Part shown: positions 1 to 64,000 of the stretch, piece after piece
Numbering within the stretch: position 1 is the first letter of the stretch
How the letters are laid out: the number at the start of each line of letters is the position of its first letter
IMG/VR virus record: IMGVR_UViG_3300020190_000012
Span: 1-64,000 of that record
Length of the DNA stretch: 64,000 bases
Strand: one strand, 5' to 3'
Origin: a virus
Translations under genes and position numbers: made by a program
Notes under the pieces: generated by a model
Told to the model about the DNA's origin: nothing
The model's database searches: none
What the model saw: only the letters and a program-made list of their open reading frames with translations

Positions 1-1917
1 TGGTTTTAGTGATATCATTAAAGCTGCAACACCAGCAGCATTTGGCGAAGCATAACTTGTACCATTTGTACTTACATACCCGTTATTAGCTAGAATGTAA
101 GCCTGTTGATAATTAATATTTAAAGATGGATGATCTTCTATCGTAACAGGATTAGTAACAAGGTCATGGTTCCACGATGTACTAGAATTTCCCGCTACAT
201 TAAATTTGAACAACATAGCATTTCCATTTGGGGGTAGATTGGTATGGTAGCATACATTGTTCTGACGGCAGCTGCTGTAGTGTTGTATTGTTGCCTCATT
301 AACAACTCCATTAACTGTTTGCCTGATTTTTTTTCCAATTAAAGAAGGAAGGTTTTGATCTAAATATTGCAGTATTTCATCTATTCTTTGAATATTCGCA
401 GGGCTACTTTGATATACGGTAAATTGTAAAGTTCTTGCCCATGTTGAAGGTATTGAAGAGCCAGGAGCATATATGTCAACGCCGTCTCCAAAATTAGAAA
501 AATCAGATCTATTATCATTAATGTCAGTTGATCCAACAACTATTACACTTGCAGGAATAGTGTTTGGTGATGCGGGGCAGACGGTGGTTTGTGCATTACC
601 GGCTGAAAAAAATATTTGGCAGTTTTTTTGTGTTCTACAATAAGAAGCGGTAGCTTCTATTGGAGAATGAAGGTTAGGAGAAGACAAAAAGCTGTAGCTT
701 ATGTTTATTACTCTTGCACCTTCATCAGCTGCTTTTATACAAGCCCAAGATATATTGGCCCAACCCGCACCAGCCCACCCATTTGCAATTTTGAAACTTC
801 TTGTACTTATAGATTTTGCAGTACCAGAAACACCCTTTCCATTTCCCCCAATTGCACCCGCACATCCGGCTACGCCAGTTCCATGCTGGAACTCCTCTAA
901 AACTACGGTGGGCATTCCATTTTGCGCTATACCGCCTTCGTCTCCTCTTGTACCCAAAACAGCATTATAAGCAGGAAGTCTATTTGCCTCTAAATCTTCA
1001 TGACCAACATCAATTCCTGTGTCCATGATGGCCACAACAACCTGAGTGTCTCCTGGCTCTATATCCCATGCGGCACAAGATTCCATCTTGTCGTGATGCC
1101 ATTGACTGCCTAATAATGGATCATTTGTGCAATTGGCAGCAGGATATCCAATAACGTCCTCAGTAACATAATCAAAAGCTTGAGTTAATTTTAATTCATC
1201 TATATATAAATCTACATTTTTTGATTCTGGAACTTCTATTAGGTATTGATCTATTTGAGGTATATAATCTTTAGGTAAGCCCTCTTCTATTTTAAGTAAT
1301 CCTAAATTTCTTCTATTGTTATATTCTGCCAAAGAAACTGAGCCGTCATTAGATTTAAGTTTTGCAAGAACTCTTCCAGTTTTAGTAAAATCTTGTATAT
1401 TATTTACGGGCTCTTCTTCTAACTTGGAAGAACTGCTGCTGGAAGAGGAAGAGGAAGAGGAGGAAGAAGAACTTAAAGAAGATGATGCCACGACAGGCAA
1501 AGACCATCGCAAGCCCACAATGACCTGTAAGCCGAATGCAGACTTACCATCGCTAATAGCTGCTATAAGTGCACTCGACCCGCCCTCCATTGGCGGCTGA
1601 TATGTTGATCCCAAATGGAGTACTGACGAATCCCAGCCAGCTATCAAGTTAGCAGCAGGGTTGCCGTCATAAGTTCCCATAGGCGAAACCATGAAAAATC
1701 TTCCGTAGCCAGCTGAACTCGCACTCTCCATCATTTCATAAACATGCGAATACAGACTTCCAGAAGCGCCAAAGTCCCAACTGCCAATATCGCTTTCACA
1801 CTCTTCTATGCCAAAGCCGCACATGGGCATATGAGCAACAGATCTTCCGTCTGGCATATATTTTACTGGCAAGACCCCATATGAGTCTTCTTCACGAATG
1901 CTGACGAACGATGTCAT
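1..1917 (-). CDS. S8 subtilisin-like serine protease: N-terminal ~140-aa domain, poly-Ser linker, propeptide-like region, catalytic domain (3' end beyond window edge; not in ORF track)
   Basis: Hand translation from ATG at 1917 (ATGA overlap with the upstream stop) is open to base 1. Motifs: VVVAIMDTGIDVGHEDL (Asp, 1021-1023), QHGTGVAG (His, 883-885), SAGN oxyanion Asn, FSNFGDGVDIYAPG, GTSYASPNAAGVAALM (Ser, 55-57). Confidence 0.93.
   Translation of the reverse strand, partial: MTSFVSIREEDSYGVLPVKYMPDGRSVAHMPMCGFGIEECESDIGSWDFGASGSLYSHVYEMMESASSAGYGRFFMVSPMGTYDGNPAANLIAGWDSSVLHLGSTYQPPMEGGSSALIAAISDGKSAFGLQVIVGLRWSLPVVASSSLSSSSSSSSSSSSSSSSKLEEEPVNNIQDFTKTGRVLAKLKSNDGSVSLAEYNNRRNLGLLKIEEGLPKDYIPQIDQYLIEVPESKNVDLYIDELKLTQAFDYVTEDVIGYPAANCTNDPLLGSQWHHDKMESCAAWDIEPGDTQVVVAIMDTGIDVGHEDLEANRLPAYNAVLGTRGDEGGIAQNGMPTVVLEEFQHGTGVAGCAGAIGGNGKGVSGTAKSISTRSFKIANGWAGAGWANISWACIKAADEGARVINISYSFLSSPNLHSPIEATASYCRTQKNCQIFFSAGNAQTTVCPASPNTIPASVIVVGSTDINDNRSDFSNFGDGVDIYAPGSSIPSTWARTLQFTVYQSSPANIQRIDEILQYLDQNLPSLIGKKIRQTVNGVVNEATIQHYSSCRQNNVCYHTNLPPNGNAMLFKFNVAGNSSTSWNHDLVTNPVTIEDHPSLNINYQQAYILANNGYVSTNGTSYASPNAAGVAALMISLKP
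1426..1485 (-). repeat. Poly-serine linker (19 Ser in 20 codons)
   Basis: Purine-rich GAAGAG/GGAAGA tract on the plus strand, in frame within the S8 protease gene. Confidence 0.9.
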
Positions 1918-3374
1918 AATTGCACCACCTGTACAACTGATGTGTTGTTTATAATCACAAACCTGTTGGCGTTGCTCACAGAAACCGCCAAATTACCAGA
2001 TTTCAAAAATCTTACAGAAGAAACAGGGCCACCCATGTTCCCAATCGAGTGCAGTGCCCCTGTCGATATCCTGAAAGCATTACCAGTCTGATCAAAAACA
2101 AAAATACCACCAGAGTTGGCAGCCAAGTCAACCGCAACCTGGTTGGGGGTGGTGCCGACGAAGACATCTGTCACTCCAACTGGTGATACCGCTGCAATAT
2201 ACATCTTGGATTGGGGATGTTGTAAAGAAACATAATACAAACCTTCAAATTCTGAAATTGCAATTGGTTTAGATAAAACGAACCCCAAGAATACTCTTGA
2301 ATCAGTGACTCTGTAAAGCCTGAATCCTTCCTGATATGGCTCTACAGAAACTATAGACGATTGCGTAGAAAGTTCAAAAAAATCAGAGTCTTCATTCAAT
2401 ACCTGGACAGTCTTAATGGTGCTCATGATCTCTCTTGGCTTGTTGCAACCTACATCTATGGCTGTCACTGTGACATTCTTTACTCCATCTCCCTCTGATA
2501 GTGTGATCACACTGTCCAAGAACGGTTGCCTTGGCTCTCCTTCATAATCTAAAACAACTTGACCGTTATCATACCTAAAAACATTAAACTTACATGAAGA
2601 AACAGAAGTGGTTTCATCAAACGCATAAAGCCTAGCAGCAACATCTGTAGATTGGACGTACAGAGCTCCCTGGGCAAGTTCGATGCTAAGATCTGGCCCT
2701 ATGGTGTCCAATACAAAAGTTCCAGTGTTTCTGACTTTCAATTTTTCTATATTGACTGCAGAAGATATTCTATTTGCAGAGTCTCTCGTATATAGAGATA
2801 TAGTGCCGTCATCGCAATTTCCAATCCTACTCAGGTCTATGGAATATCTGTCCAAAAGCCTCACTGAGTCCAATATCGGAAATTGATATATACCTAGACT
2901 CTGACTCGAAAAGTTTACAAACAATCTCACATGCTTATGTGTCGACTTCATTCTGCCAAGATTGAGTTTGATAAAAAATGGTCCGTTTAATTCTTGGTCT
3001 GTTATAGGTTCCAAAACTTCAATCTGATCAAGCTCAAATCCATAAATTGATACTGCTGAACGGTTAAAAGATATTTCAGACCTGAATCCACTCGAAGATA
3101 CCAATCGCACCCCCACATGCACTGCATCAGAATTCAAATGACTTGGTGGCAACCATGAAAATGAAGTGGAGTTTGCAGGAACCGAAGCGATAAGTATCCA
3201 TTTTGAATTTTGTGCATCTTTGGTATCAAGATTTGAGGTGGTTAATATTTCAAATGTATAAGAAGCAATTTGAGGAGGCGTCAAAGGCGGTGAAAGCCAA
3301 GATATGGCAACGTTCGTGCCATTTATGACACTGCCGCCAACAGGTGTCAAAATGGAGGGGCGAGGCACACTCAT
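1914..3374 (-). CDS. Putative virion protein with FN3/Ig-like domains and C-terminal beta-rich region
   Basis: N-terminal PSILTP..ISW..Y.FEI..W..IASVP..TSFSW (FN3-like) and LDTIGP..LSEGDGVKNVTVTAID (Ig-like); translationally coupled to neighbours. Confidence 0.55.
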   Translation of the reverse strand: MSVPRPSILTPVGGSVINGTNVAISWLSPPLTPPQIASYTFEILTTSNLDTKDAQNSKWILIASVPANSTSFSWLPPSHLNSDAVHVGVRLVSSSGFRSEISFNRSAVSIYGFELDQIEVLEPITDQELNGPFFIKLNLGRMKSTHKHVRLFVNFSSQSLGIYQFPILDSVRLLDRYSIDLSRIGNCDDGTISLYTRDSANRISSAVNIEKLKVRNTGTFVLDTIGPDLSIELAQGALYVQSTDVAARLYAFDETTSVSSCKFNVFRYDNGQVVLDYEGEPRQPFLDSVITLSEGDGVKNVTVTAIDVGCNKPREIMSTIKTVQVLNEDSDFFELSTQSSIVSVEPYQEGFRLYRVTDSRVFLGFVLSKPIAISEFEGLYYVSLQHPQSKMYIAAVSPVGVTDVFVGTTPNQVAVDLAANSGGIFVFDQTGNAFRISTGALHSIGNMGGPVSSVRFLKSGNLAVSVSNANRFVIINNTSVVQVVQL

Positions 3375-4612
3375 GCCTTCCTCCAGTAAGAAGCATCACC
3401 GAAGGCGTTCTTTCTATCCTTCGGATCTGAAAATCCTCTGTAGGAAGGCAGGGGACTTTCATCTTCTGTCCTTATATTGTCTCCAAGACCAGCAAAATCT
3501 ATGCCCTCAGAAACAAGATCAAATCCAGTAAGAGATATATTTACGCATTCGTTTGGAACACTCGGATAAAAAGCAGCAATACCATCAGTAGCAAGAACTC
3601 CATCGGATATCAGTGGTTCAAATTCTGCTTTGTAAATTCCAGCGTCGGCATCTTCAGCAGACATAATCGAAGAGAACTTTTTGACACCTCGGGTTACCAT
3701 GTGAGCCATAATCCTGTCATTATCTGATGCGGCACCCAAAGCCCCTATAGAGCCAAGTTGTATAAGTCTCTTGACGCGGTCAGGCTGAGAAAACTTGAAT
3801 CTGACCACCAACTTTTCTATTTCTTTTTCTTCACCGACCTCAAGAGCATCTATGTCGTCCGGAGTAGCTGCCTTGCCAGATGGCATCAAAAGAATTTGTG
3901 AAGAAATAACGGGGTACCCATTAAACCTAGGAGGATCTACTTCTAGTGTTTCAGCATCATCTTCAGATCCAGGGATCTTTACTTTGATGCTTACCGAGTA
4001 TGAAGGTGGTCGATAGTTGGCCAACACATTGAGAGTCATGGGTTGACTTCGCCCAAAAAATGTCAGTACTTCTGCAAAAACCTGCTTTTCACCAGATGAT
4101 GGGCTGAGAACCCAAGGAACCAAAAATTCATCCTTGGCGACAAAAATAGGCCTGAATGCAGAAGCAAGATTGTTGTTTGTTATGGCGGCTTTTTGACCAA
4201 CCGCTATCCAGTCAGAGAATGCGACATCATTCTCATTCTTAAGCCTCACTGCATATGTGCCAGGAGCTCCTATGATGTTGAGCATTATCATACAATCTTC
4301 AACCTCTGCCACAAAACCGTCTTCACCACTCGTGTCTATGAGTCTTGAAATATAATCCTTAGAAACACGCATCTTAAGAAATTCAGAGTCAGAACTTGGA
4401 GCCAAGGAAGAATTGAGAACATCTGTCATTCTACACTGGCTAAAGGAAGACTGAGATTCAGGCACCACTGGAACAGACTTACATGCAGAAGAAGAAATGA
4501 CGCAATCAAGACCGGAGCCATTCATCACGAACGATGTCAAGCCCCCCGTCCAGTCGGAGACTGATCCAAGAGAAAAAGATTCTGGTCTAATTGGCGTTGG
4601 CATGGTTGTCAA
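3371..4612 (-). CDS. Hypothetical tail-associated protein (Ig-like segment)
   Basis: 413-aa ORF, overlap-coupled on both sides; AVRLKNEND..SDWI..PWVLSPSSGEKQVFAEV pattern. Confidence 0.45.
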   Translation of the reverse strand: MTTMPTPIRPESFSLGSVSDWTGGLTSFVMNGSGLDCVISSSACKSVPVVPESQSSFSQCRMTDVLNSSLAPSSDSEFLKMRVSKDYISRLIDTSGEDGFVAEVEDCMIMLNIIGAPGTYAVRLKNENDVAFSDWIAVGQKAAITNNNLASAFRPIFVAKDEFLVPWVLSPSSGEKQVFAEVLTFFGRSQPMTLNVLANYRPPSYSVSIKVKIPGSEDDAETLEVDPPRFNGYPVISSQILLMPSGKAATPDDIDALEVGEEKEIEKLVVRFKFSQPDRVKRLIQLGSIGALGAASDNDRIMAHMVTRGVKKFSSIMSAEDADAGIYKAEFEPLISDGVLATDGIAAFYPSVPNECVNISLTGFDLVSEGIDFAGLGDNIRTEDESPLPSYRGFSDPKDRKNAFGDASYWRKA

Positions 4613-7600
4613 GAATCATATAAAGGCCTAGAGCCACCCTCGCCGTCAACAGAAGACCACCTTACAGAAGACGAATCGTAGGTCGCGAATCTACACTCCG
4701 AACGGAAACCTGAGGGGTCATCTACACTATATGAACTTCCTGCCCTTCCATCCTGCCAAGATATATAGAATAAACCAAAATCAGAGCCAGCAACACTCGG
4801 TGTTTTTGCGTCAGAATGGATAGAAGACAAGTATGATATTCTGCCGTCAACCCCCGACCAACTGATAGATCTCGAGAGATACGAAGACGGATCGCACATT
4901 ATCTCAGCATCACCTGAATCAAGTTGTTCAGTGACTCCTCCGATTTCTGCTTCAACAGATACATAGTACCTGGTGTGAGGCAATATAGAAAGTCTCTGCA
5001 ATTCGGAAACGCTTGTTGAGCCAACTGTTGAAGAAGCTGAAGACATGTCGGCAAAAGCAGATTGGACACTCGAAGACGGGGAAACTCTAGGTATGAAACT
5101 GGCTGATATGGTGTTGCCTGGATAGCACACGACGCCACCAACGGGGAACGATCCTCTGCCTGCGTCCCAATAGGTAGGATAATTTAAAGAATCATACACA
5201 GCGATTGGGTTTTGCTTTTCAGCATCAGTGAATATTTTTGCCCTGAAATGAACCAGTTTGTTTTCATTAGTCCTATTTGTGTAAGAGGCTGGAACAGAAC
5301 ATCTTTGCTGCGTGGCAAACGGACAGAATATGTAACCGTTCTTTTCTATAGACTGAGCTTGACCTGCAGCAGTTATAACCCTTATTTGGGTGTACATGGA
5401 CCCAGATTTCTTTTTTACTCTGAAATCTATGGTGCGAAGATTTGCGCTGAGAGTGATGTATTCGCCATCAGTAAATCTTATAGCCCTTGATCCAGCAGAC
5501 TCCCATGACGTACCAAGCAGACCAATAACCCCATCGGTAGCAGCCAAGTCTGAAGGAGTGGCTACTATTGCAACTATCGGCGCGGAGAATGTTATTGTCG
5601 ACTGAACAAATTCTTCCACATCTATCGTGTTCCCATTATAACTGACCTGTGCAGGTATATGTATTACAAAAGATCTGTATTGAGAACCAGATGTAAACCC
5701 TGCGATAGAAGTAACGCCAGATGGCAGTGAAAGGTTAGATGTGATCTCCCCGTTGATGAGACTTATGTAGTCTGAAGGTTGCCTGCTTGGGAACGACACG
5801 GGAGCAGAGCCGGCGCTTTCCTGCACAACGACAAGCCTGATGCTTGCAGCTGTCACTGTGGGAGTCAACCCGATGAGAACTTCTCGCAGATTTGGCCATG
5901 TTTCTGCATCTGAAGAATCTAGTTGCTCCACATTTGGGCCAGATTTTTGGATTATGATGCCAACAGACTCCTGCGAGGTTGCAGAAACCATTGGCTGCAA
6001 CTCAAGCTCCCATCTGATTACGCCCTGATTTTTTATATCTTGCGGTATTGCATCAAACTGAATTTCGTAATCATTAGATGCATCGAGCGCCTGGCCTTCA
6101 GAACTCAATGTGTTTCCATTCAAAAGCCAGCCATTAGGATTTTGCGTTGATTCTGATTGATATAAAAGTTGCGAGCCGTCCTCAAGGTAGAAATTAACGA
6201 CAAACTTGAATGTTGATGTCTGTGTTGGTCTAACTGTAGCAAAAACCCCACACCTAAAAAACCTGGTTGGTAAATATGGATCGTAAGGATCTGCATCAAA
6301 AGTTCTTATGAAACCAATCGCCCTGTCTAGCAGGCAACTGTCAGATACATCTGGATCTTTACTGCTGCTAACCGATGCTGCTATTCTTGAATGATTGCCA
6401 TTCCTTTCCTGCCAAGCAACAAGCAGGCGACCATCACCATCGGCAGAAATCGACGGAACGTTCGACACACGATCATGCCTAGATATGGTCTGCGAAACCT
6501 TCATAGCTTCATCCCAGTCTCTCATCGAACATACATTTATCTGCCATGTGCCTGTTTCGTTACTTTCATAGGCAACGTGTAATTTTGCCAACTTGTCAAC
6601 AACAATTGCTGGGTCACGCTGAATACCCGCTCCTTGCCCAATCCTAGATACCGACAGACCACCTGTTGTGAAAGCACTACCAAACTGACACACAGAGGGA
6701 AGCGCAAATCCATACATTTCATCGACGCTCTGAAGCGTAAACTCATCATTAGAATATTCAGAAGCAACTGCAGATACATGCTCTATGACGATGTTGCTTC
6801 TGAATGGATCTTTGTATGTATCCACAATAAGGTCATTTATCTCTGCAGTTTCATCAGGGTTCTTCTGATATTTCAAAACTCGTCTCGACAAGTTAGGAGT
6901 TGAAAGGTAAACACGAAAAGGCCCTTGAAAGCAAACTATTGCGGTCGAACCTGCAACATCCCCTTCAGATTCGCCGCCCTGAATTAGCAAACCTTCAGAA
7001 TCAATAACTTTCAAATCTTCAGATGCAAGATAAGATATGGCAATACATTTTGCGTCCGCAATATCAACATCCGAACTGACTGCATGGTGATCTGACCGCA
7101 GATATAATCCTGAGCCTAGCGCCAAGAATGTCCCTGATGGCAGCGATAATGAGAAGCCCCAACTGACAAGTTGTCCGTCTTCCCTGAGAGCTACACAATA
7201 ATTACTGCCGCAACTCACCGCAACAAATCTACCAGAAGGTAGCGAAGAAAGACCAAACCCGCCAATGGGTTCTTCTCCCAAAAATACAAGGCTACCAGTA
7301 CCATCCACGCATATGGCAAAAGTAGAGCCTACGGAAATATCTCTCCACGAAGATCCTAGTGATGTAAGATCTGACTGAAAAGCTTCAACCACTGCGTTCT
7401 CAAGCTCAGTATTAGGTTCTCCATCTTCATCAGGCTGCGCCAACCTAACAAATCCCTTCAATATGCCTGAATCTGAAATCATCAACATGATCAGTATCGT
7501 ATTAACACCATCATAATAACTATCAGCAGAATTGGTCACCAATGCAAGACAGCCATTTCCTAGTTCAGATTTAAAGAAATCTATCAATTCACCCGAAGAA

Positions 7601-10600
7601 TCGGTGGCCAAATTGCCAGAAGAGTCCACGTACACACAACCGTTGTCTCCTTCTTGAACTTTAATATTGGCAGCACGCTTCTGATATAGTGGGTGGAGAG
7701 CAGAAAGACGCAGACTGCCGACACCAGGAGTCAACTTGACTGACATCCCCATAAAATCATTTGTCGTAACCCTGACGATTTTCGCTTCCTGATCTCCGCC
7801 AACAAACAAGAACGGACTGACCATGCCCACTGGGCAAACTAGTGAATCGTCATCCCTGTATGGTTCTATCCGCTTGGCCCGCAAAAATATGGAATATTCA
7901 GTAGAGTCAGCAAACACTCCGCTTTGGCTTATAGACCCAATTCCTCCGTGGCCAACTTTGCCTCTGCGTACAGAGTACATCCATGGATATATGTAATCAT
8001 CAGATTCATAAATCGTTCGATCGAATTCGTAGTCAGAAGACGCGTTTGGCTGAAGAACTACTGCTCTCGATTGATTTTCCTGCCTTGCAAACACAATACC
8101 AGAATACATAAAACCTGTTGGTGACGCCAACCAGTCATCAACTGCAGAAAAATTGAAAGCCATATTGATCCAGTCACCTGGATCTGAAGTCGAATTCAAA
8201 TAGTCTATGTTGCGAGCCTGTTCAAAAGAATTGGCCTGTTGAACAAATCCGCTTGGCATGCTCATGTCAAAAGAACTCAATTGAGAACCATTCGCCATAG
8301 ACAACCTATTATCCGATATGTCTATGGAGCTGATTCTCACAGCAAATCTGCCTGCTGCCAAACCATTTCTGTAGCCAATGTCGTGATGGCGGAACCAAGA
8401 TATCGAAGACATAAAAGACCCGAAACACAAATCAAATTGTCTGCGACCATCAGAAACATCCACACGCCAATCGTGAGATATTTGCGGGTCTCCATTCACC
8501 ATACAAAAAATCATATTTCTGTGCGCCAGCGGGACAAGATCTTCTGCCATCTCTGGTCCTTCAAACCTAAGAGGATCAAGGTGTGCTCTAGATGTTCGTA
8601 TGGCATGTTCGTGGTCTTTGATGAGCATGGATCCAACAGTGAACCTAAACTGATTGGAAACATCTATGATGTGGCTTGACTCATGAATTTCAAACGCATA
8701 TGGAACGCCGCCATTCCCAGATGAAGATTCACTAGACACACAATATACAACAATCTTTGCACGACCAGTATATACTGTTCTTACCAGCCCCTCATAATAT
8801 CTGGAACAAGACCCGCCAGCAGACTCAACTTGATTACACCAGTCTTGCCTGGTTTGCGTATTCCTTGCAAAGAATCTGACTGTCTCAAGCATCACGCCAA
8901 CAGTGTAATGACAAACCACCCCGTCGACACCATCAGCGGCAGGTCTTGTAAATGTCGATCCAGATGGAGTTCTCCAATACGATCCAACCAGATCAGAACA
9001 CTGAAGATTGAAGGAACTTGAACCGCCACTTTCTAGGTATCCCAGTCCTGAAGTCTGAACAACCCCACTAGGGTTGTCGTGTATGTCGTTCAATCGCAAA
9101 CTAGAAAGCAGCGGGATAAAATCTGAAAATTCTCTTGCGCTCTTACCCACGGACATGATGTTGCTATCGAAATTAAATAAACCATCATTTCGAATACTGA
9201 AGCCTCTCAAGAAATTCTTAAATTCATCATCCACTGCATCTTCAGAATGATTTCTCAAGAATGCGCCTGTGCCAGGCATCTTTGTATATACAAGTGCGTA
9301 TTGCCAACTTGTATTCGCAGCAATAGTAAAAATAACACTTCTTGCTGCGTTCGTGACAAGTACTGAAGAATTGAACGTGGTGGACGTACTCAAAACCCTG
9401 TTTGAAAGAGCTGCATGACGAGCAAAAACGGTGCTACGAACTGTTTCAACACCGAGTATGTCGGTGGTGAATGTTATAGAATTTGTTAATTGGGTAGAAT
9501 TCGGTGGTATCGCAATCACATGGACTGCTATGAAATCACCAATCTTAAAACCTGAAAGCTTGTCAGTGTCATTATTCAATGTTCCATTATCAAAGGTTCT
9601 ACCTTGCTCGTCCCTCGCGAACGGAGAAATCCCATAGAAATCAGTTCTAATTTGCAATCCATCGTCATTAGAAAAAACATCGGATATGACAGGACTTATT
9701 CCTATTGCAGAGCCAGACAGTATGTAGCCATCAAATGAAAACGATGGCTGTATGTCAACATCTGCATCAACCATGTAGCCTATAGACTTATGTGTCCCAT
9801 CAAACTGCCTTCCTGAATCATCAGTGTGGTATGGGATGATTGCACAGCATTTCGATTGAAGCGGACTGTAATCGAGGCATACCAAGTCTGACCTTGGCAT
9901 TGCCACGGATGCCCCTGCATCTGCAACCTTTATCCACCCCGTCCTGATTGATATAGGGGTATGGGATGCGGCAACAATCAACCTCAATTGGAAAAGAGCT
10001 TGAAAAGGAGAAAGAGTTAAGGAGAAATCAAAACTCTTTTTATCTGCAGAGAGTGTGAATTCGCCACCTGAAAAATTTGCCACACCTGCTCTGCTGGGGA
10101 ATGTTATGCCTGTAGGGCTAAATATGCTGTCAGTTAGAGACATCTCATCCGTCTGTCCTGCTATTGATAGTATGGCTCCATTGAAAGATATGCTGCCACT
10201 GTATATATGATTTGTAGTATTGCCAGATGGGTCTATATGGAGGATGACAGTCTCGACCAAGTCTCCCTCGAAGACTCCAGCAAAGTCTGCTTGGGATCCA
10301 TCCATTTCACGCACATTGCTCATAAAAGAACTTGAGTTACCTTCGTTAAACTGAATGCTTAATGGACAGGTTCCCAAGAACTCTCTTTTTATATATGCGG
10401 AAGAAGATGGTATAACCCCCCGCAAAAAGTTTGAAGAGTTGAACGGCAACTCCAAAATTCCCTCTGAATACTCGAGCGACAGCACAGATGAAACACGTTT
10501 TGCTGGAGCAACAACAGGACTTGTATCTAGAGAGGATGATCTGCAGAAATCGGCGACAAGCATTTTAGAAGAAAAGATGGGCGAATCTGGACCTATAGTG

Positions 10601-12585
10601 GCATACGCAACAAAGGTTCCATTTCCGACATCTCGCTCCCAAACTATATGCATGTTTCCATATCTGTCGTCAAACACGCGTGGGTGCCTATTATCTCCGC
10701 TGTACGTCAACTGCATCCAAGATCCATTGCTCGCTTGCTCCTGGCTCGTTGGGAGCTCAGAATACATAAACAATTGGTTAAGGCCATCAACTTGACTTTG
10801 ACACACAACGCGACAAGATGAAGATATGGCAGGATAAACACAGGATACAAGCTGACCAAGATTGTCTTCGCGAACATTCAAAGAAATTTCCGACACAGAG
10901 GCTGATTGACTTTCTGATCCTGACAAGAACGCAACATGAACGCACGGGATGTCATCGGAAATGACCAAGCCGCCTGGCCTGTTGATACCAGGACAAGCCT
11001 GAAGCTTCACCGAGTCTATATCAGACTTGACGTACGAGAATACGGTACCCCTGAAGGGGCCACTCAAGAATACGAGTGTGCCAATGTCGCTAACGCCATG
11101 CGCAGAGAGATCTTTTATAGTAGTGCATCTGAAAGTGGCTGAGGCCCCACTGAACTGCTGAACGGTTATAGCATTGCCGCCCAAACTGCTGAGAACCTGT
11201 CCGGCTAGAAGAGAGAATTTTGACTCAGAATATACATCTAGTCTGTCATCAATAATCTCTGCGTAAATACCCGAGGATTTCAACGCGATGTCTTCGTTTA
11301 TCTGGTTTGCAAGTGACTGCAAGGCAGAAGAAGACCATGTTGCGCTGAGAGATATCTCCTGACCGCCGGCTAGTCTTATAACTATAGCGGCGACTCCAGA
11401 TGGAGACGACTTTGGATGCACGGAATGCGTGAAGGCGGGAGGTTTAACAATCAGTCCACGCCCGATTGCCGACGGCATCACTTTGGCGACAGAAGAGGAG
11501 CTTGCCACAAAAACCCTTGTAACAGGTATGACCTGCCTCACCGAGACATCGCAATCGCCATCCTGCGAAGGTGTTTCCACATACGGCTTGCAGTATGAAA
11601 CCCAAGCACCATGATTGAAGGCATTCAAGCCCCTATCATCCGAATCATAGGGAGGGAAAAGAGATGAATTAGACTGAGACTTCGGATCGAAGAATTTTGC
11701 AGCAACCGACACATGATCGATGAGGTTACACCCACCAGATATGGACTCAAACTTTTTGCTGAAACCCTCTCCAACACTGATGTATTGTGAGTCTAGATGG
11801 GTAAGTTCTTGTTCTGTCTCAGACCCATAAGGGTCATACAGTGGACCAACAAGTGCCAGATCAGAGCAAGGTGCCTCTTGAGATATGAATCTGAGACCAT
11901 GGTCTGGAGATGATGTTGGATCAAGAACCACACAACCAGGCCTTGCTGGATCATTGGTAGCGGCAAGCGTCCTCAACACAGAAGGTACAAAATGCACATC
12001 TGATCCACCGTAAGACCAATTTTCCTCATTATCAGATATGTTGATCGGAACACGAACCAATGAATGTGCCGACATCTGATCTTGTGAGAAAATTTGGTTG
12101 GCTGTAAACTTTAGTACAGATCTACCCTTCTTGTTGGTGCGACCTGCATATTTCTTGTCTCCTATGCCTATCCTAAACGACGACGATGGAGGCCCATCAA
12201 CAACAATATTACACCTGTCGCCGTGCGCCACAAATTCCGGAGAAGCATGCACATGAAAATTCTTACTCTTGCCTGACTTGGGTCTCTTGACGAGAGCCGC
12301 ACATATGGCTTCAGATCCAAAACCGTCCTCCACATGACAGAATATGGCAAAATCGTCACTAGTTGGACGAACCCTAACTGCTCCAACAACAGACCCTGAC
12401 TCTGCAGAGGACCTGTGATGCCACTTCTTGCCACCATCGGTTGAGACTGGCAAAGATCCACCACGAGAGGCGTCTTCTATGGAGAATTTGCAACCGATTG
12501 CGCCATCAAGATCCAAATTGAAATGAACTTCCCTGCCACCATGGGAAGATTTCACATCAGTGATGTGGAGTTTAGGCTGTTTCAT
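4609..12585 (-). CDS. Giant (2658 aa) modular tail fibre/adhesin-like protein
   Basis: Propeller-type blades (HPRVFDDRYGNMHIVWE, DPAIVVDKLAKLHVAYE, PSISADGDGRLLVAWQE), RCC1-like repeats (FVAVSCGSNYCVALREDGQLVSWG) and an internally repeated beta domain; located in the distal tail module. Confidence 0.6.
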   Translation of the reverse strand: MKQPKLHITDVKSSHGGREVHFNLDLDGAIGCKFSIEDASRGGSLPVSTDGGKKWHHRSSAESGSVVGAVRVRPTSDDFAIFCHVEDGFGSEAICAALVKRPKSGKSKNFHVHASPEFVAHGDRCNIVVDGPPSSSFRIGIGDKKYAGRTNKKGRSVLKFTANQIFSQDQMSAHSLVRVPINISDNEENWSYGGSDVHFVPSVLRTLAATNDPARPGCVVLDPTSSPDHGLRFISQEAPCSDLALVGPLYDPYGSETEQELTHLDSQYISVGEGFSKKFESISGGCNLIDHVSVAAKFFDPKSQSNSSLFPPYDSDDRGLNAFNHGAWVSYCKPYVETPSQDGDCDVSVRQVIPVTRVFVASSSSVAKVMPSAIGRGLIVKPPAFTHSVHPKSSPSGVAAIVIRLAGGQEISLSATWSSSALQSLANQINEDIALKSSGIYAEIIDDRLDVYSESKFSLLAGQVLSSLGGNAITVQQFSGASATFRCTTIKDLSAHGVSDIGTLVFLSGPFRGTVFSYVKSDIDSVKLQACPGINRPGGLVISDDIPCVHVAFLSGSESQSASVSEISLNVREDNLGQLVSCVYPAISSSCRVVCQSQVDGLNQLFMYSELPTSQEQASNGSWMQLTYSGDNRHPRVFDDRYGNMHIVWERDVGNGTFVAYATIGPDSPIFSSKMLVADFCRSSSLDTSPVVAPAKRVSSVLSLEYSEGILELPFNSSNFLRGVIPSSSAYIKREFLGTCPLSIQFNEGNSSSFMSNVREMDGSQADFAGVFEGDLVETVILHIDPSGNTTNHIYSGSISFNGAILSIAGQTDEMSLTDSIFSPTGITFPSRAGVANFSGGEFTLSADKKSFDFSLTLSPFQALFQLRLIVAASHTPISIRTGWIKVADAGASVAMPRSDLVCLDYSPLQSKCCAIIPYHTDDSGRQFDGTHKSIGYMVDADVDIQPSFSFDGYILSGSAIGISPVISDVFSNDDGLQIRTDFYGISPFARDEQGRTFDNGTLNNDTDKLSGFKIGDFIAVHVIAIPPNSTQLTNSITFTTDILGVETVRSTVFARHAALSNRVLSTSTTFNSSVLVTNAARSVIFTIAANTSWQYALVYTKMPGTGAFLRNHSEDAVDDEFKNFLRGFSIRNDGLFNFDSNIMSVGKSAREFSDFIPLLSSLRLNDIHDNPSGVVQTSGLGYLESGGSSSFNLQCSDLVGSYWRTPSGSTFTRPAADGVDGVVCHYTVGVMLETVRFFARNTQTRQDWCNQVESAGGSCSRYYEGLVRTVYTGRAKIVVYCVSSESSSGNGGVPYAFEIHESSHIIDVSNQFRFTVGSMLIKDHEHAIRTSRAHLDPLRFEGPEMAEDLVPLAHRNMIFCMVNGDPQISHDWRVDVSDGRRQFDLCFGSFMSSISWFRHHDIGYRNGLAAGRFAVRISSIDISDNRLSMANGSQLSSFDMSMPSGFVQQANSFEQARNIDYLNSTSDPGDWINMAFNFSAVDDWLASPTGFMYSGIVFARQENQSRAVVLQPNASSDYEFDRTIYESDDYIYPWMYSVRRGKVGHGGIGSISQSGVFADSTEYSIFLRAKRIEPYRDDDSLVCPVGMVSPFLFVGGDQEAKIVRVTTNDFMGMSVKLTPGVGSLRLSALHPLYQKRAANIKVQEGDNGCVYVDSSGNLATDSSGELIDFFKSELGNGCLALVTNSADSYYDGVNTILIMLMISDSGILKGFVRLAQPDEDGEPNTELENAVVEAFQSDLTSLGSSWRDISVGSTFAICVDGTGSLVFLGEEPIGGFGLSSLPSGRFVAVSCGSNYCVALREDGQLVSWGFSLSLPSGTFLALGSGLYLRSDHHAVSSDVDIADAKCIAISYLASEDLKVIDSEGLLIQGGESEGDVAGSTAIVCFQGPFRVYLSTPNLSRRVLKYQKNPDETAEINDLIVDTYKDPFRSNIVIEHVSAVASEYSNDEFTLQSVDEMYGFALPSVCQFGSAFTTGGLSVSRIGQGAGIQRDPAIVVDKLAKLHVAYESNETGTWQINVCSMRDWDEAMKVSQTISRHDRVSNVPSISADGDGRLLVAWQERNGNHSRIAASVSSSKDPDVSDSCLLDRAIGFIRTFDADPYDPYLPTRFFRCGVFATVRPTQTSTFKFVVNFYLEDGSQLLYQSESTQNPNGWLLNGNTLSSEGQALDASNDYEIQFDAIPQDIKNQGVIRWELELQPMVSATSQESVGIIIQKSGPNVEQLDSSDAETWPNLREVLIGLTPTVTAASIRLVVVQESAGSAPVSFPSRQPSDYISLINGEITSNLSLPSGVTSIAGFTSGSQYRSFVIHIPAQVSYNGNTIDVEEFVQSTITFSAPIVAIVATPSDLAATDGVIGLLGTSWESAGSRAIRFTDGEYITLSANLRTIDFRVKKKSGSMYTQIRVITAAGQAQSIEKNGYIFCPFATQQRCSVPASYTNRTNENKLVHFRAKIFTDAEKQNPIAVYDSLNYPTYWDAGRGSFPVGGVVCYPGNTISASFIPRVSPSSSVQSAFADMSSASSTVGSTSVSELQRLSILPHTRYYVSVEAEIGGVTEQLDSGDAEIMCDPSSYLSRSISWSGVDGRISYLSSIHSDAKTPSVAGSDFGLFYISWQDGRAGSSYSVDDPSGFRSECRFATYDSSSVRWSSVDGEGGSRPLYDS

Positions 12586-13646
12586 TTTCTGGTCAAAGCC
12601 TCCGACATCTGATTTCTAACCGAAGAGATCGAAAACATTTCCTCGGCCCTTTTTTTTGCATTTTTTGCCTTTTTGGATGCGATGTCATAGTATTTTTCAA
12701 CAGCTTCAACAACTGCCCTCCTCACAGACTCCGATGTAATCACTGGCCAATACTTTGATGAGAATTGTGGATATCCATCCATAGAAGCCTGCTCCAAACC
12801 AGATGGTTCTATGACAAGGCCGCAGGAATCGTCAAAAAAGTCAGAAATTCCACCAGACTGTGTGCTCAGGATGGGTACCCCCGCCGCCATGGCCTGGGCA
12901 ACAGGTAGGCAAAAGCCCTCACCCCTTGACGCACACAGGAAGGCGTGGCAAGACGAATACAGCCCTGCCATGCTCCTTTCCGTCAACTCCCCCTCAACAA
13001 TCATGAAATGCTTCCTGAGAGATTCAGGCACGATCCTGACCACCTCCGCACGTGCGGCATGGGGTCGATCTGTCTTGATAAACAGACGAACTTGATGCCC
13101 GGTAGACATGGCCATAGAACACCCAAGAATTAGCGAAGACCAATTTTTCCTAGCCTTCCATGTACCCACAGACAGTATGACAAAATCGCCACCATCATAG
13201 CCCTTGGGAGAGGCGTGAAAATATGGATCCCCAACCATGTGATATATAACAGATGATGGTTTTTTTACCCCGGCTTTTTCAAATACTGATTTACAAAACT
13301 TGCTTGGATACCAAACATGAGAACATTTTGAGTTTATAGTTTTTATCCAATCTGCAGGTGGGTTTTCGCATTCAAATGTGCATATCCCAACCGTCATCTC
13401 CGAGCCATGAGCGAGACCGTTCCACCTTGGCGGTATGGAATGCCATATGCCGACTTGGGCGACTCCAGAAAAATCATTCTGAAGGGCTTGAGTGTCGTCA
13501 TGCGACATCCATGACTGGTTGATGCTAGGATGCATGCTTCTGACTCTAACTTGATGACCGCAAGACCTGAGCACATGCAAATAGCCAAGGGCGGCATGCC
13601 CAAACCCAGTGTTGTTTATAAAACAGGAATATTCTACCTTGCGCAT
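12582..13646 (-). CDS. GT-B glycosyltransferase, family GT4-like
   Basis: NTGFGHAA N-terminus, VWYPSKF, SVGTWKARKN, LYSSCHAFLCASRGEGFCLPVAQAMAAGVP. Confidence 0.9.
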   Translation of the reverse strand: MRKVEYSCFINNTGFGHAALGYLHVLRSCGHQVRVRSMHPSINQSWMSHDDTQALQNDFSGVAQVGIWHSIPPRWNGLAHGSEMTVGICTFECENPPADWIKTINSKCSHVWYPSKFCKSVFEKAGVKKPSSVIYHMVGDPYFHASPKGYDGGDFVILSVGTWKARKNWSSLILGCSMAMSTGHQVRLFIKTDRPHAARAEVVRIVPESLRKHFMIVEGELTERSMAGLYSSCHAFLCASRGEGFCLPVAQAMAAGVPILSTQSGGISDFFDDSCGLVIEPSGLEQASMDGYPQFSSKYWPVITSESVRRAVVEAVEKYYDIASKKAKNAKKRAEEMFSISSVRNQMSEALTRK

Positions 13647-13647
13647 C

Positions 13648-16600
13648 TCATGTGCTGATCATCGTCAGTCCAGGGCCGGTTTCTCGAGCATCGTGGATAA
13701 CCCCAAAACTTCCATTAGAAAGGTTTCCTACAACCTGTCCAGAAGATTCCACCCTAACAATGCGACCAGCACTTGAACCTATGGCGCTTTCAGCCACAAG
13801 AAAAAGACCATCAGAAGTCACGGAAACATCAGAGGCATACAAACCATCAGGGCATGTGTACTGGAATGCCCTAGTCCCGTCAGACTCATTCACCACAACC
13901 ACCCTACCCCTATAACTCGCGTGCTTGGCAAGTGCCTGACCGACGAACGCATCAACCTCCCAAGAGTTTATCGGCGGTGCTGTTCCTGACTGAAAATCCA
14001 CACCAGAAAGCAGAAGTCTGCCGTCATCGAATACAACCGCGCTACCAAGAGTAAAATCAGAAACAGCAAAACTTGTGGCCCCACCAAACGCAAAAACTCC
14101 AGCCCAGTCTGACTTTCTCAGTTTGACAACGGTAGGAACAGTGGGCTGCTGGGTGTCTCCTTCATCGATCTCCTCGTCAATAACCGTCACTCTCAACTCT
14201 ATACTGGCAGGAGAAAAATTAGTCTCAATAAGGCTGCCATTAGACTCCTGCTCAATACGAATACGCAATCTGAGAACATAGGTGGTTCCAACCATCGCCT
14301 CACCGTCCCCACCAGGGGTGATGGTCGCTACAGCACTGTAGGCACGATCTTGACCCACTGCGACAGTGCCAGAAAAAGGCGGATTACCCTGGAGAACGGG
14401 AGCGATGTGACCAGGTTTTGTTGGATCATTAAGGAAGGAAACCACGTATGGATTTCCATCAGGATCTTGTGAATTGTTATCTTGGAATCGATATGAAACC
14501 CTGAATTCGAGAGCATTCTCTTGGGCCGCTATATTGAGGAAATATTCGTCTGAGTCTGGACGCAGACCAGCACGTATTCTATCAAAATTAATTGTACTGT
14601 TACAAATAAGCCAATGATCTCCCACATCCTCAGCAGATACAGGATGGTACACTGAATTTAGGTAGGTGAAATCACCCACAAACAGCCTGAGACCATTGAG
14701 AGTGTAATTCGCAGCAAGCAGAGAAGAATTGGTATATGATGTTCTTCCAACTACAGACGGTTCCAATCTGCAGAAAATTTGCAAACCTTCATCTCTTCCC
14801 TGAGTGGCCAGAAGCACTTTGTCGGCAGACAATTTTATCTGAAACACATTAGGTGGCCTGCCAGCAGTGACCACCTCATCAAGAGCGTTGCCACTAACAG
14901 AGTTTGAGCCCACAACGAGCGTGAACTTGGTCTTATCCGCGTTTCCTTCAAAAGTTACATCATCAGAAAAAACCATCTGCAAAATTCTGGTATAAGGATT
15001 GAGAACGGCACACAATGGGACAAACTGACCTCCGGTGGGAAGGGGCTCTGCGTTGCCGACCCCTCTCACAAATTTTGCGTCTCTAGATATCTGAAGAACT
15101 CTATTATTGTATGTATCAGACACTATATAGCCCTTATATGAAGTTCTCGATATTGAACTGACCTGATCGAAGCCAATGGTGGGAAGCCCGTTGGCAGACC
15201 ACACGCTAGACGGTCTTGAAGACTGGGCAGGAGATATTGGCAAATCAGCACCCATGTATCCAAACTCTGAGACAAAATCTTCCTTTAGTTGCTGTATCGA
15301 GTCGTTTGATGCATAAAAAATCTTGCCGATGTCCAACGGCGGCTTTATGCGAACACCAGAAGAACCCGAGGCGAAGTCAACAATTTCCGCGTTGCTCAAT
15401 GTGCATAAATTCCACTGATCTCTACGAGAAAATACAAATCCAGATTCTTCTCCGGTGGTTTTCATCAATATGGAAAAATCCTTGAGAACCGGAGCAGCAG
15501 AACGATCACTCGTAGCCCTCAAAGACACCTCGATATCCACTATGGTTGCAGACACATTCAACAACTCTCCACTCTGCGGCAGTGGCCCCTCAAAAAGGGA
15601 AGCATCCACATCTGCAGCTGAATTGCCATATCTATATCGCAATTCAATAGCAGAAGTGTTTGGGATATTGCCAGGATTCCATTCTATCGCATGAAGAATA
15701 AATGGCGAATTTGTAACATACCTATAACGTGCAAAACCTGTTGGCTGAAAAAATACTTCGGTCGTGGCTATGGTGGATGTTCGCACGTCGTCAATGTTGA
15801 AAGAAAAATCAACTGATCCATCTTCTATCTCAAACACCATTGAAGTTATTGCTCCACGCTCAAATGGAGTGAGGTCGTATTCAATCAACTTAAAATTATC
15901 CATGTCGGGATCTGGATTGGTAGTGACCTCGTTTGCAATGAGAACTATTTGTTTTGCAGTCGTGGTGCTTGTGGTGCCCTGATTGACTAAATAAAAAGAA
16001 ACTGCAGGGTGGACATCTGCTATACACCTAATATACATGAACAGTTTGTTGAAATTGCTCCAGTTGTTAGTGCTTGATATTATCTTACGGAATATGACCT
16101 TGCTTTTAACCCCAGAACGCAATTTAGCCGACTTGACCCCATCAGTCTGTACAGAAACATCGCCACTAATGCCAATAGTACTAGCTGCTGTCTCAACTGC
16201 AAAAGAAAAACCAGGAACTCCAGAATCAGCGCCATTTTCAAAACTATCCGCGAACAAAACAGTCTCTTCGTTTATAGTTGATGTGAGCGTGATGCCAGAA
16301 TCTTCTCCGGCTAGCACCAGTGTGTTCTGGTGGGCGTAGTGAGACTTCAATTCACCTTCGGTGTCAAAGGTGATAGCATTTAAGATTCCTGCTGTCTGCT
16401 TTTTACCTGCTATACAGCCACTACCAGGTGAGTAGGCTGCAGTTGTGGCTCCAAAATCCACAATACTGTCGGTGACTGTGCCGGGCACGTAAGTGATCGT
16501 GTTGACATGGTGGTCAGCGTGGTTGGGGTGAGATTTTCTGAAAGCAATGTTCTGCTGAAGTTGATTGACCGCAGTGACCTCACCAAGCAAAACCCTATCT

Positions 16601-17304
16601 CTTGTTTGCAGAGACCTCGCCAAGGATTCCAGTCCAGCATGACTGAGAGTTCCTGCATTCTGCAACTCAGAATGTTTCATCCTTGGCATGCGCTCATAGG
16701 CCAACTGACCAGATGCTATCTGCTCGGCATCCAAGTCTCCCACTCTGGCTCCTGGAAGAAAATTCTTAACCTCCCTGAGAAGATCGATCCTTGAAGGAGA
16801 GCCACGATGCTTGTGCTTGGCTATCTCAGAAAGCACGAGAGACCGAAATGATATTTGCTGCTTGACAGAATTGTCAATCTGATTGATGACGCTAGCCCCG
16901 GATGTAACTTTGGCTAGCCTTATGGCGTTCGGCAGATTGTATATCGGAGACCAAAATATTAAACCATTGCTTGGACCAAATCCTGGAACAACCCGCAGAA
17001 AAACATAAACGGTGTCGCCGGAAGGCAGCCCAGACAACTGGGCGGGACTTTCTATGTATACGGCTCTACCTTGGACGAAAGCCACGCCTGGAGACACATA
17101 TACATTCATACCGCCTTGAGAACTGATGGCTGTGGTAACTGACATTCCTGAAACCACTCCATCCCCGAAAAGGGAGTACATACCAAAGATCTGCCTGTCA
17201 ATGGTGAGAAATCTTTCCTGCTCCAAACGGACACTGACAGCCGCGTCTAACCTGTCGCGGAAGTCAAAATATCCTAGGCCGTAATATGGAGTCCTGCCTG
17301 CCAC
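13648..17304 (-). CDS. Tail fibre/baseplate-associated protein with C-terminal NHL-like propeller
   Basis: N-terminal GDGVVSG..VYVSPGVAFVQGR anchor-type motif, KHKHRG, YIVSDTYNNRVLQI and YASDVSVTSDGLFLVAES NHL-like blades; GTG start. Confidence 0.6.
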   Translation of the reverse strand: MAGRTPYYGLGYFDFRDRLDAAVSVRLEQERFLTIDRQIFGMYSLFGDGVVSGMSVTTAISSQGGMNVYVSPGVAFVQGRAVYIESPAQLSGLPSGDTVYVFLRVVPGFGPSNGLIFWSPIYNLPNAIRLAKVTSGASVINQIDNSVKQQISFRSLVLSEIAKHKHRGSPSRIDLLREVKNFLPGARVGDLDAEQIASGQLAYERMPRMKHSELQNAGTLSHAGLESLARSLQTRDRVLLGEVTAVNQLQQNIAFRKSHPNHADHHVNTITYVPGTVTDSIVDFGATTAAYSPGSGCIAGKKQTAGILNAITFDTEGELKSHYAHQNTLVLAGEDSGITLTSTINEETVLFADSFENGADSGVPGFSFAVETAASTIGISGDVSVQTDGVKSAKLRSGVKSKVIFRKIISSTNNWSNFNKLFMYIRCIADVHPAVSFYLVNQGTTSTTTAKQIVLIANEVTTNPDPDMDNFKLIEYDLTPFERGAITSMVFEIEDGSVDFSFNIDDVRTSTIATTEVFFQPTGFARYRYVTNSPFILHAIEWNPGNIPNTSAIELRYRYGNSAADVDASLFEGPLPQSGELLNVSATIVDIEVSLRATSDRSAAPVLKDFSILMKTTGEESGFVFSRRDQWNLCTLSNAEIVDFASGSSGVRIKPPLDIGKIFYASNDSIQQLKEDFVSEFGYMGADLPISPAQSSRPSSVWSANGLPTIGFDQVSSISRTSYKGYIVSDTYNNRVLQISRDAKFVRGVGNAEPLPTGGQFVPLCAVLNPYTRILQMVFSDDVTFEGNADKTKFTLVVGSNSVSGNALDEVVTAGRPPNVFQIKLSADKVLLATQGRDEGLQIFCRLEPSVVGRTSYTNSSLLAANYTLNGLRLFVGDFTYLNSVYHPVSAEDVGDHWLICNSTINFDRIRAGLRPDSDEYFLNIAAQENALEFRVSYRFQDNNSQDPDGNPYVVSFLNDPTKPGHIAPVLQGNPPFSGTVAVGQDRAYSAVATITPGGDGEAMVGTTYVLRLRIRIEQESNGSLIETNFSPASIELRVTVIDEEIDEGDTQQPTVPTVVKLRKSDWAGVFAFGGATSFAVSDFTLGSAVVFDDGRLLLSGVDFQSGTAPPINSWEVDAFVGQALAKHASYRGRVVVVNESDGTRAFQYTCPDGLYASDVSVTSDGLFLVAESAIGSSAGRIVRVESSGQVVGNLSNGSFGVIHDARETGPGLTMIST

Positions 17305-17306
17305 TT

Positions 17307-17513
17307 TTACCTCGACACGGTGCCGTTTCTGACTCCGACCCTTGCCTCACCTGCTGAATTTATAGAAGATAATGGGGTTAGACTCGTGCCTAGGATGCCA
17401 TCATTCAGATTTTTAACAACATCATTCCCTTGAGTTTTTCCTATTTCTTCTAGAACAACAGCACGTATGGCTTGCATCATATGCCTGCCTGCGTCATTGA
17501 TTTTTTCATTCAT
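17307..17513 (-). CDS. Small hypothetical protein
   Basis: GAGGAGG RBS before the ATG; fills the gap between tail genes. Confidence 0.65.
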   Translation of the reverse strand: MNEKINDAGRHMMQAIRAVVLEEIGKTQGNDVVKNLNDGILGTSLTPLSSINSAGEARVGVRNGTVSR

Positions 17514-17575
17514 GATTGCCTCCTCAATTGTTTCAATTTTTTGGGACTATAACCTACAACATTTTAAGGTGTCGC

Positions 17576-20500
17576 TCAGACAACATTATCTCCCGTTTCA
17601 TCACTTACAGAACCGTCTCTATTAACCTGCCACCTGGCAGTTTCATTCAGCCTTACTGTCTCGCCAGGTATAAAGTATAAGCCTGTGATAGTAGTTTCCC
17701 ACTTGTTGTCAGCAGCAGTAAGATTGTTTTTAACCTCGCCAATTAGTAATCTTATTGGCCCAGCGGAACCGAACCCATTGAATTCTATAACCTGCATCGG
17801 ACGCAAACCAGTTCTCCCTGGAACAGTAAATGTTATCTCAACTGGAGCATTGAACATCTTTGAGTATCTTGACAGCTGGCCTTCCAAGGTGTCTTTAGAC
17901 CCAAAAACACTCTGGGATTGGAAAAACATCTTCTTATAACCGATGAAACTTGGGCTAGCTGGGTCAACTATGGAGTTTTTGTTGAGGTGGCCAGCAATCA
18001 TCTTAGACATATCTGGAGTGGATGATATCAAGCGTATTTCGTTCACAACATCCTTGGTCAATCGCTTGAAAGAATAACTGCTACCACTTACAACATTCCA
18101 CCATTTGTAGGCATTTGATCCAACGATCGGGGCATTAAAACTATCAGGCGATCCACCGCTTGCCCCAGGAATGTCTGATGGAACCTCTGCAGATGCTTGA
18201 TTGATAGTTGAAGGCACTCCCGATCCAAATGTCAATTTTGTGTCGTTGGGAGACCAACTGAAGTAATCCACTGGCATTATCTGTGGGAAACCTTGAGCCC
18301 GTTGAGTAGCCCTGTCAACCTGCTGCATCTCAGCCTCATCAACAGGTACATCAAAGTGAAATACGCCGTTGGCATCAAAAAACATAGTTTTGCCCATCAT
18401 TTTTGCGATTCTTACCAAGATGGACATGTAAGGGTCAGACACCGCAGGCTTAAACATCGGGGAATTGAGGGTTGCATACTTGCCGGGAAGAACAGTGTCA
18501 TTCCATATAACCTGTTCATCTCCAAATTGAACAACACGATAGTCACTTTGTGGCTTGATGGATGCAAGTTCTTTTATTAGCCTTCCAGGATTTGTTAGAG
18601 ATGCTCCAGAACTAGCACTGGTACCAGCGCTTGCACTGTCGTTGCCGTTTTCAGATGAGGAATTTCCCCCACCAAGCTTGAACCCAGCTTGACATATCAC
18701 ATCTAGCACTGCGTTGTAGTCTCGCATGGCATCATAGTATGGAGCATTCAACCACCGCATGTGCTCAAGCACCATGGAGTAGTCTCGCAAATTGCATGTC
18801 ATAATAATTTTGGTTGGCTCAGTCTGAAAACTTACATCATTACATATGCCAGTGAAAAGAGCTTGTCTTGATTTTTGGACTGCTCCAGATGCAGGAGTAA
18901 CGTACATCGATCCGTCAAAGTACCCCGCTCCATCACGCCATGCATAAACGGTAACATAGAAATACCGATCTTGCAAAGAGGCCAGATAATCACTCTTGTC
19001 TGCTTGGCTGTCATTTGTATTTTGCCCTCCAACACCGCTGTTGACAGGGTACTGCTGACCAGTTACAGAAACTGGTTTTATTGATTCAAAGTTACCCTGA
19101 GCCTCACCCTTGGTGAGATACAACGTCATGCTTCCTTGGTGATTGATCTTATGTCGCTCCTCTCGAGTCCAGGTATCTTCAAACGAAATGACATGATTTG
19201 TGATATCAATAGGCTCTGAAGTCCACCTATCTGACTCATCTTCTTTGATAAAAACTGTAAAACTTGTACATAGTGGTCTAAGGCAGTTTTCTATGATGTA
19301 CGACTTATCCCCGCCTAACAACTCCAAAGATCCAGACTTCAATGTGATTGATGGTGTAATATTTATTGAAGTTGGGTTATTCGTGTTTACCGAACCTTTA
19401 TAGCTAGCCTGTATGACAGAAGGACTAGAAACCTGAAAACCTGCGTATGAAGATGCATGAGAGGATGTTACTCCATGGGTATCTCCAGGAATTGTCTTGC
19501 GGACATCTGTAGAAAACTTGTCAGAAGTAAAACTTTTCTCATTGCTGCCTATAACTTCTTTGAGTTCTAGACACGACTGAAACCAATAAGAAGGCTCCTC
19601 ACCAGCAAATCCAACAGCAGTGCCATTCTCAATATCTTCAGCATTTTTTGTGGCGTCTCGAGACCCCTTGGATCTCAGCAGTATGCTTATGGCAGACTTG
19701 TCCAATACCGAGGGTGGTGGAAAAGACTGTTCACTCGATGTTTCACTAGGTGGATAGGCTACATCATGAGCAGTAACGGGAAACTGCGTGGTTAAACTTA
19801 CAGAAGGGACATACTGTAGTGGGCTAAAATTAAATGCGCCACGATAATTTCCCATATGAACCCTAATTACCCCAGACAATTTGATGGGGGAAAAATACTG
19901 GTTGCTTGCAGGCTTATTTTCTGCATCTAAAGCCTGAAGTTGACTCTCTGTCAACATTTGTTTCATTGCCATTGCCCGTATATGGTCGGGCCATCTGTTT
20001 CTTTCAATCACTAGGGGTTCGTTGCCATCGATTGATATTTGCAGGCGACCAAAATAATGCTGCACACTTATTTCGAATGCGTCCATTGTGAGAACAGATG
20101 CACCGCTCTTGTTCATGGTTGCAAGCAATCGAGAATGCTCTTTGCCGCCGCGCAAAACTGTCGTCGTCTGCTGACTGCCTGTAGTAAGAGCACTAACCCA
20201 TTCAGGATCTTCAGTCACCTCATATACAGACACTTTAGATTCATGAGTTATGCATATAAAAAATCTGTTTTCTTTGCCACCATCTACTTCAATAATGATG
20301 TATGGCTGTTCAGCAAGGTAGTTTTTTTCCGCATCGGCTGGTATGATAAAACCTGGAGGAATCGTTGAGGACTCCGAAGAAGACGTGATCGTCGTCGCAG
20401 TCCTGTAAACAGGACGAGCCACCCCGAAATTCCTCTCAACTGTAGCAGCATCAGATATCGTATTGTCAGCAACAATACTAGGAGACGTAGATACACTGTG

Positions 20501-21556
20501 TGTCGTGTTCCCATCTGTATCATCATAATCAATATAAAGAGGGTCAAGGTAACAGTAGTCATGTCTCATCAAGAAGGCGCCTGTCACAACTTTTTCAGTG
20601 CTTCCACCATCAGTTTTTACCGTGTCCAAACTAACCTTAGGAAATTGCGGAGTCGTGTTGTGAAACTTGAAAGAAAAATCTAGACCGGCGAAAAGATCCG
20701 TAACCTTCTCGTAGCTCACGTGCATGCCGGGATTCAAGTTTGAGTATGTTGAAGAGGTAGGCACCGTATTTCTCTGAATGTCTCCAATTTTCTGAGCGAG
20801 GCGCGAGCCTCTAAGAAACATCCAAGAGGTTCTTATGCCTTCGCCTAATTTCTCGAATAAGTTACCTACAAAAGATGTATCTAATTGCACGTATGGCAAT
20901 TCGGAGGCAAGTGGCTGATCTGCACTAACAGAAACCTCTTCGCCGGGCATGCGATTTTGACTCTTTTTGGGGGGCTCGGTCACACTCCTCGTTCTGCTCA
21001 CAGGAATCAAGTCTTCCAGGGGAGATCTCGCGTTTTCTCCTTGCTGATAAGATGATCTGCTTAATTCCTCTACACTTTGCTTATTAATCAGGTCAGTGAA
21101 CAACCCGGGAGCATGAATGAACAATTGGTGCATGAAAAGGCTTTCATTGTCTGATCTGACGCTTGCTGCTATTTCATTAATGCCCTCAACATCTATGCTC
21201 GGATTTGCTTGGTCCGATGAAGAAACAAACACCCGCTCAGCAAAGCAGGTTGAAAAGCGACCATACTGCGCACGTTTCAATGTGACACCAACAGATGAGC
21301 CCATATCTATTGTTTCAACATCATCTATCTGGCTCGCATTCAAGAACTGAATGTTGTTCTTGGTAAACAAGAATTCGTGCACCTGCCTGACACGCTTTGA
21401 AAATGGGCATCTACCAGACTCAAAAAGCATAACCTGTATTCTGACAGTACCAAGAGCCGCTACTGAGCCACCGGATACCTCCCCACCCACCCTGAGGTCA
21501 TAGAGGTTTCTACTGAGAATCGTACCTTCGCCAAGATTACTGCGTGAGTTGGGCAT
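17576..21556 (-). CDS. Putative tail tip/baseplate hub protein
   Basis: 1326 aa, second gene after tape measure; C-terminal MFFDANGVFHF, VVNEIRL and ITFTVPGRTGLRPMQVIEF..IGEVKNNL..WETTI resemble hub proteins. Confidence 0.55.
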   Translation of the reverse strand: MPNSRSNLGEGTILSRNLYDLRVGGEVSGGSVAALGTVRIQVMLFESGRCPFSKRVRQVHEFLFTKNNIQFLNASQIDDVETIDMGSSVGVTLKRAQYGRFSTCFAERVFVSSSDQANPSIDVEGINEIAASVRSDNESLFMHQLFIHAPGLFTDLINKQSVEELSRSSYQQGENARSPLEDLIPVSRTRSVTEPPKKSQNRMPGEEVSVSADQPLASELPYVQLDTSFVGNLFEKLGEGIRTSWMFLRGSRLAQKIGDIQRNTVPTSSTYSNLNPGMHVSYEKVTDLFAGLDFSFKFHNTTPQFPKVSLDTVKTDGGSTEKVVTGAFLMRHDYCYLDPLYIDYDDTDGNTTHSVSTSPSIVADNTISDAATVERNFGVARPVYRTATTITSSSESSTIPPGFIIPADAEKNYLAEQPYIIIEVDGGKENRFFICITHESKVSVYEVTEDPEWVSALTTGSQQTTTVLRGGKEHSRLLATMNKSGASVLTMDAFEISVQHYFGRLQISIDGNEPLVIERNRWPDHIRAMAMKQMLTESQLQALDAENKPASNQYFSPIKLSGVIRVHMGNYRGAFNFSPLQYVPSVSLTTQFPVTAHDVAYPPSETSSEQSFPPPSVLDKSAISILLRSKGSRDATKNAEDIENGTAVGFAGEEPSYWFQSCLELKEVIGSNEKSFTSDKFSTDVRKTIPGDTHGVTSSHASSYAGFQVSSPSVIQASYKGSVNTNNPTSINITPSITLKSGSLELLGGDKSYIIENCLRPLCTSFTVFIKEDESDRWTSEPIDITNHVISFEDTWTREERHKINHQGSMTLYLTKGEAQGNFESIKPVSVTGQQYPVNSGVGGQNTNDSQADKSDYLASLQDRYFYVTVYAWRDGAGYFDGSMYVTPASGAVQKSRQALFTGICNDVSFQTEPTKIIMTCNLRDYSMVLEHMRWLNAPYYDAMRDYNAVLDVICQAGFKLGGGNSSSENGNDSASAGTSASSGASLTNPGRLIKELASIKPQSDYRVVQFGDEQVIWNDTVLPGKYATLNSPMFKPAVSDPYMSILVRIAKMMGKTMFFDANGVFHFDVPVDEAEMQQVDRATQRAQGFPQIMPVDYFSWSPNDTKLTFGSGVPSTINQASAEVPSDIPGASGGSPDSFNAPIVGSNAYKWWNVVSGSSYSFKRLTKDVVNEIRLISSTPDMSKMIAGHLNKNSIVDPASPSFIGYKKMFFQSQSVFGSKDTLEGQLSRYSKMFNAPVEITFTVPGRTGLRPMQVIEFNGFGSAGPIRLLIGEVKNNLTAADNKWETTITGLYFIPGETVRLNETARWQVNRDGSVSDETGDNVV

Positions 21557-24500
21557 CGAGAATTAGCCTGTCTCCAATTAGAAATCCGCCACGCACAGAG
21601 TCACTAGCGGTATAATAAAGCCTAAACATGCCATTTTGAAGAGGAACGATTGTTGGCATAGATCCACCCAAGTCGACACCCAGATTTTGTTGAAGCTTGC
21701 TTGGCTCTCCAGCATATGTTTTGTCCAACCTTACAAACGACCTCCCCGTAAGGAGTTCTTCTGATATCTCAGAAGGTAAGGGTCCAAGAATATAAAATGG
21801 CCTCATGAACTTTCTGTCCTCTGACGACAACCAAGCAGTAGTGAATATTTTTGAAGCCTCAGCAGACCTACCAATTATGGAAACACAGGGCACACGCTGG
21901 CCAAAAAGACATCCTCCGACATTATAGATTATCAAAACGAAGTCTCCAAATTTGTCTACACACATAGCCACATTATCTATGGGCAGCGTATCTCCTAAAG
22001 ATGCAGAAACATTCTCAAAATCGTAAACGCTATCTGCGTCATCTATTTTATACTTAATTGGTCTGATTGAAAACGCATATTCTCTGAAAGCTGGGGACCA
22101 TGTCTTACCACAATCAGAACTTAGGAATGCATATGCTGAACCATCGTTTATCATCATGCAGAACAAACTGCCGTTAGGCATCACCTCAAATGCGTATGGC
22201 CCAATAGGATCAAAATCAAATCTACCCGATGTACCAACACACAGTTTGGGGCTTTCTCCGAATGATGTGGATATTCTTGGATAGAAAGTCTTTTTGGACA
22301 ATTCGCTCGACGAAATACCAGAAGAACTTGTGAACCGCCCGCTTGTCAAGATTTTAAAATTGGCTGCCTCTTCCTTGTATTCTTCGTTATTCTCAAAATT
22401 AGCATAAACCACGTGGCAAGGTGCCAATCTAACTTTCATCATTCCAAGATTTATCTTAACATCAGTTTGATTCTGAGAAAATCCATTACTCTTGTATGGT
22501 TCTTCTGAAATCGCATACACAAAATCTCTCAAGCCGTTTGCGAATCCAACCCTAAACTTACTTTTTGGCATCGACTTCGGCAGTCGACACAAATCAGTAT
22601 TCATGTCAGAATCATCTATTCTCTTACACAGCAACATGCCGTCTTTTTTGAACATGCAGTACGTGCAGAATGCACGATGATCTGATTTTGCTATGATATC
22701 GCTGCATGTCTCATTGATGAAGCCCTGCATTACATGCGTCATGAGATTCCAGCGCAAATCGCCATCACAAGACATATAACAACTCAAACCAAAGGCGTCA
22801 TCCTGCGATGCAAAATACATACCGGAACAGCCATATGAGTCTACGAATGGAGACGCACTCGTCATCTCAGGATACCACATGTCAGACTTTGATTTTTCTA
22901 TCCACCTCACCTTTGCGGTTGCGGCGATTGGTCCAGAAATAGGAGATGAAGAAGATATGATTAAGTTCATAGATGAGCCGTAATGCGGACCACGCATTTT
23001 GACCATGCCGAAATCGTCCACCTTGTACCAAAGCATAGTCTTGCTACCGCTTGGCGGATAGAAAGAACCCGAAGATGACAAAAATGAATCATCTATGCAT
23101 GCAGAGAGGAACATGTTCTTCAGTTGTTCTTTAGATTGACCTGTTATATGCACATCAATTCCGGCTATATAGTGATCTTCATTGGACGGAATGAATGCTG
23201 ACGCCCCATCTCCGTTGACTGAAAATGATATGGGATAATCATCTTCAACAAACTTTGGGATGTTGCTCGGCTGCTCACGGAATGCATCAGTTTGATTGAC
23301 AACTGCCTTGAAACCAGGATAAACAGCTGGTACTATGTCAAAAGGAGGGCCAAAAGCGGCTTTCGAACCTATCGGATTGGCAAGGTTGGTGAATTTTTTT
23401 TCTCGCCACTTGAGAGAGTCATCATCAATACGATCATTGATAAACGAACATGCCGAAGCAACCCTTTGAGTTTGCATGGAGTCAATCGGCATGAGCGCAA
23501 AGTTCTGGTCGTCCCTCACCGTCAAAATACCTCTCCTGTTCTGCCAATCCATCGCAGAACGCATACCCTCAAAAGTCCCCTCTGTCAAAACATAAACATT
23601 ACCAAGTTGTTCTTCTGGACCCATGTTTTCTATACTAATCCTGCCAGTTCTAGATAGATTTATATTGGTCAAACGTCCAGCCGTTCTGAGAGAATTTATT
23701 GATGCTTCACCAGTCGTTGGATCGACAGCAGATGCACCATAGGACACTGTGGGTATTGTCATGGTCGTCCGAGTGTCAAATTCTGCCAGCGACAAATCTG
23801 GAAAACCAACATCTCCATATGTCGGAATGCTTCCAACTCTTATCTGAGTGCTGGAGTATGGCTCAAAAAAATCAAGCCTTGGTATACCAATCCCAGCGCT
23901 TATGCCATCAGATTCGTATTTCGTTGCCTTCTGTATTGCCAGTGCAAGATTTTTGTGATACGGGATCTTGAGGTCGTCTGGAAGGCAACTGTTGCAGGCT
24001 TCCGATATGTCAAAATACATATTTCCTTCTGCCATCTCATCAATAGATAATGGAGGAATGCCTGAGAGATTGGCGCTGAACCAATCAGAGTTCAGAGAGG
24101 AGGGATAGAACAGAAGCGTTGGCTCGTTTAGTGGAGACATGAAATGTATTCCCAATCTGTCTCCAAAGAAGAAACCTCTTGGGAAGTCAAATTTTCTGAA
24201 TGTCGGCAACCTTGTCAGTATTCTTGATATACGTGGCCATTCAACGCTTATTGGAGATCCCACGATGGGCTCCACAAAGTCCGCCGAATCAGTTGAACCA
24301 CCAGGAGGATCAAGTGGGTTACCAAAACCAGGACGACCAGTGTCAATATTTATCGATTGTCTTACCCTGGTGCAAATATCATCAAAGTTTTCATCTGATG
24401 CAAGATAAGAGTCATATGAACTTGAGCCTAGTTCAACACACTTAAGATAACCAAGATAAGAAAAAGATTTTCCTTCAGTTCCAACAGACGACAAGGAGGT

Positions 24501-26138
24501 TAGCTTACCCTCATATCTGTAAGTAATATCCGTTCCTGATGCCGATGCTAAAGATCTCCATGTACACAACTCCCCAAAAGCGTCCACCTCGCGAACAATA
24601 GTTCTACATGGAGCAAAATGATACACTCCACTTTTGGGAGGGAATAACGTGAGACCAAAACCTCCCATTATAGAAGTACTTTGCTGTACCACGCCTCGGT
24701 CTAGGTGAACCCTCCTTGCAAGAACCTTTTCCGCAGCTTGATATGTGATATATACTGAATTGTAGTACTTATCAGTTGATATGAAATTTGTTTCAGTGCC
24801 ATCTGGCGCACCTGACCCGCCGCCTGCGTTCGAACCCATCGACGCTGTTATTGCAGGAAAAAACACAACAAGATAGCGCTTGGTTGGGTCTACATCCTCA
24901 TTCACTGCAAAAAGAGGCGTGTGGCCAGCATCGAGACCTCCACCTGATGTTTCTGTGCTTGTCAATTGCACGCTGCTCATGGCTTTGCCACCAGCCATGA
25001 TATATTTTTTCAATTTAACACCAGATATGTATGCAAAATTCAGAGGCATGGCTTCCTCCACGACTGAAGCCGGCACTCCATTCCTAGGGTCTTCAGAATT
25101 AGCGCCTTCAACCAACCCCTTGCCAATATATTGAATTGAAGCTCCGAAGTTGACTGGCTTCCATGTCACACACAAGACAGAGGCGTACCCATCTGGTATC
25201 TTGATAATGAGCGCTTTTCCTTGCCCACTTGCAAACATAGGCCAATTTGCCACTCCGTCTGAAAATTCTTCTTGACCCCTGCGTATCATCACGCCATGTG
25301 AGATTTCACTTCCAGATGGAGCAAAATCAAAAATACTGTTAATTCCAATTTGCCTGTTTACTTGGGTTCCACCATTATGTATAAAATACCCGTATTTGTA
25401 GGAGAACATTTTAAGGTTGACATGGCTTATGCCGGCTGCCAGTCCGAGCGCATTAAGAGCGCTCTGAACACCGACACCAAGTGAAGCGAGTGGTTCTAAA
25501 AGATCCGCAGCCTGCAACTGAAGATTTATTATAGACTGTATCTGTATCTGTATGGTATCAGATGGCAACATTCTGATACGAGCACCAACAAAATATGGTA
25601 CATCAAATACAGGGCCAAATAGAGAACTAATCGTCAAATCATCAGACGGGCCACCATATGATGGAACAACATAAAAAACCACAGTCTGACCTCTTTTGAC
25701 TGCTTTGCTTGTTGAAAATTGTGAGCCAGCCTCTGCTTCAGTTGGATCTTCTTTCATGATTCTGACTGAAAGACCAACTCTACGCAAAGTGCCCTGAAGA
25801 AGATCTGGAACTCCGTTCCTGTAGTAATACCATCCATATTCAAAGTACATTTTGATTACACGAGAATCTATGCCCTGATTGATCATGCTATCCGTAAGAT
25901 CTTCTACACTCGTCTGCAATTCGATTTTAAAACCATCGAATGTACGCTCTGATCCGGATGCCGAAACAACCTTGGTAGATGCAACTGCAGACATTCCTAT
26001 AGATGGAGCAAATGAAGGTATTTCTGAAGGCTTTGGCGGAGGCGTGCCCACCGTGGGTATGCTACCCTTGGCCAAAACTTGAGAGTGGTCAAGAGCGAGT
26101 ATGCCAGACGGCAAGCCGCCCAAGCCTATAGCACTCAT
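21537..26138 (-). CDS. Large tail-associated protein (1533 aa)
   Basis: Directly follows tape measure with ATGA overlap; BNR/Asp-box-like SSDCGKTW. Confidence 0.5.
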   Translation of the reverse strand: MSAIGLGGLPSGILALDHSQVLAKGSIPTVGTPPPKPSEIPSFAPSIGMSAVASTKVVSASGSERTFDGFKIELQTSVEDLTDSMINQGIDSRVIKMYFEYGWYYYRNGVPDLLQGTLRRVGLSVRIMKEDPTEAEAGSQFSTSKAVKRGQTVVFYVVPSYGGPSDDLTISSLFGPVFDVPYFVGARIRMLPSDTIQIQIQSIINLQLQAADLLEPLASLGVGVQSALNALGLAAGISHVNLKMFSYKYGYFIHNGGTQVNRQIGINSIFDFAPSGSEISHGVMIRRGQEEFSDGVANWPMFASGQGKALIIKIPDGYASVLCVTWKPVNFGASIQYIGKGLVEGANSEDPRNGVPASVVEEAMPLNFAYISGVKLKKYIMAGGKAMSSVQLTSTETSGGGLDAGHTPLFAVNEDVDPTKRYLVVFFPAITASMGSNAGGGSGAPDGTETNFISTDKYYNSVYITYQAAEKVLARRVHLDRGVVQQSTSIMGGFGLTLFPPKSGVYHFAPCRTIVREVDAFGELCTWRSLASASGTDITYRYEGKLTSLSSVGTEGKSFSYLGYLKCVELGSSSYDSYLASDENFDDICTRVRQSINIDTGRPGFGNPLDPPGGSTDSADFVEPIVGSPISVEWPRISRILTRLPTFRKFDFPRGFFFGDRLGIHFMSPLNEPTLLFYPSSLNSDWFSANLSGIPPLSIDEMAEGNMYFDISEACNSCLPDDLKIPYHKNLALAIQKATKYESDGISAGIGIPRLDFFEPYSSTQIRVGSIPTYGDVGFPDLSLAEFDTRTTMTIPTVSYGASAVDPTTGEASINSLRTAGRLTNINLSRTGRISIENMGPEEQLGNVYVLTEGTFEGMRSAMDWQNRRGILTVRDDQNFALMPIDSMQTQRVASACSFINDRIDDDSLKWREKKFTNLANPIGSKAAFGPPFDIVPAVYPGFKAVVNQTDAFREQPSNIPKFVEDDYPISFSVNGDGASAFIPSNEDHYIAGIDVHITGQSKEQLKNMFLSACIDDSFLSSSGSFYPPSGSKTMLWYKVDDFGMVKMRGPHYGSSMNLIISSSSPISGPIAATAKVRWIEKSKSDMWYPEMTSASPFVDSYGCSGMYFASQDDAFGLSCYMSCDGDLRWNLMTHVMQGFINETCSDIIAKSDHRAFCTYCMFKKDGMLLCKRIDDSDMNTDLCRLPKSMPKSKFRVGFANGLRDFVYAISEEPYKSNGFSQNQTDVKINLGMMKVRLAPCHVVYANFENNEEYKEEAANFKILTSGRFTSSSGISSSELSKKTFYPRISTSFGESPKLCVGTSGRFDFDPIGPYAFEVMPNGSLFCMMINDGSAYAFLSSDCGKTWSPAFREYAFSIRPIKYKIDDADSVYDFENVSASLGDTLPIDNVAMCVDKFGDFVLIIYNVGGCLFGQRVPCVSIIGRSAEASKIFTTAWLSSEDRKFMRPFYILGPLPSEISEELLTGRSFVRLDKTYAGEPSKLQQNLGVDLGGSMPTIVPLQNGMFRLYYTASDSVRGGFLIGDRLILDAQLTQ

Positions 26139-28867
26139 GCATTCACCGCAGCCTTCATGGCCGTGGCAAATCCGTCAATTATGGCTGGAACGATCTGTTC
26201 CTTGGCCATGGCGGCAACTTGGCTAGATATGCTAGCAACAACACTATCATCAAGACGAAGTTGGCCAGTCGATGCAGACGTACCAGCCACAGACGATGTT
26301 GCTGCAGCAGCAGGAGTTGCCGCAGGAGGCGCGCCTCCCACAGACCCAGCAGCACCCCCGGCTGCTGCAGCCTGATCCATGGCGGCTCCCAATCTGTCTG
26401 CATTTAGGCTTGCAACATCGCCAGTTGCCCTGCCAGCTATCTGTTTGAGATAATCAGTAATTTCAGGTATTTGACTGCTAACCAACTCGTTGGTGTAACT
26501 AGCCATCTCCTGAGACCATTCACCAGCCTGTAAGCCGCCTGCGCCAAAAGTGGATATCCCTGCCCCTCGTCCGTCGGCTGCGCCTGTTCGCAGACTGGTG
26601 GGCATGTCTTTTGCAGTCCTGAGAAGAGTTCCTAGGTTTTTCTCTTGGTCAACAACAATTTCCGCAAATACTCCAGCTCCTTCCATCATGGAGCTCAGGG
26701 CATCTAGATAACCCTCCCTGATCTGCTTGGTCATTTGAAGTTGCTGCTGGATCAGACCGAGACGCTTGGTGTCAGCTTCGTTAAGTTTCTTTTCAGCATC
26801 AGCAGCTGCTGCCTTGTTTGCCGTGATTGCTTTATCTGCCTGTTCTATTTTTGTCTGATCGCCCTTGGCTTGAGCCTCGGCAAGCCTCTGCTCAGCCTCT
26901 GCGGCTTTGTTGACAAAATCTTGCTGCCGCCGAGTGAGTTCTGCCATTTCATTTTCAATAGTTGAGACCTGCTCGCCCATCTTCTGAACGGCAGCGGCAC
27001 GCATCTCAGCACTGGCCCCAATTCCACTCGCCACACTGTCTATCATGGATAGTTGAGCCTCAATCTGAGAAATTTCTGACTGCCTCATGTCAGATTCAGC
27101 CTTGAACCTAGCAATGCTAGCCTCCAAAATCTTCGTGTTGTTGCCCGTCATAGTTTTAGTGACATCATTAGATGCGCTTATTTGTTTTTCACGCGCCTCC
27201 TCAGTCATTTTCTCAACCTGATCATAATTACCATCCCTGATGGCATCTGCAGTCGCCTGCGCATCCTTTTTGGCAGCATCTAGCTGCTTCTGCAATTCGG
27301 CTCTCTTATCTTCATCATTTTCAGCATCAATCAGCTTTTTGGCTTCGGCGGCCTGTGCCTCATATCCGGACAAAAGTTCTTGTGCGGCTTTTTCTCGCTC
27401 TGCAGGATTTATATTTTTCGATGCTTGCACCCCCCTCTGTATCAATTCAAATCTTGTTGTTTCTATTTCCAAGATCGCCTGCTTGCTCTTCAACTCCCTA
27501 TCCATGCTTTCTTTCATCTGCGCAACAAACGCAGAATCATTGGCGGACTGATCTCCTATGTCTGCACCTGTTCCAGCAATTTTTCCGAGCATCTCTGCCT
27601 GCAAAGTGTATGCTTCATTTATTGCAGCAACAACACTGCCATGCACTTTTGCCTGCTCCGTAAGTTGGGTCTGTGCAACCCTCAGGCGGTCCATAGTCTG
27701 AAGTCGCAACGAATCAATAACCTTACCAGCCAAATTGGCTGTATTACCATCTTCCATCGCTTTGGCGATGGCGTTCTCCATTTTTTCTTGAGCTTGTTTC
27801 GACTTTACCCTGCCACTTTCCATGTTCTTGAGTGCATCAGCAACCTCTGTTTGCTGAAGCATAAATTCCAAAATAGCCTCAGCCTCTGCCCCGCCTTCCG
27901 ATGCAGCCTTCATCATTTCGGCCTTCGCCTGTTCGAGATTCATACCCTTGGCAAATAATTGTTCAAAAGAGGCAATCGTATCTGAGCTCAATTCCTTTCT
28001 GAATGTGGTTGCATCTTCCGTGTCGGCACCCAGGTCTCCAACATTCTCATACTTACGATCTGTCATCTTTTTCATCATCTCAGCAGTGGCCGCAGCGGGG
28101 GCCACGGTGAGACCCTTTACTAGTTCTTGAACCTCTGGGAGGTTTCCTATCATGGAATACATGATCTTGCTTTCATTAGCAAGAACATTGCTGGCGGCTG
28201 TTGCAGTTTGAGCAAGAGCAATACGCCCCTTGGACTGCTCGTTCAATACATCAGTGGTTCTCATTATGGTGGCAAGCTCATCTCTGCTGATCTTTCCCAT
28301 CGCATACATCATTTCGGCATTTGCCTTTGTGACTTGAGATTGCCTCGTGAGCGAATCACTCAATTTACCAACATCGGCAGAACCAGCAAGTTGAGCAGCC
28401 CTCAACTTTTCAGCGGCATCAACCAACAACAACTGATCTTCATATGCTGCGTAAGCCTTCTGGCTCAACCCTTCGAGCCTGCCAACATACCCCTTTATGG
28501 CCTCTGAAGTCATGCCAAAACGATCACCAGCAAACTGCACCACAGCAGCCATCTTTTCCTGTCCAGTGATTGCCAGAGGCATCTTCATGGCAAGATCCTG
28601 CTGCAATGTCAACATATCTTCGTATGGAAGAGAGAATTGACGAGAAAGATTGGCAGTACTCGCTGCAATTCCGTCGGCAGTCTTGCCATATAAGGAAAGA
28701 CTGCGCTCAGCAGCCACAAGGCTAACATTTATCTTGTTCCCGAACTCTAGTAAATTTGACATGGAAAGCCCAAGGCCTCCCATGCTCTCAATGGCATTAT
28801 TAACTGCCACGCCCATATTGGCTAGAGAGCCAGTTAAGCCTGTGATTTTGTCTACAATATCAGCCAA
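26135..28867 (-). CDS. Tape measure protein
   Basis: 910 aa, Ala/Gln/Glu-rich predicted helical/coiled-coil; canonical position after tube and chaperones; TTG start. Confidence 0.8.
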   Translation of the reverse strand: MADIVDKITGLTGSLANMGVAVNNAIESMGGLGLSMSNLLEFGNKINVSLVAAERSLSLYGKTADGIAASTANLSRQFSLPYEDMLTLQQDLAMKMPLAITGQEKMAAVVQFAGDRFGMTSEAIKGYVGRLEGLSQKAYAAYEDQLLLVDAAEKLRAAQLAGSADVGKLSDSLTRQSQVTKANAEMMYAMGKISRDELATIMRTTDVLNEQSKGRIALAQTATAASNVLANESKIMYSMIGNLPEVQELVKGLTVAPAAATAEMMKKMTDRKYENVGDLGADTEDATTFRKELSSDTIASFEQLFAKGMNLEQAKAEMMKAASEGGAEAEAILEFMLQQTEVADALKNMESGRVKSKQAQEKMENAIAKAMEDGNTANLAGKVIDSLRLQTMDRLRVAQTQLTEQAKVHGSVVAAINEAYTLQAEMLGKIAGTGADIGDQSANDSAFVAQMKESMDRELKSKQAILEIETTRFELIQRGVQASKNINPAEREKAAQELLSGYEAQAAEAKKLIDAENDEDKRAELQKQLDAAKKDAQATADAIRDGNYDQVEKMTEEAREKQISASNDVTKTMTGNNTKILEASIARFKAESDMRQSEISQIEAQLSMIDSVASGIGASAEMRAAAVQKMGEQVSTIENEMAELTRRQQDFVNKAAEAEQRLAEAQAKGDQTKIEQADKAITANKAAAADAEKKLNEADTKRLGLIQQQLQMTKQIREGYLDALSSMMEGAGVFAEIVVDQEKNLGTLLRTAKDMPTSLRTGAADGRGAGISTFGAGGLQAGEWSQEMASYTNELVSSQIPEITDYLKQIAGRATGDVASLNADRLGAAMDQAAAAGGAAGSVGGAPPAATPAAAATSSVAGTSASTGQLRLDDSVVASISSQVAAMAKEQIVPAIIDGFATAMKAAVNA

Positions 28868-28889
28868 GACAGAGTCCGCCTCTCTGTCT
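28867..28889 (-). promoter_or_regulatory. Hairpin covering the tape-measure translation start
   Basis: Perfect 8-bp stem AGACAGAG/CTCTGTCT with loop AGGCGGA; includes the SD-like GAGAGG and the first base of the TTG start. Confidence 0.5.
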
Positions 28890-28910
28890 ATTTTCTAGCA
28901 CAAGGCAGAC

Positions 28911-29291
28911 TCACCTCTCCGAGACGAGAGAGATGAGGAACATAGCAGCGTCTTCGGAAAGGCTGCCTATCTTTTCCTCGTTGCAGGGTATTGCTTTGCT
29001 CTCTGAGTCTGTGAATGACCAGCCTATCATCATATTTTTGAACCTGGCTGATCGGAATGTGATGGGGTCAAAAACAAGTCTTGATCCGTCGTTCCTCATC
29101 GAGGACTCCTGAATCTTCAGAGAAGTGGCGTATGAAATTGGTCGACACATGATGTGATGCTGCTGAAAATTACCTTCGCCCAAGGCTGTGGATGCCTCTT
29201 CCTTGGTTTTGAAGAAGACTACCTTACCTGCCTGAAAACCAACCCAGAAATCAATCTTGAATTCGTCCGACTTTGAGATGAATATTGACAT
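28911..29291 (-). CDS. Tail assembly chaperone-like protein, paralog of 29514-29930
   Basis: CRPISY..FDPITFRS..MIGWSFTD..IPCNEEKIGSL pattern; position before tape measure. Confidence 0.65.
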   Translation of the reverse strand: MSIFISKSDEFKIDFWVGFQAGKVVFFKTKEEASTALGEGNFQQHHIMCRPISYATSLKIQESSMRNDGSRLVFDPITFRSARFKNMMIGWSFTDSESKAIPCNEEKIGSLSEDAAMFLISLVSER

Positions 29292-29292
29292 G

Positions 29293-29930
29293 TCAGATCC
29301 TTGCTCCCATCATCATGCTGAACACCTTTACTATATCGGCATTTTTCAATCTTGCCCCCAACATCGCCATGTTGGAAAAGGCGTAAAAATCTGACACCCT
29401 CAGATTTCTGATATCTTCTATTGTCCATCCATAGTGGTGTGCCATTATGTATTCTCTCAGGCGATCAGTCACGAGCGGGATGTCCTCGTCCCGCCACAGG
29501 TGACCGACCGCCTCTATGGTTTTCCCGGGTCGGGGTCCTCATCTGTAAACATGAATTTTTCATATGCTGACAGCAGGGCATCAAAAACATCAGAATCCAT
29601 CTTTGCAATGTCGCCACTGTCAAATGACCCAGATTTTTCTCCTTCGTGCCAAGAGCCAGAAACCAAGCCGGTCTGTGCCATAAGCGACCTGTAGACCATG
29701 GGGTCAATGACATAGTCTCCCTGTATTGGGTCGAAGCGCCTGGCGCCAGAGACAACCTGAGCGCGCTGACCCCAAGTCACAGTTTTCCATTTGCAAGAAA
29801 CATGCATATGGACATGAGCTCCTGGCTCTTGTCCTTGCCATGAACCGACAAGAGACCACCTCCTGCCCCTCTTTTCACTGCGGACAAAACCGGTACATGT
29901 TGCGAACTCTACGCCAAATGGTCCTGTCAT
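29293..29930 (-). CDS. Tail assembly chaperone long form (gpGT-like) via -1 frameshift
   Basis: Slippery G GGA AAA at 29526-29520, one codon before the stop. The -1 frame is open: TIEAVGHLWRDEDIPLVTDRLREYIMAHHYGWTIEDIRNL..GARI, stopping at 29295-29293, 1 nt before the next ATG. Confidence 0.8.
29514..29930 (-). CDS. Tail assembly chaperone short form (gpG-like)
   Basis: Follows tail tube; ends DPDPGKP at the slippery site. Confidence 0.75.
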   Translation of the reverse strand: MTGPFGVEFATCTGFVRSEKRGRRWSLVGSWQGQEPGAHVHMHVSCKWKTVTWGQRAQVVSGARRFDPIQGDYVIDPMVYRSLMAQTGLVSGSWHEGEKSGSFDSGDIAKMDSDVFDALLSAYEKFMFTDEDPDPGKP

Positions 29931-29950
29931 GACCCCATTTTATCGGATGA

Positions 29951-30952
29951 TCAGAGAGGGAATGGGTGTGGCTGGTCTGCAGAACTCCACCCCCCACCAC
30001 CATAATCAGATATTGCAAGATACCTACCGGCATCGGTACCTAGAGAAACAAAATTCATAGGCGTCTTGATAATACCGTTGGTAAGTTCTGTACTGTCCAA
30101 CTGGAAGATACAGCCGAAGAACTTCACGAGCGTTTTTGGTGTTGCCCCAATTTTTGCATTCAACAAAATATTGACATGCGGGATGTTTTGGCCAGGATCA
30201 TCTTCGCGATTTTTTGCCTGATCTGCCAAGGTTTGTGGGCGACCAAAAAATCTTACGGAACCAGAGACCCTTCGCTTCTTGGGCAAAATGTCGTATGGAG
30301 CCAACTGTCCAGCAATGACATACACCTCTTCTGAATTGTTGTCAATGCTGACATCAAGTTGCTCAATCAAATTAAACTCTTTGGGGTCGATGTTCCCATT
30401 AACACCCTCCACCCCTATAGTAACATCGTTATAAGTGATAACACGAAGAGGAGATTCTGCAGATGCAGTATCCAGATTCGGAAGGTTGTCTGCAGCTGTG
30501 GCCGGTCGACGACCCCTGCCTCGAAATGAAGCAGTGCAATCTAGAGTGCCATTCGCAGCTATTGACAAACTTATTTTGTCAACGACCATGTCGTCGTATA
30601 CAAATGTAAAACCACTGTGGTAGTGCACCACTACATCAACTGTTTCTGCAAATTTGCCGTCTGCAGTTCTCCTGCCTGCAGCACGCCACAACTGCGCGAA
30701 GGTGTCAAGGTTTCCACCATTTTCGGCCTTGTCAAGGGTAAATTTCACATCCCCTGACGCCTTGAAATTACCCATCTTGTATCTGGTCATGTCAATACTG
30801 CCGTCGATGTCCTCAACTGGCTCAATTGACTGTTCGCCCTTGATGCTGCAACTCGTTGCACGCAGGATTGCCCCGTTGATGGCCACCACGCCAGGGAATC
30901 CAGCACGAACGGGAAGGTTTTGGTTATCAATCGGATTCTCAAATGATGGCAT
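29951..30952 (-). CDS. Major tail tube protein
   Basis: 333 aa beta-rich; FVYDDMVVDKISLSI, LDVSIDNNSE..PYDILPKKRRVSGSVRF typical of tube proteins; GAGG RBS. Confidence 0.8.
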   Translation of the reverse strand: MPSFENPIDNQNLPVRAGFPGVVAINGAILRATSCSIKGEQSIEPVEDIDGSIDMTRYKMGNFKASGDVKFTLDKAENGGNLDTFAQLWRAAGRRTADGKFAETVDVVVHYHSGFTFVYDDMVVDKISLSIAANGTLDCTASFRGRGRRPATAADNLPNLDTASAESPLRVITYNDVTIGVEGVNGNIDPKEFNLIEQLDVSIDNNSEEVYVIAGQLAPYDILPKKRRVSGSVRFFGRPQTLADQAKNREDDPGQNIPHVNILLNAKIGATPKTLVKFFGCIFQLDSTELTNGIIKTPMNFVSLGTDAGRYLAISDYGGGGWSSADQPHPFPL

Positions 30953-30999
30953 TATTTTACCTCATCTCGTCGATAATCGCGAGAACAAATTCATCATGT

Positions 31000-31365
31000 T
31001 CACTCAATATTTTCTGCACTGATGGTGAAGCCTAAATTGGCGCTCATCTGCGCAAAAACTGGGTCAACCTGAATGTCTCCTGCGTCCAAGAAACTGTCAA
31101 GAGAGGCATTTGTCCTGCGCAACACATGATTGTTTAGGGCTGCCACGGCAGAATTAAGCGTCGAGGTTGACTGCGTGCTAGCGGTGACTGCTTCATAGCT
31201 GTTAAAGAAAGGAGACAACAGGTCAATTGACGGCTGGACCGAGTCAAACAGCGCAATCTCGTACACAGCGCTATACACGGAATCCTTGGCCAGCAACAAG
31301 GTTGCCTTACACTGTGCAATATAGTCCGAAAGATTCTTGTATTCTGCTGCTGAAATTACTGCCAT
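31000..31365 (-). CDS. Small hypothetical protein, possibly structural
   Basis: GGAGGAG RBS; 121 aa helical; immediately before tail tube. Confidence 0.6.
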   Translation of the reverse strand: MAVISAAEYKNLSDYIAQCKATLLLAKDSVYSAVYEIALFDSVQPSIDLLSPFFNSYEAVTASTQSTSTLNSAVAALNNHVLRRTNASLDSFLDAGDIQVDPVFAQMSANLGFTISAENIE

Positions 31366-31381
31366 TTGCTCCTCCGATAGT

Positions 31382-32485
31382 TCATAATGGTGTTACACTT
31401 TCTACATCAAGTTTCCTTGCTTCCCTTCTCGAGATTAGTGGCATCAATTTAATAAAAATATCTAGGTGGCTAGGAGTGTCATTCAAATCACAAGGTCGCG
31501 AAGGTTCTGATAGGGACGACAGGGTCACTAGAGTCTCTGCAAGGGCCCCTGGGACAGGTATGTGAAGCAGTTTGCCTGATGCAGACATAAACGGGGTAGA
31601 TGGCAGGAGATGACTACATCCAATGGCTCGGAAAATAGGGCAGTCGGTCACCACTGAGTCAACCCCGAACCTTACAGCCTCAACAACAGAAACCGCAGAA
31701 GACGGACAGAGGACAGGAAAAACCGCCGCCCAAGCTCCGGCAAGCGTCTGCGCGTACAGGAGGTCGTCAACCCCATATTCCACAGAGGAGGCCGCCCAAG
31801 CCTGCCTAGAGCCTGCTGGAAGCACCCCTCTGCCTAGGTCAAAGTCGCCTGGGTCGGCTCCGTTTGTCCCGATAACGAGCTCCCATCCGCTTTCATACAG
31901 ACCAGACTTCTCCCATTCCGACAGAAGGTATGAAAAATTGTTAGACTCAAAGTTTCTCATGGGGGCAAAAAAATACTTGCCCCTCTTGATTTCTTGAACA
32001 TTTTGCAAAAACAGAGCAGTAAACGGTGTGGAAACTTGAATATTTTTAACACCAGATCGAACAGCCTGATTTGCTGCCACCATACTACAAGCTATGACGG
32101 CATCAGCCAAAAGACACGACTCATAGGGTCGATCAACATATCTTTCGCAGTCGTTCAAGATGTGCAGCCATCCAAAATCGTGTATACCAACAACCCGACA
32201 GGCAGCAACATGGGCGGCATCTGCATCATCTCCAAAGGAGATAACCAAATCTGGCTTCGCTGATTCACAAAATACGCCAAAATTAACTGCGGCTGCAACC
32301 CCCCTAGGCAGTGGCAAGCACCTTGGGATGCCTGAGTCAGTAGAAAGGTCAAAAAACACTCCGATGTGTTCTGGAAAAGATTTTTGAATATGTCGCCATA
32401 TGACATCGCCAATCCTTGAATTGGCGGTCAACAGGTGGGGGCTGCACCCTGTGACTGCAATAATCATCCTGGCGGTTGCCTCCAA
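31382..32485 (-). CDS. Divergent GT-B glycosyltransferase (GT4-like)
   Basis: KPDLVISFGD, ADAVIACS, AVFPVLCPSSAVSVVEAVRFGVDSVVTDCP (first Glu of EX7E missing); start uncertain. Confidence 0.65.
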   Translation of the reverse strand: MEATARMIIAVTGCSPHLLTANSRIGDVIWRHIQKSFPEHIGVFFDLSTDSGIPRCLPLPRGVAAAVNFGVFCESAKPDLVISFGDDADAAHVAACRVVGIHDFGWLHILNDCERYVDRPYESCLLADAVIACSMVAANQAVRSGVKNIQVSTPFTALFLQNVQEIKRGKYFFAPMRNFESNNFSYLLSEWEKSGLYESGWELVIGTNGADPGDFDLGRGVLPAGSRQAWAASSVEYGVDDLLYAQTLAGAWAAVFPVLCPSSAVSVVEAVRFGVDSVVTDCPIFRAIGCSHLLPSTPFMSASGKLLHIPVPGALAETLVTLSSLSEPSRPCDLNDTPSHLDIFIKLMPLISRREARKLDVESVTPL

Positions 32486-33375
32486 GAATCACCAAATCCA
32501 TATGGGTGGTGATTCTGAGCTTCGGTTGCACTCCAACTGATCCTGGCAGCCTTCAACAACGTGCCCTTATGGACGAAGCCATAATCTATGCTTTTTGGCC
32601 AGCACTTGTACAAGAATCGTTCAACGAGAATGACTTTAGGATCATTTGCCACGAGATACTCGTTTTTTGCTGGCTCAGATAACCTGATCACCTGACCGTC
32701 AACAACCTCAGCCACATGGCAATCTTCAGATATGAATACACTGTCTAGCAAGATGAACTGACCCGCAGTAATACCGTCTGTATCTGAAAGTCTCACAAAA
32801 ACATCACCCTGCTCGATATTCGATAAGACTGACACGTATCCCTTATCGCCTGCAATTGCAACAGGGTTCTTCTTGAGACCAGTTTCTACGATGTTGGCAA
32901 GATGCATTAGATACTCGTAGCCCTCCTCCTGTGTTGCATCTGCAACATAACAAGTGATGTCAACCTCGTATGTTTCGTTGCTGACCTCCAAGCCAATCCA
33001 CTCAGAATTCTTGCTCTTACCATTTATTGTTATTGCAGGATATTTTATGATGTTGTCTGGATCTCCAAGATATATGCCCTGAACAAATTGCCCCTTGACA
33101 GCCTTTCGCAAATTGCAACTCCCAACGTTCCAATCAGAAAACCTGACCCCCTCTTGAAGAACTACATGCGTCTCATCGGGAACCTCCGTAATAACATGCG
33201 GATATTCAAATTCAGTACCATCGGTGATCAGTACATCATCTCCGACTTTAAAGCGATTAGAGGTTCTCAGTGTCAAAACACGGTCACCAACAGCGATGGG
33301 TTCAGTTATTGGGGATTCAGAACTGACCCATCTGTGTATGATTTGCCGAAGACTAGTGAGAACCTTATACATCAA
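32464..33375 (-). CDS. Tail terminator/tail completion-like protein with two inserted beta domains
   Basis: IYLGDP..YPAITI..YEVDITCYV..LANIVETGL terminator-like core; position between adaptor and tube. Confidence 0.6.
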   Translation of the reverse strand: MMYKVLTSLRQIIHRWVSSESPITEPIAVGDRVLTLRTSNRFKVGDDVLITDGTEFEYPHVITEVPDETHVVLQEGVRFSDWNVGSCNLRKAVKGQFVQGIYLGDPDNIIKYPAITINGKSKNSEWIGLEVSNETYEVDITCYVADATQEEGYEYLMHLANIVETGLKKNPVAIAGDKGYVSVLSNIEQGDVFVRLSDTDGITAGQFILLDSVFISEDCHVAEVVDGQVIRLSEPAKNEYLVANDPKVILVERFLYKCWPKSIDYGFVHKGTLLKAARISWSATEAQNHHPYGFGDSWRQPPG

Positions 33376-33635
33376 AGTGGATATTTCATTATTTTGTCAA
33401 CAACCCTATCAATCATATCTTCCACAATAGCATTTATCTTGTCCATCTTGACAGCATCTTCGGACGAAGCACTTCTTACTGCAGCATCTTGAGTTGCCTC
33501 TTCTCTTGAAGAGAATATTCTGGTTCCAGCATATATGCGAGATGGAGCGCTCGAAGACTCGGCAGACCCATCTTTTATGGCATTGATCTGCGCCAGAGCC
33601 GAGCTCACAATGTCTCCAATTGCTTCCATGATCAC
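33372..33635 (-). CDS. Hypothetical protein
   Basis: 87 aa, overlap-coupled on both sides. Confidence 0.55.
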   Translation of the reverse strand: MIMEAIGDIVSSALAQINAIKDGSAESSSAPSRIYAGTRIFSSREEATQDAAVRSASSEDAVKMDKINAIVEDMIDRVVDKIMKYPL

Positions 33636-34357
33636 ATATCTGGAATGTCTCTAGTCGAATCCTGATCAGTATTGGGTAGTGAATATCTGCCCAAAAGCGT
33701 AGGATTGGCAAATCTACTTGAGATTCTGGTCTGACCATGAAGAATAGTTCTTCCGTTCAATATGTTCATCAACATGACGCGTGCCTGATTTCTCAACCCC
33801 TTGCCATACTCGTTCTTCTCTGTGCCGCTCATGGCAGAGAAATGTCTGTCAAACAGGCTGGCAACACAAAGACGCGCTGATGCTCCCGGGACTGGGTCGG
33901 GGAATTTTACTCGCAGCAATCGTGATTCTGCTGCCGCAAAATCAACCAAGAAAGGGTCATTAACGATAAGGGTTGTACCGTTCGCAATATTAGCAACTGT
34001 CCTTCTCTCATTTAGAAAACCGTTTGTCAGAACAATTATATCACCCGGTACGAATACATTTGCATTGGGGCTCATGATGACGATATCTGTGTTGTATGGA
34101 TCAATATCCACCACGAGTTCAAATTCGACATCACTTATCTCTTTCAGTGGAGTGCTGTACATGGAGCTCAAAATAGAGTTTATGTACTCGTCAGCAAGCG
34201 CGATGTGCTGATCAAGAATCTCATCAGTTATCACATTACCCTTGAGGCTATTGCCAAAATTTATGAGACTACCTTTCTGTGTGAGCGTTGGATCTGTCGC
34301 GGTCGTAAAAGACTGGGCAAAAACACGCTTGCAGAGATCTCTCGTTGCGTATCCCAT
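33632..34357 (-). CDS. Head-to-tail adaptor (Mu gp36/DUF1320-like)
   Basis: MGYAT..L, ILDQHIALADEYINSILSSMYSTPL, ASARLCVASLF, ARVMLMNILNG match the family pattern. Confidence 0.7.
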   Translation of the reverse strand: MGYATRDLCKRVFAQSFTTATDPTLTQKGSLINFGNSLKGNVITDEILDQHIALADEYINSILSSMYSTPLKEISDVEFELVVDIDPYNTDIVIMSPNANVFVPGDIIVLTNGFLNERRTVANIANGTTLIVNDPFLVDFAAAESRLLRVKFPDPVPGASARLCVASLFDRHFSAMSGTEKNEYGKGLRNQARVMLMNILNGRTILHGQTRISSRFANPTLLGRYSLPNTDQDSTRDIPDM

Positions 34358-35517
34358 CAGACCTGATCCCTAGTTATAATTCCATTAAGAAGTCTGTTCT
34401 TTACAATCTGCGCAGATGTTAACAGTCCAGAGCAAACTGCGTTTAGTGGGTCTGCCGCCTTGCGGACATCCCCAATCTTGAATGGCAGTTGTATGGAAGA
34501 CATGATTCTTGCCAATTTATTCTCAAAGCCGTTTGGCATAGAAGTTCCACCGGCGATCACCACATCAAGAGGCTTGTCAAACTGACTCTTAACTTCTATG
34601 AACTTCTTGGCAAACAAACCGACGACATGACGGAGCATGGCATCATAATATGCGTCAAGCGCAAAAGCTATGTCATTATCTTCATCGATGTTTTCAAAGT
34701 CAAGAACCCGCTCCTTGAAATCTATCACCTGAGACACTGGCACCGCAGTCTGCTCTGAAACTTGTCTGTCAACCCAATCTCCGCTCCTGCTAACAGACAT
34801 GCCAAGAATCTGCATACCTTTGTATGCTACAACGCAATTTGCCCTGCCGGCACCAAATGACATTCCTATTCCACTGAAAGGGACTTCTGTGCCGTCATCT
34901 AGAACCACAGACGGCCTCTCGCTGAGAATGACAGCAAGACCTTCCTCTATGACCTTAACATTCCAATTAAGGCGGGTAAACATGGCCTTGAGACGAGCCG
35001 AATGAAAAATGCTGTCCTGACCAGCATCCGCGCATGGACTGGACACACATATGCAAACAACTGAATTTTCATCAGGAGCCTTGCCAATAGAAGATTCTAT
35101 GACTCCAGAAAGAACCAAACTCTTCTTTGGCTCGTCTCTGTTGAGGACTCCGTCCTGAAGTGGGCGGCGAATCTCAACCGACCCTGGAAATAACTTGGCA
35201 ACCTGCATTGAGTCATCTCCAACGACAAAGTACTGCATGCCATCTTTTACATATCTCCAACCATTTCTAGTCAAGATCTCTTCCAGTTCTGATGAATATG
35301 GTATTTCTACAAACGCGTTCCTGACCGAAGATACGCTTATGTTGTCACCCACTAGTTCCGCTGTCTGAAAAAACATAGTTCCCACATCCACGCCAATGGC
35401 TCGGGTGCTTGGTTTTTCTTCTTCAAAACTATTCACAGATTTCGCGGGAGCGTTCGCCAACGACGACGACCGTTTTAAGGAAGAAACATTCTGCACGGCT
35501 TTGTGGTGGGCGTTCAT
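34357..35517 (-). CDS. Actin-like ATPase, volactin-like subfamily
   Basis: Phosphate-1 IGVDVGT, connect-1 IEEGLAV, phosphate-2 GMSFGAGRAN, adenosine VIAGGTS, connect-2 DPLNAVCSG; also RNAFVEIPYS, RRPLQDG, RSGDWVD. Confidence 0.9.
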   Translation of the reverse strand: MNAHHKAVQNVSSLKRSSSLANAPAKSVNSFEEEKPSTRAIGVDVGTMFFQTAELVGDNISVSSVRNAFVEIPYSSELEEILTRNGWRYVKDGMQYFVVGDDSMQVAKLFPGSVEIRRPLQDGVLNRDEPKKSLVLSGVIESSIGKAPDENSVVCICVSSPCADAGQDSIFHSARLKAMFTRLNWNVKVIEEGLAVILSERPSVVLDDGTEVPFSGIGMSFGAGRANCVVAYKGMQILGMSVSRSGDWVDRQVSEQTAVPVSQVIDFKERVLDFENIDEDNDIAFALDAYYDAMLRHVVGLFAKKFIEVKSQFDKPLDVVIAGGTSMPNGFENKLARIMSSIQLPFKIGDVRKAADPLNAVCSGLLTSAQIVKNRLLNGIITRDQV

Positions 35518-36047
35518 TAGAGAAGACCCTCCAATTCATCTAGTTTTTTCTTCATATCGGATGCGTCCTTAGATTTGCCTTTTTTAGGCTCTATATTTGT
35601 GGAAAGGTTGGATGCCATGCGTGAAACAACTTTTTCATGTATGGCTATAAGGTTTTCGGCTTGCGGCTCAGATATTGATTTAATGACATCAACATTTTCA
35701 ACCTGTGAGGAGACATGAACAACCTGAGGGGCAGGCATGGAAGATAGCATTTTTTTTAACTCTACTAGTGATTCTGCAATTGCGGATATGGCCTTACCAT
35801 CATTCTCTTCTCTAACTATTTTTCTCAATGCGTCCATGTCTATGGCATTCTGACGACCATGGTTAGTATCTTTTGATACTACCCTTAGATATCCAGCAAC
35901 CACGGCCTTTTTTACTGATGGGCTTGCCTCGACAATTCTCCTGTCAGCAACACTGTCAAGATCTATAGACTGACTTGGAGATAGCACCACCTTCAGGTCT
36001 CCGAGTGACAAATGCTGCCTAGTTGTATTTACCACTAAAAACATCAT
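35517..36047 (-). CDS. Putative actin partner: N-terminal ~55-aa module plus coiled coil and basic C-terminal helix
   Basis: 1-nt overlap (TAATG) with the actin gene; C-terminal MKKKLDELEGLL. Confidence 0.6.
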   Translation of the reverse strand: MMFLVVNTTRQHLSLGDLKVVLSPSQSIDLDSVADRRIVEASPSVKKAVVAGYLRVVSKDTNHGRQNAIDMDALRKIVREENDGKAISAIAESLVELKKMLSSMPAPQVVHVSSQVENVDVIKSISEPQAENLIAIHEKVVSRMASNLSTNIEPKKGKSKDASDMKKKLDELEGLL

Positions 36048-36259
36048 CCGTGCAATCTGGTTCGAGGTAGAGGTTTGAAATTTTTTGATGGGTCTATAAT
36101 CATCGTCGAACTCTTTTTACACGATGGGCAAACCATGTGTATTGTGCCCTGCGAGAAGTTAATCTCCACATTGCCACGAGCCGCCGTACTAGAGAAGCAC
36201 GCTGGACACACCACTCTGAACACCTCATGCTCATGGGTCACCTCCTCTCTTTTAGGCAA
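36044..36259 (-). CDS. Small zinc-ribbon protein
   Basis: CPAC..CPSC; overlap-coupled. Confidence 0.65.
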   Translation of the reverse strand: MPKREEVTHEHEVFRVVCPACFSSTAARGNVEINFSQGTIHMVCPSCKKSSTMIIDPSKNFKPLPRTRLHG

Positions 36260-38522
36260 GGAACAAACTCCTTGCCAATTTCAACATGTAATCCCTTACA
36301 TCTTCGTAAGAACATCCTGCCTCTTTGAAAAATGGAACATCATCTATAAATGCCATTCTTTGCTCTCGAGCGCGTCTTGCCGTGCCAAGACCGCTATCTC
36401 GCCAACTCTTGATATCAGGTTCTTCTCCAATGAAGTTCATAAGTGCAACAGCTTCTTCATTGTTTATGATGACCGACTGGTTGAGTTGCCAAGCCAAGCC
36501 GGCAATCACTCTTGCAGCATTGTATTTATCTTTGTATCTATTTGTCGCCCTATCGAATGCTGCCACAAGAGCATTGTCTAACTTTTTCTGCTCTTGAGGA
36601 TCGGCATTTGTCAACGATGCTATCCATGCCGCAGGATTGAATATGCCGCCATCTTGCTTCAGTTTTTGGTATATCAACTGAACCTCATTAGGTCCACGAG
36701 CGGGAATGCGCTCAACAGTTCTGTTCGTATTGTCTTTCAACAACTGCATCATGCACTTAGCCATTTCTTCACTGTTGATGGCACCCTTGATCTCCTGCAC
36801 CTTATCTTCAAAAGGAAGACCAGAAATTCTTGGGGCCAATGTGTGCACAAGCACATATCTGCAGCGACGCTTAGCCTCTTCTTTTTTGGAAAGAGCTCTC
36901 GGTTGAGCCTGCTGAAGACTGTGAAGATCAGATCTTTCGAAATCATCAGGTGCAAAATTCGTCCAGTCCAACGGAGGATTAGCCCTATTTGCCCTGACAA
37001 TTGCAGTCAAAACCCTGATGCCCTCATTAATTTCACCACTTTCTGTGGTGATTACAATTTGAGCGTGATTGTGGTTGACATACGCTGTCTTCTTTCTACC
37101 AAACAGCGACTTCAGGTGGATAAGTGCAGGAATTGAATGGCCACGCTGCGCAACATCTATAAGCGCATCAAGCCCGTTGATGATCCTATTACGTGCGTTC
37201 GTTGCATCTTCGAGAGACTGCTGCAAAATATTTCTCATGGGCTCTACGGCCGCCTGTTGGCTCTTCATCTGCTCAGCACCAATCGCCTCAATGGAAAGTT
37301 TATCAAGTATGCTGCTCAAAGAGCCAATATGGGTGTCAAGTTTGATGGCGACATCATTCTTGAATCCTTCAAGAATTCTGATAGCCTTATCGTTGTATTG
37401 AGTAGGAGCCTGAGACTGAAGTTGCTCAATCCCACTATGAATGTTTGCAGCAAAGTCTTCGGAAGTTGTAGTTGCTGAACTATCCGGAACTACATCAAGA
37501 CCTCGTTTCTCTGGATCCACTTCTCCTAGAGCCCGAGCGGAGTCGTACTCATCCTGCGCGAACTCGTTAACTCCGAGTTCACGCCTACGCTTGTCAACCA
37601 CATATGCAAACATATGTGCAGTCGCATCTTCGTCGCCACCCTGTAGAAGATTAACAAGCCTGCACAGCAGCGTGATGCCAACAACATCAAAAGCAGATGA
37701 CGTTCCTGGCATCTGTGCAATAGTTCTGTTAGATACTGTCTGAACATTGGTCTTGCCAGACTCATTCAAAACACTTTGGACACGCTGTGGCATCTTCTCA
37801 CGATGACGATTAAAGAAACTATATACGAAGTTGCCCCTAGAGGCCTGAAAGTCAGAAATCTCTATGGCGTTTCTTCCGCCCTCAATCTCATCTAGGTATA
37901 CGGTATATGCTAGGTTTGATCTTTGCCTAAACCATTCAGCATTCAAACCATTCCTGACACATGCTGCACGAGCAGCACTTTGTTGGTTAACAAGAGCTGC
38001 CTTGCCAAATGCTGGCAAACCACCTTTGGATATCACGTCATTCAGGTGTGCGATGATGCTTAGCAGGTCATCTCCGCCTTCGGGGAACGTTGAACATGGA
38101 GACTCGTCCTGATTTACGCCTGGAACTGCTCTCATCTGCCTTGGGAGCACAATTCCATCCTGGACAATCTGGGCATCACCCTGATCCTGCATGTTCGCCT
38201 CGGGGGACTTCAACCACTCTTGCAAACATGTTAAACTTTCAGACAAAATATCTTGTGCTTCATCGGCAACACGACTGTCATCCTCGTATTCATTAATTTT
38301 TACATAAGCCTCCTCAGACAGGCGATTCAACTCCTCCCGCCGAACATCAACAGACCTATCAGCGTTATTGGCAGCCTGCTCCATGCTTGTGATCACGCCA
38401 GTTAGGTATGCATGTAATTCCCTGTTGCGACTATATATATAATTGAGTTTACGAGTCGCCGACTCGCAAGATCCAGCTGCGGTTTTTTGAAATTTCTGTG
38501 AAAACATGATGTCTTTTCCCAT
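36252..38522 (-). CDS. Large helical hypothetical protein, possibly an internal virion protein
   Basis: Long ORF; start probably 38522 or 38507 rather than 38600; FQKTAA near N-terminus. Confidence 0.55.
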   Translation of the reverse strand: MGKDIMFSQKFQKTAAGSCESATRKLNYIYSRNRELHAYLTGVITSMEQAANNADRSVDVRREELNRLSEEAYVKINEYEDDSRVADEAQDILSESLTCLQEWLKSPEANMQDQGDAQIVQDGIVLPRQMRAVPGVNQDESPCSTFPEGGDDLLSIIAHLNDVISKGGLPAFGKAALVNQQSAARAACVRNGLNAEWFRQRSNLAYTVYLDEIEGGRNAIEISDFQASRGNFVYSFFNRHREKMPQRVQSVLNESGKTNVQTVSNRTIAQMPGTSSAFDVVGITLLCRLVNLLQGGDEDATAHMFAYVVDKRRRELGVNEFAQDEYDSARALGEVDPEKRGLDVVPDSSATTTSEDFAANIHSGIEQLQSQAPTQYNDKAIRILEGFKNDVAIKLDTHIGSLSSILDKLSIEAIGAEQMKSQQAAVEPMRNILQQSLEDATNARNRIINGLDALIDVAQRGHSIPALIHLKSLFGRKKTAYVNHNHAQIVITTESGEINEGIRVLTAIVRANRANPPLDWTNFAPDDFERSDLHSLQQAQPRALSKKEEAKRRCRYVLVHTLAPRISGLPFEDKVQEIKGAINSEEMAKCMMQLLKDNTNRTVERIPARGPNEVQLIYQKLKQDGGIFNPAAWIASLTNADPQEQKKLDNALVAAFDRATNRYKDKYNAARVIAGLAWQLNQSVIINNEEAVALMNFIGEEPDIKSWRDSGLGTARRAREQRMAFIDDVPFFKEAGCSYEDVRDYMLKLARSLFLA

Positions 38523-38615
38523 AAATGGTATTTCTGACTTATCACGACCTATCCTTGTGAGGAGGTGTGAGGAGAACATGCGCCCCGCCCAACACCACAC
38601 GCCGCCACGGTGGTG

Positions 38616-39305
38616 TCAGTTTTTTTCCTTGTATTTGAGGTCTATCTGGGAAACAAGACCATGTCGCTGACAAGATTCTGGTGGGAATTCAAAATAACCC
38701 ACCCCGCCCAGGCCCTTGAGTCTTCTCAGGGCGTCTGTAAGGCCATTCCTAGACGACCTGCAGTCTAGGTCGCACTGAAATTCGTCCCCAGCAACAACTG
38801 CCTTAGATGACTTGCCAAGCCTGGTCAGGAATAGGTGCATCTGCTCGGGAGTGCTATTTTGAGCCTCGTCCATGATCATGAAAGTGTTTTCAAACGTGAC
38901 GCCACGCATGAAGGCAAGAGGTAGTATTTCAATCTGATCAGATGCCATCATTCTGCCAGCCGTGCTCTTACCAAGTATCTTCTCCATAATCATTCTGACC
39001 GGAGAAACAAAAGGATCAAACTTTTGCTCAAGAGACCCAGGAAGATATCCTAGCCTTTCACCCGCACTGACATAGGGACGCGTCAAGACAATTTTACTGA
39101 TTCTTTTTTCACTCAACATCCGCAGGGCCATACCAGTGGCAATGGTTGTCTTACCTGTTCCTGCCATTCCATATAACATAGTCACCGCGCTGTCCTCAAT
39201 AATTTTAATAGCCTTCTTCTGATGATCATCAAGTGGTTTGAATGCTATGTGGGGCCCAGAACGATTGTCCTCAACCAACTGCTTGCGCCTAGACTTGTTG
39301 CTCAT
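38616..39305 (-). CDS. phoH: PhoH-family ATPase
   Basis: GMAGTGKT Walker A, LTRP, GERLGYLPG, PLAFMRGVTF, MDEAQN, LTRLG, GDEFQCD, RH.LV. Confidence 0.95.
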   Translation of the reverse strand: MSNKSRRKQLVEDNRSGPHIAFKPLDDHQKKAIKIIEDSAVTMLYGMAGTGKTTIATGMALRMLSEKRISKIVLTRPYVSAGERLGYLPGSLEQKFDPFVSPVRMIMEKILGKSTAGRMMASDQIEILPLAFMRGVTFENTFMIMDEAQNSTPEQMHLFLTRLGKSSKAVVAGDEFQCDLDCRSSRNGLTDALRRLKGLGGVGYFEFPPESCQRHGLVSQIDLKYKEKN

Positions 39306-39727
39306 GTCGCCTTTCCTCCTAGCGTTAGAATTACAAAACCAGACGAACGAGAATCACGGCGGCACACAATACCGTCCGTGAGCATTGAGCCGTAGAAAGA
39401 GTCCAACTCTCCCATACGTGATACGATTACGTCCCAAACAGGCGAAGGGAGGCGGATACGCCTCCCTTCAAGTAACTGCAGTCTTATTTTTATTGGGTTA
39501 AAGTCTGTCAACGACTCAACCTGTACTAAAAAGTCGTCAAATTCATTAGCCAATTCTAACTGCCAAAAACCAGATTCGTCTCTTGAACGCCTCAAATAAT
39601 CTATCTGATCGTAGCCCATTGACTCTCGCAGATGAGCCAACTGCTCGGCATTGAGAAGACGGGTCAATCTGCAAAATTCTGGATATGATTCGAAAATGGG
39701 TACGTCTTGCGTCTTTTTTCGTTTCAT
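39302..39727 (-). CDS. Hypothetical protein
   Basis: Start likely MKRKK at 39727 (ATGA overlap). Confidence 0.55.
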   Translation of the reverse strand: MKRKKTQDVPIFESYPEFCRLTRLLNAEQLAHLRESMGYDQIDYLRRSRDESGFWQLELANEFDDFLVQVESLTDFNPIKIRLQLLEGRRIRLPSPVWDVIVSRMGELDSFYGSMLTDGIVCRRDSRSSGFVILTLGGKAT

Positions 39728-40020
39728 GTCCTGATGCTCAAGGGGGCGTTGAGCATGATGCGACACATGTTCAACACATGGGTGGTATCAGCATCTGATT
39801 CGCCAGCAGCGAACTTAACCAAAAGTCCGTTGTCAAGAGCAATACCCCTCCCTGAAAGCAAAATGTTTCTAAAATTTTGAGTTATCCTATTCACTGCAGG
39901 ATCATCATTGTTGATGATGTGATTTTTCATCTCTTCAGTGGCAAGGGCGTAAAAGAAACAATCATCCTCCCCTGCAACCTTGTCAAGCAACTCTCGCAAA
40001 ACTTTCTTGTTTACGATCAT
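39724..40020 (-). CDS. Hypothetical protein
   Basis: 98 aa, overlap-coupled, GGTGGTG upstream. Confidence 0.55.
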   Translation of the reverse strand: MIVNKKVLRELLDKVAGEDDCFFYALATEEMKNHIINNDDPAVNRITQNFRNILLSGRGIALDNGLLVKFAAGESDADTTHVLNMCRIMLNAPLSIRT

Positions 40021-41015
40021 ACACCACCACCTGTAAATATGTACCTAAACCATCTACTCCTGCCGCCAGGTAAAGTGTATTCAGGAGTGACAATATTTCT
40101 ACTCTTGGGATATGGGCCAAGTTTCTTGCCATCCAAGAAGCCTTTTACACTCTCTTCATAATTCTTTTTCAAAGTGTCTAGACTGCTCGAAAGATTTGAC
40201 GCACGCTCAGCACCGCCAAAAACAAGTTGCGGCTCCTGAAAAGCCAAAGACAGCATCATCTCTCTTATGGCATCGGCTGCGGCGCCGTAAAGAACAGCTG
40301 GGACAATCTCGCTTGGCACTGAAAAAAGACTGTAGTTGCTTCTGGGTGGATAAAAATTGAACTTGCCAAGTGCATTCGCCAAAAATCTGTACAACTGATC
40401 ATTGGAAAACCATCTGAAATTGTAGTCGGCATTCACAATGTCATATGATGTCAATGGTATGTCAAATGTAACTGTACCACGAAAATAATTCGTAGAAAAG
40501 CCCTCGTCTACGATGTTATTGTTTCTGTAGATTATGACGCCTGCTGACTGATTCCACCTCGGGAAAGAAAAGGCGAAAGTGGCGTTGTCTTTTGATGTAC
40601 GACCCTGCTCAAAATACACAGGTATGTTCATGGTTGGTCTTATGTGGTATTCAAGAGCAACTATAAGATCCCTAACCTGCCCAAAGTAAACACCTTCTGG
40701 ATCTGGTCTCTCATTTATGACAACCTCTTGCGTAATCGTGTTTGTTTCAATCCCATCATTATATGACCAGGTTAAATCCCAACGACCAACTTCTGCATCA
40801 GATGCAACCGACCATATGTATGCATAATAACCGTCAGATATCGTAATTGCGGTGTCTGCATCGACATCAACCTCTCCAGACGGACTGGTCAGAGTCACAG
40901 ACACATCAGTGGCTGCGACGGGCTGAGAGTTGAGAGATGTCAAACACAGGAACAAACTGTTTGAAGTGCCTTGGGTAAATGTTCCTTGAGACTCTGTCGA
41001 TTGACTTAGTGCCAT
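40017..41015 (-). CDS. Putative head completion/neck protein with N-terminal Ig-like domain
   Basis: GYYAYIW..VGRWDLTW Ig-like N-terminus; FSNDQLYRFLANALGKFN..PP..VLYGA adaptor-like helical part. Confidence 0.5.
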   Translation of the reverse strand: MALSQSTESQGTFTQGTSNSLFLCLTSLNSQPVAATDVSVTLTSPSGEVDVDADTAITISDGYYAYIWSVASDAEVGRWDLTWSYNDGIETNTITQEVVINERPDPEGVYFGQVRDLIVALEYHIRPTMNIPVYFEQGRTSKDNATFAFSFPRWNQSAGVIIYRNNNIVDEGFSTNYFRGTVTFDIPLTSYDIVNADYNFRWFSNDQLYRFLANALGKFNFYPPRSNYSLFSVPSEIVPAVLYGAAADAIREMMLSLAFQEPQLVFGGAERASNLSSSLDTLKKNYEESVKGFLDGKKLGPYPKSRNIVTPEYTLPGGRSRWFRYIFTGGGV

Positions 41016-41788
41016 CAGAATTTCCTCAAGTCTTGCGAGGTTCTTCCTGTTGATGTTACTTCAATACGACCGGGAATACCTGCTTGAGAAACCTGAACAC
41101 TAGGCATAGGAGAGCCAAAACCGACAACTGCTCCAGAAGGAGATTCAAAACACAAGGCATACATTCCGGATTTTATCGCCACCACCATGGCATCAGTCAA
41201 TTCAGTAAACTTCAAAGATCCATATGGCGGACTATAAGAAACTCGCCTGAGGTCTTGTGTGGTTCTTAGACCTGCATCTACTGTACGCAGTGAAACTCTG
41301 CTGACCTGCGCAGTAGATGTTCCTGCGGACACCTTGGCGTATACAACTTTATCATTGAAAGGATAGAAAACCGATGCAGATCCAGCCCTAGATCCAGACA
41401 TAAAAAAGTTGTCAAACCTACTGTTTTCGTCAGATGAAAAGGCTCGCAAAGCGATTTGCGAAGGATCGTTCCCGCGAATAGCCACGCCAAGAACAGGATC
41501 CCACAACAACTCCTCATGAGACATAAGCAGATCATCAGCAGCTGGCGAAGCTCCCATCATCTCATAGATGCAGACATTCACTTTATCATTTTTAATGCCG
41601 TCAGCCACTACTGAAGCCGCATACATCGGGAAATGGAGCAAATCCAAAGTTATGACTGCAGCAGAATGTGTTATGGCAGATGAAAAAATGCCTGAAGACG
41701 GGTTTAGCTTTAGACCATCTTCTGATGTGCATATACAGTAAAAAACAGATTGTCTTGGTGCAATAAATCTCACCGAAAATGACGGCAT
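41015..41788 (-). CDS. Hypothetical protein
   Basis: 257-aa ORF in the operon, 1-nt overlap with next gene. Confidence 0.55.
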   Translation of the reverse strand: MPSFSVRFIAPRQSVFYCICTSEDGLKLNPSSGIFSSAITHSAAVITLDLLHFPMYAASVVADGIKNDKVNVCIYEMMGASPAADDLLMSHEELLWDPVLGVAIRGNDPSQIALRAFSSDENSRFDNFFMSGSRAGSASVFYPFNDKVVYAKVSAGTSTAQVSRVSLRTVDAGLRTTQDLRRVSYSPPYGSLKFTELTDAMVVAIKSGMYALCFESPSGAVVGFGSPMPSVQVSQAGIPGRIEVTSTGRTSQDLRKF

Positions 41789-41791
41789 GAC

Positions 41792-42553
41792 TTATGTTTC
41801 CATCATTTTGTCAACTATGCCTCTTGGATTAGGATCGACGCCAAAAGCAATCATATTTGCAGCAACTCCGGCAACAAAGGCGTTGGCAAAACTAGAGCCT
41901 CTAGAATCCATAAATCTGTCTCCAACAGTCATCGTGTCATATGTCCAATTTGGCATAGTTATCCTGATGCCGTCAGCAGATGGGGAGTTAACACCGCCTA
42001 CTGCCACTGAAATAACCCCAGAATCCGAGGATGGGAAGGCATAAGAGCGTGTGTCAGGAACTGCAGAAAATATTAGTATGTCCTTTGAAAGCAACTTTTT
42101 TATCACCTCTGAGGCGAGATGTTCTTCTTCAGAAGATGTAATACTACAAACCACCATGTCACATTGGGAAGCCATGCACCACAAAAGTCCTCCAACAAGA
42201 GCAGATATGTCTCCTGACCCATCCGACTTTGCACACTTGGCGTGAAAGAAACTAGCTTCATGACAAAGACCTGGCATGCCAGAGGCATGAGAAGAAGATA
42301 AAATGCCGGATACAGAAGTCCCGTGGCCATCTCGGTCGTATGGCTCTTCGTCATCAACCATGCTCACTTGCCTGCTACTATTATTCAACTTGATATCCCT
42401 GTGTATGGGAGCCCCAGTGTCTACAACCCCGATCTTGAGAGATGAGCAGTCAGCCCTCTCAACTCTGAAGCCGCCATGTGCTGGCAAGACAACCTTCCTA
42501 ACCCTGGGCGATATTCTCAGTCTTCTATCCGGAGGAAAATTACCCAACACCAT
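41792..42553 (-). CDS. Compact S8 subtilase, divergent
   Basis: KIGVVDTG, DRDGHGTSVSGIL, RGSSFANAFVAGVAA; SAVP where SAGN is usual. Start 42553 or 42592. Confidence 0.85.
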   Translation of the reverse strand: MVLGNFPPDRRLRISPRVRKVVLPAHGGFRVERADCSSLKIGVVDTGAPIHRDIKLNNSSRQVSMVDDEEPYDRDGHGTSVSGILSSSHASGMPGLCHEASFFHAKCAKSDGSGDISALVGGLLWCMASQCDMVVCSITSSEEEHLASEVIKKLLSKDILIFSAVPDTRSYAFPSSDSGVISVAVGGVNSPSADGIRITMPNWTYDTMTVGDRFMDSRGSSFANAFVAGVAANMIAFGVDPNPRGIVDKMMET

Positions 42554-43265
42554 CGGGCAGAACCTCCTCTTCAACCATGTCCGCAAAACCAAAAACAGGA
42601 CTGCGGGCCATTGAAGACCTTAGCAGAAGAGCTCTGCCACCACCCGAGGCACAGCCCCATGCGCATACAGGGTCATCTGTTACCAGCGCACACACGGTTC
42701 TACTCTCTTCGATTCTCTTCACTAAACTCTTGCGGACAGGCACGTGCCAAAGCCTGCCTGTCTCGAAAAACTTTGACTTGATAGCCATGCGGAGGGAGTC
42801 ATTAGAAATTGAAACACCCTGCCTGTCGTGCATTTTGGGAGAAAACTGAGTATAAAAACTTGGCAGCACAACATCGTCAAAATGAAACGCCTTAGACAGA
42901 GAAGATAGAACAGACTGATCCTCAAGGTACGCAGAAAGTATGTGAGAAAATCTTGCTTCTGTTGCCACTATAGATCCACGATCAAGCACAAAACCAGAAG
43001 CATCAAGACTAAACGCATGACGGCAGTCAACCATGGAATCTGAAACGCATATAACCTCATCAAACTGCCCCCTAGAAACAGTGTGCAGATTAGCAAAAGA
43101 TGGCTTAGTTGGAAGCATCTGCTGAAGCCCATCCTCCCATCCCGCTGAGGAAGAAACAGTAAGTTCACACCGCCCATCATGTATACGCTTCATGATCTGA
43201 AGCACTGAAGAGGTGATGAGTATGCCCCATTCAGATGGAGGCGGAATCAAACATATCTTTTTCAT
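42540..43265 (-). CDS. Divergent GT9 (heptosyltransferase)-like glycosyltransferase
   Basis: KICLI..ILITSSVLQIMKR..ELTV, FDEVICV, IEESRTVCALVTDDPVCAWGCASGG.ALLL resembles the GT9 ITNDSGPMHLAAA motif. Confidence 0.5.
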   Translation of the reverse strand: MKKICLIPPPSEWGILITSSVLQIMKRIHDGRCELTVSSSAGWEDGLQQMLPTKPSFANLHTVSRGQFDEVICVSDSMVDCRHAFSLDASGFVLDRGSIVATEARFSHILSAYLEDQSVLSSLSKAFHFDDVVLPSFYTQFSPKMHDRQGVSISNDSLRMAIKSKFFETGRLWHVPVRKSLVKRIEESRTVCALVTDDPVCAWGCASGGGRALLLRSSMARSPVFGFADMVEEEVLPDGVG

Positions 43266-43266
43266 T

Positions 43267-43869
43267 TTATAGCCTTATTTCGGCAGCGTTTCTGATCCCG
43301 CCGGGCAAAACATCATCGTCATCATCAGCTACCATATCATCACTATCTCTCCTACGCACAGAGCGTCGAGATTTCTTACTTGCTGCTTGAGCTTCTTTCT
43401 TGAGTTTCAGTTGCTCGTTGTGTGCCTGACATATGGCTGACAATTCCTGTCTAGACAACCTGATCAGACGACCTGATGATATTAAAGACAACACCTGGGC
43501 CGGAATGTCTCCATATTCTTTTTTAATCAAGGATAAAGACTTACCATCTGTTTTGCCATCAAACTTTAAAGGAGGCTTAAGATTGGTTAATATCAAGCAT
43601 CCATCCTTAGTCGAAGCTATAAGGTCTTTCTCTTGTGATGCCTGATGGGCAGAAGAAACAACGCCTGCAAACACAGGAAGAGAAACAGTCTGCGAAACAG
43701 AGTGATTCCCCAAGACCACATCTTTGAGAGTCATCAAACCACCATCAACCACGACTGGCACGTTCATCAGTTCGGGATGAACCACCACCCTATCAACGGG
43801 AAGAGAATAAACCTTTTCTCCCATAAACACAACCCTGTTAAAATCTCTGTCATAAAATGCTTTCATCAT
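43267..43869 (-). CDS. Hypothetical protein carrying the shared ~55-aa module
   Basis: STKDGCLILTNLKP..QVLSLISSGRLIRL; basic/acidic tail. Confidence 0.55.
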   Translation of the reverse strand: MMKAFYDRDFNRVVFMGEKVYSLPVDRVVVHPELMNVPVVVDGGLMTLKDVVLGNHSVSQTVSLPVFAGVVSSAHQASQEKDLIASTKDGCLILTNLKPPLKFDGKTDGKSLSLIKKEYGDIPAQVLSLISSGRLIRLSRQELSAICQAHNEQLKLKKEAQAASKKSRRSVRRRDSDDMVADDDDDVLPGGIRNAAEIRL

Positions 43870-45209
43870 CTTGTCACTAGGCCTTTGAATTGCGAAATAA
43901 CGGCGTCTGCAGAGCAGATATCAGTTAATTTTGATGCTGCCCTTAAAGCCATCAAATTTCTCTTTTTGTCAGATGCAGACCAACATGCTCTCATAGATTC
44001 TCCAAATCTTTGGATAAATTCTACACCAACTGTATCCGCCATAACCGTCCCATCCCATAAAATTGTGCCAGTTATGCCAGGCTTAATGGTGTTCTTATTA
44101 ACATCAACCAAAAAGGCTGAAGAATCATCGAGAAAATCGAGTTGACCGCCAAACCTTGGGGCAACTGAAGGTATGCCGCACATGGCGGCTTCTGCATAAG
44201 GAAGACAAAATCCCTCTCCTCGAGCAGCTAGCACGCATGCATCCACAGATCTGTACAATTTAGCAAGATCTGCTTCAGTAATATTTTTGGATATCCTGAC
44301 CACAAGGGGCGGATGCTTCTTGCCACACTTTGACACCAAATCAGAAACCGTGTTTGCGAATCGTTTTTGAGCATCTTCTCCGCGCTTATCTCTATGCGCC
44401 ACGATGAGACAGACATCATCTGATGGGTCAAATTCATTAAGAAATGACTCGATTACATTGGTTCCAACCTTTCTAGGGCTCATCCCGAATATCGTAAAGA
44501 ACTTGAAACTTGGTAGAGGATGTGAGAATTGATATTCTGCGCCTTTGGTGCAAAAAACACCGTCGTTAATGTGTGGGCTCAAGACTTTGGCATCAATTCC
44601 GTACTTTCTGAAAGTGTCACAGCAGAATTTGCTTACGCACCAAACCTTTTCATACTTCTTGGCAGAGGTCACAACAGCATCATTAAGGGTCTCTGATTCA
44701 ACAGTCGTATAGAGGACTCTAATGCCAGATTGGCCTGGCGAACCAAATGTAGGAACCACACTATGTATGTCAAGCATGCCTTGACATCTTGGCCTTATTG
44801 GTAATCCGCATCGTGCGTCTTCGTACAAAAGCTGAGGCTTACCAAGGTCTACTGGGTCAACGCTTACTGAAATGTTTTTTGCCGTAAGTACCCTAACCAA
44901 ACCTCTGTTCACCTTGCCATATCCTGAGTAGTCTAAAAATTGACCCCTGACAACGACATCATCAAACATGGCATCACCAGATGGCTTCTTCGCTTTCGAT
45001 GACATTTTTGCTAGCGCGACCTCTATGCCGTCGGTCTGATCGTGATCTACCACAACAACATAGCCCTTTGCAACCGCCGAACGAAGAGATGGCGCGGATC
45101 TCACCCGATCTGACGGTATCTCAAATTTATCACCATCATCACCAGCGGGGATGCGGTCATCCCATTCGGGAACATATACGGGTATACCAAGGGCGTTTCT
45201 TACGATCAT
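43866..45209 (-). CDS. GT4-like glycosyltransferase with N-terminal ~55-aa extra module
   Basis: DYSGYGKVNR, YTTVESE, VWCVSKF, PRKVG, LYRSVDACVLAARGEGFCLPYAEAAMCGIP (intact EX7E), GGQLDFL. Confidence 0.9.
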   Translation of the reverse strand: MIVRNALGIPVYVPEWDDRIPAGDDGDKFEIPSDRVRSAPSLRSAVAKGYVVVVDHDQTDGIEVALAKMSSKAKKPSGDAMFDDVVVRGQFLDYSGYGKVNRGLVRVLTAKNISVSVDPVDLGKPQLLYEDARCGLPIRPRCQGMLDIHSVVPTFGSPGQSGIRVLYTTVESETLNDAVVTSAKKYEKVWCVSKFCCDTFRKYGIDAKVLSPHINDGVFCTKGAEYQFSHPLPSFKFFTIFGMSPRKVGTNVIESFLNEFDPSDDVCLIVAHRDKRGEDAQKRFANTVSDLVSKCGKKHPPLVVRISKNITEADLAKLYRSVDACVLAARGEGFCLPYAEAAMCGIPSVAPRFGGQLDFLDDSSAFLVDVNKNTIKPGITGTILWDGTVMADTVGVEFIQRFGESMRACWSASDKKRNLMALRAASKLTDICSADAVISQFKGLVTR

Positions 45210-45232
45210 AGTATGTTATCGGAGAGAAACAC

Positions 45233-45718
45233 ATGATTCTTAGCCAAACAGGGTATAGTTATCAAATCAGAGGCCTTGGCGGACTTGGAAAGCTCAGATT
45301 GAGCGTTGGGTTATCGAACACATGCAGACTAGAACCATTGTGCACAGATACCACGCCTGACGGATATTCTTACATATCACTAGGGGGGTTCAGAATAGGG
45401 ACATCAACCTACGGACAAGGAAGGGCAATGTGGGTGTATCGTCCAGAAGAGATGTCTTTAGATAATGTCTATGAAACAGTGTGGAATGGACTAAAATTTG
45501 AAGTTGCAACAAACGCTAATAATAAATCTTTTTGCTCCTATACGATATCTTACAGTTCAGAAACGCCCACGTCTAATAATATGATCAGAATAGGAGGGGG
45601 CAACATATCTGTCGATGCTTCAGGAAGAGTTTTGTTCGCAGATCAAGAAGGAAGTCAAGGACGACCACGAGAATTCAAAGAGGCGGTCATAGGTTCTATG
45701 ACTAATAACGCTAGGTAG
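45233..45718 (+). CDS. Beta-rich hypothetical protein, paralog of the next gene's N-terminal domain
   Basis: GGAG RBS; aligns over its length with 45799-46758. Confidence 0.75.
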   Translation: MILSQTGYSYQIRGLGGLGKLRLSVGLSNTCRLEPLCTDTTPDGYSYISLGGFRIGTSTYGQGRAMWVYRPEEMSLDNVYETVWNGLKFEVATNANNKSFCSYTISYSSETPTSNNMIRIGGGNISVDASGRVLFADQEGSQGRPREFKEAVIGSMTNNAR

Positions 45719-45798
45719 ATTTGACGATATGTGGGCAGTATCTCTCTATTCTCACTCTATCCTGTCCGAAGGCGAATGGTGAGTGGAAAAAATTAACA

Positions 45799-46758
45799 AT
45801 GGAAATCACAAATACTGGATACACTTCTGAAGAAAAAAACATTGGGGGTGCTGGGAAGTTACTTATTGATATTGGAACCACAGGCACCTGCAGGCTAGAA
45901 CCAGTCTCAACAATATATACACCAGATGGAAATTCTTACATATCTTTAGGTGGGTTTCAAATAGGCACGGCTACTTTTGGATCAGACAGAGCACTGTGGG
46001 TGTTCACTCCAAACATGTCTACAAACAATTTAGAAGAGACACACTGGCGTGGTCTCAAGTTTGAAATAGTGTCAGATACAAATTACAAAGCACTTTGTTC
46101 ATACAATATATCATACTCTAGGGAGAACGATACAACTAATAATTATGTGTGGATCGGAGGTGGCAGGATAAGCATCGACATATTAGGCAGAATCCTGACG
46201 GTGAACAAGGGCATCCCAGAAGAGACTAAAGAAGCAATGATTGGGTCTAAAAGGGTCACCTTGGGTAGGTTCGGCAATTATTGGGGTATAGCAATCTATT
46301 CTCGTTTCACATCATGCGCCCAGAGCACAATAAATCCTCAACTGGCAAATAGTATTATTCTGCAGAACTCATCATCATACACAAGAACAGTTTTGACAAC
46401 AACATTTGATCCACTAGTTCCATGCCCTGACGGGATACAAATTTGGCTGCAAAATACAAGCGATACCGCCACGAACCAAATATATTTTGAGGTCAGTACC
46501 AATGGAGGAACAACGTGGACGGATATAGTTCCAGACATTTCGAGCCCGAGCGGGTCGACAGTGACAATTTTGCCAGATAAGGAATTTGGAACGGATATAC
46601 TACTTACAGTCAGCCCTTGGTCAGAATTTTTTGAAGGTTCACCTAAATTTAACGAGAATTGGGGACAAGAAGTTCCAACCACACATATATTTACTGTGAA
46701 AAACATTAGCGACAATTCCGCCATCCAAACAATAACCGTTAACATAGACAGCGTCTGA
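45799..46758 (+). CDS. Beta-rich hypothetical protein with extra C-terminal domain
   Basis: Start MEITNTG at 45799 chosen by paralog alignment; FEVSTNGGTTWTDI in the C-terminal part. Confidence 0.75.
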   Translation: MEITNTGYTSEEKNIGGAGKLLIDIGTTGTCRLEPVSTIYTPDGNSYISLGGFQIGTATFGSDRALWVFTPNMSTNNLEETHWRGLKFEIVSDTNYKALCSYNISYSRENDTTNNYVWIGGGRISIDILGRILTVNKGIPEETKEAMIGSKRVTLGRFGNYWGIAIYSRFTSCAQSTINPQLANSIILQNSSSYTRTVLTTTFDPLVPCPDGIQIWLQNTSDTATNQIYFEVSTNGGTTWTDIVPDISSPSGSTVTILPDKEFGTDILLTVSPWSEFFEGSPKFNENWGQEVPTTHIFTVKNISDNSAIQTITVNIDSV

Positions 46759-46771
46759 TTATCAGATGATA

Positions 46772-46807
46772 TAAAAAGAACTGCCCACCCCTTTCGGGGT
46801 GGGCAGT
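46772..46807 (-). terminator. Rho-independent terminator after major capsid gene
   Basis: 12-bp stem ACTGCCCACCCC-GAAA-GGGGTGGGCAGT followed by TCTTTTTA on the minus strand. Confidence 0.9.
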
Positions 46808-46833
46808 CGTGCTTCAAAATTCACCCGAACCTA

Positions 46834-47703
46834 TCAGGTGGTTGTAGCCTCCACGGTGATGACGGACACAGCGTAGTCGTTCATGACCACGATGCCGACT
46901 TCCTCGTAGATCACCCAACCAAGACGCAACTTCTTCGGATCATCAGCGGGAAGGACAGTGATGTCCTGGCGGATGGGGAAGGCGCCCACGGTGTCGGGAC
47001 TTGCAGTAACGATGACCTTGCTGTCATCGAGTTGGCTGGACACATGGATATCAGCCGTCCACAGGTGACCGTAAAGACCAGTGGTGAGGATCTCACGTGT
47101 GGTGGCCTCATCATAGAAGTCTTTACCGAAGCTGCGAACTGCCGAATAGGACTCAGGGTGCATGACCACCTTTGAGGCCACCAGATCGTGGGTCTCAATG
47201 TTCTTGTAGGCAGAGTTCAGAGACGCAGTCTCCAAAGTGCCGCTGTTGGTGATCTCGTTAGATGATGTAGTAGCAGCAATCAGAGCGTTGAAGATATTGC
47301 GATCCTCTTCCTTCTGGATTGCCTCTTTTGCCTTGATCTGGGCACGGTCAACGATGTAGAAGCGACGTGCTTTGATCTCGGACAAACGGATGGTGGGGTG
47401 TGCTGCGATCTCGAATGTGGGGACAAGAACTTCCTCACCCTCGGTGATCTGATCAGGCACTGCACCCTGACGGGCAACGACTACTGCCACGGAGGCAACA
47501 TCGCGCTCGTAGCGGGGAAGAGCGCCCTGTGGGAGCTCGTCCACCATCAGGAGCTTGCGACCGACGGCCTGGTACTCCAGGGAACGCCGAATCGGCTCCA
47601 CCATCGCCTGGGCAAGGGCAACGCGCCCCTCCTCAGTCGACAAGGCCTGTGCGATCACGGCCTCTTTCTCATCGTAAGTCAAACCATCTTTGTTGATGCT
47701 CAT
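46834..47703 (-). CDS. Major capsid protein (HK97 fold)
   Basis: EGRVALAQAMVEPIRRSLEYQAVGRKLLMVDELPQGA, VPTFEIA, IQKEED, VVMHP, LGWVIYEEVG; AGAAAGGA RBS before ATG 47703; strong codon bias; terminator follows. Confidence 0.92.
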   Translation of the reverse strand: MSINKDGLTYDEKEAVIAQALSTEEGRVALAQAMVEPIRRSLEYQAVGRKLLMVDELPQGALPRYERDVASVAVVVARQGAVPDQITEGEEVLVPTFEIAAHPTIRLSEIKARRFYIVDRAQIKAKEAIQKEEDRNIFNALIAATTSSNEITNSGTLETASLNSAYKNIETHDLVASKVVMHPESYSAVRSFGKDFYDEATTREILTTGLYGHLWTADIHVSSQLDDSKVIVTASPDTVGAFPIRQDITVLPADDPKKLRLGWVIYEEVGIVVMNDYAVSVITVEATTT

Positions 47704-47719
47704 TGTGTTTTTTCCTTTC

Positions 47720-47760
47720 TCCGACACCCCCTGATTCACGCATCAGGGTGGTAAGTCGGA
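47720..47760 (-). promoter_or_regulatory. Stem-loop just upstream of the capsid RBS
   Basis: TCCGAC/GTCGGA outer and CCCTGAT/ATCAGGG inner pairing. Confidence 0.45.
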
Positions 47761-47767
47761 AGATTCA

Positions 47768-48349
47768 TTAGGCAGATTGGACGTTCAGGGCAATTCGAAT
47801 GAAGTTGCCCAGCGATGCATGACCATCAAGATCGGTACCAGGAATACCGCTTGGATACATATTCTGTGCAGCAATCAGAAAACCGACCTTGTTGCCGTTG
47901 TTGGTGGCGGTGGTCGTGATTTTGCCAGAGTTAGTAGCCTGCCCGACATAGACAGCAACGCCTGCGGCGTTGTCGCTTGCGGCGTCGAACTCAGTGGAGA
48001 CATACTGGTCAGTCAAGAACTCGCCCGCGCCCGTGTAGACGGTGATCTTGCCAGAAGCAAGGGTCTCGTCGAACATATCGCTTACGCGATTGCTGGTGGT
48101 GCGGGTGCTACCAGAACCGTTGACAACGACAGACGCAGAGTATGCGTTGCCGCTGGTGCTGGCGAGCTTGCTGTCACCGGCCAAACCAATGGTGAAACCA
48201 CCGGAAGTGTCTGGCAGTTTGACATAGGGACGCAGATCACTTGCGGTGTCTACGGCCAGAGCTACGCCCATGCCCTCTGTGATGTTGCCGCTGCCACTAG
48301 CGACGGCAAACTGTGTTGCGATTGTGTGATGAACTGGAATCAGTGCCAT
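47768..48349 (-). CDS. Capsid decoration/cement protein
   Basis: Between scaffold and MCP; AAAGGA RBS before MALIP; ETLASGKITVYTGAGEFLTDQY beta-tulip-like pattern. Confidence 0.7.
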   Translation of the reverse strand: MALIPVHHTIATQFAVASGSGNITEGMGVALAVDTASDLRPYVKLPDTSGGFTIGLAGDSKLASTSGNAYSASVVVNGSGSTRTTSNRVSDMFDETLASGKITVYTGAGEFLTDQYVSTEFDAASDNAAGVAVYVGQATNSGKITTTATNNGNKVGFLIAAQNMYPSGIPGTDLDGHASLGNFIRIALNVQSA

Positions 48350-48401
48350 GTTGGGTTCCTTTACCCTTCTTTGGTGAAAAATCCTCTCAAGCCGTCGGTC
48401 T

Positions 48402-51400
48402 TCACTTGAAGACCCGACGCAGTACGTTGGTCTCAGTCTGATCTGCCAACTCCACCTGCTGCTGCAGTCGGAACATGGACGAGATCTTGGACTTGAGATC
48501 TCCATACGCATTACGCTCACTCTTCTGCTCGGGGATCACAAAAGCCGTTTCTGACCCTGCCGAGGCCGTCTTCAGGCCCTTGGCGACGACACCCTCTGCG
48601 AACATTGCCTTCTCAAGGTCCACGAGCTGAGCCACCTTGTAGCCCATCAACTCTTTGGCTTTTGCAGGCAGACTGTCTGCAGAGATCATCCCTGCAGCAA
48701 CCATCTTGCCAGCAACCTTGAGAGCCAACTCGCTGGAATCTTCACCAGCCTTCTTCTTTGCATAGCCGCCAACTGGACCGGACTTACCCGATCCAACCTG
48801 GCCGCCTGTCATTAGATTCTGCTTCTCTGCACCGTCCTGACCGCCAACCGGTATGGAAGGCAGGCTCAGACCTGCAGACTCGTTACCCTCTGGAACTTCA
48901 AGTTCTCCCATGCCTTCAAGACCTTCAGAGGTGCCCACGTCGCCAAGATCTTCCTGGTTCTGCACCAACTCGGTCTTGAGACCAAGCTCAGAGGCAAGCT
49001 TGGCCAATGAATCGGAGAATGCAGCCTTCTGGTTATGAAGCTTGCCAGAGGCAGATTTACCTGCTCCTTGGACACCGCCAGTGGCCATATTGCCCTTCTC
49101 TCCCTTGATCTTGTCGCCACTGAAGCTAGGACCATCAACGGGAACCTTGGGCATGTCTGCATCGAAGCCTTCGCCGTGCTCTCTGCTGAGCGGCTTGCCG
49201 CCGTTCTCAACGACCTTTGGCGATTTCAGACCAGCCTTGCCCGTCATGACGGTACCAAGTTCTGGCTGCTTCTGTGCATGACCTATCTCGACAGCCTTCT
49301 CTCCTGCCTCCTTGGTCAGGGCAGATGCAAGACGTGATATGTCAAGTTCCAACTTGCCTACGCCAACAACTCTGCCACGACGGAGGGCCATGGCCTCCTT
49401 CTCAATGTCGAAGGTCTCGTTTGACTTGGATTTGGCATAATTTGGAGCTGTCTTTTCCATGACTGCATCTTTCTCTTCTGTTTCTCCATTCGGATTATCG
49501 TCAGAAGAGTCTTCGTCAGAAGAGTCTTCGTCAGAAGAGTCTTCGTCAGAAGAGTCTTCGTCTTCAACAGTAGGTGACACCTCGACTGACTCTTCTTCAT
49601 CCACGTCTTCGACATCGTCGATGTCGTCGACCTCAACGGAATCTTCAGGCACATCCGTGCCAACATCATCAGACATCTCAGCCCCCATGTCGACCTCTGT
49701 GTCCATATCACTCTCATCTTCACTCCAAGCCTTAGTTAGAGCCTTCTGTATCTGCTCGTCAATCTGCTCAAGAACTTCTGGGGTCACATCGAGAGTGACG
49801 GAAATGGTCTTTTTGTCACCAGATTCAGAATCATCCTCGCCATCGAATGGATCGGATTCTTCCGTTTCATCCTGCTGTGACAAGTCAGTCTCTCCGTCGC
49901 CATCTGCGAGATCATCGGCGAGATACTCCTCGTCCTCTGCATAGGCAGCTTTGATCATCTCACAAGCATTGGAAGCCTGCTTGAGACCCATGCCTTCGCG
50001 GACAAGGTCCTCTACGCACTCGCACATAGGATCCGGCTGCGCCCAAGATGAGGCAACCTTGTCAGCCACGATTGTGCTGTACACATTCGCACCGGCAAGT
50101 TTGCTGCACACGCAATCTGGAAGGCTGTTTCCACGGCAAGGACCGCTGAGCGCCACGGAATCAGCGCCATACCTCCTGGCGAGTTTTTCCACGCACTCAT
50201 TCATTGGGAATTCACCATGCATGGTGAATGCCTTCTTGAATGAGCCAATTGCAGTCTCATCTTCAGAAGCTATCTTGACCTGCTTTACGGCACCCTTGCT
50301 GAGGGCTTCGTTCAAAACTTCGGCCTTCTTGACAACAGACATGCCGTCGAATGTTGCACGATCAACGCCAACTTCATTCAGGGCAGAATTAATAGATGCA
50401 CGCTTACGGGCGCAGCTGCTGCATGATGCCTTCTTAAACTCTGGCACCCATTCCCACTGAGCATACACATCCTTAGGAGAGGTGGTCGACGCGGCAAGAC
50501 GAACCTTGTACATCTGACCAGAGTCCAAGCACATCCATGTTTCGTTGTCAAGTTTGACGGTATTTCTCTCGCCAGTGATTGGGCTCACAGATCCTAGAGC
50601 ACCCTTGCTGGCGATCTTCCTGAGTGTTTCTGGAGTGATGCGGGTGGATGCAGCAACAGGAGGAAGCCCTGGTGCCCCTAGGGGTGGCATGCCGGGTGGC
50701 AGTTCGGCGCCAATCCCGCCAAGACCCTTATCTGGCTCTGCAGGGTTGTCGCCGCCAACATCCTCTTTGTCAATATCTCCGTCAGTGATATTGTCAAGAA
50801 GAGATGCATCTGGAATAACCTTGATGGTGAATCCACTGCCGCAACCCGGGCCTTTGCACTGGCTCTTGCCGCCAGCAACATCAACATCCTGGTTGCCACA
50901 CACGACGCAAACCGCAGCTGGTGGCTTGGCCTTGCCGAGGGTGTCTGTGTCGAGACCAAGAGGGTCTGTTGGCGCCGAAGCGGGAGCTCCAGGCATACCA
51001 GCGGGGGCCCCTGGTGCTGGCGGAGCGCCAGTCAGCGCCTCTGCGCCAGGCATGCCGGGAGGCATGGCACCTGGAACCGCAACACCAGCACCCATGCCTG
51101 CTGGATTTAGGGCGCTGGGCATGGCGCCTCCAACTTGAGCCTTCTTCTCAAGTCGCTCAATCTCCTCAAGCAACTTGGCACGACGAGATATCCTGTCTTC
51201 TCGAGAATCATAAGTCTCAGAAGATGCGACCGCGACCTTTGTCTTGGGGGCTTTCTTCATAGTGCTCTCCACATCGGATGCAAACTTGTGGTATGCCTCT
51301 TCCTCTGCAGAAGTGAGCATTTTTGCCTCCTTGACCACTGCCTCAACAATGCCATTGGCATCGTCGAAATCTATTGACATCGGTACAACATCAACACCAG

Positions 51401-54062
51401 GGAAGCGACTAGAGATCATGCCCTGAGCAAACTTGGTGACCTCCGCTATAAAGTTAATCTTATCTGATGGGTCTGCTGAAATGTCCTCGCCAACAGTGCA
51501 GCAAACCTTGTAGAGACCATCTTCAGGACGGAAGGCCTGGCGGATCGCGTCCTCAAATGAGGCATCCTTTGCCAGGGTTTCAGAAGCATCAGTTGCCATC
51601 TTGGTGGCCTGCTCGACAGCTAGGTCATTGTTCGCGCAGTGGATGAACGCCTGGATGGCATCCTCGGCAGTGACATTCTTGGCATTATCTGCGATGGAGG
51701 CCAAAACAAGGTCGATGGGCTCGGCCATGAGACCTGCAGAAGCACCCTTGGTCATCTCAGAGTTTCTTTCGGCAACTTCACGACGCTGAGACACAGTCCA
51801 AGGGGCTGCATTAATAGAAACCATGAAGGCAGCCTTGGCATGTCTTGATGGCTTGGCTGATATGTACTGCGCAACCTTGGAGATGTCGACGGGATCTAGA
51901 CCATAGATTGCAATGCCATCAGCAATAGAACGGGTTGCAATCTTGACAAGGTCAACTGTACTTGCCTTCTTGGCCATCGATCCGAGTTGAGCCTCTGTAA
52001 TTGCAGTTGGATCGACCCACTTGTGATCCTTACGGAGAATGTCGAGTTGGGCAGACTGAACATGGTCTGTCCAGTCTGCTGGTATCTTGGCAAGGATCTC
52101 GCGGGTTGCATCACCCCACTGACCCTCTGTGATCGTTTCTGGGAAAGAGTTCCAACGTGCCATGAATCCGTTGGATCCGCTAGCTAGTTGCATCTCTGTC
52201 GTGCCTTCGGATGATCCAGACCTCACCTGCGGTGATGCACTAGACACATCTTTGAACGCAGGCTTGGATGCACCAAGACGGCTGTCTGACTCGATGATTT
52301 CGGTGTACTCCGCACCGGTACGTGCGCCCATGCCATTGCCTTCGACAAACTGCCCTTCGATTATGGTGGAAGGAGAGTTGTCGGTGCGGTTTGAAGCTGT
52401 TTTAACGGTGCGGTTGTTAATGTCCAATTCAGGCTCCTTACTAGAGTTGATGTTTTCTTGTTTTTCAAGGGATGCAAGGATGATGAGGGCTGCGCCTTCT
52501 GGATCTTCAGCGATTGCACTCCTCAAGTTATGAGGAAACGCGTCTGCAGATGATGCTCTGACGACACGACCGTCAACAACTTCTGTTATAAACGATTCGC
52601 CGTCAGAGTCGGCGGATATCACAACAGAACAGTTGGCTGACGCGACCTTTGCAATGATTTGGTTCTGTGCCAAAAAATCCTCCGAGGGGAAATACTCGCC
52701 ATCTTCCACGCGGATGGCAAGTCCCTTGCCTCTAATATTGTTTTTTTTCCAAATCTCCTCCCCAAAAGCTGACCTTGGAATAAAAGTTGGCTTGGTAACC
52801 CTGCCTATGTCGTCACCCACATCCTGAAAAGACGGGGTTCCCAAAGATGGGGGTCTTGGGGAGGGTTGCTGAGGCATAGACATTGGGGCCGCTGTTGCAG
52901 GCGCCATTGCAGATGGGGTGGTTTGTGATATCTTTCCACCATCGACAGGCGATGCTGGTGCCGATGTCCCCCTTGCCATCTGTTCAGAAGATGGAGATGG
53001 CAACTGTGCATAACCCATTTCTATAAGTTCATCTGTGGTTTTTTGCACATTCGACATGACCTTAACAAGATCGCTGACATATTCCATAGAAACTGCCTGT
53101 TTTTGTGCCATCATGGACCTGGCAACACGCTCAAGCAGGTTCATTGCTTCATTCAACTCTCCAATTTCTTGTCGACCTGCCACTTTTTTCATTCCGCAAA
53201 CCCCGTCCTTGCAGAATGATTCCTCTGCCACCTTGCTAAACCCCTCGTTTACAGCCCTGACCCTCTCAACAAGGCTAGCAATCTTTTTGCGGACGCCTTC
53301 GGGGTTGAGTATTTCTTGCACGAGGCAATCATGGCATGCTGGATTGACCACAAAACTATCTTCGATAAATTTGACACCAAAATTGTGTTCAAAAATTTGT
53401 TGATCTTTATGTGTGTGGATCTTCTTTTCGCCCTTTTTGCAACCGCAAACTGGACAGGGCTCGTCGCCAGCATTGGGAGACTCATGATACTTACAGACAT
53501 GATCGCCATTGAAGCGCTTCTTCTTGCGCTCTTTGATATGTGAGCAAAATTCTTTTGCAGTTGCAGCTCTGTGATGGCATATGCTGCAGCATGAGTACTG
53601 TACTTGACAGCCCATGGATGTGCCGTTCACGTATCCCTGCTCTATGCCCCTAGCAAGCCTAGGGAAGGCCACGCGGTCAACCATGTTAATTGTATATATA
53701 CCGCCAGTGGAATCGTCGTACCATGCGTGTACAACCTTGCCCCTTGCCTTCTCGATGTCGTCATTTTGGTGGTTGACAAAGACCGGAACCCCGATGAACG
53801 TTTTGGCGGCACGCTTTAACTCAGTCTCACTGAACCAGTCGCCGTTGTCATTGACCTCATTCTTCTTTATTGCAAATACCTTAACAAATAAATGATCGGG
53901 GTGTTCCTTGACGGCTGCAGTTATGTCGAATCCGTTCAGGTCAGTACCAACCTTGGCCGCCTGTTTCTGCAGTGCTTCCGTGTTAAACTCATCCCAATCC
54001 TCGGGAACATTAAGAGCAGTAACCTGCCTCGACCCTGAAATGGAAAACTTGCTTGGAATCAT
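48402..54062 (-). CDS. Prohead maturation protease fused to a very long scaffold/core region
   Basis: NDNGDWF..EL..TFIGVPVFVNH, RGKVV, GTSMGC, CSICHH, FIEDSFVVNPA protease domain; then coiled-coil, Pro/Gly-rich and acidic regions; lies between portal and MCP. Confidence 0.85.
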   Translation of the reverse strand: MIPSKFSISGSRQVTALNVPEDWDEFNTEALQKQAAKVGTDLNGFDITAAVKEHPDHLFVKVFAIKKNEVNDNGDWFSETELKRAAKTFIGVPVFVNHQNDDIEKARGKVVHAWYDDSTGGIYTINMVDRVAFPRLARGIEQGYVNGTSMGCQVQYSCCSICHHRAATAKEFCSHIKERKKKRFNGDHVCKYHESPNAGDEPCPVCGCKKGEKKIHTHKDQQIFEHNFGVKFIEDSFVVNPACHDCLVQEILNPEGVRKKIASLVERVRAVNEGFSKVAEESFCKDGVCGMKKVAGRQEIGELNEAMNLLERVARSMMAQKQAVSMEYVSDLVKVMSNVQKTTDELIEMGYAQLPSPSSEQMARGTSAPASPVDGGKISQTTPSAMAPATAAPMSMPQQPSPRPPSLGTPSFQDVGDDIGRVTKPTFIPRSAFGEEIWKKNNIRGKGLAIRVEDGEYFPSEDFLAQNQIIAKVASANCSVVISADSDGESFITEVVDGRVVRASSADAFPHNLRSAIAEDPEGAALIILASLEKQENINSSKEPELDINNRTVKTASNRTDNSPSTIIEGQFVEGNGMGARTGAEYTEIIESDSRLGASKPAFKDVSSASPQVRSGSSEGTTEMQLASGSNGFMARWNSFPETITEGQWGDATREILAKIPADWTDHVQSAQLDILRKDHKWVDPTAITEAQLGSMAKKASTVDLVKIATRSIADGIAIYGLDPVDISKVAQYISAKPSRHAKAAFMVSINAAPWTVSQRREVAERNSEMTKGASAGLMAEPIDLVLASIADNAKNVTAEDAIQAFIHCANNDLAVEQATKMATDASETLAKDASFEDAIRQAFRPEDGLYKVCCTVGEDISADPSDKINFIAEVTKFAQGMISSRFPGVDVVPMSIDFDDANGIVEAVVKEAKMLTSAEEEAYHKFASDVESTMKKAPKTKVAVASSETYDSREDRISRRAKLLEEIERLEKKAQVGGAMPSALNPAGMGAGVAVPGAMPPGMPGAEALTGAPPAPGAPAGMPGAPASAPTDPLGLDTDTLGKAKPPAAVCVVCGNQDVDVAGGKSQCKGPGCGSGFTIKVIPDASLLDNITDGDIDKEDVGGDNPAEPDKGLGGIGAELPPGMPPLGAPGLPPVAASTRITPETLRKIASKGALGSVSPITGERNTVKLDNETWMCLDSGQMYKVRLAASTTSPKDVYAQWEWVPEFKKASCSSCARKRASINSALNEVGVDRATFDGMSVVKKAEVLNEALSKGAVKQVKIASEDETAIGSFKKAFTMHGEFPMNECVEKLARRYGADSVALSGPCRGNSLPDCVCSKLAGANVYSTIVADKVASSWAQPDPMCECVEDLVREGMGLKQASNACEMIKAAYAEDEEYLADDLADGDGETDLSQQDETEESDPFDGEDDSESGDKKTISVTLDVTPEVLEQIDEQIQKALTKAWSEDESDMDTEVDMGAEMSDDVGTDVPEDSVEVDDIDDVEDVDEEESVEVSPTVEDEDSSDEDSSDEDSSDEDSSDDNPNGETEEKDAVMEKTAPNYAKSKSNETFDIEKEAMALRRGRVVGVGKLELDISRLASALTKEAGEKAVEIGHAQKQPELGTVMTGKAGLKSPKVVENGGKPLSREHGEGFDADMPKVPVDGPSFSGDKIKGEKGNMATGGVQGAGKSASGKLHNQKAAFSDSLAKLASELGLKTELVQNQEDLGDVGTSEGLEGMGELEVPEGNESAGLSLPSIPVGGQDGAEKQNLMTGGQVGSGKSGPVGGYAKKKAGEDSSELALKVAGKMVAAGMISADSLPAKAKELMGYKVAQLVDLEKAMFAEGVVAKGLKTASAGSETAFVIPEQKSERNAYGDLKSKISSMFRLQQQVELADQTETNVLRRVFK
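49501..49560 (-). repeat. 15-bp tandem repeat x4 encoding DEDSS units
   Basis: TCAGAAGAGTCTTCG repeated four times, in frame in the acidic scaffold region. Confidence 0.9.
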
Positions 54063-54472
54063 GCCCTCACTGTCCTCGGGATTCTTACATTAGCCAAATG
54101 GGTCAATGTATAGTTGAACTGATTCTTAGGATATGGTATTCTGTATTTATCTGAAAGGAAAGACAGGGCCGAAGCAATGTTAGTAAAATATTTTCCATAC
54201 GGGCTGTAGACTTTAGACTCAAATTTCATCCAGTTGGATGGCAACTTTTTGATACCTGCAAAAAATGCCTTCTTGAGATCTTTGGTTCTCGCTGGCGAGC
54301 ATACAACATAATAGTCTGAGTTGGTGGTGTAGTCGTGGCCTTGCCATCTGTGGTATGCCCCAGAACCAATTTCCCTCTCGTATCTCTTCTTGAGAGGCTC
54401 GGTACGCTCAGTGTATACCTCTTCCCAATTGATGTTACGGTCACGTATCCTGCGTGCTGAAATCTTCAGCAT
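54059..54472 (-). CDS. Hypothetical basic, aromatic-rich protein between portal and protease
   Basis: Start likely MLKISARR at 54472; ATGA overlap with protease gene. Confidence 0.6.
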   Translation of the reverse strand: MLKISARRIRDRNINWEEVYTERTEPLKKRYEREIGSGAYHRWQGHDYTTNSDYYVVCSPARTKDLKKAFFAGIKKLPSNWMKFESKVYSPYGKYFTNIASALSFLSDKYRIPYPKNQFNYTLTHLANVRIPRTVRA

Positions 54473-56654
54473 GGGATGCACCTGTTGGTAAGAAAATGTC
54501 GGCCACATCTGTGGAAATGACACGAGGCTCTCCATCAGATAAAGATGCCGAAGTTTTGCCCAAAATCCTCCGCTCTTCTATCGCTTCTCTAATATTTGAC
54601 ATCACAACTTGAGCAACTTCGTCCACCCGACTGTTGAGGGCACCCTCTTTTATCCTTATAACCCGCCAACCAAGTTGTGCAAGTTTCATGTCTCTTGCTC
54701 GGTCACGCTCAATGGCTTCGGGATCTGAATGCCACATTTCTCCATCTGCCTCCACATCAACTCCGATTTGAGGATATGCAAAATCTAGAAGGAATGGCTG
54801 TCTCTGACCTGGCATGTACTGCTGGAATTGTGCAAAAAGTGGGTACGGAACCGCAAGTTGGTTGAGGATCGATGCCAACTTCTGCTCCGGCTTTGTCAAA
54901 AATATCTTCGTAGGCTGTGGAGGTTTGGGCATATCTTTTGCCTTTGGCCCCTTGCCCTTCTTAAATATCTTTCCTGACAAAATGGATGCGGCTGCCGCCA
55001 TGGGCGGAGCACCAGGGTTGCCACCCATGGCAGGAATTGCCGATGGAGCACCACCAGGCGGAGACATCCCCAAATCCATCGGCGGTGCACCTCCGCCCAT
55101 GGGGGCTGGAGCAGGCGGCGCACCACCACCAGCACCTCCCAATCCGCCCATTATGCTTCCTAGGTCTCCGATTCCGCCGCCGCCACCGCCGCCACCAGGC
55201 TGTCCGCCAAGAACCTGACCTCCAGTACCCGCCATAACCTGTTCTTCCCTGATGCGTGCAACCTCAATATCAAAGTCTATATCAAATGTATCAAGCAACT
55301 TTTGCCTGCTGATAACCTGCTTGTCATACAACTGAATAATCTTGTTCAACGATTCAGAGTTGTCACGAAGACGAAGATCGTTCCATTTTATTCTTGGATA
55401 CAGCCATACAGTTTCGTTCAACTGCTTCGATTTTACTGTGTCAACAAAACCCTGCATTTGAGCAACGGGTAAGAATATGTTTCTTTCTGCCCACTGTGCC
55501 AACTCCATACGCCAGGTTTCAAGTCTTCTGATGAGGGTCTCCACGCCAACAGCAGCACCAGAATAAGCCTGCATCTCTCCGTTGAGCAAGGTCTGGTTGA
55601 GCATTAGACCGTCAAGCATCTCCTTGCCGACATATTCGAGCTGATTGCTTATATCGTGGATTTTGCCAGTTGCACCCTCCCAAGTCATCTCGAATGCATG
55701 GTGAGTAACAATGGTCAAATTTGGATCATTTGCCACTGCAGCAAGTTGAGCCTGCACATCTGCAATATCCATCTCATTTGCAGGGCGCTCGGCAGTGCCA
55801 ACCTTTACTATTCTTATTGGCAATATATGACGCTCTGCCACGATCCAGTTCGCTGTCATCAACTTGGTTTTGTATGCAATCGTCATGAAGAGTCGACGCA
55901 GCAATGACTCTCCATAAGTTCCATAAGGACTCCCCTTATGTCGCAAATGACTCACGCAGCGCGGACTAAGAGGTATGGCCTGCCCGGCGGCAACAAGGTC
56001 ACGAACCTGCGGAGATATCTTGTCATAGATATCCTTTGGCTTCTTCTGCTGCACCACTCTGCGTAGATCATCATCTGGCAACATGGCAATTGTTGGGTGG
56101 TCGGCAAGTTGCGTGTTTTGAACCTCAACGAAATCTGGATTGAGGATCATCAGTCTTTTGAATGTTCCGCCCGGATGGTTGCATATCGTGCCGTCAGGAA
56201 GGTTTGTCCTACCTCCGCACACTGGGCAGTCTATTTCCAAAAACACGAAAACATCACCAAGCAAAAAATATTCGTGCGATATCTTTCTGAACCAGTGATC
56301 AAGGTTGAGTTTTTCAACCATGTGCTCAAAATAGTTCAAGACCTTTCGATCTCTGCACTCCAGTTTGAATCCATTCATGGGGAATGTTGCATAGAAATCT
56401 ATACCACCAGCAGCCTTTGGCTCGTTTTCGTAATAGAAACGCGCCCACTGGTACACTTCCTTGCGTCTGCTTGCTATCTGCCAACTCTGCGGAGTGTGCA
56501 GAGGAGAGAAAAACATCGGCTGGGTGAATATGGTGGACACATTCCCACCAACATATTGAGCCGCCTTGGTCAGCGGCAGCGGAACTATAGTTCCGTTTGC
56601 ATATGTCTTGTTGTCCACCATCGATTCACTACTTGCGTTTTTCTTGGTTGCCAT
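54441..56654 (-). CDS. Portal protein with C-terminal DUF559/Vsr-like endonuclease domain
   Basis: WARFYYENEP..IDFY..FP, EYFLLGDVF, ILNPDFVEV, YGESLLRRLF, IRIVKVG portal motifs; Gly/Pro linker; then LDFAYP..VEADGEMWH..DRARD..L..LGWRVIRI. Confidence 0.85.
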   Translation of the reverse strand: MATKKNASSESMVDNKTYANGTIVPLPLTKAAQYVGGNVSTIFTQPMFFSPLHTPQSWQIASRRKEVYQWARFYYENEPKAAGGIDFYATFPMNGFKLECRDRKVLNYFEHMVEKLNLDHWFRKISHEYFLLGDVFVFLEIDCPVCGGRTNLPDGTICNHPGGTFKRLMILNPDFVEVQNTQLADHPTIAMLPDDDLRRVVQQKKPKDIYDKISPQVRDLVAAGQAIPLSPRCVSHLRHKGSPYGTYGESLLRRLFMTIAYKTKLMTANWIVAERHILPIRIVKVGTAERPANEMDIADVQAQLAAVANDPNLTIVTHHAFEMTWEGATGKIHDISNQLEYVGKEMLDGLMLNQTLLNGEMQAYSGAAVGVETLIRRLETWRMELAQWAERNIFLPVAQMQGFVDTVKSKQLNETVWLYPRIKWNDLRLRDNSESLNKIIQLYDKQVISRQKLLDTFDIDFDIEVARIREEQVMAGTGGQVLGGQPGGGGGGGGIGDLGSIMGGLGGAGGGAPPAPAPMGGGAPPMDLGMSPPGGAPSAIPAMGGNPGAPPMAAAASILSGKIFKKGKGPKAKDMPKPPQPTKIFLTKPEQKLASILNQLAVPYPLFAQFQQYMPGQRQPFLLDFAYPQIGVDVEADGEMWHSDPEAIERDRARDMKLAQLGWRVIRIKEGALNSRVDEVAQVVMSNIREAIEERRILGKTSASLSDGEPRVISTDVADIFLPTGASHAEDFSTQDT

Positions 56655-56684
56655 GAGATGATGTCCTATAGTGGTTTTTCGTCA

Positions 56685-56870
56685 TCATGCCTGCACGGCA
56701 ACAACTTGAGCTAGAGACGCTCCACAGTTAACACAATTAGACGCTGTTGCGTTGTTACAGCTCCTACAAACTGGACAATTTTTCTTCCAGCCTGCCATTG
56801 GCTTTTTCTTCTCACCATCTCTGAACGGGGTCGAGAGGGGGTCGAATGCGGCAGTTTTAGATGCCGTCAA
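56685..56870 (-). CDS. Zinc-ribbon ORF, probably a -1 frameshift extension of the upstream gene
   Basis: CPVC..CVNC; only a TTG start; in the -1 frame of an A AAA AAG site. Confidence 0.55.
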   Translation of the reverse strand: MTASKTAAFDPLSTPFRDGEKKKPMAGWKKNCPVCRSCNNATASNCVNCGASLAQVVAVQA

Positions 56871-57838
56871 CTCTTTTTTTTTGATGCCGAAATGTTGAAT
56901 GGGGCAAAAGTGACGCGACCATTATTCCCCTTCAAATCACCACGTGCTGCAGCCATTCTAGATTCTAGAGAACTAAATTCAGGGATGAATGGGCGCGGAC
57001 TGCCGTCAGTTGGAACGCGCAGATCGTTGCCAACTGGAACGACTTTGTTAACTTCAAAACGATCCTCAATGTAACCACCGCCCGACAGACCGTGAGCTCC
57101 ATCGAAAGGACGATAATATTTGTCCATGACATTGCCACGCCACAATGTTTCAAAATCTATGTCGTAGATTCCGCCAAAGAAGAACTGGTTGTTCTTGTTG
57201 CGTTCAAGAGCAGAAATATTACTCTCCACATCTCTAATGAAGGGGCTTGGCCTTGTTTGCCCTGGGCCAAACAATATGATGTTCTCCATGTTACCATGTG
57301 AGGCCTGCTTAGTCAAGTTGAAAACATTTTTCTTAGAAGCAGTCTTAACTGTTTTTGTAATCTTAGAAAACCGCTCGGCAAGTAGGCTGATCTGCTCGTC
57401 TGAAGCCTCCACAATCCTGTCTAGGCTGGCAGCTGCCTTCTCAACTGCGTCCACCGGAACAACAGATGGAGCAATCACATCAGAATATATTTGGAATGCC
57501 CTGTCAGCAATATCGGCAGAATTTTCTGAATCCTCGTCCTGTTGATAAAAATCTTGAAGAGCCTCTTCAAACATGGAGGCGTTAGGTGATGTGCCGAGAC
57601 GGGGTGCGAAAAAACCATTCCACACCTCATTGTAGCCAGATCCAGGCTCACCATCCCTCCTGAAACTATTCAGGAATTCAAACATTTCCGTGTGGTTTGA
57701 GAATGACGGCAACTCCACTTGCGCCAAGCCCGCAGTCTGTGGGGCAACTGGATCCATGACAAGTGGGGCCTCAGGCACAAGCAACTGCTCTGCTTCCGTC
57801 GTTCTTATCTGCGCAACTTTGGAAAGATTGAATTTCAC
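56867..57838 (-). CDS. Putative head-associated protein
   Basis: FNLSKVAQ and FNLTKQAS motifs; adjacent to portal; ends in an A9G run. Confidence 0.65.
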   Translation of the reverse strand: MKFNLSKVAQIRTTEAEQLLVPEAPLVMDPVAPQTAGLAQVELPSFSNHTEMFEFLNSFRRDGEPGSGYNEVWNGFFAPRLGTSPNASMFEEALQDFYQQDEDSENSADIADRAFQIYSDVIAPSVVPVDAVEKAAASLDRIVEASDEQISLLAERFSKITKTVKTASKKNVFNLTKQASHGNMENIILFGPGQTRPSPFIRDVESNISALERNKNNQFFFGGIYDIDFETLWRGNVMDKYYRPFDGAHGLSGGGYIEDRFEVNKVVPVGNDLRVPTDGSPRPFIPEFSSLESRMAAARGDLKGNNGRVTFAPFNISASKKKS

Positions 57839-58476
57839 TTGAATTGTTTACCTTTAAGCGCTTCGAACATTCTTGTGACGGCACTAACATCAGAAGACGA
57901 AGGCCTTCTTGATGCATGCTTTGATGCCAAAGAGTCAAACATGGAAGCAGCCATATCTCTGCTGTTGACTGGAGACTTCGGCTGAGCCACCTCACATTCA
58001 ACAGTTGGCTTGGCAACCATCGGAGCATCCTTGATGTGGGAGAATGCCTCCTTGTCAAAGATGCTAACAGAGTCGTTGCGAATGAGACCTCTGCCGCCAG
58101 ATTTGCCAGAAAGAGATGAGACATGAGCGGCCATCCGCTCCGCAGAGGTGGGCAAGGGTTCTTCCTCCTTGACAGCATGCTCATTCACACTATCGGCAGC
58201 CACCCGTGGAGCAGGTGGGTCCTTAAGCCCAAATAGGGTGTCTGATGCGGCCTTTACTCCAAGGCTCCCAACATGCCCACCTGCATCAATTGTGTGTGAG
58301 CCTAAAAGCCTATTACGGAGCAATCCTCCCTCGGAAACCTCGGTCTCAGGAGAGCCAGCCACTTTACGAGCAAAGTTTTCAAGCCAAGAAGGCCGAGAAG
58401 CTTCTTCTGCTAGCTTTTCAACTTTGTTCCCAAAAAGTTCAGACCGACCCTCATTTTGATTTTTGAAAATTCTCAT
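57835..58476 (-). CDS. Hypothetical K-x-A-motif protein
   Basis: Overlap-coupled; KLAE, KVAG, KAAS, KEAF, KHAS. Confidence 0.6.
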   Translation of the reverse strand: MRIFKNQNEGRSELFGNKVEKLAEEASRPSWLENFARKVAGSPETEVSEGGLLRNRLLGSHTIDAGGHVGSLGVKAASDTLFGLKDPPAPRVAADSVNEHAVKEEEPLPTSAERMAAHVSSLSGKSGGRGLIRNDSVSIFDKEAFSHIKDAPMVAKPTVECEVAQPKSPVNSRDMAASMFDSLASKHASRRPSSSDVSAVTRMFEALKGKQFK

Positions 58477-59081
58477 ATGCGGAAACCTGCTTTCTTCAGG
58501 GCATCTGCCATGGCAGATTTCCTCATCATGAAGGCATCATGATGTGCCGAAGCAGCCTTTGCGATGGCATCTCCTGCAAGATCTGCAAACGAATCGTTTT
58601 CGGTGGAAGGCTGGACGGCTTTGGGCTTTTTGCTGCTGAAATTGACTATATAGTTACGACCCTCATGACTCATATTTCCCTCCAAGCCAAATGCCTCACA
58701 GATCTGACCTGCAATTTGTGAAGCATGAGACTCTGTGATACGAGATTTTGCAGTCGCTGAAGGTATCATGAAAGATCCACTTAACTCACCTGACCCAATC
58801 GAAGATATCTGCCGAAAGATTTTCTTAGAGACCTTCGGGTCTGTCAAATGTCTTGGTTCAACACCAAGACCTTCCAAGACTGCAAAAACATACTCCCTCA
58901 AAGACTTCTCTCTGCCCTCATTCGATGCAGGCGCCTGATCCTGTGACGGGGCGGGCAGAGGAGCTGAACTGCCCGTATCCATGTATACAGACCCCATTTC
59001 AGGCTGAGGGATCTGCTCGTCTGCCAACTTAAAAAGCTGGCTCTGCATATGCCTGCGTCGGCCCACCGGCAGGAAAGACAT
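58473..59081 (-). CDS. Hypothetical K-x-A-motif protein
   Basis: GGAG RBS; LFKLAD, IAKAAS. Confidence 0.6.
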   Translation of the reverse strand: MSFLPVGRRRHMQSQLFKLADEQIPQPEMGSVYMDTGSSAPLPAPSQDQAPASNEGREKSLREYVFAVLEGLGVEPRHLTDPKVSKKIFRQISSIGSGELSGSFMIPSATAKSRITESHASQIAGQICEAFGLEGNMSHEGRNYIVNFSSKKPKAVQPSTENDSFADLAGDAIAKAASAHHDAFMMRKSAMADALKKAGFRI

Positions 59082-59084
59082 CGT

Positions 59085-59696
59085 TCAGTTCTCCGTGTCA
59101 AGAACGGCGTCTATGAAGTCCTTGGGCCAAATGTTGGACCAGTATGAACGGAACTTGCCCTTCTGCTTGTCGGTGAGATTGGCTATCTTGACAAACTTCG
59201 GATGCTCAGATGAAGTCTTCGGCCGACGAGGAGGATTGCTATGCGGCCTGTAGGCATTTCCTATCTCCTCTTCCTCGCCACCAGAATCAGATGCGCAGGA
59301 TGAGTCTGACTCCTTTGTGCCATAACCGCAGCCAGCGGCAGCAACAGCACCCATGGCCTCTGTGATCTCTTCATCAGCGTGGTCGTCTTCAATATCCACA
59401 TCGGTCTCGTCATCGCTGGAATTGGCAAGAACGAGCAAGACCTCGTCGTCATTTACCTTGATCACGTCGGCAATCTTGCTGAAGCCATCGGATTCGGCTT
59501 CCTTGGGCTTCTTTTTGCGCTCATTGATCTTGTCCTTGATGAAGGCAGGCAATTCTTTCTTAGCCTCCTTCTCTAGGACTTCTGGCGCATCGACTGCAGA
59601 TGCCTGCTTACTCATCCCACCTGTAACGTCCCGAATGATGTCATTAAAACTTCGGGACGGCCCATTGACTGATATTTTATTGCTGAAGAACTTCAT
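59085..59696 (-). CDS. Hypothetical acidic K-x-A-motif protein
   Basis: AAAGGAG RBS before MKFFSNK at 59696; KQAS, KEAK, KIAD, FVKIANL. Confidence 0.65.
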   Translation of the reverse strand: MKFFSNKISVNGPSRSFNDIIRDVTGGMSKQASAVDAPEVLEKEAKKELPAFIKDKINERKKKPKEAESDGFSKIADVIKVNDDEVLLVLANSSDDETDVDIEDDHADEEITEAMGAVAAAGCGYGTKESDSSCASDSGGEEEEIGNAYRPHSNPPRRPKTSSEHPKFVKIANLTDKQKGKFRSYWSNIWPKDFIDAVLDTEN

Positions 59697-59733
59697 ATTT
59701 GCTCCTTTGTTGTTCTTTTCTCTTAAACCCCAA

Positions 59734-60324
59734 TCACACCTCGTCAGGGAGTGATGCTTTGGTAATTTCCCACGCCTCATCTCTCAAGCAAGAAGCTGCC
59801 ACACGCAGCCTGCCTGCTGTCGAAGGATCTTTCGATTGTATGGAAGAGGCAACTTTTCCCATTTCGTTTGAACATCGAACCAGTCTGTCCGGAATGGCTA
59901 TTGCGTGCTCTGCAACTGCCTCTGGAATGGCAATCCTCTCTGGAGTTCCAGAAGCCATCTTTGCTTCAATTATGGTCTGAAGATTGAAATCCCCACCCAT
60001 TGGTTCTTTTTCCCATGAACCATCAGAAGATGCGTACTTGTTCCAGGTCTTCACGTCGCCAGAAATTGCAGATACATATTCACTGTGACACTCGCTCCAC
60101 GCCTCCTGTGGACGCATGCCCTGTGCACGCTTGTGTCTAAAACATCCCTGCCAGCACCTGCTGTTGCGCACAGCCACCCCTTGTATGCCCATGTACTGAG
60201 CGGTTTTGACCATAGAGAGGTCAGACGCAATATCGTCAAGTCTAACCGCCTGTGGATGATTACCATTAGCGTCAAGTCCGTTGGCAATGAGAACAATGTC
60301 CTTGATGATATTTGATAGTTCCAT
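59734..60324 (-). CDS. Hypothetical K-x-A-motif protein
   Basis: IANGLDANG..A..LD helical N-terminus; MVKTAQY, KYAS, KMAS, KVAS; CWQGC. Confidence 0.65.
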   Translation of the reverse strand: MELSNIIKDIVLIANGLDANGNHPQAVRLDDIASDLSMVKTAQYMGIQGVAVRNSRCWQGCFRHKRAQGMRPQEAWSECHSEYVSAISGDVKTWNKYASSDGSWEKEPMGGDFNLQTIIEAKMASGTPERIAIPEAVAEHAIAIPDRLVRCSNEMGKVASSIQSKDPSTAGRLRVAASCLRDEAWEITKASLPDEV

Positions 60325-60328
60325 GACT

Positions 60329-61171
60329 TCAAGTAACTACGAATTTACGCGTAAATGTCCTGCTCGGGAAAGAAAATCTGACTATTCTGGTCAATAAATA
60401 ATTTCTAGGCGCTCCAACCGTTGTGTCCCATGAAACAACCACCTGTCTGCGGCTGGCTTCAGAAAAATGCATATCGTGAGGTTCAATCTCCCTTGAAATA
60501 ATTTTGCCGCCCTCTGTCAAATATTCTATAAGCATAGACTGCCTGTTTGCCACAGACCACCTGACTGCATCACCAACTCCTGAAAAATTTGGGACTGCAA
60601 CAGATATAGAAACCTGAGAATCTGCTGCAGACCTGGCTGGATCCGTGACTATTTGGGCTCTATCTGCGGGAACCTCATCTGCCTGAGGAGGCGGGGTCGA
60701 AGCAACATCCTCCCCTTCTGACGATTGTCTGATCTCTGCAAAATCAACACGATCTGGGTCCAAGGACGTCAGTGGCATCTTTTGGGCGAGTTTATAGCTT
60801 CTGTTAAATATGCAGCAGGGTTGGACGCCATCTGTATTGAGATGACACTCATCGCCAACCCTGAATCCATTCTTGGAAAGCCAGCCATCGGGCAACTCAA
60901 CGACCAAACTACACGGCTCAGAAGACGAAACCGATGTCAAATCATGAGGTCTTATCCTGCCAACTGTGACAATTTTACCAAATGGATTTACAAAAGCTAT
61001 GTCCAATGGCAGAAATGTGTTCATACCCCAAAAACTATGTCGCTCTGGCCTGTCAAATACAAAAGCCATGCCATGCCCGTCTTCTAGCTCATGCCTGAAC
61101 ATCAAACCTCTTTCTCTGAGATGTGGCTTATCTGCCAATTCAACCACAACTCGAGAAAATTGGTTATTCAT
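60329..61171 (-). CDS. DUF192 domain fused to WYL-like domain
   Basis: VELAD..RERGLMFR..GMAFVF..FWGMNTFLPLDIAFV..VVELPDG (DUF192); IEYLTEGG..SREIEP..VVSWD..PRNYLLTRI (WYL-like). Start likely 61171. Confidence 0.8.
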   Translation of the reverse strand: MNNQFSRVVVELADKPHLRERGLMFRHELEDGHGMAFVFDRPERHSFWGMNTFLPLDIAFVNPFGKIVTVGRIRPHDLTSVSSSEPCSLVVELPDGWLSKNGFRVGDECHLNTDGVQPCCIFNRSYKLAQKMPLTSLDPDRVDFAEIRQSSEGEDVASTPPPQADEVPADRAQIVTDPARSAADSQVSISVAVPNFSGVGDAVRWSVANRQSMLIEYLTEGGKIISREIEPHDMHFSEASRRQVVVSWDTTVGAPRNYLLTRIVRFSFPSRTFTRKFVVT

Positions 61172-61382
61172 ACTCGGAGACACGAAAGCCCCCACGAACA
61201 AGACGATCTGCGAAGTCCTCGCACTCATTCTCGTCATCAAATTCTAGGCGATATCCAGATCCGTGACGAAAAACATCGGCCCCAACGCCGCGAGCCCGCC
61301 TAAGCGCCTCATCTAGACTCCAGGAGCGCTCAAAAGAACCTGAAGGTCTTGTGGGTCTGTCTTTCAGTATGCAAACTCTCAT
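61164..61382 (-). CDS. Small hypothetical protein
   Basis: 72 aa, overlap-coupled. Confidence 0.5.
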   Translation of the reverse strand: MRVCILKDRPTRPSGSFERSWSLDEALRRARGVGADVFRHGSGYRLEFDDENECEDFADRLVRGGFRVSEYE

Positions 61383-61741
61383 CGGCGTGCAATCCCAGTT
61401 TTGACTGTGTTCTTGATAGCAAAAACACAGTCGTCGTCATTCAGAATGACCGCTTCTAGAAGCCGCTTACCGTTTGCGGTAATCTTTATTGTTTCCCCAT
61501 GCCATTCTGCAAATCCCAAACTCTCGAGATTGATGAGTTCATCAGTTCTCAAACCAAACGGCCTTTTAAACGTAAGGGGCTCTATCCCAGCTTCTCCAGA
61601 CTTGAAAAGTGAATACAAAACCTTTGCCGCCTTGCCCTTAGGGTCGCCAAGTCCAGATATTGCAGACCCCGACCTCTCGCGCATGATGAAATCAAGTATA
61701 GAACTGTTTGCGGTTTTTAGATTCATCCCAAGTGTTTCCAA
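61379..61741 (-). CDS. Winged-helix-like small protein
   Basis: ELINLESLGFAE..IKITANGKRLL wing signature. Confidence 0.5.
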   Translation of the reverse strand: METLGMNLKTANSSILDFIMRERSGSAISGLGDPKGKAAKVLYSLFKSGEAGIEPLTFKRPFGLRTDELINLESLGFAEWHGETIKITANGKRLLEAVILNDDDCVFAIKNTVKTGIARR

Positions 61742-62604
61742 AGGTATTCCCTGTACTTGTACGGACTTTCATTCTTCGCATTATCTATAAGATATGGCTC
61801 TGTTGCCAACTCTCTCCAGTAGAATCCGGGTCTGAAACGAGGCTCATTATATGCCTCAGTCCAAGAGCGATATCTGTGTTGGCTCTTGCGAGCGATCGAA
61901 TCACCCTCAATGCTCTCCTCTATGTCCCTCCAGGGGATCACACGATCACCCATTGGAAGATCTAGGCGACCCCACGGGCCATCCATCACGGAAGCAATCT
62001 TTTTAGATAACGAAGCAGTGAACAACCTGTGCTTATACGAAAGGCGCGCAATCATGTACTCATGAAGAGATATTTTGGAAAGCAGCGCAGATATTTCCGA
62101 ACAAGCAGGAGTGGGAAGTTTTGCCACATCGAATGAAGCCATGAAGTTTCTTATGATTTCATGCTTCACCTGATCATTCAACCGATCCTTGGCTGACATG
62201 GTGCACAATCCTTCAAGAGCACATACCGCCATCCTTGAGCCGACTACAGAACACGAACCGGCAGAAGGAATAGATTCAAGCACGTTACAAAGTGCTGTCC
62301 AAAGATCTTCAAGCACAATGGCCAATTCATCAGCCCTCTTGGAAAGAGCTGGTTGATAATCTGAGGCAAGAACCTGCATCTGAATCTGTGGATCAAAAAC
62401 AACATCGACGCCAACCTTAACGCCGAGTCGTGCGAGTTCTATCTTTGCATGATCAGGACTTATTGTTGGAGTTGCCATCGCATTTTGCTCCCACCAGCGA
62501 ACTGGCATAGCCACTGTCATAGAGCAGAGTAAAATAACGGCACAATTTCTTGCGGTTTTTCGTCCTAAGATTCTTAAGTACACGCGTGAATTTGTCCGTT
62601 GCAA
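61723..62604 (-). CDS. Hypothetical protein (start uncertain, may be 62478)
   Basis: Long ORF; KKIASVMDGPWGRLDLPM..PW C-terminal segment. Confidence 0.55.
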   Translation of the reverse strand: MQRTNSRVYLRILGRKTARNCAVILLCSMTVAMPVRWWEQNAMATPTISPDHAKIELARLGVKVGVDVVFDPQIQMQVLASDYQPALSKRADELAIVLEDLWTALCNVLESIPSAGSCSVVGSRMAVCALEGLCTMSAKDRLNDQVKHEIIRNFMASFDVAKLPTPACSEISALLSKISLHEYMIARLSYKHRLFTASLSKKIASVMDGPWGRLDLPMGDRVIPWRDIEESIEGDSIARKSQHRYRSWTEAYNEPRFRPGFYWRELATEPYLIDNAKNESPYKYREYLWKHLG

Positions 62605-62614
62605 TTCTAACCAT

Positions 62615-63136
62615 TCAGCCTATCTCCGTGTTCATAATCCCAAATATGGAATCATCAACAACTGCTTCCTTGGATTTCTTAGTTCTAGACACTTTGCGCG
62701 TGACCTTCTTTTCTGACCGTGATGGCTTGTCTTTCTTTGCGATTTTCTGGTCACTGGCCGCATCGGAAGAAACTGAAGCCACCAAAGAAGAGCATGACAA
62801 ATGTCCAGCACTCACAAGTTTCATGGCAGTCTCTATGTTAGGATCAGACTTCTTCAAAATGAAACACTGCTTGGGAGCTAGTGTTCTCTTCAAAAAAGAG
62901 ATCGTTAGGCCGCCACTCTTGGCATTCGAGAACTCTACTTCGTCCTCGGATGTCTTACTAGATATATCTTCATTCGCAGAATCGAATGATATGTAGCCCT
63001 TCTTCTTCGCCCACAGTACACTTGGATGAAATGCAAATTCGTCTGGCAAATCAACAACAGTACCAGGCTTGAACTTATTCTTGATCGAAGACAAAACCAA
63101 TTCACCTTTTAGTGTTTCAGAAACTATTACTTTCAT
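62615..63136 (-). CDS. Protein with two copies of the shared ~55-aa module and a basic tail
   Basis: GELVLSSI..PGTVVDLP..HPSVLWAKKKGYISF and SNAKSGGLTISFL..LAPKQ..KLVSAGHLS. Confidence 0.6.
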   Translation of the reverse strand: MKVIVSETLKGELVLSSIKNKFKPGTVVDLPDEFAFHPSVLWAKKKGYISFDSANEDISSKTSEDEVEFSNAKSGGLTISFLKRTLAPKQCFILKKSDPNIETAMKLVSAGHLSCSSLVASVSSDAASDQKIAKKDKPSRSEKKVTRKVSRTKKSKEAVVDDSIFGIMNTEIG

Positions 63137-63579
63137 ATCTTTCTTCTCCTGTGTAACATTTTTTCCATGCTGCCCGAATTGGGAGCACCCTCAAATATGG
63201 TTCTTCCACGAGAAACTGGAGACGATGGGTCTGCCCATGTTCCGTCATTAGTTCCCTCTTGATATTCAGTCTCGCCTTCAAGTCTTTCTCGACCAGAGAA
63301 CGGATCCTCTGGGTCACCATAGTCAAAATCATGATTATATCTGTACTCATGATCGCCAATGCCCTGCTCCCAAAGCAAAAAGTCAGAGGCCATGTCAGGA
63401 GGTTCTCCGGCAACACCCTGAGACATAGGCGTTGTAAATTTATAACCCTCTCCGCTATTGGGGCCCCGATGCAATTTATATGGATCAACCCTATCAAAAG
63501 GGCGAAGAAGCGTGTTCGGCACAGTTGTGCCGAGGTTGGCAACCTTGACCAGCCAACTGTGGCTCTCAAGGCGGAGCAT
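63133..63579 (-). CDS. Hypothetical low-complexity protein
   Basis: Overlap-coupled; WLVKVAN near N-terminus. Confidence 0.55.
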   Translation of the reverse strand: MLRLESHSWLVKVANLGTTVPNTLLRPFDRVDPYKLHRGPNSGEGYKFTTPMSQGVAGEPPDMASDFLLWEQGIGDHEYRYNHDFDYGDPEDPFSGRERLEGETEYQEGTNDGTWADPSSPVSRGRTIFEGAPNSGSMEKMLHRRRKI

Positions 63580-63582
63580 CAG

Positions 63583-63978
63583 TTACCCAATAACCATATA
63601 GGAAGACAATATGGTTTTCTTGCGACTGTTAAGCTCTGATATTTCAGACACTTCGTCTCTATGCAACTGTCTTTCCTCTGAAGCAGCAGCTAGCCTGATT
63701 TCAAAAAGCCTTCTGTCGATCGCAAACAGATTGGACTGAGCTTCTTTGATGACAACATCTTTGTTTATGTTCTTTAGGTTGGATGGCGCATCTTCAACTG
63801 GGAGATGGCCAGTGTTCTCGATGCGCCCTGCCCTGTTGACAACAAGAGAATCGTCTGCATCCACAGGATCAACATTAGGTTTACCTGTGTTGAAGTGTAG
63901 GGAAAACAGGTCTCTCTCACCCTTCTCTGCCTCTGCGTATGCCTTCCTGAATTTTTGGTCAAAGGCCTCACTTGCCAT
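63583..63978 (-). CDS. Hypothetical protein
   Basis: 131-aa ORF in the same operon; VIKEAQ. Confidence 0.5.
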   Translation of the reverse strand: MASEAFDQKFRKAYAEAEKGERDLFSLHFNTGKPNVDPVDADDSLVVNRAGRIENTGHLPVEDAPSNLKNINKDVVIKEAQSNLFAIDRRLFEIRLAAASEERQLHRDEVSEISELNSRKKTILSSYMVIG

Positions 63979-64000
63979 GTTTATGTCAGAAACAGGAGAG

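What the first reader, a model, noticed from the sequence alone, without database searches (positions are those of the whole stretch)
34357..36259. Volactin-like actin with coupled partner and zinc ribbon embedded in the head-tail joining genes
Seen: all five actin-fold motifs are present, and the gene overlaps both the adaptor gene and a 176-aa upstream gene by 1 nt. From recall, GVDVGTM, RNAFVEI, VVGDD, RRP..G, EGLAVI.SE, G.SFGAG..N, R.GDW.D and GGTS match haloarchaeal volactin-type actins better than MreB or ParM. The partner has a small N-terminal module, a coiled coil and a C-terminal amphipathic helix, like a ParR-type adaptor. Inference: a late-expressed actin filament plus adaptor that positions or transports capsids, analogous to PhuZ tubulin in phiKZ-like phages.
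Basis: partly seen in the sequence, partly recalled or inferred. Interest (0 to 1): 0.78.

Follow-up and report, generated by a model that had tools for sequence, protein, structure and literature searches.

The report
Huge-phage volactin actin with docking adaptor
A very large uncultured lake phage carries its own actin gene of the archaeal "volactin" family plus a phage-only partner predicted to plug into it, so these phages probably build actin filaments while assembling virions, which I found described in no paper I could search.

Summary
ORF 34357-35517(-) is a 386-aa actin of Pfam family Volactin: 195 bits against a cut-off of 35, with MreB at only 21.9. Its AlphaFold model (pLDDT 85.9) matches filament-forming actins best, led by the MamK filament at Z 27.7. 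The window is part of a 130-kb fragment of a roughly 450-kb phage. Its capsid protein is 52% identical to that of Bacillus phage G.

In 36 of 36 related IMG/VR loci (contigs up to 548 kb) the order is the same: large variable protein, small Zn-ribbon protein, partner, actin, head-tail adaptor-like gene. Actin is the best conserved of these, at a median 58% identity against 41% for the adaptor-like gene and 27% for the partner.

The partner has a confident 60-residue N-domain, helices, and a conserved acidic-hydrophobic C-terminal tail. Modelling docks its last 52 residues onto actin with ipSAE 0.72, best control 0.01.

Inteins and homing endonucleases target the actin gene. Polymerisation, cargo and timing are untested.

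Seven literature searches and six papers or reviews checked by term look-up gave no description. This scan has already reported the same module on other DNA.

The parts
34357..35517 (-). Volactin-family actin, 386 aa. Residues 1-38 form a disordered N-terminal extension and 39-386 form the actin fold.
   Evidence: Pfam PF25216 scores 195 bits against a cut-off of 35. The AF2 model has pLDDT 85.9 with residues 1-34 below 50. The best structural match is the MamK filament 5ljv at Z 27.7, rmsd 2.9 A over 297 aligned residues. It has 36 of 36 IMG/VR relatives at 51-86% identity.
35517..36047 (-). Partner, a candidate docking adaptor of 176 aa. It has a globular N-domain (1-60), a variable helical middle, a conserved helix around residues 127-150 and a conserved C-terminal tail (162-176).
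   Evidence: AF2 model. Alignment A2 of 30 homologues shows near-invariant I136 and E171 and invariant L172. The tail motif is present upstream of actin in 36 of 36 loci. Docking of residues 125-176 on actin gives ipSAE 0.72 against a best control of 0.01. No Pfam family matched. There is no TM segment: maximum KD(19) is 0.83.
36044..36259 (-). Small Zn-ribbon protein of at most 71 aa, with CxxC at residues 18-21 and 44-47 and a basic C-terminal tail. It is translationally coupled to the partner.
   Evidence: Translation. Only sub-threshold zinc-ribbon Pfam hits were found. The ATGA overlap is shown. A small ORF at the same position is listed in 33 of 34 loci where the partner start is known. 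Of these 34, 27 have two strict CxxC knuckles and 6 have a degenerate first knuckle (read by eye); L033 is cut at the contig start.
36252..38600 (-). Large fast-evolving protein of 782 aa that always precedes the Zn ribbon. It is conserved in position only, and whether it belongs to the module is open.
   Evidence: No family matched. ORFs of 614-1185 aa lie upstream of the Zn ribbon in most loci (not counted locus by locus). Only 1 of 36 is alignable by tblastn. hhalign against 17 of them gives probability 0.85%.
33632..34357 (-). Head-tail adaptor-like gene of 241 aa, translationally coupled to the actin. It is listed as context.
   Evidence: Pfam Phage_Mu_Gp36 at 22.6 bits (cut-off 24.7) and phrog_195 'head-tail adaptor' at E 3.7e-6. 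A profile of 23 homologues hits the PDB DUF1320 chain 8rka at E 0.024. It is found downstream of actin in 36 of 36 loci, directly adjacent in 35.

Best explanation
The 386-aa gene encodes a filament-forming actin of the Volactin family. It is a single-copy core gene of a clade of about 0.35-0.55-Mb phages that are distant relatives of Bacillus phage G.

It is made together with a phage-only adaptor, the 176-aa upstream protein. The adaptor's two conserved C-terminal helices insert into the groove between actin subdomains IA and IIA (the barbed-end cleft), in the way ParR binds ParM or WH2 binds actin. Its globular N-domain holds a cargo.

Because the genes are translationally chained to the neck genes between head and tail modules, the filaments most likely act late. 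They would move or position very large assembly intermediates (capsids, tails or packaging sites) that diffuse poorly.

Shown here: family membership, fold, co-conservation and synteny.
Predicted: the actin-adaptor contact.
Inferred: polymerisation, timing and cargo.
For: Identity:
- PF25216 scores 195 bits against a cut-off of 35.
- Among 72,556 plasmids the only tblastn hits are 5 haloarchaeal replicons, at 32.5-33.4% identity and E 1e-46 to 1e-50. No ParM or Alp plasmid actin matched.
- The Ser-for-Asp phosphate-2 loop (S-F-G-A-G) is shared with the haloarchaeal proteins.

Fold:
- All 50 rows shown by the VIA second look are actin-family cytoskeletal proteins, nearly all filament formers: MamK Z 27.7, BeeR 26.6, Mbl 26.0, crenactin 25.3, F-actin 25.1, MreB 25.0, plus a few Arp-containing complexes.

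Core-gene behaviour:
- One copy in each of 5 of 5 relatives that are 98-100% complete and 461-548 kb long.
- It is the most conserved gene of the block.
- It forms a monophyletic clade with SH-aLRT 100, a stem of 0.39 and short inner branches.
- It is a target of inteins at three sites and of homing-endonuclease insertions.

Adaptor:
- The tail is present in 36 of 36 loci.
- The profile finds 118 homologues, none with a Pfam family.
- Docking gives ipSAE 0.72, 0.73 and 0.69 in three runs, with a best control of 0.01 among 3 controls. That mark was reached by 58 of 80 solved complexes and 2 of 110 mismatched pairs. The runs agree in at least 95% of contacts and the partner's pLDDT is at least 75.
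- Contacts fall on the partner's conserved residues (I136, E171, L172) and on invariant or near-invariant actin residues (L198, R201, P213, I371).

Context:
- The module lies between the MCP gene at 46834-47739 and the tail-tube gene at 29951-30952.
- Tubulin PF00091 was found in 0 of 5 complete relatives.
Against: - No experiment or RNA data bear on polymerisation or timing.
- The phosphate-2 Asp of canonical actins is a Ser here, so nucleotide handling may differ.
- The docking score is a model's own confidence. It used my own alignments and could echo solved actin-peptide complexes.
- A tail in the barbed-end cleft could sequester monomers or cap filaments rather than couple cargo.
- The N-domain has no assigned fold, family or partner.
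- Phage G, which has an equally huge virion, has no PF25216 match, so the module is not needed for large virions as such.
- A position among structural genes does not prove late expression.
- PF00091 may miss divergent PhuZ-type tubulins.
Confidence: 0.55

Rival explanations
1. A DNA-positioning or partition system like ParMRC or AlpAC. The adaptor, perhaps with the basic-tailed Zn-ribbon protein, binds phage DNA, and the actin moves or anchors replicating or pseudolysogenic genomes.
For: AlpAC of prophage CGP3 has the same order, with the adaptor upstream of the actin, and it couples phage DNA to filaments (passages read). The Zn ribbon ends in a conserved basic tail. JGI calls two partner homologues 'predicted transcriptional regulator'. 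IMG/VR classes one relative as a provirus.
Against: No centromere-like iterons were found in 33000-40500, only short matches at chance level, and the genes overlap with almost no intergenic DNA. The partner N-domain shows no RHH or HTH hit. The module is fixed among neck genes in 36 of 36 loci, whereas alpAC is an early operon.
Confidence: 0.2
2. Host-cell remodelling. The phage actin changes host shape, size or division to make room for huge virions, as volactin influences cell shape in Haloferax.
For: Volactin is needed for timely rod-to-disk transitions in H. volcanii (abstract and passages read). Earlier notes of this scan report membrane-anchored partners in other phage lineages (unchecked here).
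Against: The partner here has no membrane segment: maximum KD(19) is 0.83. It is unrelated to the roughly 300-aa upstream neighbour of the haloarchaeal genes, which looks hydrophobic by eye and is annotated 'permease' in one record. The position among neck genes fits a virion-assembly role better.
Confidence: 0.1
3. A non-filamentous actin-fold ATPase that acts as an assembly chaperone or as a virion or neck component. The partner would be its co-chaperone or substrate.
For: The phosphate-2 loop is atypical. The gene is tightly coupled to the adaptor-like gene. In BFVD many matches are viral Hsp70 homologues.
Against: In the PDB second look no Hsp70 or sugar kinase appears among the 50 rows shown, which are all actin-family cytoskeletal proteins. 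The family's founding member forms dynamic filaments in vivo. Conservation across the whole sequence at 55-60% identity is typical of polymers. BFVD matches are weak, with TM about 0.5.
Confidence: 0.1

Closest known systems
Volactin (VolA, HVO_2015) of Haloferax volcanii; Pfam PF25216 (Schiller et al. 2024, PMC10869688)
   Same: Same Pfam family at 195 bits. About 33% identity to haloarchaeal homologues. Same S-F-G-A-G phosphate-2 loop and other motifs. In both, an upstream gene's product carries a [DE]-G-L-[LM] motif in or near its C-terminal tail.
   Different: The host is a phage, not an archaeon. The phage proteins form a separate, well-supported clade. The upstream neighbour is a soluble 176-aa protein with a globular N-domain, not a roughly 300-aa hydrophobic, membrane-type protein. 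The gene is embedded in virion genes. A cell-shape role is not expected. Filament formation has been shown for VolA only.
AlpC/AlpA of Corynebacterium glutamicum prophage CGP3 (Donovan et al. 2015, PMC4446434)
   Same: A phage-encoded actin-like protein co-transcribed with an upstream adaptor that binds the filament.
   Different: No sequence relation was detected: tblastn of the phage collection gave only two uncultured huge phages. AlpA binds DNA repeats and the operon is early, whereas here there are no repeats and the context is structural genes.
ParM/ParR (type II plasmid partition)
   Same: The predicted mode is the same: the adaptor's C-terminal helix sits in the cleft between subdomains IA and IIA (the ParR comparison is from recall).
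   Different: No ParM-family match, and no plasmid ParM hit at E <= 1e-5. The gene order is reversed. No centromere was found. No RHH domain was detected.
PhuZ tubulin of Chimalliviridae jumbo phages
   Same: A cytoskeletal polymer encoded by very large phages. PhuZ positions the phage nucleus (review passages read); that it also traffics capsids is from recall.
   Different: A different superfamily, tubulin rather than actin. PF00091 was found in 0 of 5 complete relatives. No nucleus-shell gene was examined here.
MamK, the closest solved structure
   Same: Best structural match: Z 27.7, rmsd 2.9 A, 297 residues, 18% identity.
   Different: Sequence similarity is marginal, with phmmer E 0.43. 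MamK organises magnetosomes through MamJ (recalled).

Membership tests
Volactin (Pfam PF25216) | Score above the family's gathering threshold over the full model | tested here: met
   195 bits against a cut-off of 35, covering model positions 2-321 of 321. Among 14 control genomes only H. volcanii exceeds the cut-off.
Volactin (Pfam PF25216) | Closest named cellular relatives are haloarchaeal volactin-type proteins rather than MreB or ParM | tested here: met
   All 5 of 5 plasmid-collection hits are haloarchaeal, at 32.5-33.4% identity. MreB Pfam scores 21.9 bits, below its cut-off of 27. In the tree, E. coli MreB sits on a branch of 2.26 outside the family.
Volactin (Pfam PF25216) | Family-typical phosphate-2 loop with Ser in place of the canonical Asp | tested here: met
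   S220 is at least 90% conserved across 41 diverse members. The loop is shared with 3 haloarchaeal proteins and 2 other huge phages, while MreB has Asp. That this loop defines the family is my inference from these alignments.
Volactin (Pfam PF25216) | Forms dynamic filaments in vivo | not testable with these tools
   Shown for VolA only.
Volactin (Pfam PF25216) | Upstream membrane-protein neighbour, as in the haloarchaeal loci | tested here: not met
   The three haloarchaeal loci have a 300-308-aa upstream protein that looks hydrophobic by eye and is annotated 'permease' in one record. The phage partner has no TM segment and a different architecture.
Polymerising actin-like proteins (actin, MreB, MamK, ParM group of the ASKHA superfamily) | Five actin-fold motifs and a four-subdomain fold closest to filament formers | tested here: met
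   Motifs aligned. The 50 rows shown by VIA are all actin-family cytoskeletal proteins, at Z 24.1-27.7.
Polymerising actin-like proteins (actin, MreB, MamK, ParM group of the ASKHA superfamily) | Nucleotide-dependent polymerisation | not testable with these tools
ParMRC type II partition system | ParM-family actin, a downstream ParR with an RHH domain, and centromere repeats | tested here: not met
   No ParM Pfam hit and no plasmid ParM hit. The adaptor lies upstream. No iterons were found. An RHH fold for the N-domain is inconclusive: the best Z is 4.4 and no family was assigned.
AlpAC-type prophage actin system | Homology to AlpC or AlpA, and early expression | tested here: inconclusive
   Only two phage records match the actin, both uncultured huge phages. 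AlpC itself was not compared directly, and expression timing is not testable.
PhuZ/TubZ phage tubulins | Tubulin/FtsZ fold | tested here: not met
   The protein has an actin fold. PF00091 was found in 0 of 5 complete relatives.

The most novel reading that the evidence does not exclude
Half-megabase phages run an actin-based assembly line. Adaptor dimers ride the growing barbed ends of phage actin filaments by insertional polymerisation, and their N-domains push or gather giant capsids or tails for head-tail joining. Docking of an upstream partner's tail onto the actin would be an ancestral trait of the Volactin family, shared with the neighbours of haloarchaeal volactin. The phage module would then be a soluble-cargo derivative of an ancient archaeal or bacterial cytoskeletal pair.
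Probability: 0.3. Interest if true: 0.88.

Novelty: new variant of a known kind. Interest (0 to 1): 0.74.

Why it matters
Phage cytoskeletons are known from PhuZ tubulin and from one prophage actin, AlpC. Here an actin of a family so far studied only in a haloarchaeon is the best-conserved gene of the neck region in a whole clade of the largest known phages, with a dedicated and unrelated adaptor.

If it polymerises, it would show three things:
- Actin-based intracellular organisation has been recruited by tubulin-less huge phages.
- There is a compact actin-adaptor pair that can be tested in E. coli.
- There is a handle on how particles too big to diffuse are assembled in bacteria.

It would also widen the known range of the Volactin family and of intein targets.

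Tried and rejected
- Sequence search of the PDB with the actin found nothing usable: the single sequence gave a best E of 0.16, and the profile A1 gave no hit at E <= 0.01.
- PHROGs has no family for the actin, the Zn ribbon or the 782-aa protein.
- BFVD has no close structural relative. The best TM is about 0.5: unnamed entries, phage G Gp506 and Hsp70 homologues.
- The partner N-domain stayed unassigned. VIA wide gave a best Z of 4.4 (MVP repeat) and 4.2 (YqbF N-domain), below any meaningful level. No Pfam family recurred in more than 2 of the 30 partner homologues scanned. The ESM Atlas returned only unnamed viral clusters.
- I looked for a partner upstream of the distant actins of LR745208 and LR756511. 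hhalign gave E 0.013 (probability 3%) and E 0.31, which is not significant.
- The adaptor-like protein was not found in phage G, LR756511 or LR745208. The tool says an empty answer shows nothing.
- The 782-aa protein against 17 positional analogues gave probability 0.85%.
- Centromere-like repeats were not found.
- Promoter and terminator scans gave counts near the shuffled expectation. The only strong terminator is the one after the MCP gene.
- Complex prediction was run only for actin with partner residues 125-176. The N-domain, the Zn ribbon and an actin homo-oligomer were not modelled.
- RNA evidence: no RNA holder was listed among 21 runs, and read laying was not used.
- Literature. 'volactin' occurs in 17 papers, of which 14 were listed, none about phages by title or abstract. 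'actin-like' with 'huge phage' gave 6 papers. 'phage-encoded actin' and related terms gave 84. 'megaphage' with 'actin' gave 79, where 'actin' also matches 'actinobacteria'. 'actin homolog' with 'jumbo phage' gave 1. 'PF25216' gave 0. Term look-ups in PMC12363816, PMC7824862, PMC13282480, PMC7162821 and PMC7950403 found no phage actin of this kind.
Supplementary Fig. 8 and Note 5 of Schiller et al., and the annotation tables of Al-Shayeb et al., might bear on the family's range and could not be seen.
Full report
What is there. The window is the first 64 kb of a 130,267-base virus record that CheckV rates 29% complete, which implies a genome of about 450 kb. Around the finding all genes run on the minus strand. 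In order they are:
- PhoH, 38616-39305.
- A 782-aa protein with no family, 36252-38600.
- A 71-aa protein with two CxxC knuckles, 36044-36259.
- A 176-aa protein, 35517-36047.
- A 386-aa protein, 34357-35517.
- A 241-aa head-tail adaptor-like protein, 33632-34357.
- Further genes down to a tail-tube gene at 29951-30952.

The major capsid gene lies at 46834-47739. The junctions are TAATG (partner to actin), TGATG (actin to adaptor-like gene) and ATGA (Zn ribbon to partner).

Identity of the 386-aa protein. Pfam Volactin (PF25216) matches residues 40-369 over the whole model at 195 bits, against a cut-off of 35. MreB_Mbl reaches only 21.9 bits, below its cut-off of 27.

A tblastn search of 72,556 plasmids found only five records. 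All are haloarchaeal replicons (Haloarcula, Halogeometricum, Natrinema) at 32.5-33.4% identity over 86-87% of the query, with E 1e-46 to 1e-50. No ParM-type plasmid actin matched.

The phage protein and these archaeal proteins share all five actin motifs. They also share an unusual phosphate-2 loop, S-F-G-A-G, where E. coli MreB has D-I-G-G-G. The Ser is at least 90% conserved in 41 diverse family members.

The AlphaFold model, built from an alignment of 20, has mean pLDDT 85.9, with only residues 1-34 disordered. Foldseek and a VIA second look both rank filament formers first:
- MamK filament: Z 27.7, 2.9 A, 297 residues.
- BeeR: 26.6.
- Mbl: 26.0.
- Crenactin: 25.3.
- F-actin: 25.1.
- MreB: 25.0.

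No Hsp70 or sugar kinase is among the 50 rows shown, which are all actin-family cytoskeletal proteins including a few Arp-containing complexes. By sequence no solved structure is related.

Distribution. The word-indexed search gave 413 homologues at E <= 0.001 among 3808 candidates. All 120 listed carry PF25216, at 55-100% identity, on contigs up to 465 kb. The exhaustive search of 50% representatives gave 827 proteins at E <= 0.001 and 173 at E <= 1e-30.

IMG/VR yielded 36 loci at 51-86% identity, on contigs of 13-548 kb. Five relatives that are 98-100% complete and 461-548 kb long, three of them with terminal repeats, each hold exactly one Volactin gene and no PF00091 tubulin.

Among 185,579 species genomes only two short contigs carry the clade's actin. 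One is a 7.6-kb contig binned with an Asgard archaeon, and it has the same phage gene order.

Of 50,697 phage records only two uncultured huge phages match, at 27-29% identity. Phage G has no PF25216 match, although its capsid protein is 52% identical to the window's.

I built a tree from 132 rows:
- 32 of the 36 loci (three duplicates and one broken locus left out) plus the window.
- 93 representatives of 310-420 aa.
- 2 LR phages.
- 3 haloarchaeal proteins.
- E. coli MreB as outgroup.

The method was quick IQ-TREE with LG+G4. The 33 syntenic rows plus three representatives form one clade with SH-aLRT 100, a stem of 0.39 and short internal branches. The haloarchaeal proteins form another clade, also at 100. 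The two LR phages fall elsewhere in the family.

Gene-pair conservation. In all 36 loci an ORF with the acidic-hydrophobic tail lies upstream of the actin. One of these ORFs is cut by the contig end. Another lies in a locus whose assembly is broken. Thirty-three sequences are distinct.

A small cysteine-rich ORF with a basic C-terminal tail precedes the partner in 33 of the 34 loci where this can be judged. Among those 34, 27 have two strict CxxC knuckles.

The adaptor-like gene follows the actin in 36 of 36 loci, and directly in 35.

tblastn of the window's proteins against the 36 loci gives these median identities:
- Actin 58%, in 36 of 36 loci.
- PhoH 42%, in 30.
- Adaptor-like gene 41%, in 36.
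- p303 36%, in 35.
- Partner 27%, in 26.
- Tail tube 27%, in 31.
- The 782-aa protein matches in only 1.

The actin is therefore the slowest-evolving gene of the block.

It is also a target of selfish elements:
- Representatives P0132, P0134 and P0142 contain Hint/LAGLIDADG inteins.
- In 15 long representatives the junctions fall at three sites, all in or next to the phosphate-2 loop or the R-x-G-D-W motif.
- In 11 of 36 loci the partner-actin junction holds 177-2143 nt of inserted DNA. This includes a LAGLIDADG gene in L014 (E 9.4e-22) and an HNH gene in L016 (E 2.7e-5).

The partner. The model has a confident N-domain (residues 1-60, pLDDT 90-97), poorly defined helices, and a C-terminal helix at 162-175. 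It has no membrane segment.

In the alignment of 30 homologues, conservation is confined to three places: the N-domain, a helix around I136, and the tail with E171 and L172. The profile finds 118 proteins, none with a Pfam domain.

The conserved tail codons contain the GGAGG that precedes the actin start. The tail is nevertheless just as conserved where 700-2100 nt separate the two genes, so the constraint is on the protein.

Folding actin 39-386 with partner 125-176 gave ipSAE 0.72, 0.73 and 0.69 in three runs. The best of three controls scored 0.01. That mark was reached by 58 of 80 solved complexes and 2 of 110 mismatched pairs. The runs agree in at least 95% of contacts and the partner's pLDDT is at least 75. 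The tool warns that my own alignments were used and that likeness to solved complexes can give a pass.

The tail contacts actin residues 198, 201, 213-214 and 359-374, which are the hinge helix, the first IIA strand and the C-terminal helix. The preceding helix contacts residues 130-143 and 174-182. Several of the actin contact residues are invariant in A1. This is the cleft used by ParR on ParM and by WH2 on actin; that comparison is from recall.

Leads from earlier notes. This scan has already reported the same module on other DNA: 168 notes hold the search words, and several follow-ups reached the same reading.

One note said that the tail motif also occurs in the neighbour of haloarchaeal volactin. 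I checked three loci. Each has a 300-308-aa protein upstream with an acidic C-terminal region, and it carries [DE]-G-L-[LM] within its last 15 residues. A four-residue motif in three related proteins is only suggestive.

How it most likely works. The protein is a genuine volactin-type actin, and the family's founding member forms dynamic filaments. It is conserved like a polymer and is paired with a tail-docking partner. I therefore read the pair as a phage-built filament plus adaptor.

Its fixed, translationally coupled place between head and tail genes points to a role during virion assembly. Cargo, timing and polymerisation are inferred. A DNA-positioning role like AlpAC, host remodelling, and a non-filament chaperone remain possible.

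Novelty. None of the seven searches, and none of the five papers and reviews I checked by term look-up for phage actins, describes an actin of this family in phages. Supplements could not be read. I rate it a new variant of a known kind, namely phage-encoded cytoskeletons with adaptors.

Noticed in passing
proteins P0132, P0134, P0135, P0142 and 11 others (not in the window): Volactin-family actins of about 700-790 aa are interrupted by Hint/LAGLIDADG inteins at three different sites. All lie in or beside the phosphate-2 loop or the R-x-G-D-W motif. I have not seen actin-like proteins described as intein hosts (from recall).
   Followed up: partly
L007, L011, L014, L015, L016, L022, L024, L025, L026, L029, L030, between partner and actin: The partner-actin junction holds 177-2143 nt of inserted genes in 11 of 36 loci. 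They include a free-standing LAGLIDADG endonuclease (L014) and an HNH endonuclease (L016). This junction is a hot spot for mobile genes.
   Followed up: partly
window 46834-47739 (-): The major capsid protein is 52% identical to gp27 of Bacillus phage G (497.5 kb), so the window belongs to a G-like lineage. Phage G itself has no Volactin match and a different gene order after its capsid gene.
   Followed up: partly
protein P0222 (1160 aa): A Volactin domain is fused to Wzz, GNVR and a ParA/MinD-like P-loop, the architecture of a polysaccharide co-polymerase tyrosine kinase. This suggests that cellular volactins are coupled to envelope polysaccharide machinery.
   Followed up: no
window 35404-35517 (-), actin residues 1-38: A disordered Ser/Ala/Lys-rich N-terminal extension is present only in the window's sub-clade (390-401-aa forms). 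Most relatives start about 5 residues before the DxGT motif.
   Followed up: no
window 35520-35540 (-): The GGAGG Shine-Dalgarno sequence for the actin lies inside the codons of the partner's conserved tail, so one stretch of DNA carries both a docking motif and a ribosome-binding site.
   Followed up: partly
L049 (7.6-kb contig in an Asgard archaeon MAG): It carries the complete series of Zn ribbon, partner, actin and adaptor-like gene, nearly as in L024. It is most likely a huge-phage fragment binned with an archaeal genome.
   Followed up: partly
L060:1159-1737 (-), in complete relative G005: A second 192-aa ORF carries a partner-like N-domain (E 2.3e-5) with a different C-terminal part, which is repeated in the next small ORF. 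The N-domain may be a reusable module.
   Followed up: no
L051:1797-2696, L052:1917-2825, L053:1977-2900: Haloarchaeal volactin-like genes on megaplasmids are each preceded by a roughly 300-aa protein that looks hydrophobic by eye. Its acidic C-terminal region ends with a [DE]-G-L-[LM] motif followed by an amphipathic stretch.
   Followed up: partly
window 36232-36259 (-): The Zn-ribbon ORF begins at a TTG that overlaps the upstream gene by 8 nt. The nearby GGAGG is followed by an out-of-frame ATG, so the true start is uncertain.
   Followed up: no
window 46779-46808 (-): A strong hairpin terminator (13-bp stem, 9 G-C pairs, T run) lies just after the capsid gene. No comparably strong one was found on the minus strand downstream of it within the region scanned (28500-47900).
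   Followed up: no

Follow-up and report, generated by a model that had tools for sequence, protein, structure and literature searches.

ParR, which pairs with the actin-like protein ParM, is a ribbon-helix-helix protein, and a C-terminal peptide is the typical filament-binding element of the ParR-ParM system. In T4 capsid-targeting sequences and in dockerin-type modules, a portable element gives unrelated proteins a common destination. AlpA, an adaptor from the Corynebacterium prophage CGP3, is described in the excerpt of PMC4446434 as binding cargo and interacting with the actin AlpC. Glycosylation of virions by glycosyltransferases encoded beside the capsid genes has been reported for mycobacteriophages (Freeman et al. 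2023, as summarized in the excerpt of PMC12619734). Volactin, the cell-shape actin of Haloferax volcanii, is a cellular archaeal protein that belongs to the family PF25216, named in PMC10869688; the matches listed in the volactin literature include no phage work.

We describe a domain of ~55 residues that occurs in four copies on three late proteins of an uncultured phage with a 130-kb genome, one of these proteins being encoded next to a volactin-family actin. The window, i.e., the whole stretch of DNA that was analysed, comprises 64,000 nucleotides. The relevant features, with the evidence that defines them in parentheses, are as follows.

34357..35517, minus strand: P0005, volactin-family actin-like ATPase (Pfam PF25216)
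35517..36047, minus strand: P0001, actin partner, 176 aa (translation and family alignments)
35868..36047, minus strand: module copy A, P0001 residues 1-60 (hhalign and leave-one-family-out profile)
~43444-43608, minus strand: P0004 residues ~88-142, claimed fifth copy, unsupported as a module
43866..45209, minus strand: P0002, GT4-type glycosyltransferase, 447 aa (Pfam and PHROG matches)
45036..45209, minus strand: module copy B, P0002 residues 1-58 (hhalign)
62615..63136, minus strand: P0003, small tandem-domain protein, 173 aa (translation, alignments and AlphaFold)
62975..63136, minus strand: module copy C1, P0003 residues 1-54 (AlphaFold and hhalign)
62783..62947, minus strand: module copy C2, P0003 residues 64-118 (AlphaFold and hhalign)
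Late-gene landmarks: tail tube 29951-30952; capsid 46834-47739; portal 54441-56654; terminase 64278-66164

A second glycosyltransferase is encoded near the tail tube gene.

P0005 matches PF25216 from position 2 to the last of the 321 positions of the family profile, with E = 2.9e-57 and a score of 195 bits (cut-off 35). Unlike volactin it is phage-encoded, and the module is not part of volactin. The stop codon of P0001 overlaps the start of the actin gene by 1 nt (TAATG), the two genes are co-oriented with the partner upstream and translationally coupled to the actin, and the adjacency holds at all 10 loci that could be assessed, with partner identities as low as ~25% (the window, L001, L002, L007, L008, L009, L010, L013, L014 and L028; L011, L012 and L029, which end before the downstream DNA, were left out). 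The partners at L013 and L014 are among the relatives that are only 22–40% identical to P0001, and L028 is not independent because its arrangement repeats that of L013. Co-folding of the actin with P0001 gave a median ipSAE of 0.59, compared to 0.00 for the best of three controls, with at least 74% of contacts in common between runs and a partner pLDDT of at least 61. Of 80 solved complexes 58 attain the mark applied, as do 2 of 110 mismatches, and values up to 0.60 include only 7 of the 80 solved complexes but both of the passing mismatches, so the co-fold supports the pairing weakly. The gene overlap and the adjacency tie P0001, which an earlier sequence-only reading of this DNA called the actin partner, to the actin gene, and the co-fold agrees weakly with this.

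As in the AlpA-AlpC and ParR-ParM systems, a small adaptor gene is located directly upstream of, and co-oriented with, an actin-like gene. AlpA and ParR bind DNA sites beside their operons; in contrast, the phage pair is packed without an intergenic region, and a search of positions 33500–39500 returned no centromere-like repeats, as no repeat family there exceeds 16 nt in length or two copies in number. The N-terminal domain also differs from that of ParR in being modelled as beta-rich (b-b-b-b-a-b in the P0003 homologue) rather than ribbon-helix-helix. Moreover, the genes are located among head and neck genes, and the actin belongs to the volactins, which sets the pair apart from both known systems. 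Alignments divide P0001 into the N-terminal module, a variable helical linker, a conserved helix (L..IH.R.V.R) and a C-terminal ...LDELEGLL, with a mean identity in the close family of 88% for the module versus 61% for the remaining protein.

The sequence-only reading had proposed five similar segments of one common module, and all the strings it quoted were found at the genes it named, on the minus strand. Taken as single sequences, the proteins are only marginally similar (BLASTP E = 7e-4 for P0001-P0002, 0.037 for P0001-P0003 and 1.2 for P0002-P0003), and the P0003 family profiles by themselves recover nothing, which would be consistent with unrelated segments that resemble each other by chance or composition. 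Comparison of profiles argues strongly against such an origin. When orthologues are included, hhalign yields P values from 1.6e-8 to 6.8e-3, and the observed score is reached by 0 of 50 column shuffles in all six pairs. The expanded families give P values from 1.7e-7 to 9.4e-16 over 46–58 columns, which may be inflated since the expanded alignments were picked with a profile into which the families had already been merged; 0 of 20 shuffles match the observed score in each of 10 pairs, and reversed controls stay at P ≥ 0.005. Individually, copy A is related to the other families at P values of 2e-8 to 4.9e-12 (the latter for C2-A), copy B at 1.7e-7 to 3.4e-10, and C1 to C2 at 9.4e-16. The orthologue-only comparison is less affected by the combined-profile selection, and so are the leave-one-family-out profiles, with which the omitted protein was each time the best non-training match among 130 genome ORFs (E = 8.7e-9 for P0001, 7.6e-6 for P0003 and 0.013 for P0002, with the next matches at E ≥ 0.15). 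The profile comparisons align in a full-length register, one register runs through all 18 aligned sequences, and the same topology is predicted for both P0003 copies. We therefore consider it very probable from sequence and modelling that A, B, C1 and C2 are homologous copies of one domain, and a chance resemblance extremely improbable. The proposed portable module is real, and it stands at the very N-terminus of three late proteins that are otherwise unrelated.

The claim extends to four of the five segments. The P0004 segment aligns over 9–17 columns only, consisting of the motif LIxSGxL and a strand (helix-strand), with P = 0.0068–0.011, a probability of 3.7–5.6% and an HMM E value of 3.3; against single family profiles its score was reached by 8, 0, 29 and 2 of 50 shuffles. 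The P0004 gene overlaps the glycosyltransferase stop by 4 nt. A profile search of the 130-kb genome found no further copies of the module (next E = 0.23–0.34).

In the AlphaFold model of P0003, copy C1 (pLDDT 84–90) has strands at residues 2-5, 13-15, 20-22 and 27-29, a helix at 32-45 and a strand at 49-51, while copy C2 (pLDDT 79–94) has strands at 66-71, 77-79, 84-86 and 91-95, a helix at 101-109 and a strand at 113-115, i.e., an identical topology. The P0001 model is poor (mean pLDDT 46.8, below 50 at the N-terminus). Foldseek comparison of the P0003 model to the PDB and BFVD produced no match at E ≤ 0.001, the best PDB match having E = 0.15; the order of elements fits an SH3-like small beta-barrel, in which a short helix separates the fourth of five strands from the fifth, and the tandem SH3 structure 6b25 scores only E = 1.0. 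Profile search of PDB sequences with the module gave a best E of 0.39, and Pfam and PHROGs contain no family for the module, whether searched with the module, the whole proteins, 10 divergent relatives or 10 isolated segments. Two named candidates were rejected: lambda gpFI (PF14000, Packaging_FI), for which 10 module segments drew no hit in Pfam at thresholds up to E ≤ 10 and the only hint was an ESM Atlas structural lead with TM 0.35, under the bar, and DUF2635, which had no Pfam match and is represented by a BFVD protein of that name at rank 22 (E = 0.11). The remaining ESM Atlas results were also below the usable level (feature scores 0.78–0.84; structural rows TM 0.34–0.47). As judged from alignments and models, the module appears to be a previously unnamed self-folding domain of four short strands, a helix and a strand. 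It resembles the T4 capsid-targeting sequences and dockerin-type modules in being one portable element on unrelated proteins, and differs from them in being a folded 55-residue domain without a significant match to any described family in our sequence and structure searches.

Among 1.84e9 representatives, the module profile matched 59 proteins at E ≤ 1e-3, of which ~51 are credible (counted as clusters at 50% identity). Classified by judgement, they comprise 23 partner-like proteins, 4 coiled-coil partner-like proteins, 20 tandem-type proteins, 2 glycosyltransferase fusions, 2 others and 8 spurious matches. The matches are thus mostly actin-partner-like or tandem-domain proteins with Lys-rich tails, and these two types of carriers represent families that are widespread in uncultured large phages. 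Both are built like tethers, with one or two N-terminal folded modules, then a linker that is variable or disordered, and finally a short conserved C-terminal peptide (...ELEGLL in the partner family and ...FVD.N.EV in the tandem family); in P0003 itself the two modules in tandem are followed by a disordered tail rich in Lys and Ser and by a conserved IFG(M/L)MNTE(I/V) at the C-terminus. The glycosyltransferase fusion is limited to this lineage. All carriers and the actin are present together in three genomes (the window's own, G001 and G002). Scans of viral contigs and genome contigs found no loci of tandem-type relatives, and tblastn with P0054 and P0074 against 50,697 phage records found no match. 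In the distant huge phages LR756511 and LR745208 the actins are ~28% identical; in one of them the reading frame that immediately precedes the actin resembles the module by eye but scores only E = 0.22–0.73, and in the other there is no module-like match. Partner-like genes also occur on two MAG contigs, which we do not take as evidence of a host because the contigs are short (7.6 and 3.7 kb).

The tandem duplication is kept in 20 of 20 tandem-type representatives, which would be expected if the module were a dimerisation domain that has no shared external target, the single-copy carriers being homodimers and the tandem protein a covalent pseudo-dimer. Surface residues that are not conserved between families are compatible with self-association, and so is a complete 548-kb phage that encodes a partner-type module and an actin without the glycosyltransferase or tandem carrier. 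Because this phage has the partner-type module only, none of the three proteins needs another of them as a hetero-partner. However, dimerisation leaves the lineage-specific fusion to a head-block enzyme unexplained, and the 88% conservation of the partner module suits a conserved external ligand at least equally well; we regard this explanation as rather unlikely.

The enzyme in question, P0002, consists of the module, a linker of ~27 aa and a GT4-type (GT-B) glycosyltransferase domain that matches PF13692 (Glyco_trans_1_4; 32 bits, cut-off 27), PF00534 (Glycos_transf_1; 30.4 bits, cut-off 26.4) and phrog_2170 (E = 5.7e-15). E-x7-E is a motif of GT4 / GT-B glycosyltransferases, and the corresponding E332 and E340 do not vary among 10 sequences. 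The module is retained in glycosyltransferase relatives at only 29–31% identity (P0024-26) and missing from the more distant P0027-30. Within the family, conservation of the module does not exceed that of the enzyme (46% versus 52% identity). In six related loci the module-bearing glycosyltransferase is encoded ~9 kb upstream of the partner. The P0002 gene comes after the major capsid gene within the structural block, a placement like that in mycobacteriophages; the excerpt of PMC12619734 mentions no N-terminal docking domain.

The same domain on three late proteins may have a common binding partner, and as a working model we suggest that the module serves as a docking head for other proteins, with a probability of roughly 0.4. 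By analogy with known adaptors, the C-terminal peptide of the actin partner would grip the actin filament while the module holds cargo; the actin-touching end of P0001 is assigned by this analogy because the co-fold gave no interface. The same kind of head fused to the glycosyltransferase would direct this enzyme to the same late-infection structure or to a related one, for which the assembling head is the most plausible candidate. A single docking target for all carriers, e.g., the capsid, is a plausible proposal. A common binding surface is not evident, since Gly52 is the sole residue invariant across families, the other shared positions are mainly hydrophobic or structural, and the A-family motif IDLD is absent from the other families.

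It is also conceivable that the module itself binds actin, and that the filament of the phage thereby collects the glycosyltransferase and the tandem protein. No other region of the actin partner is as conserved as the module, the three all-carrier genomes also have an actin, and the co-fold, which leaves the binding end unspecified, would agree with such contact. Filament binding is more typically the role of a C-terminal peptide, as in ParR-ParM, and the partner family has a conserved one at its extreme C-terminus; we find direct actin binding by the module decidedly improbable.

Binding to nucleic acid would assign yet another role to the carriers: the partner would attach the DNA of the phage to actin filaments, like AlpA or ParR, the tandem protein, rich in Lys, would contact DNA close to the packaging genes, and the glycosyltransferase would act on DNA. 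Known actin adaptors do bind DNA (AlpA; excerpt of PMC4446434), and DNA-modifying phage glycosyltransferases exist (excerpt of PMC12619734). The tails of tandem-type proteins are long and Lys-rich, the P0003 gene lies between terminase and portal, two genes from terminase, and the structural neighbours of the module include the ribosomal L9 N-domain and GINS domains, although these matches are not significant (E = 0.15–2). The modules themselves are not basic, however, with net charges counted from the translations of about +2, -4, +2 and +1; the P0003 model contains neither a ribbon-helix-helix nor a helix-turn-helix; the partner-actin genes lack iterons as well as the repeats and intergenic region considered above; and the carrier genes belong to the structural block rather than the replication block. 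Nucleic-acid binding is accordingly an unlikely function of the module.

Extending the docking model, volactin-type filaments could move or position assembling heads late in infection, with the module as a head-docking tag by which the filament adaptor, a capsid-glycosylating enzyme and a tandem tether find the same capsid surface, making transport and virion glycosylation one assembly line. This wider scheme, which agrees with the sequence-only reading in linking the actin and glycosylation genes, is speculative and on balance doubtful. Whatever the function, the analysis defines a domain family that has not been described before and two tether-like protein families that are likewise undescribed. 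Should the module be a docking head, a 55-residue bait could be used to fish for the cargo of phage volactin-type actin filaments, and the fusion in P0002 would show how a virion-modifying enzyme finds its substrate.

A portable folded domain of about 55 residues heads three late proteins, and all three reside in one long minus-strand late-gene block. The window covers the opening 64 kb of a phage-like contig 130,267 bp long. In block order, with genome coordinates, the block reads as follows.

64278-66164, minus strand, large terminase
between the terminase and P0003, minus strand, a 255-aa ORF and a 148-aa ORF
62615-63136, minus strand, P0003, small protein with tandem modules
between P0003 and the portal, about ten ORFs without assignment
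54441-56654, minus strand, portal (phrog_16240, E 2.1e-40) with an endonuclease-like domain at its C-terminus
48402-54062, minus strand, 1886-aa ORF, between the portal and capsid genes
46834-47739, minus strand, major capsid protein (phrog_2522, E 2.8e-66)
43866-45209, minus strand, P0002, glycosyltransferase with an N-terminal module
43267-43869, minus strand, P0004
41792-42592, minus strand, subtilase (Peptidase_S8, E 1.2e-9), within the head-gene block
between the subtilase and the 782-aa protein, PhoH
36252-38600, minus strand, 782-aa protein, between PhoH and the 71-aa ORF
between the 782-aa protein and P0001, 71-aa zinc-ribbon-like ORF
35517-36047, minus strand, P0001, the actin partner
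34357-35517, minus strand, actin (Pfam Volactin at 195 bits; cut-off 35)
33632-34357, minus strand, Mu gp36-like protein, after the actin
31382-32485, minus strand, second glycosyltransferase-like gene, matching Glyco_trans_4_4 weakly at E 1.5e-4, under the cut-off
29951-30952, minus strand, tail tube

Several neighbours merit description in their own right. Residues ~588-693 of the portal match Pfam REase_MTES_1575 and DUF559 and a PHROG HNH endonuclease, and by these domain matches the gene is a portal-nuclease fusion. The 1886-aa ORF has no match in Pfam, and its GC content is 0.49-0.54 compared with ~0.45 in its surroundings. Directly 3' of the major capsid gene lies a strong terminator-like hairpin (46779-46808, minus strand; 13-bp stem with 9 G-C pairs, and a T run), followed by two ORFs on the plus strand and then P0002. 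The subtilase family is an unusual protease type at such a head-block position. The second glycosyltransferase-like gene, near the tail tube, is without the module in a profile search of the genome ORFs. Outside the window, a 24-nt unit is repeated head to tail at least four times at the contig end (~130150-130267), following a palindromic stretch rich in GC; a genome terminus or an artefact of assembly could explain this.

Every string quoted in the sequence-only reading occurs in the window, which by itself is only suggestive of a common module. With the window sequences alone, BLASTP aligns P0001 and P0002 at E 7e-4 (12/31 identical), P0001 and P0003 at E 0.037, and P0002 and P0003 at E 1.2. 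In phmmer searches of the 130 genome ORFs the N-termini of P0001 and P0002 are reciprocally top-ranked (E 0.075 and 0.013), and neither P0003 segment nor the P0004 segment finds a match. Segment alignments were built with relatives from database searches (11 for P0001, 13 for P0002, 7 for P0003) and distant orthologues from related contigs, namely loci L001 and L006 of a 68-kb record and L002-L005 of a 164-kb record. Compared by hhalign, the P0001 and P0002 segments give P 1.6e-8 (probability 95.5%, 54 columns); the first P0003 copy gives P 1e-4 with P0001 and 9.8e-5 with P0002, and the second copy gives P 2.3e-4 with P0001, 4.7e-4 with the first copy and 6.8e-3 with P0002. The register is identical across all six pairs, and the observed score was equalled by none of 50 column shuffles per pair.

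An enlarged comparison, with family alignments extended by hits of the database-wide census described below, covered the ten pairs among partner-type, coiled-coil partner-type and glycosyltransferase modules and tandem copies 1 and 2. All ten gave P between 1.7e-7 and 9.4e-16 over 46-58 columns (probability 93.8-98.6%), with reversed controls at P of at least 0.005 and no score equalled in 20 shuffles; since the members had been chosen by a profile already merging the families, this result is in part circular. Less so are the leave-one-family-out searches of the 130 genome ORFs, which recovered P0001 at E 8.7e-9 with the partner family omitted, P0003 at E 7.6e-6 with the tandem family omitted and P0002 at E 0.013 with the glycosyltransferases omitted, the nearest unrelated ORF lying at E 0.15 or above in every case. 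In a set of 14 sequences, the glycosyltransferase-free profile also found other members of that enzyme family (E 5.9e-8 to 1.4e-3). The proposed mutual similarity is thus borne out by hhalign and leave-one-family-out searches for four segments, in P0001, P0002 and twice in P0003. The remaining ORFs of the 130-kb genome do not match the module (next E 0.23-0.34).

The fifth copy, claimed within P0004, is not supported. Only 9-17 columns align, around a helix-strand motif LIxSGxL..., at P 0.011 with six orthologues and P 0.0068 (probability 5.6%) with the enlarged profile; the HMM E-value is 3.3, the score was equalled by 8, 0, 29 and 2 of 50 shuffles for the single family profiles, and BLASTP of P0001 against P0004 finds nothing at the claimed site. 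On this short alignment and the weak P, E and shuffle values we reject P0004 as a demonstrable module carrier. A 4-nt overlap joins the P0004 gene to the stop of the module-bearing glycosyltransferase gene, and the two remain paired in every related locus (L001, L002/L003, L008, L009, L010). P0004 is conserved in a middle block and at its C-terminus (...NA..IR(L/I)), has a tail rich in Arg and Asp, and may be a partner of the glycosyltransferase.

For the P0003 family alignment AlphaFold predicts two confident domains (pLDDT over ten-residue blocks 84-90 and 79-94) followed by a disordered tail. The first comprises strands 2-5, 13-15, 20-22 and 27-29, helix 32-45 and strand 49-51, and the second strands 66-71, 77-79, 84-86 and 91-95, helix 101-109 and strand 113-115. 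The order of elements is the same in both, which upholds the suggestion that the module occurs twice in this protein; predicted structure and profile together confirm P0003 as a third, tandem carrier. The AlphaFold model of P0001 is poor (pLDDT 46.8), so for the copies in P0001 and P0002 the fold is taken from homology. The predicted element order is similar to that of the SH3-like small barrel but the module helix is enlarged, and the module may be counted as a candidate member. No matching family was found among Pfam, PHROG and PDB sequences, and Foldseek with the P0003 model gave no match at E ≤ 0.001; GINS and the N-domain of ribosomal L9 led the PDB rows (E 0.15-2), and small uncharacterised phage proteins the BFVD rows (E 0.009-0.1). 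Structural neighbours in the Atlas all fall below the bar (TM 0.34-0.47). Among them are viral glycosyltransferases and a cluster labelled Packaging_FI, which serve as leads only.

We also add a database-wide census of the module family, in which a profile of 18 segments was compared with 1.84 billion representative proteins. It returned 59 proteins at E ≤ 1e-3, of the following types.

partner-like, 23: proteins of 113-211 aa with a single module at the N-terminus, conserved helix L..IH.R.V.R, C-terminal ...ELEGLL or a variant near to it
coiled-coil partner-like, 4: longer proteins with coiled coils, C-terminal ...ADLLxDI
tandem-type, 20: the module twice, long Lys/Ser/acidic tail, C-terminal ...FVD.N.EV or several FVDQEQ...HP.LK motifs in repeat
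glycosyltransferase fusions, 2: a fragment in one case
other small proteins, 2
judged spurious, 8: long proteins with repeats, the sequence inspected for three of them

Two of the carriers, P0001 and P0003, belong to widespread families built as tethers, with a head, a linker and a conserved C-terminal peptide. The module is retained in relatives of the glycosyltransferase at only 29-31% identity, and more distant glycosyltransferases (358-671 aa) are without it. In the literature searched we found no description of the module domain or the partner family, and none of the papers using 'volactin' among the matches listed is on phages.

One carrier is tied to a phage actin. The stop of P0001 overlaps the actin start codon (TAATG), and an actin gene lies 3' of the partner gene in all ten loci having downstream DNA; three further partner loci end too early to be counted. 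Among the ten are L013, from a 548-kb record that is rated complete, L014, from a 103-kb one, and L028; the partners in these three loci fall in a divergent branch, and the arrangement in L028 repeats that in L013. In L001, L002, L008, L009, L010 and L011 a module-bearing glycosyltransferase is encoded ~9 kb upstream of the partner gene. Whole-record profile searches found four copies in the 68-kb relative and four in the 164-kb one (one on the partner, one on the glycosyltransferase and two in tandem), the partner copy plus one weak match (E 0.14) in the 548-kb phage, and no match in the 103-kb record, the partner of which is detected by a local profile at E 2.8e-12.

A single co-fold of the actin with the P0001 family scored 0.61, 0.46 and 0.59 (best control 0.00), which gives weak support: of 80 solved complexes 58 passed the mark, as did 2 of 110 mismatches, and scores up to 0.60 were those of just 7 of those 80 complexes and of both passing mismatches. 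The runs had at least 74% of contacts in common, with partner pLDDT of at least 61 and no interface reported. Given this co-fold and the conserved adjacency, the partner likely binds the actin.

Locus L028, a 7.6-kb contig of an Asgard-archaeon MAG, has its arrangement of partner, three small ORFs, actin and neck genes in common with the 548-kb viral record L013; this short contig was probably binned wrongly and belongs to a huge phage, not to an archaeon. In LR745208.1 (L027, a 485-kb uncultured phage) the actin is ~27% identical, and a 207-aa ORF (4325-4948, plus strand) overlapping its start begins with a module-like pattern that is not significant (E 0.22-0.73).

The sequence-only reading saw in the module a common docking tag for one target such as the capsid. 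Across the families Gly52 alone is invariant and the IDLD motif of the partner family is absent from the others, which speaks against a single common target. The module might also be a self-association domain, a nucleic-acid binder or the actin-binding element itself. We favour a putative docking head, in which case the C-terminal peptide of P0001 would grip the actin. ParR-ParM, an adaptor and actin pair, offers an analogy for such a peptide. A second is AlpA-AlpC, in which the adaptor AlpA interacts with the actin (PMC4446434). On the docking-head reading, the glycosyltransferase would have gained the head and would thereby be brought to the same structure or to a related one.

What the first reader, a model, noticed from the sequence alone, without database searches (positions are those of the whole stretch)
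48402..63978. Pervasive K-x-A-[S/Q] motif marks head-region proteins: candidate maturation-cleavage code
Seen: by hand count about 45 K-x-A in the 1886-aa protease-scaffold (roughly 15 expected from rough composition), about 20 of them K-x-A-S/Q (KIAS, KVAS, KTAS, KKAS, KVAQ, KFAS, KKAQ, KQAS, KLAS). They often sit at domain boundaries. The motif recurs near N-termini or in linkers of the portal (LTKAAQY) and most upstream small genes (FNLSKVAQ, VKTAS, FNLTKQAS, MSKQAS, MVKTAQY, YKLAQ, NLKTAN, LVKVAN, IKEAQ). Established: T4 gp21 and phiKZ gp175 cut many head proteins at short motifs ending in Glu. Inference: this protease cuts after K-x-A, the giant ORF is a polyprotein, and the tag identifies packaged inner-head cargo genome-wide.
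Basis: partly seen in the sequence, partly recalled or inferred. Interest (0 to 1): 0.8.

Follow-up and report, generated by a model that had tools for sequence, protein, structure and literature searches.

The report
Lys-x-Ala cut-site code, megaphage head
A giant-phage fragment related to Bacillus phage G marks its 1,886-residue capsid protease-scaffold protein, its portal and several small head proteins with a conserved Lys-x-Ala-(Ser/Gln) motif that is most likely where the phage's own capsid-maturation protease cuts, although no cut has been measured.

Summary
The 1,886-aa ORF (48402-54062, minus strand) has 46 K-x-A against 15 expected. It has 20 K-x-A-[S/Q] against 1.8 expected, and 0 of 500 shuffles reached 20. 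K.A ranks first of 1,200 residue-pair patterns in the giant ORF. It also ranks first, independently, in the 13 other head-block proteins, but not in tail proteins. The motif is 7.9 times denser in the head block than in the rest of the 130-kb record. All 24 aligned homologues, 33 related loci and cultivated phage G share the enrichment. Lys and Ala stay fixed while the middle residue varies, and sites turn over. Arg does not replace Lys, and Ser or Gly do not replace Ala. The N-terminus is a prohead protease flanked by conserved sites. The best reading, at about 70%, is a self-processing protease-scaffold with a P3-Lys/P1-Ala cleavage code. This is a new specificity for a known kind of system. 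Sites are not enriched at predicted domain boundaries. The tag is confined to the head block rather than spread genome-wide. Cleavage itself is inferred. This scan has already reported the same motif on other genomes.

The parts
48402..54062 (-). 1,886-aa protease-led scaffold-like polyprotein. It holds 46 K-x-A, of which 20 are K-x-A-[S/Q].
   Evidence: Searches give the ORF and the counts. PHROG hits phrog_2774 (6.7e-30) and phrog_18299 'head maturation protease' (3e-14) fall on residues 37-185. One search found a family of about 1,900-aa homologues.
53277..53957 (-). Prohead protease domain, about residues 36-262. His98 and Ser149 are invariant.
   Evidence: One search gives the PHROG hits. 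tblastn matches phage G gp19 (8e-26) and Rhodococcus phage E3 gp77 'prohead protease' (8e-19). It also matches jumbo-phage 'head maturation protease' genes at E down to 7e-7. H98 and S149 are invariant in 24 of 24 sequences.
53955..53966 (-). Site K33-Q-A-A, just N-terminal of the protease domain.
   Evidence: K and A are kept in 23 of 23 homologues. P2 takes 11 different residues and P1' is Ser in 19 of 23. The site lies in the pLDDT<50 segment 1-40.
53274..53285 (-). Site K260-I-A-S, just C-terminal of the protease domain (release-site-like).
   Evidence: K and A are kept in 20 of 23 homologues. Phage G gp19 has EKVAS and LKIAS at the same place after its protease domain.
52392..52403 (-). 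Site K554-T-A-S in a long low-confidence linker.
   Evidence: K and A are kept in 23 of 23 homologues. The site lies in the pLDDT<50 segment 536-633.
49899..50666 (-). Confidently folded Cys-rich domain (residues 1133-1388) holding 13 K-x-A, including the invariant K1149-I-A-S, K1263-I-A-S and K1335-V-A-S.
   Evidence: pLDDT is about 80-93. None of its sites is near a low-confidence segment. No known fold was found.
48561..48572 (-). Site K1831-T-A-S, 52 residues before the conserved C-terminus (maturational-site-like).
   Evidence: K and A are kept in 13 of 23 homologues, and the preceding K-G-L is invariant. The site lies in the low-pLDDT segment 1823-1852. The split scaffold genes of L021 and L024 carry KEAS at the same distance from their ends.
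54441..56654 (-). Portal protein (Mu-like) with a C-terminal DUF559/Vsr-like domain. The N-terminal site P-L-T-K30-A-A-Q-Y precedes the conserved core.
   Evidence: Pfam Portal_Mu and DUF559 hit, and phrog_16240 at 2.1e-40. T-K-x-[A/S]-Q is conserved in the orthologues with an intact N-terminus, directly before TQPMFFSPLHTPQNWQI. In most orthologues a K-x-A-[S/N] site precedes the last 25-45 residues; in this window it is degenerate.
56867..57838 (-). 323-aa head-block protein. It has the leader V-K-F-N-L-S-K-V-A-Q at residues 1-10, plus KTAS and F-N-L-T-K-Q-A-S at residues 165-180.
   Evidence: One search shows the sites. F-N-[LF]-x-K-x-[A/S]-Q is conserved across the aligned set (window protein plus 23 orthologues). 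Many orthologues carry about 100 extra residues upstream of it. The orthologue set holds 74 K-x-A-[SQ] against 7.2 expected.
57835..58476 (-). 213-aa head-block protein with KAAS (75) and KHAS (186).
   Evidence: The orthologue set has 17 K-x-A against 8.3 expected.
58473..59081 (-). 202-aa head-block protein with KAAS (175).
   Evidence: The orthologue set has 27 K-x-A against 11.4 expected.
59085..59780 (-). 231-aa Lys-rich head-block protein with KQAS (58).
   Evidence: The orthologue set has 107 K-x-A against 46.9 expected.
59734..60324 (-). 196-aa protein with five K-x-A-[SQ] (residues 40, 65, 96, 122 and 157).
   Evidence: 5 observed against 0.16 expected. The K-x-A-Q-Y and K-Y-A sites are invariant across the 12 aligned sequences (window protein plus 11 orthologues), and a further site sits in an indel-rich loop.
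60329..61240 (-). DUF192 + WYL protein with a single K-L-A-Q between the two domains.
   Evidence: The orthologue set shows no significant enrichment (13 vs 9.3).
61379..63978 (-). Further small head-block ORFs with leader-like sites: M-N-L-K-T-A-N, KIAS at residue 202, L-V-K-V-A-N, and I-K-S-A-S plus I-K-E-A-Q. The last ORF runs on to 64350, and the large terminase follows at 64278-66164.
   Evidence: The terminase is identified by phrog_2 at 2.1e-27. ORF 62615-63136 has no site.
46834..48352 (-). Negative controls in the same module: the HK97-fold major capsid protein (46834-47739, likely start at Met13) and the putative decoration protein (47768-48352, from Met57).
   Evidence: The capsid protein hits NCBIfam capsid_Caudo_2 at 8.2e-57 and is 52% identical to phage G gp27. 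Capsid orthologues hold 0 K-x-A-[SQ] against 3.2 expected. Decoration orthologues hold 1 against 1.1.

Best explanation
The N-terminal domain of the 1,886-aa ORF (about residues 36-262) is a capsid-maturation (prohead) serine protease. The short motif [Leu/Met]-x-Lys-x-Ala-[Ser/Gln, less often Gly/Asn/Phe] is its recognition and cleavage signal. Inside the assembled prohead the protease would free itself at the conserved flanking sites (K33, K260/K293). It would chop the rest of its own scaffold-like polypeptide at many sites. It would detach the conserved C-terminal tail at K1831, trim the portal, and remove leaders from or fragment the small proteins encoded between terminase and portal. What is shown: enrichment, head-module restriction, residue specificity, conservation and site turnover, and the protease homology. 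What is inferred: that the motif is cut, that the bond is Ala|Ser (Lys at P3, Ala at P1), and that the fragments leave or stay in the capsid.
For: Enrichment is strong and restricted to the head module. The signal is residue-specific. In scans over 12 head proteins, only Lys works at the first position (10.9x, Arg 0.3x). Only Ala works at the third (10.9x, Ser 1.2x, Gly 0 observed). Ser (10.9x) and Gln (11x) are preferred next, and Leu/Met are 3-4x enriched two residues before Lys. All 24 of 24 homologues (34-91% identical) carry 11-23 K-x-A-[SQ] against 1.3-2.1 expected. Sixteen site clusters are kept in at least 20 of 24 sequences, with Lys and Ala fixed and the middle residue free. Distant homologues have 10-17 sites of their own, so total density is maintained by turnover. 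In 33 related loci the giant ORFs hold 339 against 45.4 expected and the upstream head genes 274 against 56.6. Downstream ORFs hold 35 against 15.7, and 20 of those 35 lie in three split scaffold ORFs. Capsid and decoration orthologues show no enrichment. Conserved sites bracket the protease domain here and in phage G gp19. In phage G, K.A ranks 1 of 1,200 patterns in gp4-gp21 (53 vs 25.9) and 318 in the flanking proteins. Established precedent comes from passages read. T4 gp21 cuts after L/I-x-E, cuts scaffold proteins into many fragments and removes 10-residue targeting leaders. SPN3US gp245 cuts after A-x-E. Herpesvirus assemblin, an N-terminal protease fused to a scaffold, cuts after Ala at sites such as YLQA-T and VQA-S (passages read).
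Against: There is no proteomic or biochemical evidence of cleavage for any member. The phage G supplements that I could read hold no peptide-level data, and the 2020 phage G structure and mass-spectrometry paper is not held. Conserved sites are not enriched in predicted linkers (8 of 16 against a 60% baseline). Thirteen K-x-A sit in a confidently folded domain, several of them in helices, so some conserved instances may be structural. Examples are K83 inside the protease fold and K-L-A inside the DUF559 fold. The assemblin-like fold of the protease could not be confirmed. The model had pLDDT 53, the fold searches were uninformative, and no sequence match to a solved structure was found. The composition model underestimates the background about 2-fold. 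The related protease-led protein of mycobacteriophage Cali shows no clear K.A signal (14 vs 7.0, rank 7).
Confidence: 0.7

Rival explanations
1. The motif is a short linear motif with a non-proteolytic role. It could be a docking or capsid-targeting signal bound by the scaffold, portal or capsid interior. It could also be a site of Lys or Ser modification, since the module also encodes glycosyltransferases.
For: The conservation pattern fits any recognition motif. Many sites lie in folded parts. Three GT4-type glycosyltransferase genes lie in the structural region.
Against: The motif brackets the protease domain and saturates the protease's own polypeptide, which mirrors known prohead-protease substrates. 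Leaders of very different length end at the same motif, which fits removal better than docking. The glycosyltransferase genes lie among tail and capsid-surface genes, not among the tagged internal proteins.
Confidence: 0.12
2. The sites are cut, but by another protease: a host enzyme or one of the two phage subtilases (Peptidase_S8 at 41792-42592 and 1-1917).
For: Two S8 domains lie in the window. S8 genes also occur in 3 of the 4 related IMG/VR records searched.
Against: The complete phage G genome has no S8 match yet shows the K.A signal. The most complete related record of those searched (88% by CheckV) also has none. The motif is shared by phages of a Bacillus-type host and by uncultured relatives, which argues for a phage-borne enzyme common to all of them, namely the prohead protease.
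Confidence: 0.08
3. The excess is a structural or compositional by-product, for example helix-capping or helical periodicity in Lys/Ala-rich proteins, or shared ancestry of the head proteins. No enzyme would read it.
For: About half of the conserved sites are in confidently predicted structure. Background K-x-A-[SQ] is about 2x expectation outside the head block as well. Some instances are clearly part of folds (K83, and the DUF559 K-L-A).
Against: Shuffles that keep composition never reach the count. The Ala/Lys-rich 910-aa protein has 12 K-x-A against 10.3 expected. Arg cannot replace Lys, and Ser or Gly cannot replace Ala. The flanks of the 40 instances share little beyond Leu/Met at P5, so paralogy does not explain the signal. 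Sites turn over while density is kept.
Confidence: 0.1

Closest known systems
Phage T4 prohead protease gp21 with its substrates, and the phiKZ gp175 / SPN3US gp245 systems
   Same: A head-module serine protease reads a three-residue P3-x-P1 motif. The scaffold and core proteins are cut many times, the portal and internal proteins lose propeptides, short N-terminal leaders end at the motif, and the protease trims itself (passages read in PMC9026906, and PMC10052503). The protease domain here gives weak tblastn matches to jumbo-phage genes annotated as prohead core or head maturation protease.
   Different: The specificity would be Lys at P3 and Ala at P1 instead of Leu/Ile or Ala/Ser/Gly at P3 and Glu at P1. 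The major capsid protein carries no site and no delta domain. The protease is fused to about 1,600 further residues. Nothing has been shown experimentally here.
Herpesvirus assemblin precursor (pUL26: N-terminal protease fused to scaffold, with release and maturational sites)
   Same: The order is N-terminal protease then scaffold. One conserved site lies directly after the protease domain and another near the conserved C-terminus. Ala precedes the presumed scissile bond, often followed by Ser. Pseudorabies virus sites are given as YLQA-T and VQA-S (passages read in PMC4498786).
   Different: No sequence or confirmed fold match to assemblin was found. Lys is required two residues before Ala. 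There are dozens of sites rather than two to four. No conserved internal start for a nested scaffold gene was found. A predicted contact between the C-terminal tail and the capsid protein was not obtained.
Bacillus phage G head module (gp1 terminase ... gp14 portal ... gp19 protease ... gp26/gp27)
   Same: The gene order is the same. The capsid protein is 52% identical and the protease domain 34% identical. The same K.A enrichment is confined to gp4-gp21, and sites flank the gp19 protease domain.
   Different: In phage G the protease is a 300-aa protein followed by separate genes, not a 1,886-aa fusion.
Cluster C mycobacteriophage protease-led giant proteins (e.g. Cali gp93, 1,286 aa, directly upstream of the capsid gene)
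   Same: An N-terminal homologous protease domain (32% identical) is fused to a long C-terminal part, in the same position before a small gene and the capsid gene.
   Different: No convincing K.A enrichment was found (14 vs 7.0, rank 7 of 1,200), so the code is not shared by the whole protease family.

Membership tests
Prohead (capsid-maturation) serine proteases of tailed phages (T4 gp21 / phage G gp19 type) | Sequence similarity to proteins annotated or shown to be prohead proteases | tested here: met
   phrog_18299 'head maturation protease' hits at 3e-14. Rhodococcus phage E3 gp77 'prohead protease' matches at 8e-19. Jumbo-phage 'head maturation protease' genes match at E 7e-7 to 2e-4. Pfam gave no hit at E<=0.01. 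NCBIfam gave only a weak hit, NF045541 at 0.0017.
Prohead (capsid-maturation) serine proteases of tailed phages (T4 gp21 / phage G gp19 type) | Conserved catalytic His and Ser | tested here: met
   His98 (in V-N-H-Q-N) and Ser149 (in G-T-S-M-G) are invariant in 24 of 24 homologues and present in phage G gp19. Their catalytic role is inferred.
Prohead (capsid-maturation) serine proteases of tailed phages (T4 gp21 / phage G gp19 type) | Assemblin-like fold | tested here: inconclusive
   The model of residues 1-1010 has mean pLDDT 53. Foldseek and VIA-align gave no meaningful match to the protease part. No sequence match to solved structures was found.
Prohead (capsid-maturation) serine proteases of tailed phages (T4 gp21 / phage G gp19 type) | Gene placed between the portal and major capsid genes | tested here: met
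   The order is portal 54441-56654, protease ORF 48402-54062, capsid 46834-47739.
Prohead (capsid-maturation) serine proteases of tailed phages (T4 gp21 / phage G gp19 type) | Demonstrated cleavage of head proteins at a defined motif | not testable with these tools
   This needs virion mass spectrometry or an enzyme assay. No peptide-level data were found in the supplements that I could read.
Herpesvirus-type protease-scaffold precursor (pUL26-like) | N-terminal protease fused in one chain to a scaffold, with a release site after the protease and a maturational site near the C-terminus | tested here: inconclusive
   The architecture and the conserved sites at K260/K293 and K1831 fit. Scaffold function is inferred from position only.
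Herpesvirus-type protease-scaffold precursor (pUL26-like) | Nested in-frame gene giving free scaffold | tested here: inconclusive
   Eight internal ATGs have a Shine-Dalgarno-like word upstream. The best candidate, Met1558, has too short a spacing and is not conserved. No expression data were examined.
T4-type capsid-targeting leaders on internal head proteins | Short N-terminal leader ending at the protease motif | tested here: met
   Examples are 56867-57838 (motif at residues 7-10), the portal (30-33), 61379-61741 (M-N-L-K-T-A-N), 63133-63579 (L-V-K-V-A-N) and 63583-64350 (I-K-S-A-S after an internal Met). The first two are conserved in orthologues.
T4-type capsid-targeting leaders on internal head proteins | Leader-dependent packaging into the capsid and ejection | not testable with these tools
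   No virion proteome exists for this uncultured phage.

The most novel reading that the evidence does not exclude
The phage G clade of giant phages uses a herpesvirus-like Ala|Ser cleavage chemistry with an added Lys at P3. The 1,886-aa ORF would then be a true polyprotein. Besides destroying its scaffold parts, it would release stable products into the capsid as functional internal or ejected proteins. These would include the folded Cys-rich domain at residues 1133-1388 and the zinc-ribbon module, together with the leader-tagged small proteins. The motif would become a sequence-only predictor of capsid cargo in uncultured megaphages.
Probability: 0.25. Interest if true: 0.75.

Novelty: new variant of a known kind. 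Interest (0 to 1): 0.52.

Why it matters
Prohead-protease cleavage codes are known for only a few phage groups, and the phage motifs read in the papers here all end in Glu. A Lys-x-Ala code would add a new specificity. It would link phage and herpesvirus maturation proteases by their P1-Ala preference. It would allow head-processed proteins of uncultured megaphages to be read from sequence alone. It would also give engineers a candidate leader for loading proteins into giant capsids. It is directly testable because phage G, which shares the signal, is in culture. My four searches for such a motif found no published description. The 2020 phage G mass-spectrometry paper could not be read and may bear on this.

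Tried and rejected
1. A DNA-level repeat as the cause is rejected. The 40 instances use 40 different 12-mers and mixed codons.
2. 'Sites sit at domain boundaries' was tested with two AlphaFold models and is not supported.
3. Fold identification of the protease and of the Cys-rich domain gave no significant or informative match. I ran Foldseek against the PDB and VIA-align wide.
4. Sequence and profile searches of solved structures returned nothing relevant.
5. I submitted a complex prediction of the capsid protein with the last 107 residues of the giant ORF. It returned 'no answer' (score 0.22, mark 0.32), which is neither for nor against binding.
6. A nested scaffold gene was looked for and no convincing conserved internal start was found.
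7. Subtilases as the responsible protease are unlikely, because phage G has none.
8. Extension of the code to cluster C mycobacteriophages is not seen in Cali.
9. Peptide-level evidence was sought in the phage G multi-omics paper. Its supplements hold annotation and promoter tables only. The main-text passages mention protein detection, not termini.
10. González et al. 2020 (phage G structure and mass spectrometry) is not held.
11. A resemblance of the F-N-L-x-K-x-A-[Q/S] leaders to the N-terminal cleavage leader of ribosomal protein L27 and some staphylococcal phage head proteins is only recalled. I did not test it and do not rely on it.
12. A second possible tagged cluster at 75078-80745(+) has 6 sites against about 1.5 expected. 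It is weak once the 2x background is allowed for, and its proteins have no family matches.
Full report
WHAT THE WINDOW IS. The window is the first 64 kb of a 130,267-bp IMG/VR virus record that CheckV rates 29% complete. Nearly all genes lie on the minus strand. The order is: large terminase (64278-66164, phrog_2 at 2.1e-27); about twelve small ORFs; a Mu-like portal (54441-56654); a 158-aa ORF; the 1,886-aa ORF (48402-54062); a putative decoration protein; then an HK97-fold capsid protein (46834-47739, NCBIfam capsid_Caudo_2 at 8.2e-57). Tail genes follow. The capsid protein is 52% identical to gp27 of Bacillus phage G. Phage G has the same gene order.

The giant ORF has 46 K-x-A against 15.0 in 500 shuffles. 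It has 20 K-x-A-[S/Q] against 1.8, and no shuffle reached 20. I ran a scan that does not presuppose the motif, covering all 1,200 a-b, a.b and a..b pairs. K.A came first in the giant ORF (p 1.7e-10). It also came first, separately, in the 13 other head-block proteins (42 vs 18.0, p 1.0e-6). It was not among the top 12 patterns in 27 tail and other proteins.

Over the whole record, 14 head-block ORFs hold 40 K-x-A-[SQ] against 4.1 expected. The other 105 ORFs hold 35 against 17.6. The composition model therefore underestimates the background about two-fold, which I state as a caveat. Against the empirical background the head block is still 7.9-fold denser (p 1.4e-22). Only four ORFs reach p<0.01 for K-x-A-[SQ], and all four lie in the head block. 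The 40 instances are encoded by 40 different 12-mers with mixed codons, so the signal is at the protein level.

SPECIFICITY. Position-by-position scans over 12 head proteins give a sharp picture.
- First position: only Lys is enriched (10.9x); Arg is at 0.3x.
- Third position: only Ala is enriched (10.9x); Ser is at 1.2x and Gly was observed 0 times.
- Fourth position: Ser 10.9x and Gln 11x, then Phe 4.8x, and Gly and Asn 3.3x.
- Two residues before Lys: Leu and Met are 3-4x enriched.
Otherwise the flanks are unremarkable, so the instances are not copies of one repeated module.

COMPARATIVE EVIDENCE. A word-indexed search found 61 relatives. Most are about 1,900 aa long and some are longer because they carry inteins. 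They sit on contigs of up to about 500 kb. I aligned 24 of the 61 (those without intein domains and with near-full coverage), spanning 34-91% identity. All 24 carry 11-23 K-x-A-[SQ] against 1.3-2.1 expected.

Lys and Ala are both kept in at least 20 of 23 homologues at sites 33, 260, 293, 554, 698, 973, 1149, 1263, 1276, 1335 and 1584. The middle residue varies freely; at site 33 it takes 11 different residues. Sixteen site clusters are shared by at least 20 of 24 sequences. Distant homologues have 10-17 sites of their own, so density is kept by turnover.

In 33 related IMG/VR loci the giant ORFs hold 339 against 45.4 expected, and the genes upstream of them hold 274 against 56.6. Downstream ORFs hold 35 against 15.7, and 20 of those 35 lie in three split scaffold ORFs. 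Orthologue sets of the portal and of ORFs 56867, 58473, 59085 and 59734 are strongly enriched. The sets for the capsid protein (0 vs 3.2), the decoration protein (1 vs 1.1), the 158-aa ORF and ORF 62615 are not.

In the portal, T-K-x-[A/S]-Q sits directly before the conserved core, after an N-terminal stretch of variable length and sequence. In ORF 56867, F-N-[L/F]-x-K-x-[A/S]-Q is conserved across the 24 aligned sequences (the window protein and 23 orthologues). The part upstream of it ranges from nothing, as here, to about 100 residues. That is the behaviour expected of a removable propeptide.

In cultivated phage G, K.A ranks first of 1,200 patterns in gp4-gp21 (53 vs 25.9). It ranks 318th in the flanking proteins. 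The phage G gp19 protease has sites on both sides of its catalytic domain. The related 1,286-aa protease-led protein of mycobacteriophage Cali shows no convincing signal (14 vs 7.0, rank 7). The code therefore belongs to the phage G clade, not to the whole protease family.

WHAT THE GIANT ORF IS. Residues about 37-185 match PHROG families that include 'head maturation protease'. tblastn links residues about 30-260 to phage G gp19, to Rhodococcus phage E3 gp77 'prohead protease', and weakly to jumbo-phage prohead proteases. His98 and Ser149 are invariant. In three distant relatives the protease (463-470 aa where complete) and the remainder (1,621-1,732 aa where complete) are separate genes, and in phage G the protease is a 300-aa protein. 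The fusion is therefore one of several arrangements.

AlphaFold models, built on a shallow 15-row alignment, reach mean pLDDT of only 53 and 56. They show long low-confidence linkers, a zinc-ribbon-like module, and a confident Cys-rich domain at 1133-1388. Fold searches identified none of these.

First, conserved sites are not enriched near low-confidence segments (8 of 16 against a 60% baseline). The folded domain 1133-1388 alone holds 13 K-x-A, several of them in helices. Some are probably structural, as are K83 in the protease core and the K-L-A of the portal's DUF559 domain. Second, the tag is not genome-wide on the DNA available. A weak second cluster at 75078-80745 remains open. Third, nothing shows that the small tagged proteins are packaged.

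MECHANISM PROPOSED. I draw the analogy from systems whose passages I read. T4 gp21 cuts after L/I-x-E, fragments the core proteins, removes 10-residue targeting leaders and probably trims both of its own ends. SPN3US gp245 cuts after A-x-E. Herpesvirus assemblin is an N-terminal protease fused to a scaffold, with release and maturational sites that end in Ala. On that basis I propose that the protease domain recognises Lys at P3 and Ala at P1 and cuts before Ser or Gln.

The proposed events are these. The protease frees itself at K33 and at K260/K293. It degrades the scaffold-like remainder and severs the conserved C-terminal 52 residues at K1831. It trims the portal. It processes the leader-bearing small proteins.

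The rivals are a non-proteolytic recognition motif, another protease, and a structural by-product. Each is weighed in its own section. The subtilase idea is weakened because phage G has no S8 gene.

NOVELTY AND STANDING. I found no description of such a motif in four literature searches. The key phage G mass-spectrometry paper could not be read, and the supplements that I could read lack peptide data. This scan has reported the same Lys-x-Ala motif several times on other genomes, including a 1,904-residue relative. Those are unchecked AI notes. My tests here agree with them independently. I rate the finding a new variant of a known kind: real, well supported computationally, and testable in phage G.

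Noticed in passing
window 54441-56654 (portal residues about 590-700); L005, L010, L012, L019, L023: The portal carries a C-terminal DUF559/Vsr-like endonuclease-type domain after a Gly/Pro-rich linker. The domain is present in all five related portals scanned. Four of those five portal genes are much longer because they also hold LAGLIDADG/Hint inteins.
   Followed up: partly
P0013, P0021, P0022, P0024, P0031, P0033, P0034 and others; L022-L034 giant ORFs of 2,200-2,370 aa: Many homologues of the giant protease-scaffold ORF carry intein domains (Intein_splicing, LAGLIDADG_3, Hint). The essential head genes of this phage group seem to be intein hot spots.
   Followed up: no
window 34357-35517 (-): A 386-aa protein matches Pfam Volactin (2.9e-57), an actin-like family. 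It lies within the head-tail structural region next to a PhoH-like ATPase (38616-39305).
   Followed up: no
window 1-1917 (-) and 41792-42592 (-): Two subtilisin-like (Peptidase_S8) proteins lie in the structural module. S8 genes recur in 3 of 4 related IMG/VR records but are absent from phage G.
   Followed up: partly
G000:C1:75078-80745 (+), outside the window: Five adjacent small plus-strand ORFs of unknown function hold six K-x-A-[SQ] (about 1.5 expected), one of them at residues 3-6 of its protein. This may be a second tagged gene cluster, but it is weak once the 2x background is allowed for.
   Followed up: partly
window 4609-12585 (-), 13648-17304, 17576-21556, 21537-26138: There is a run of very large tail-region ORFs (2,658, 1,218, 1,326 and 1,533 aa) with almost no family matches, apart from an RCC1-like repeat in the largest. 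Three GT4 glycosyltransferase genes are interspersed in the structural region.
   Followed up: no
L039 (mycobacteriophage Cali) 15352-19212: Cali gp93 is annotated 'tape measure' in the record. It starts with the homologous prohead-protease domain and sits directly before a small gene and the major head protein, so the annotation looks wrong.
   Followed up: partly
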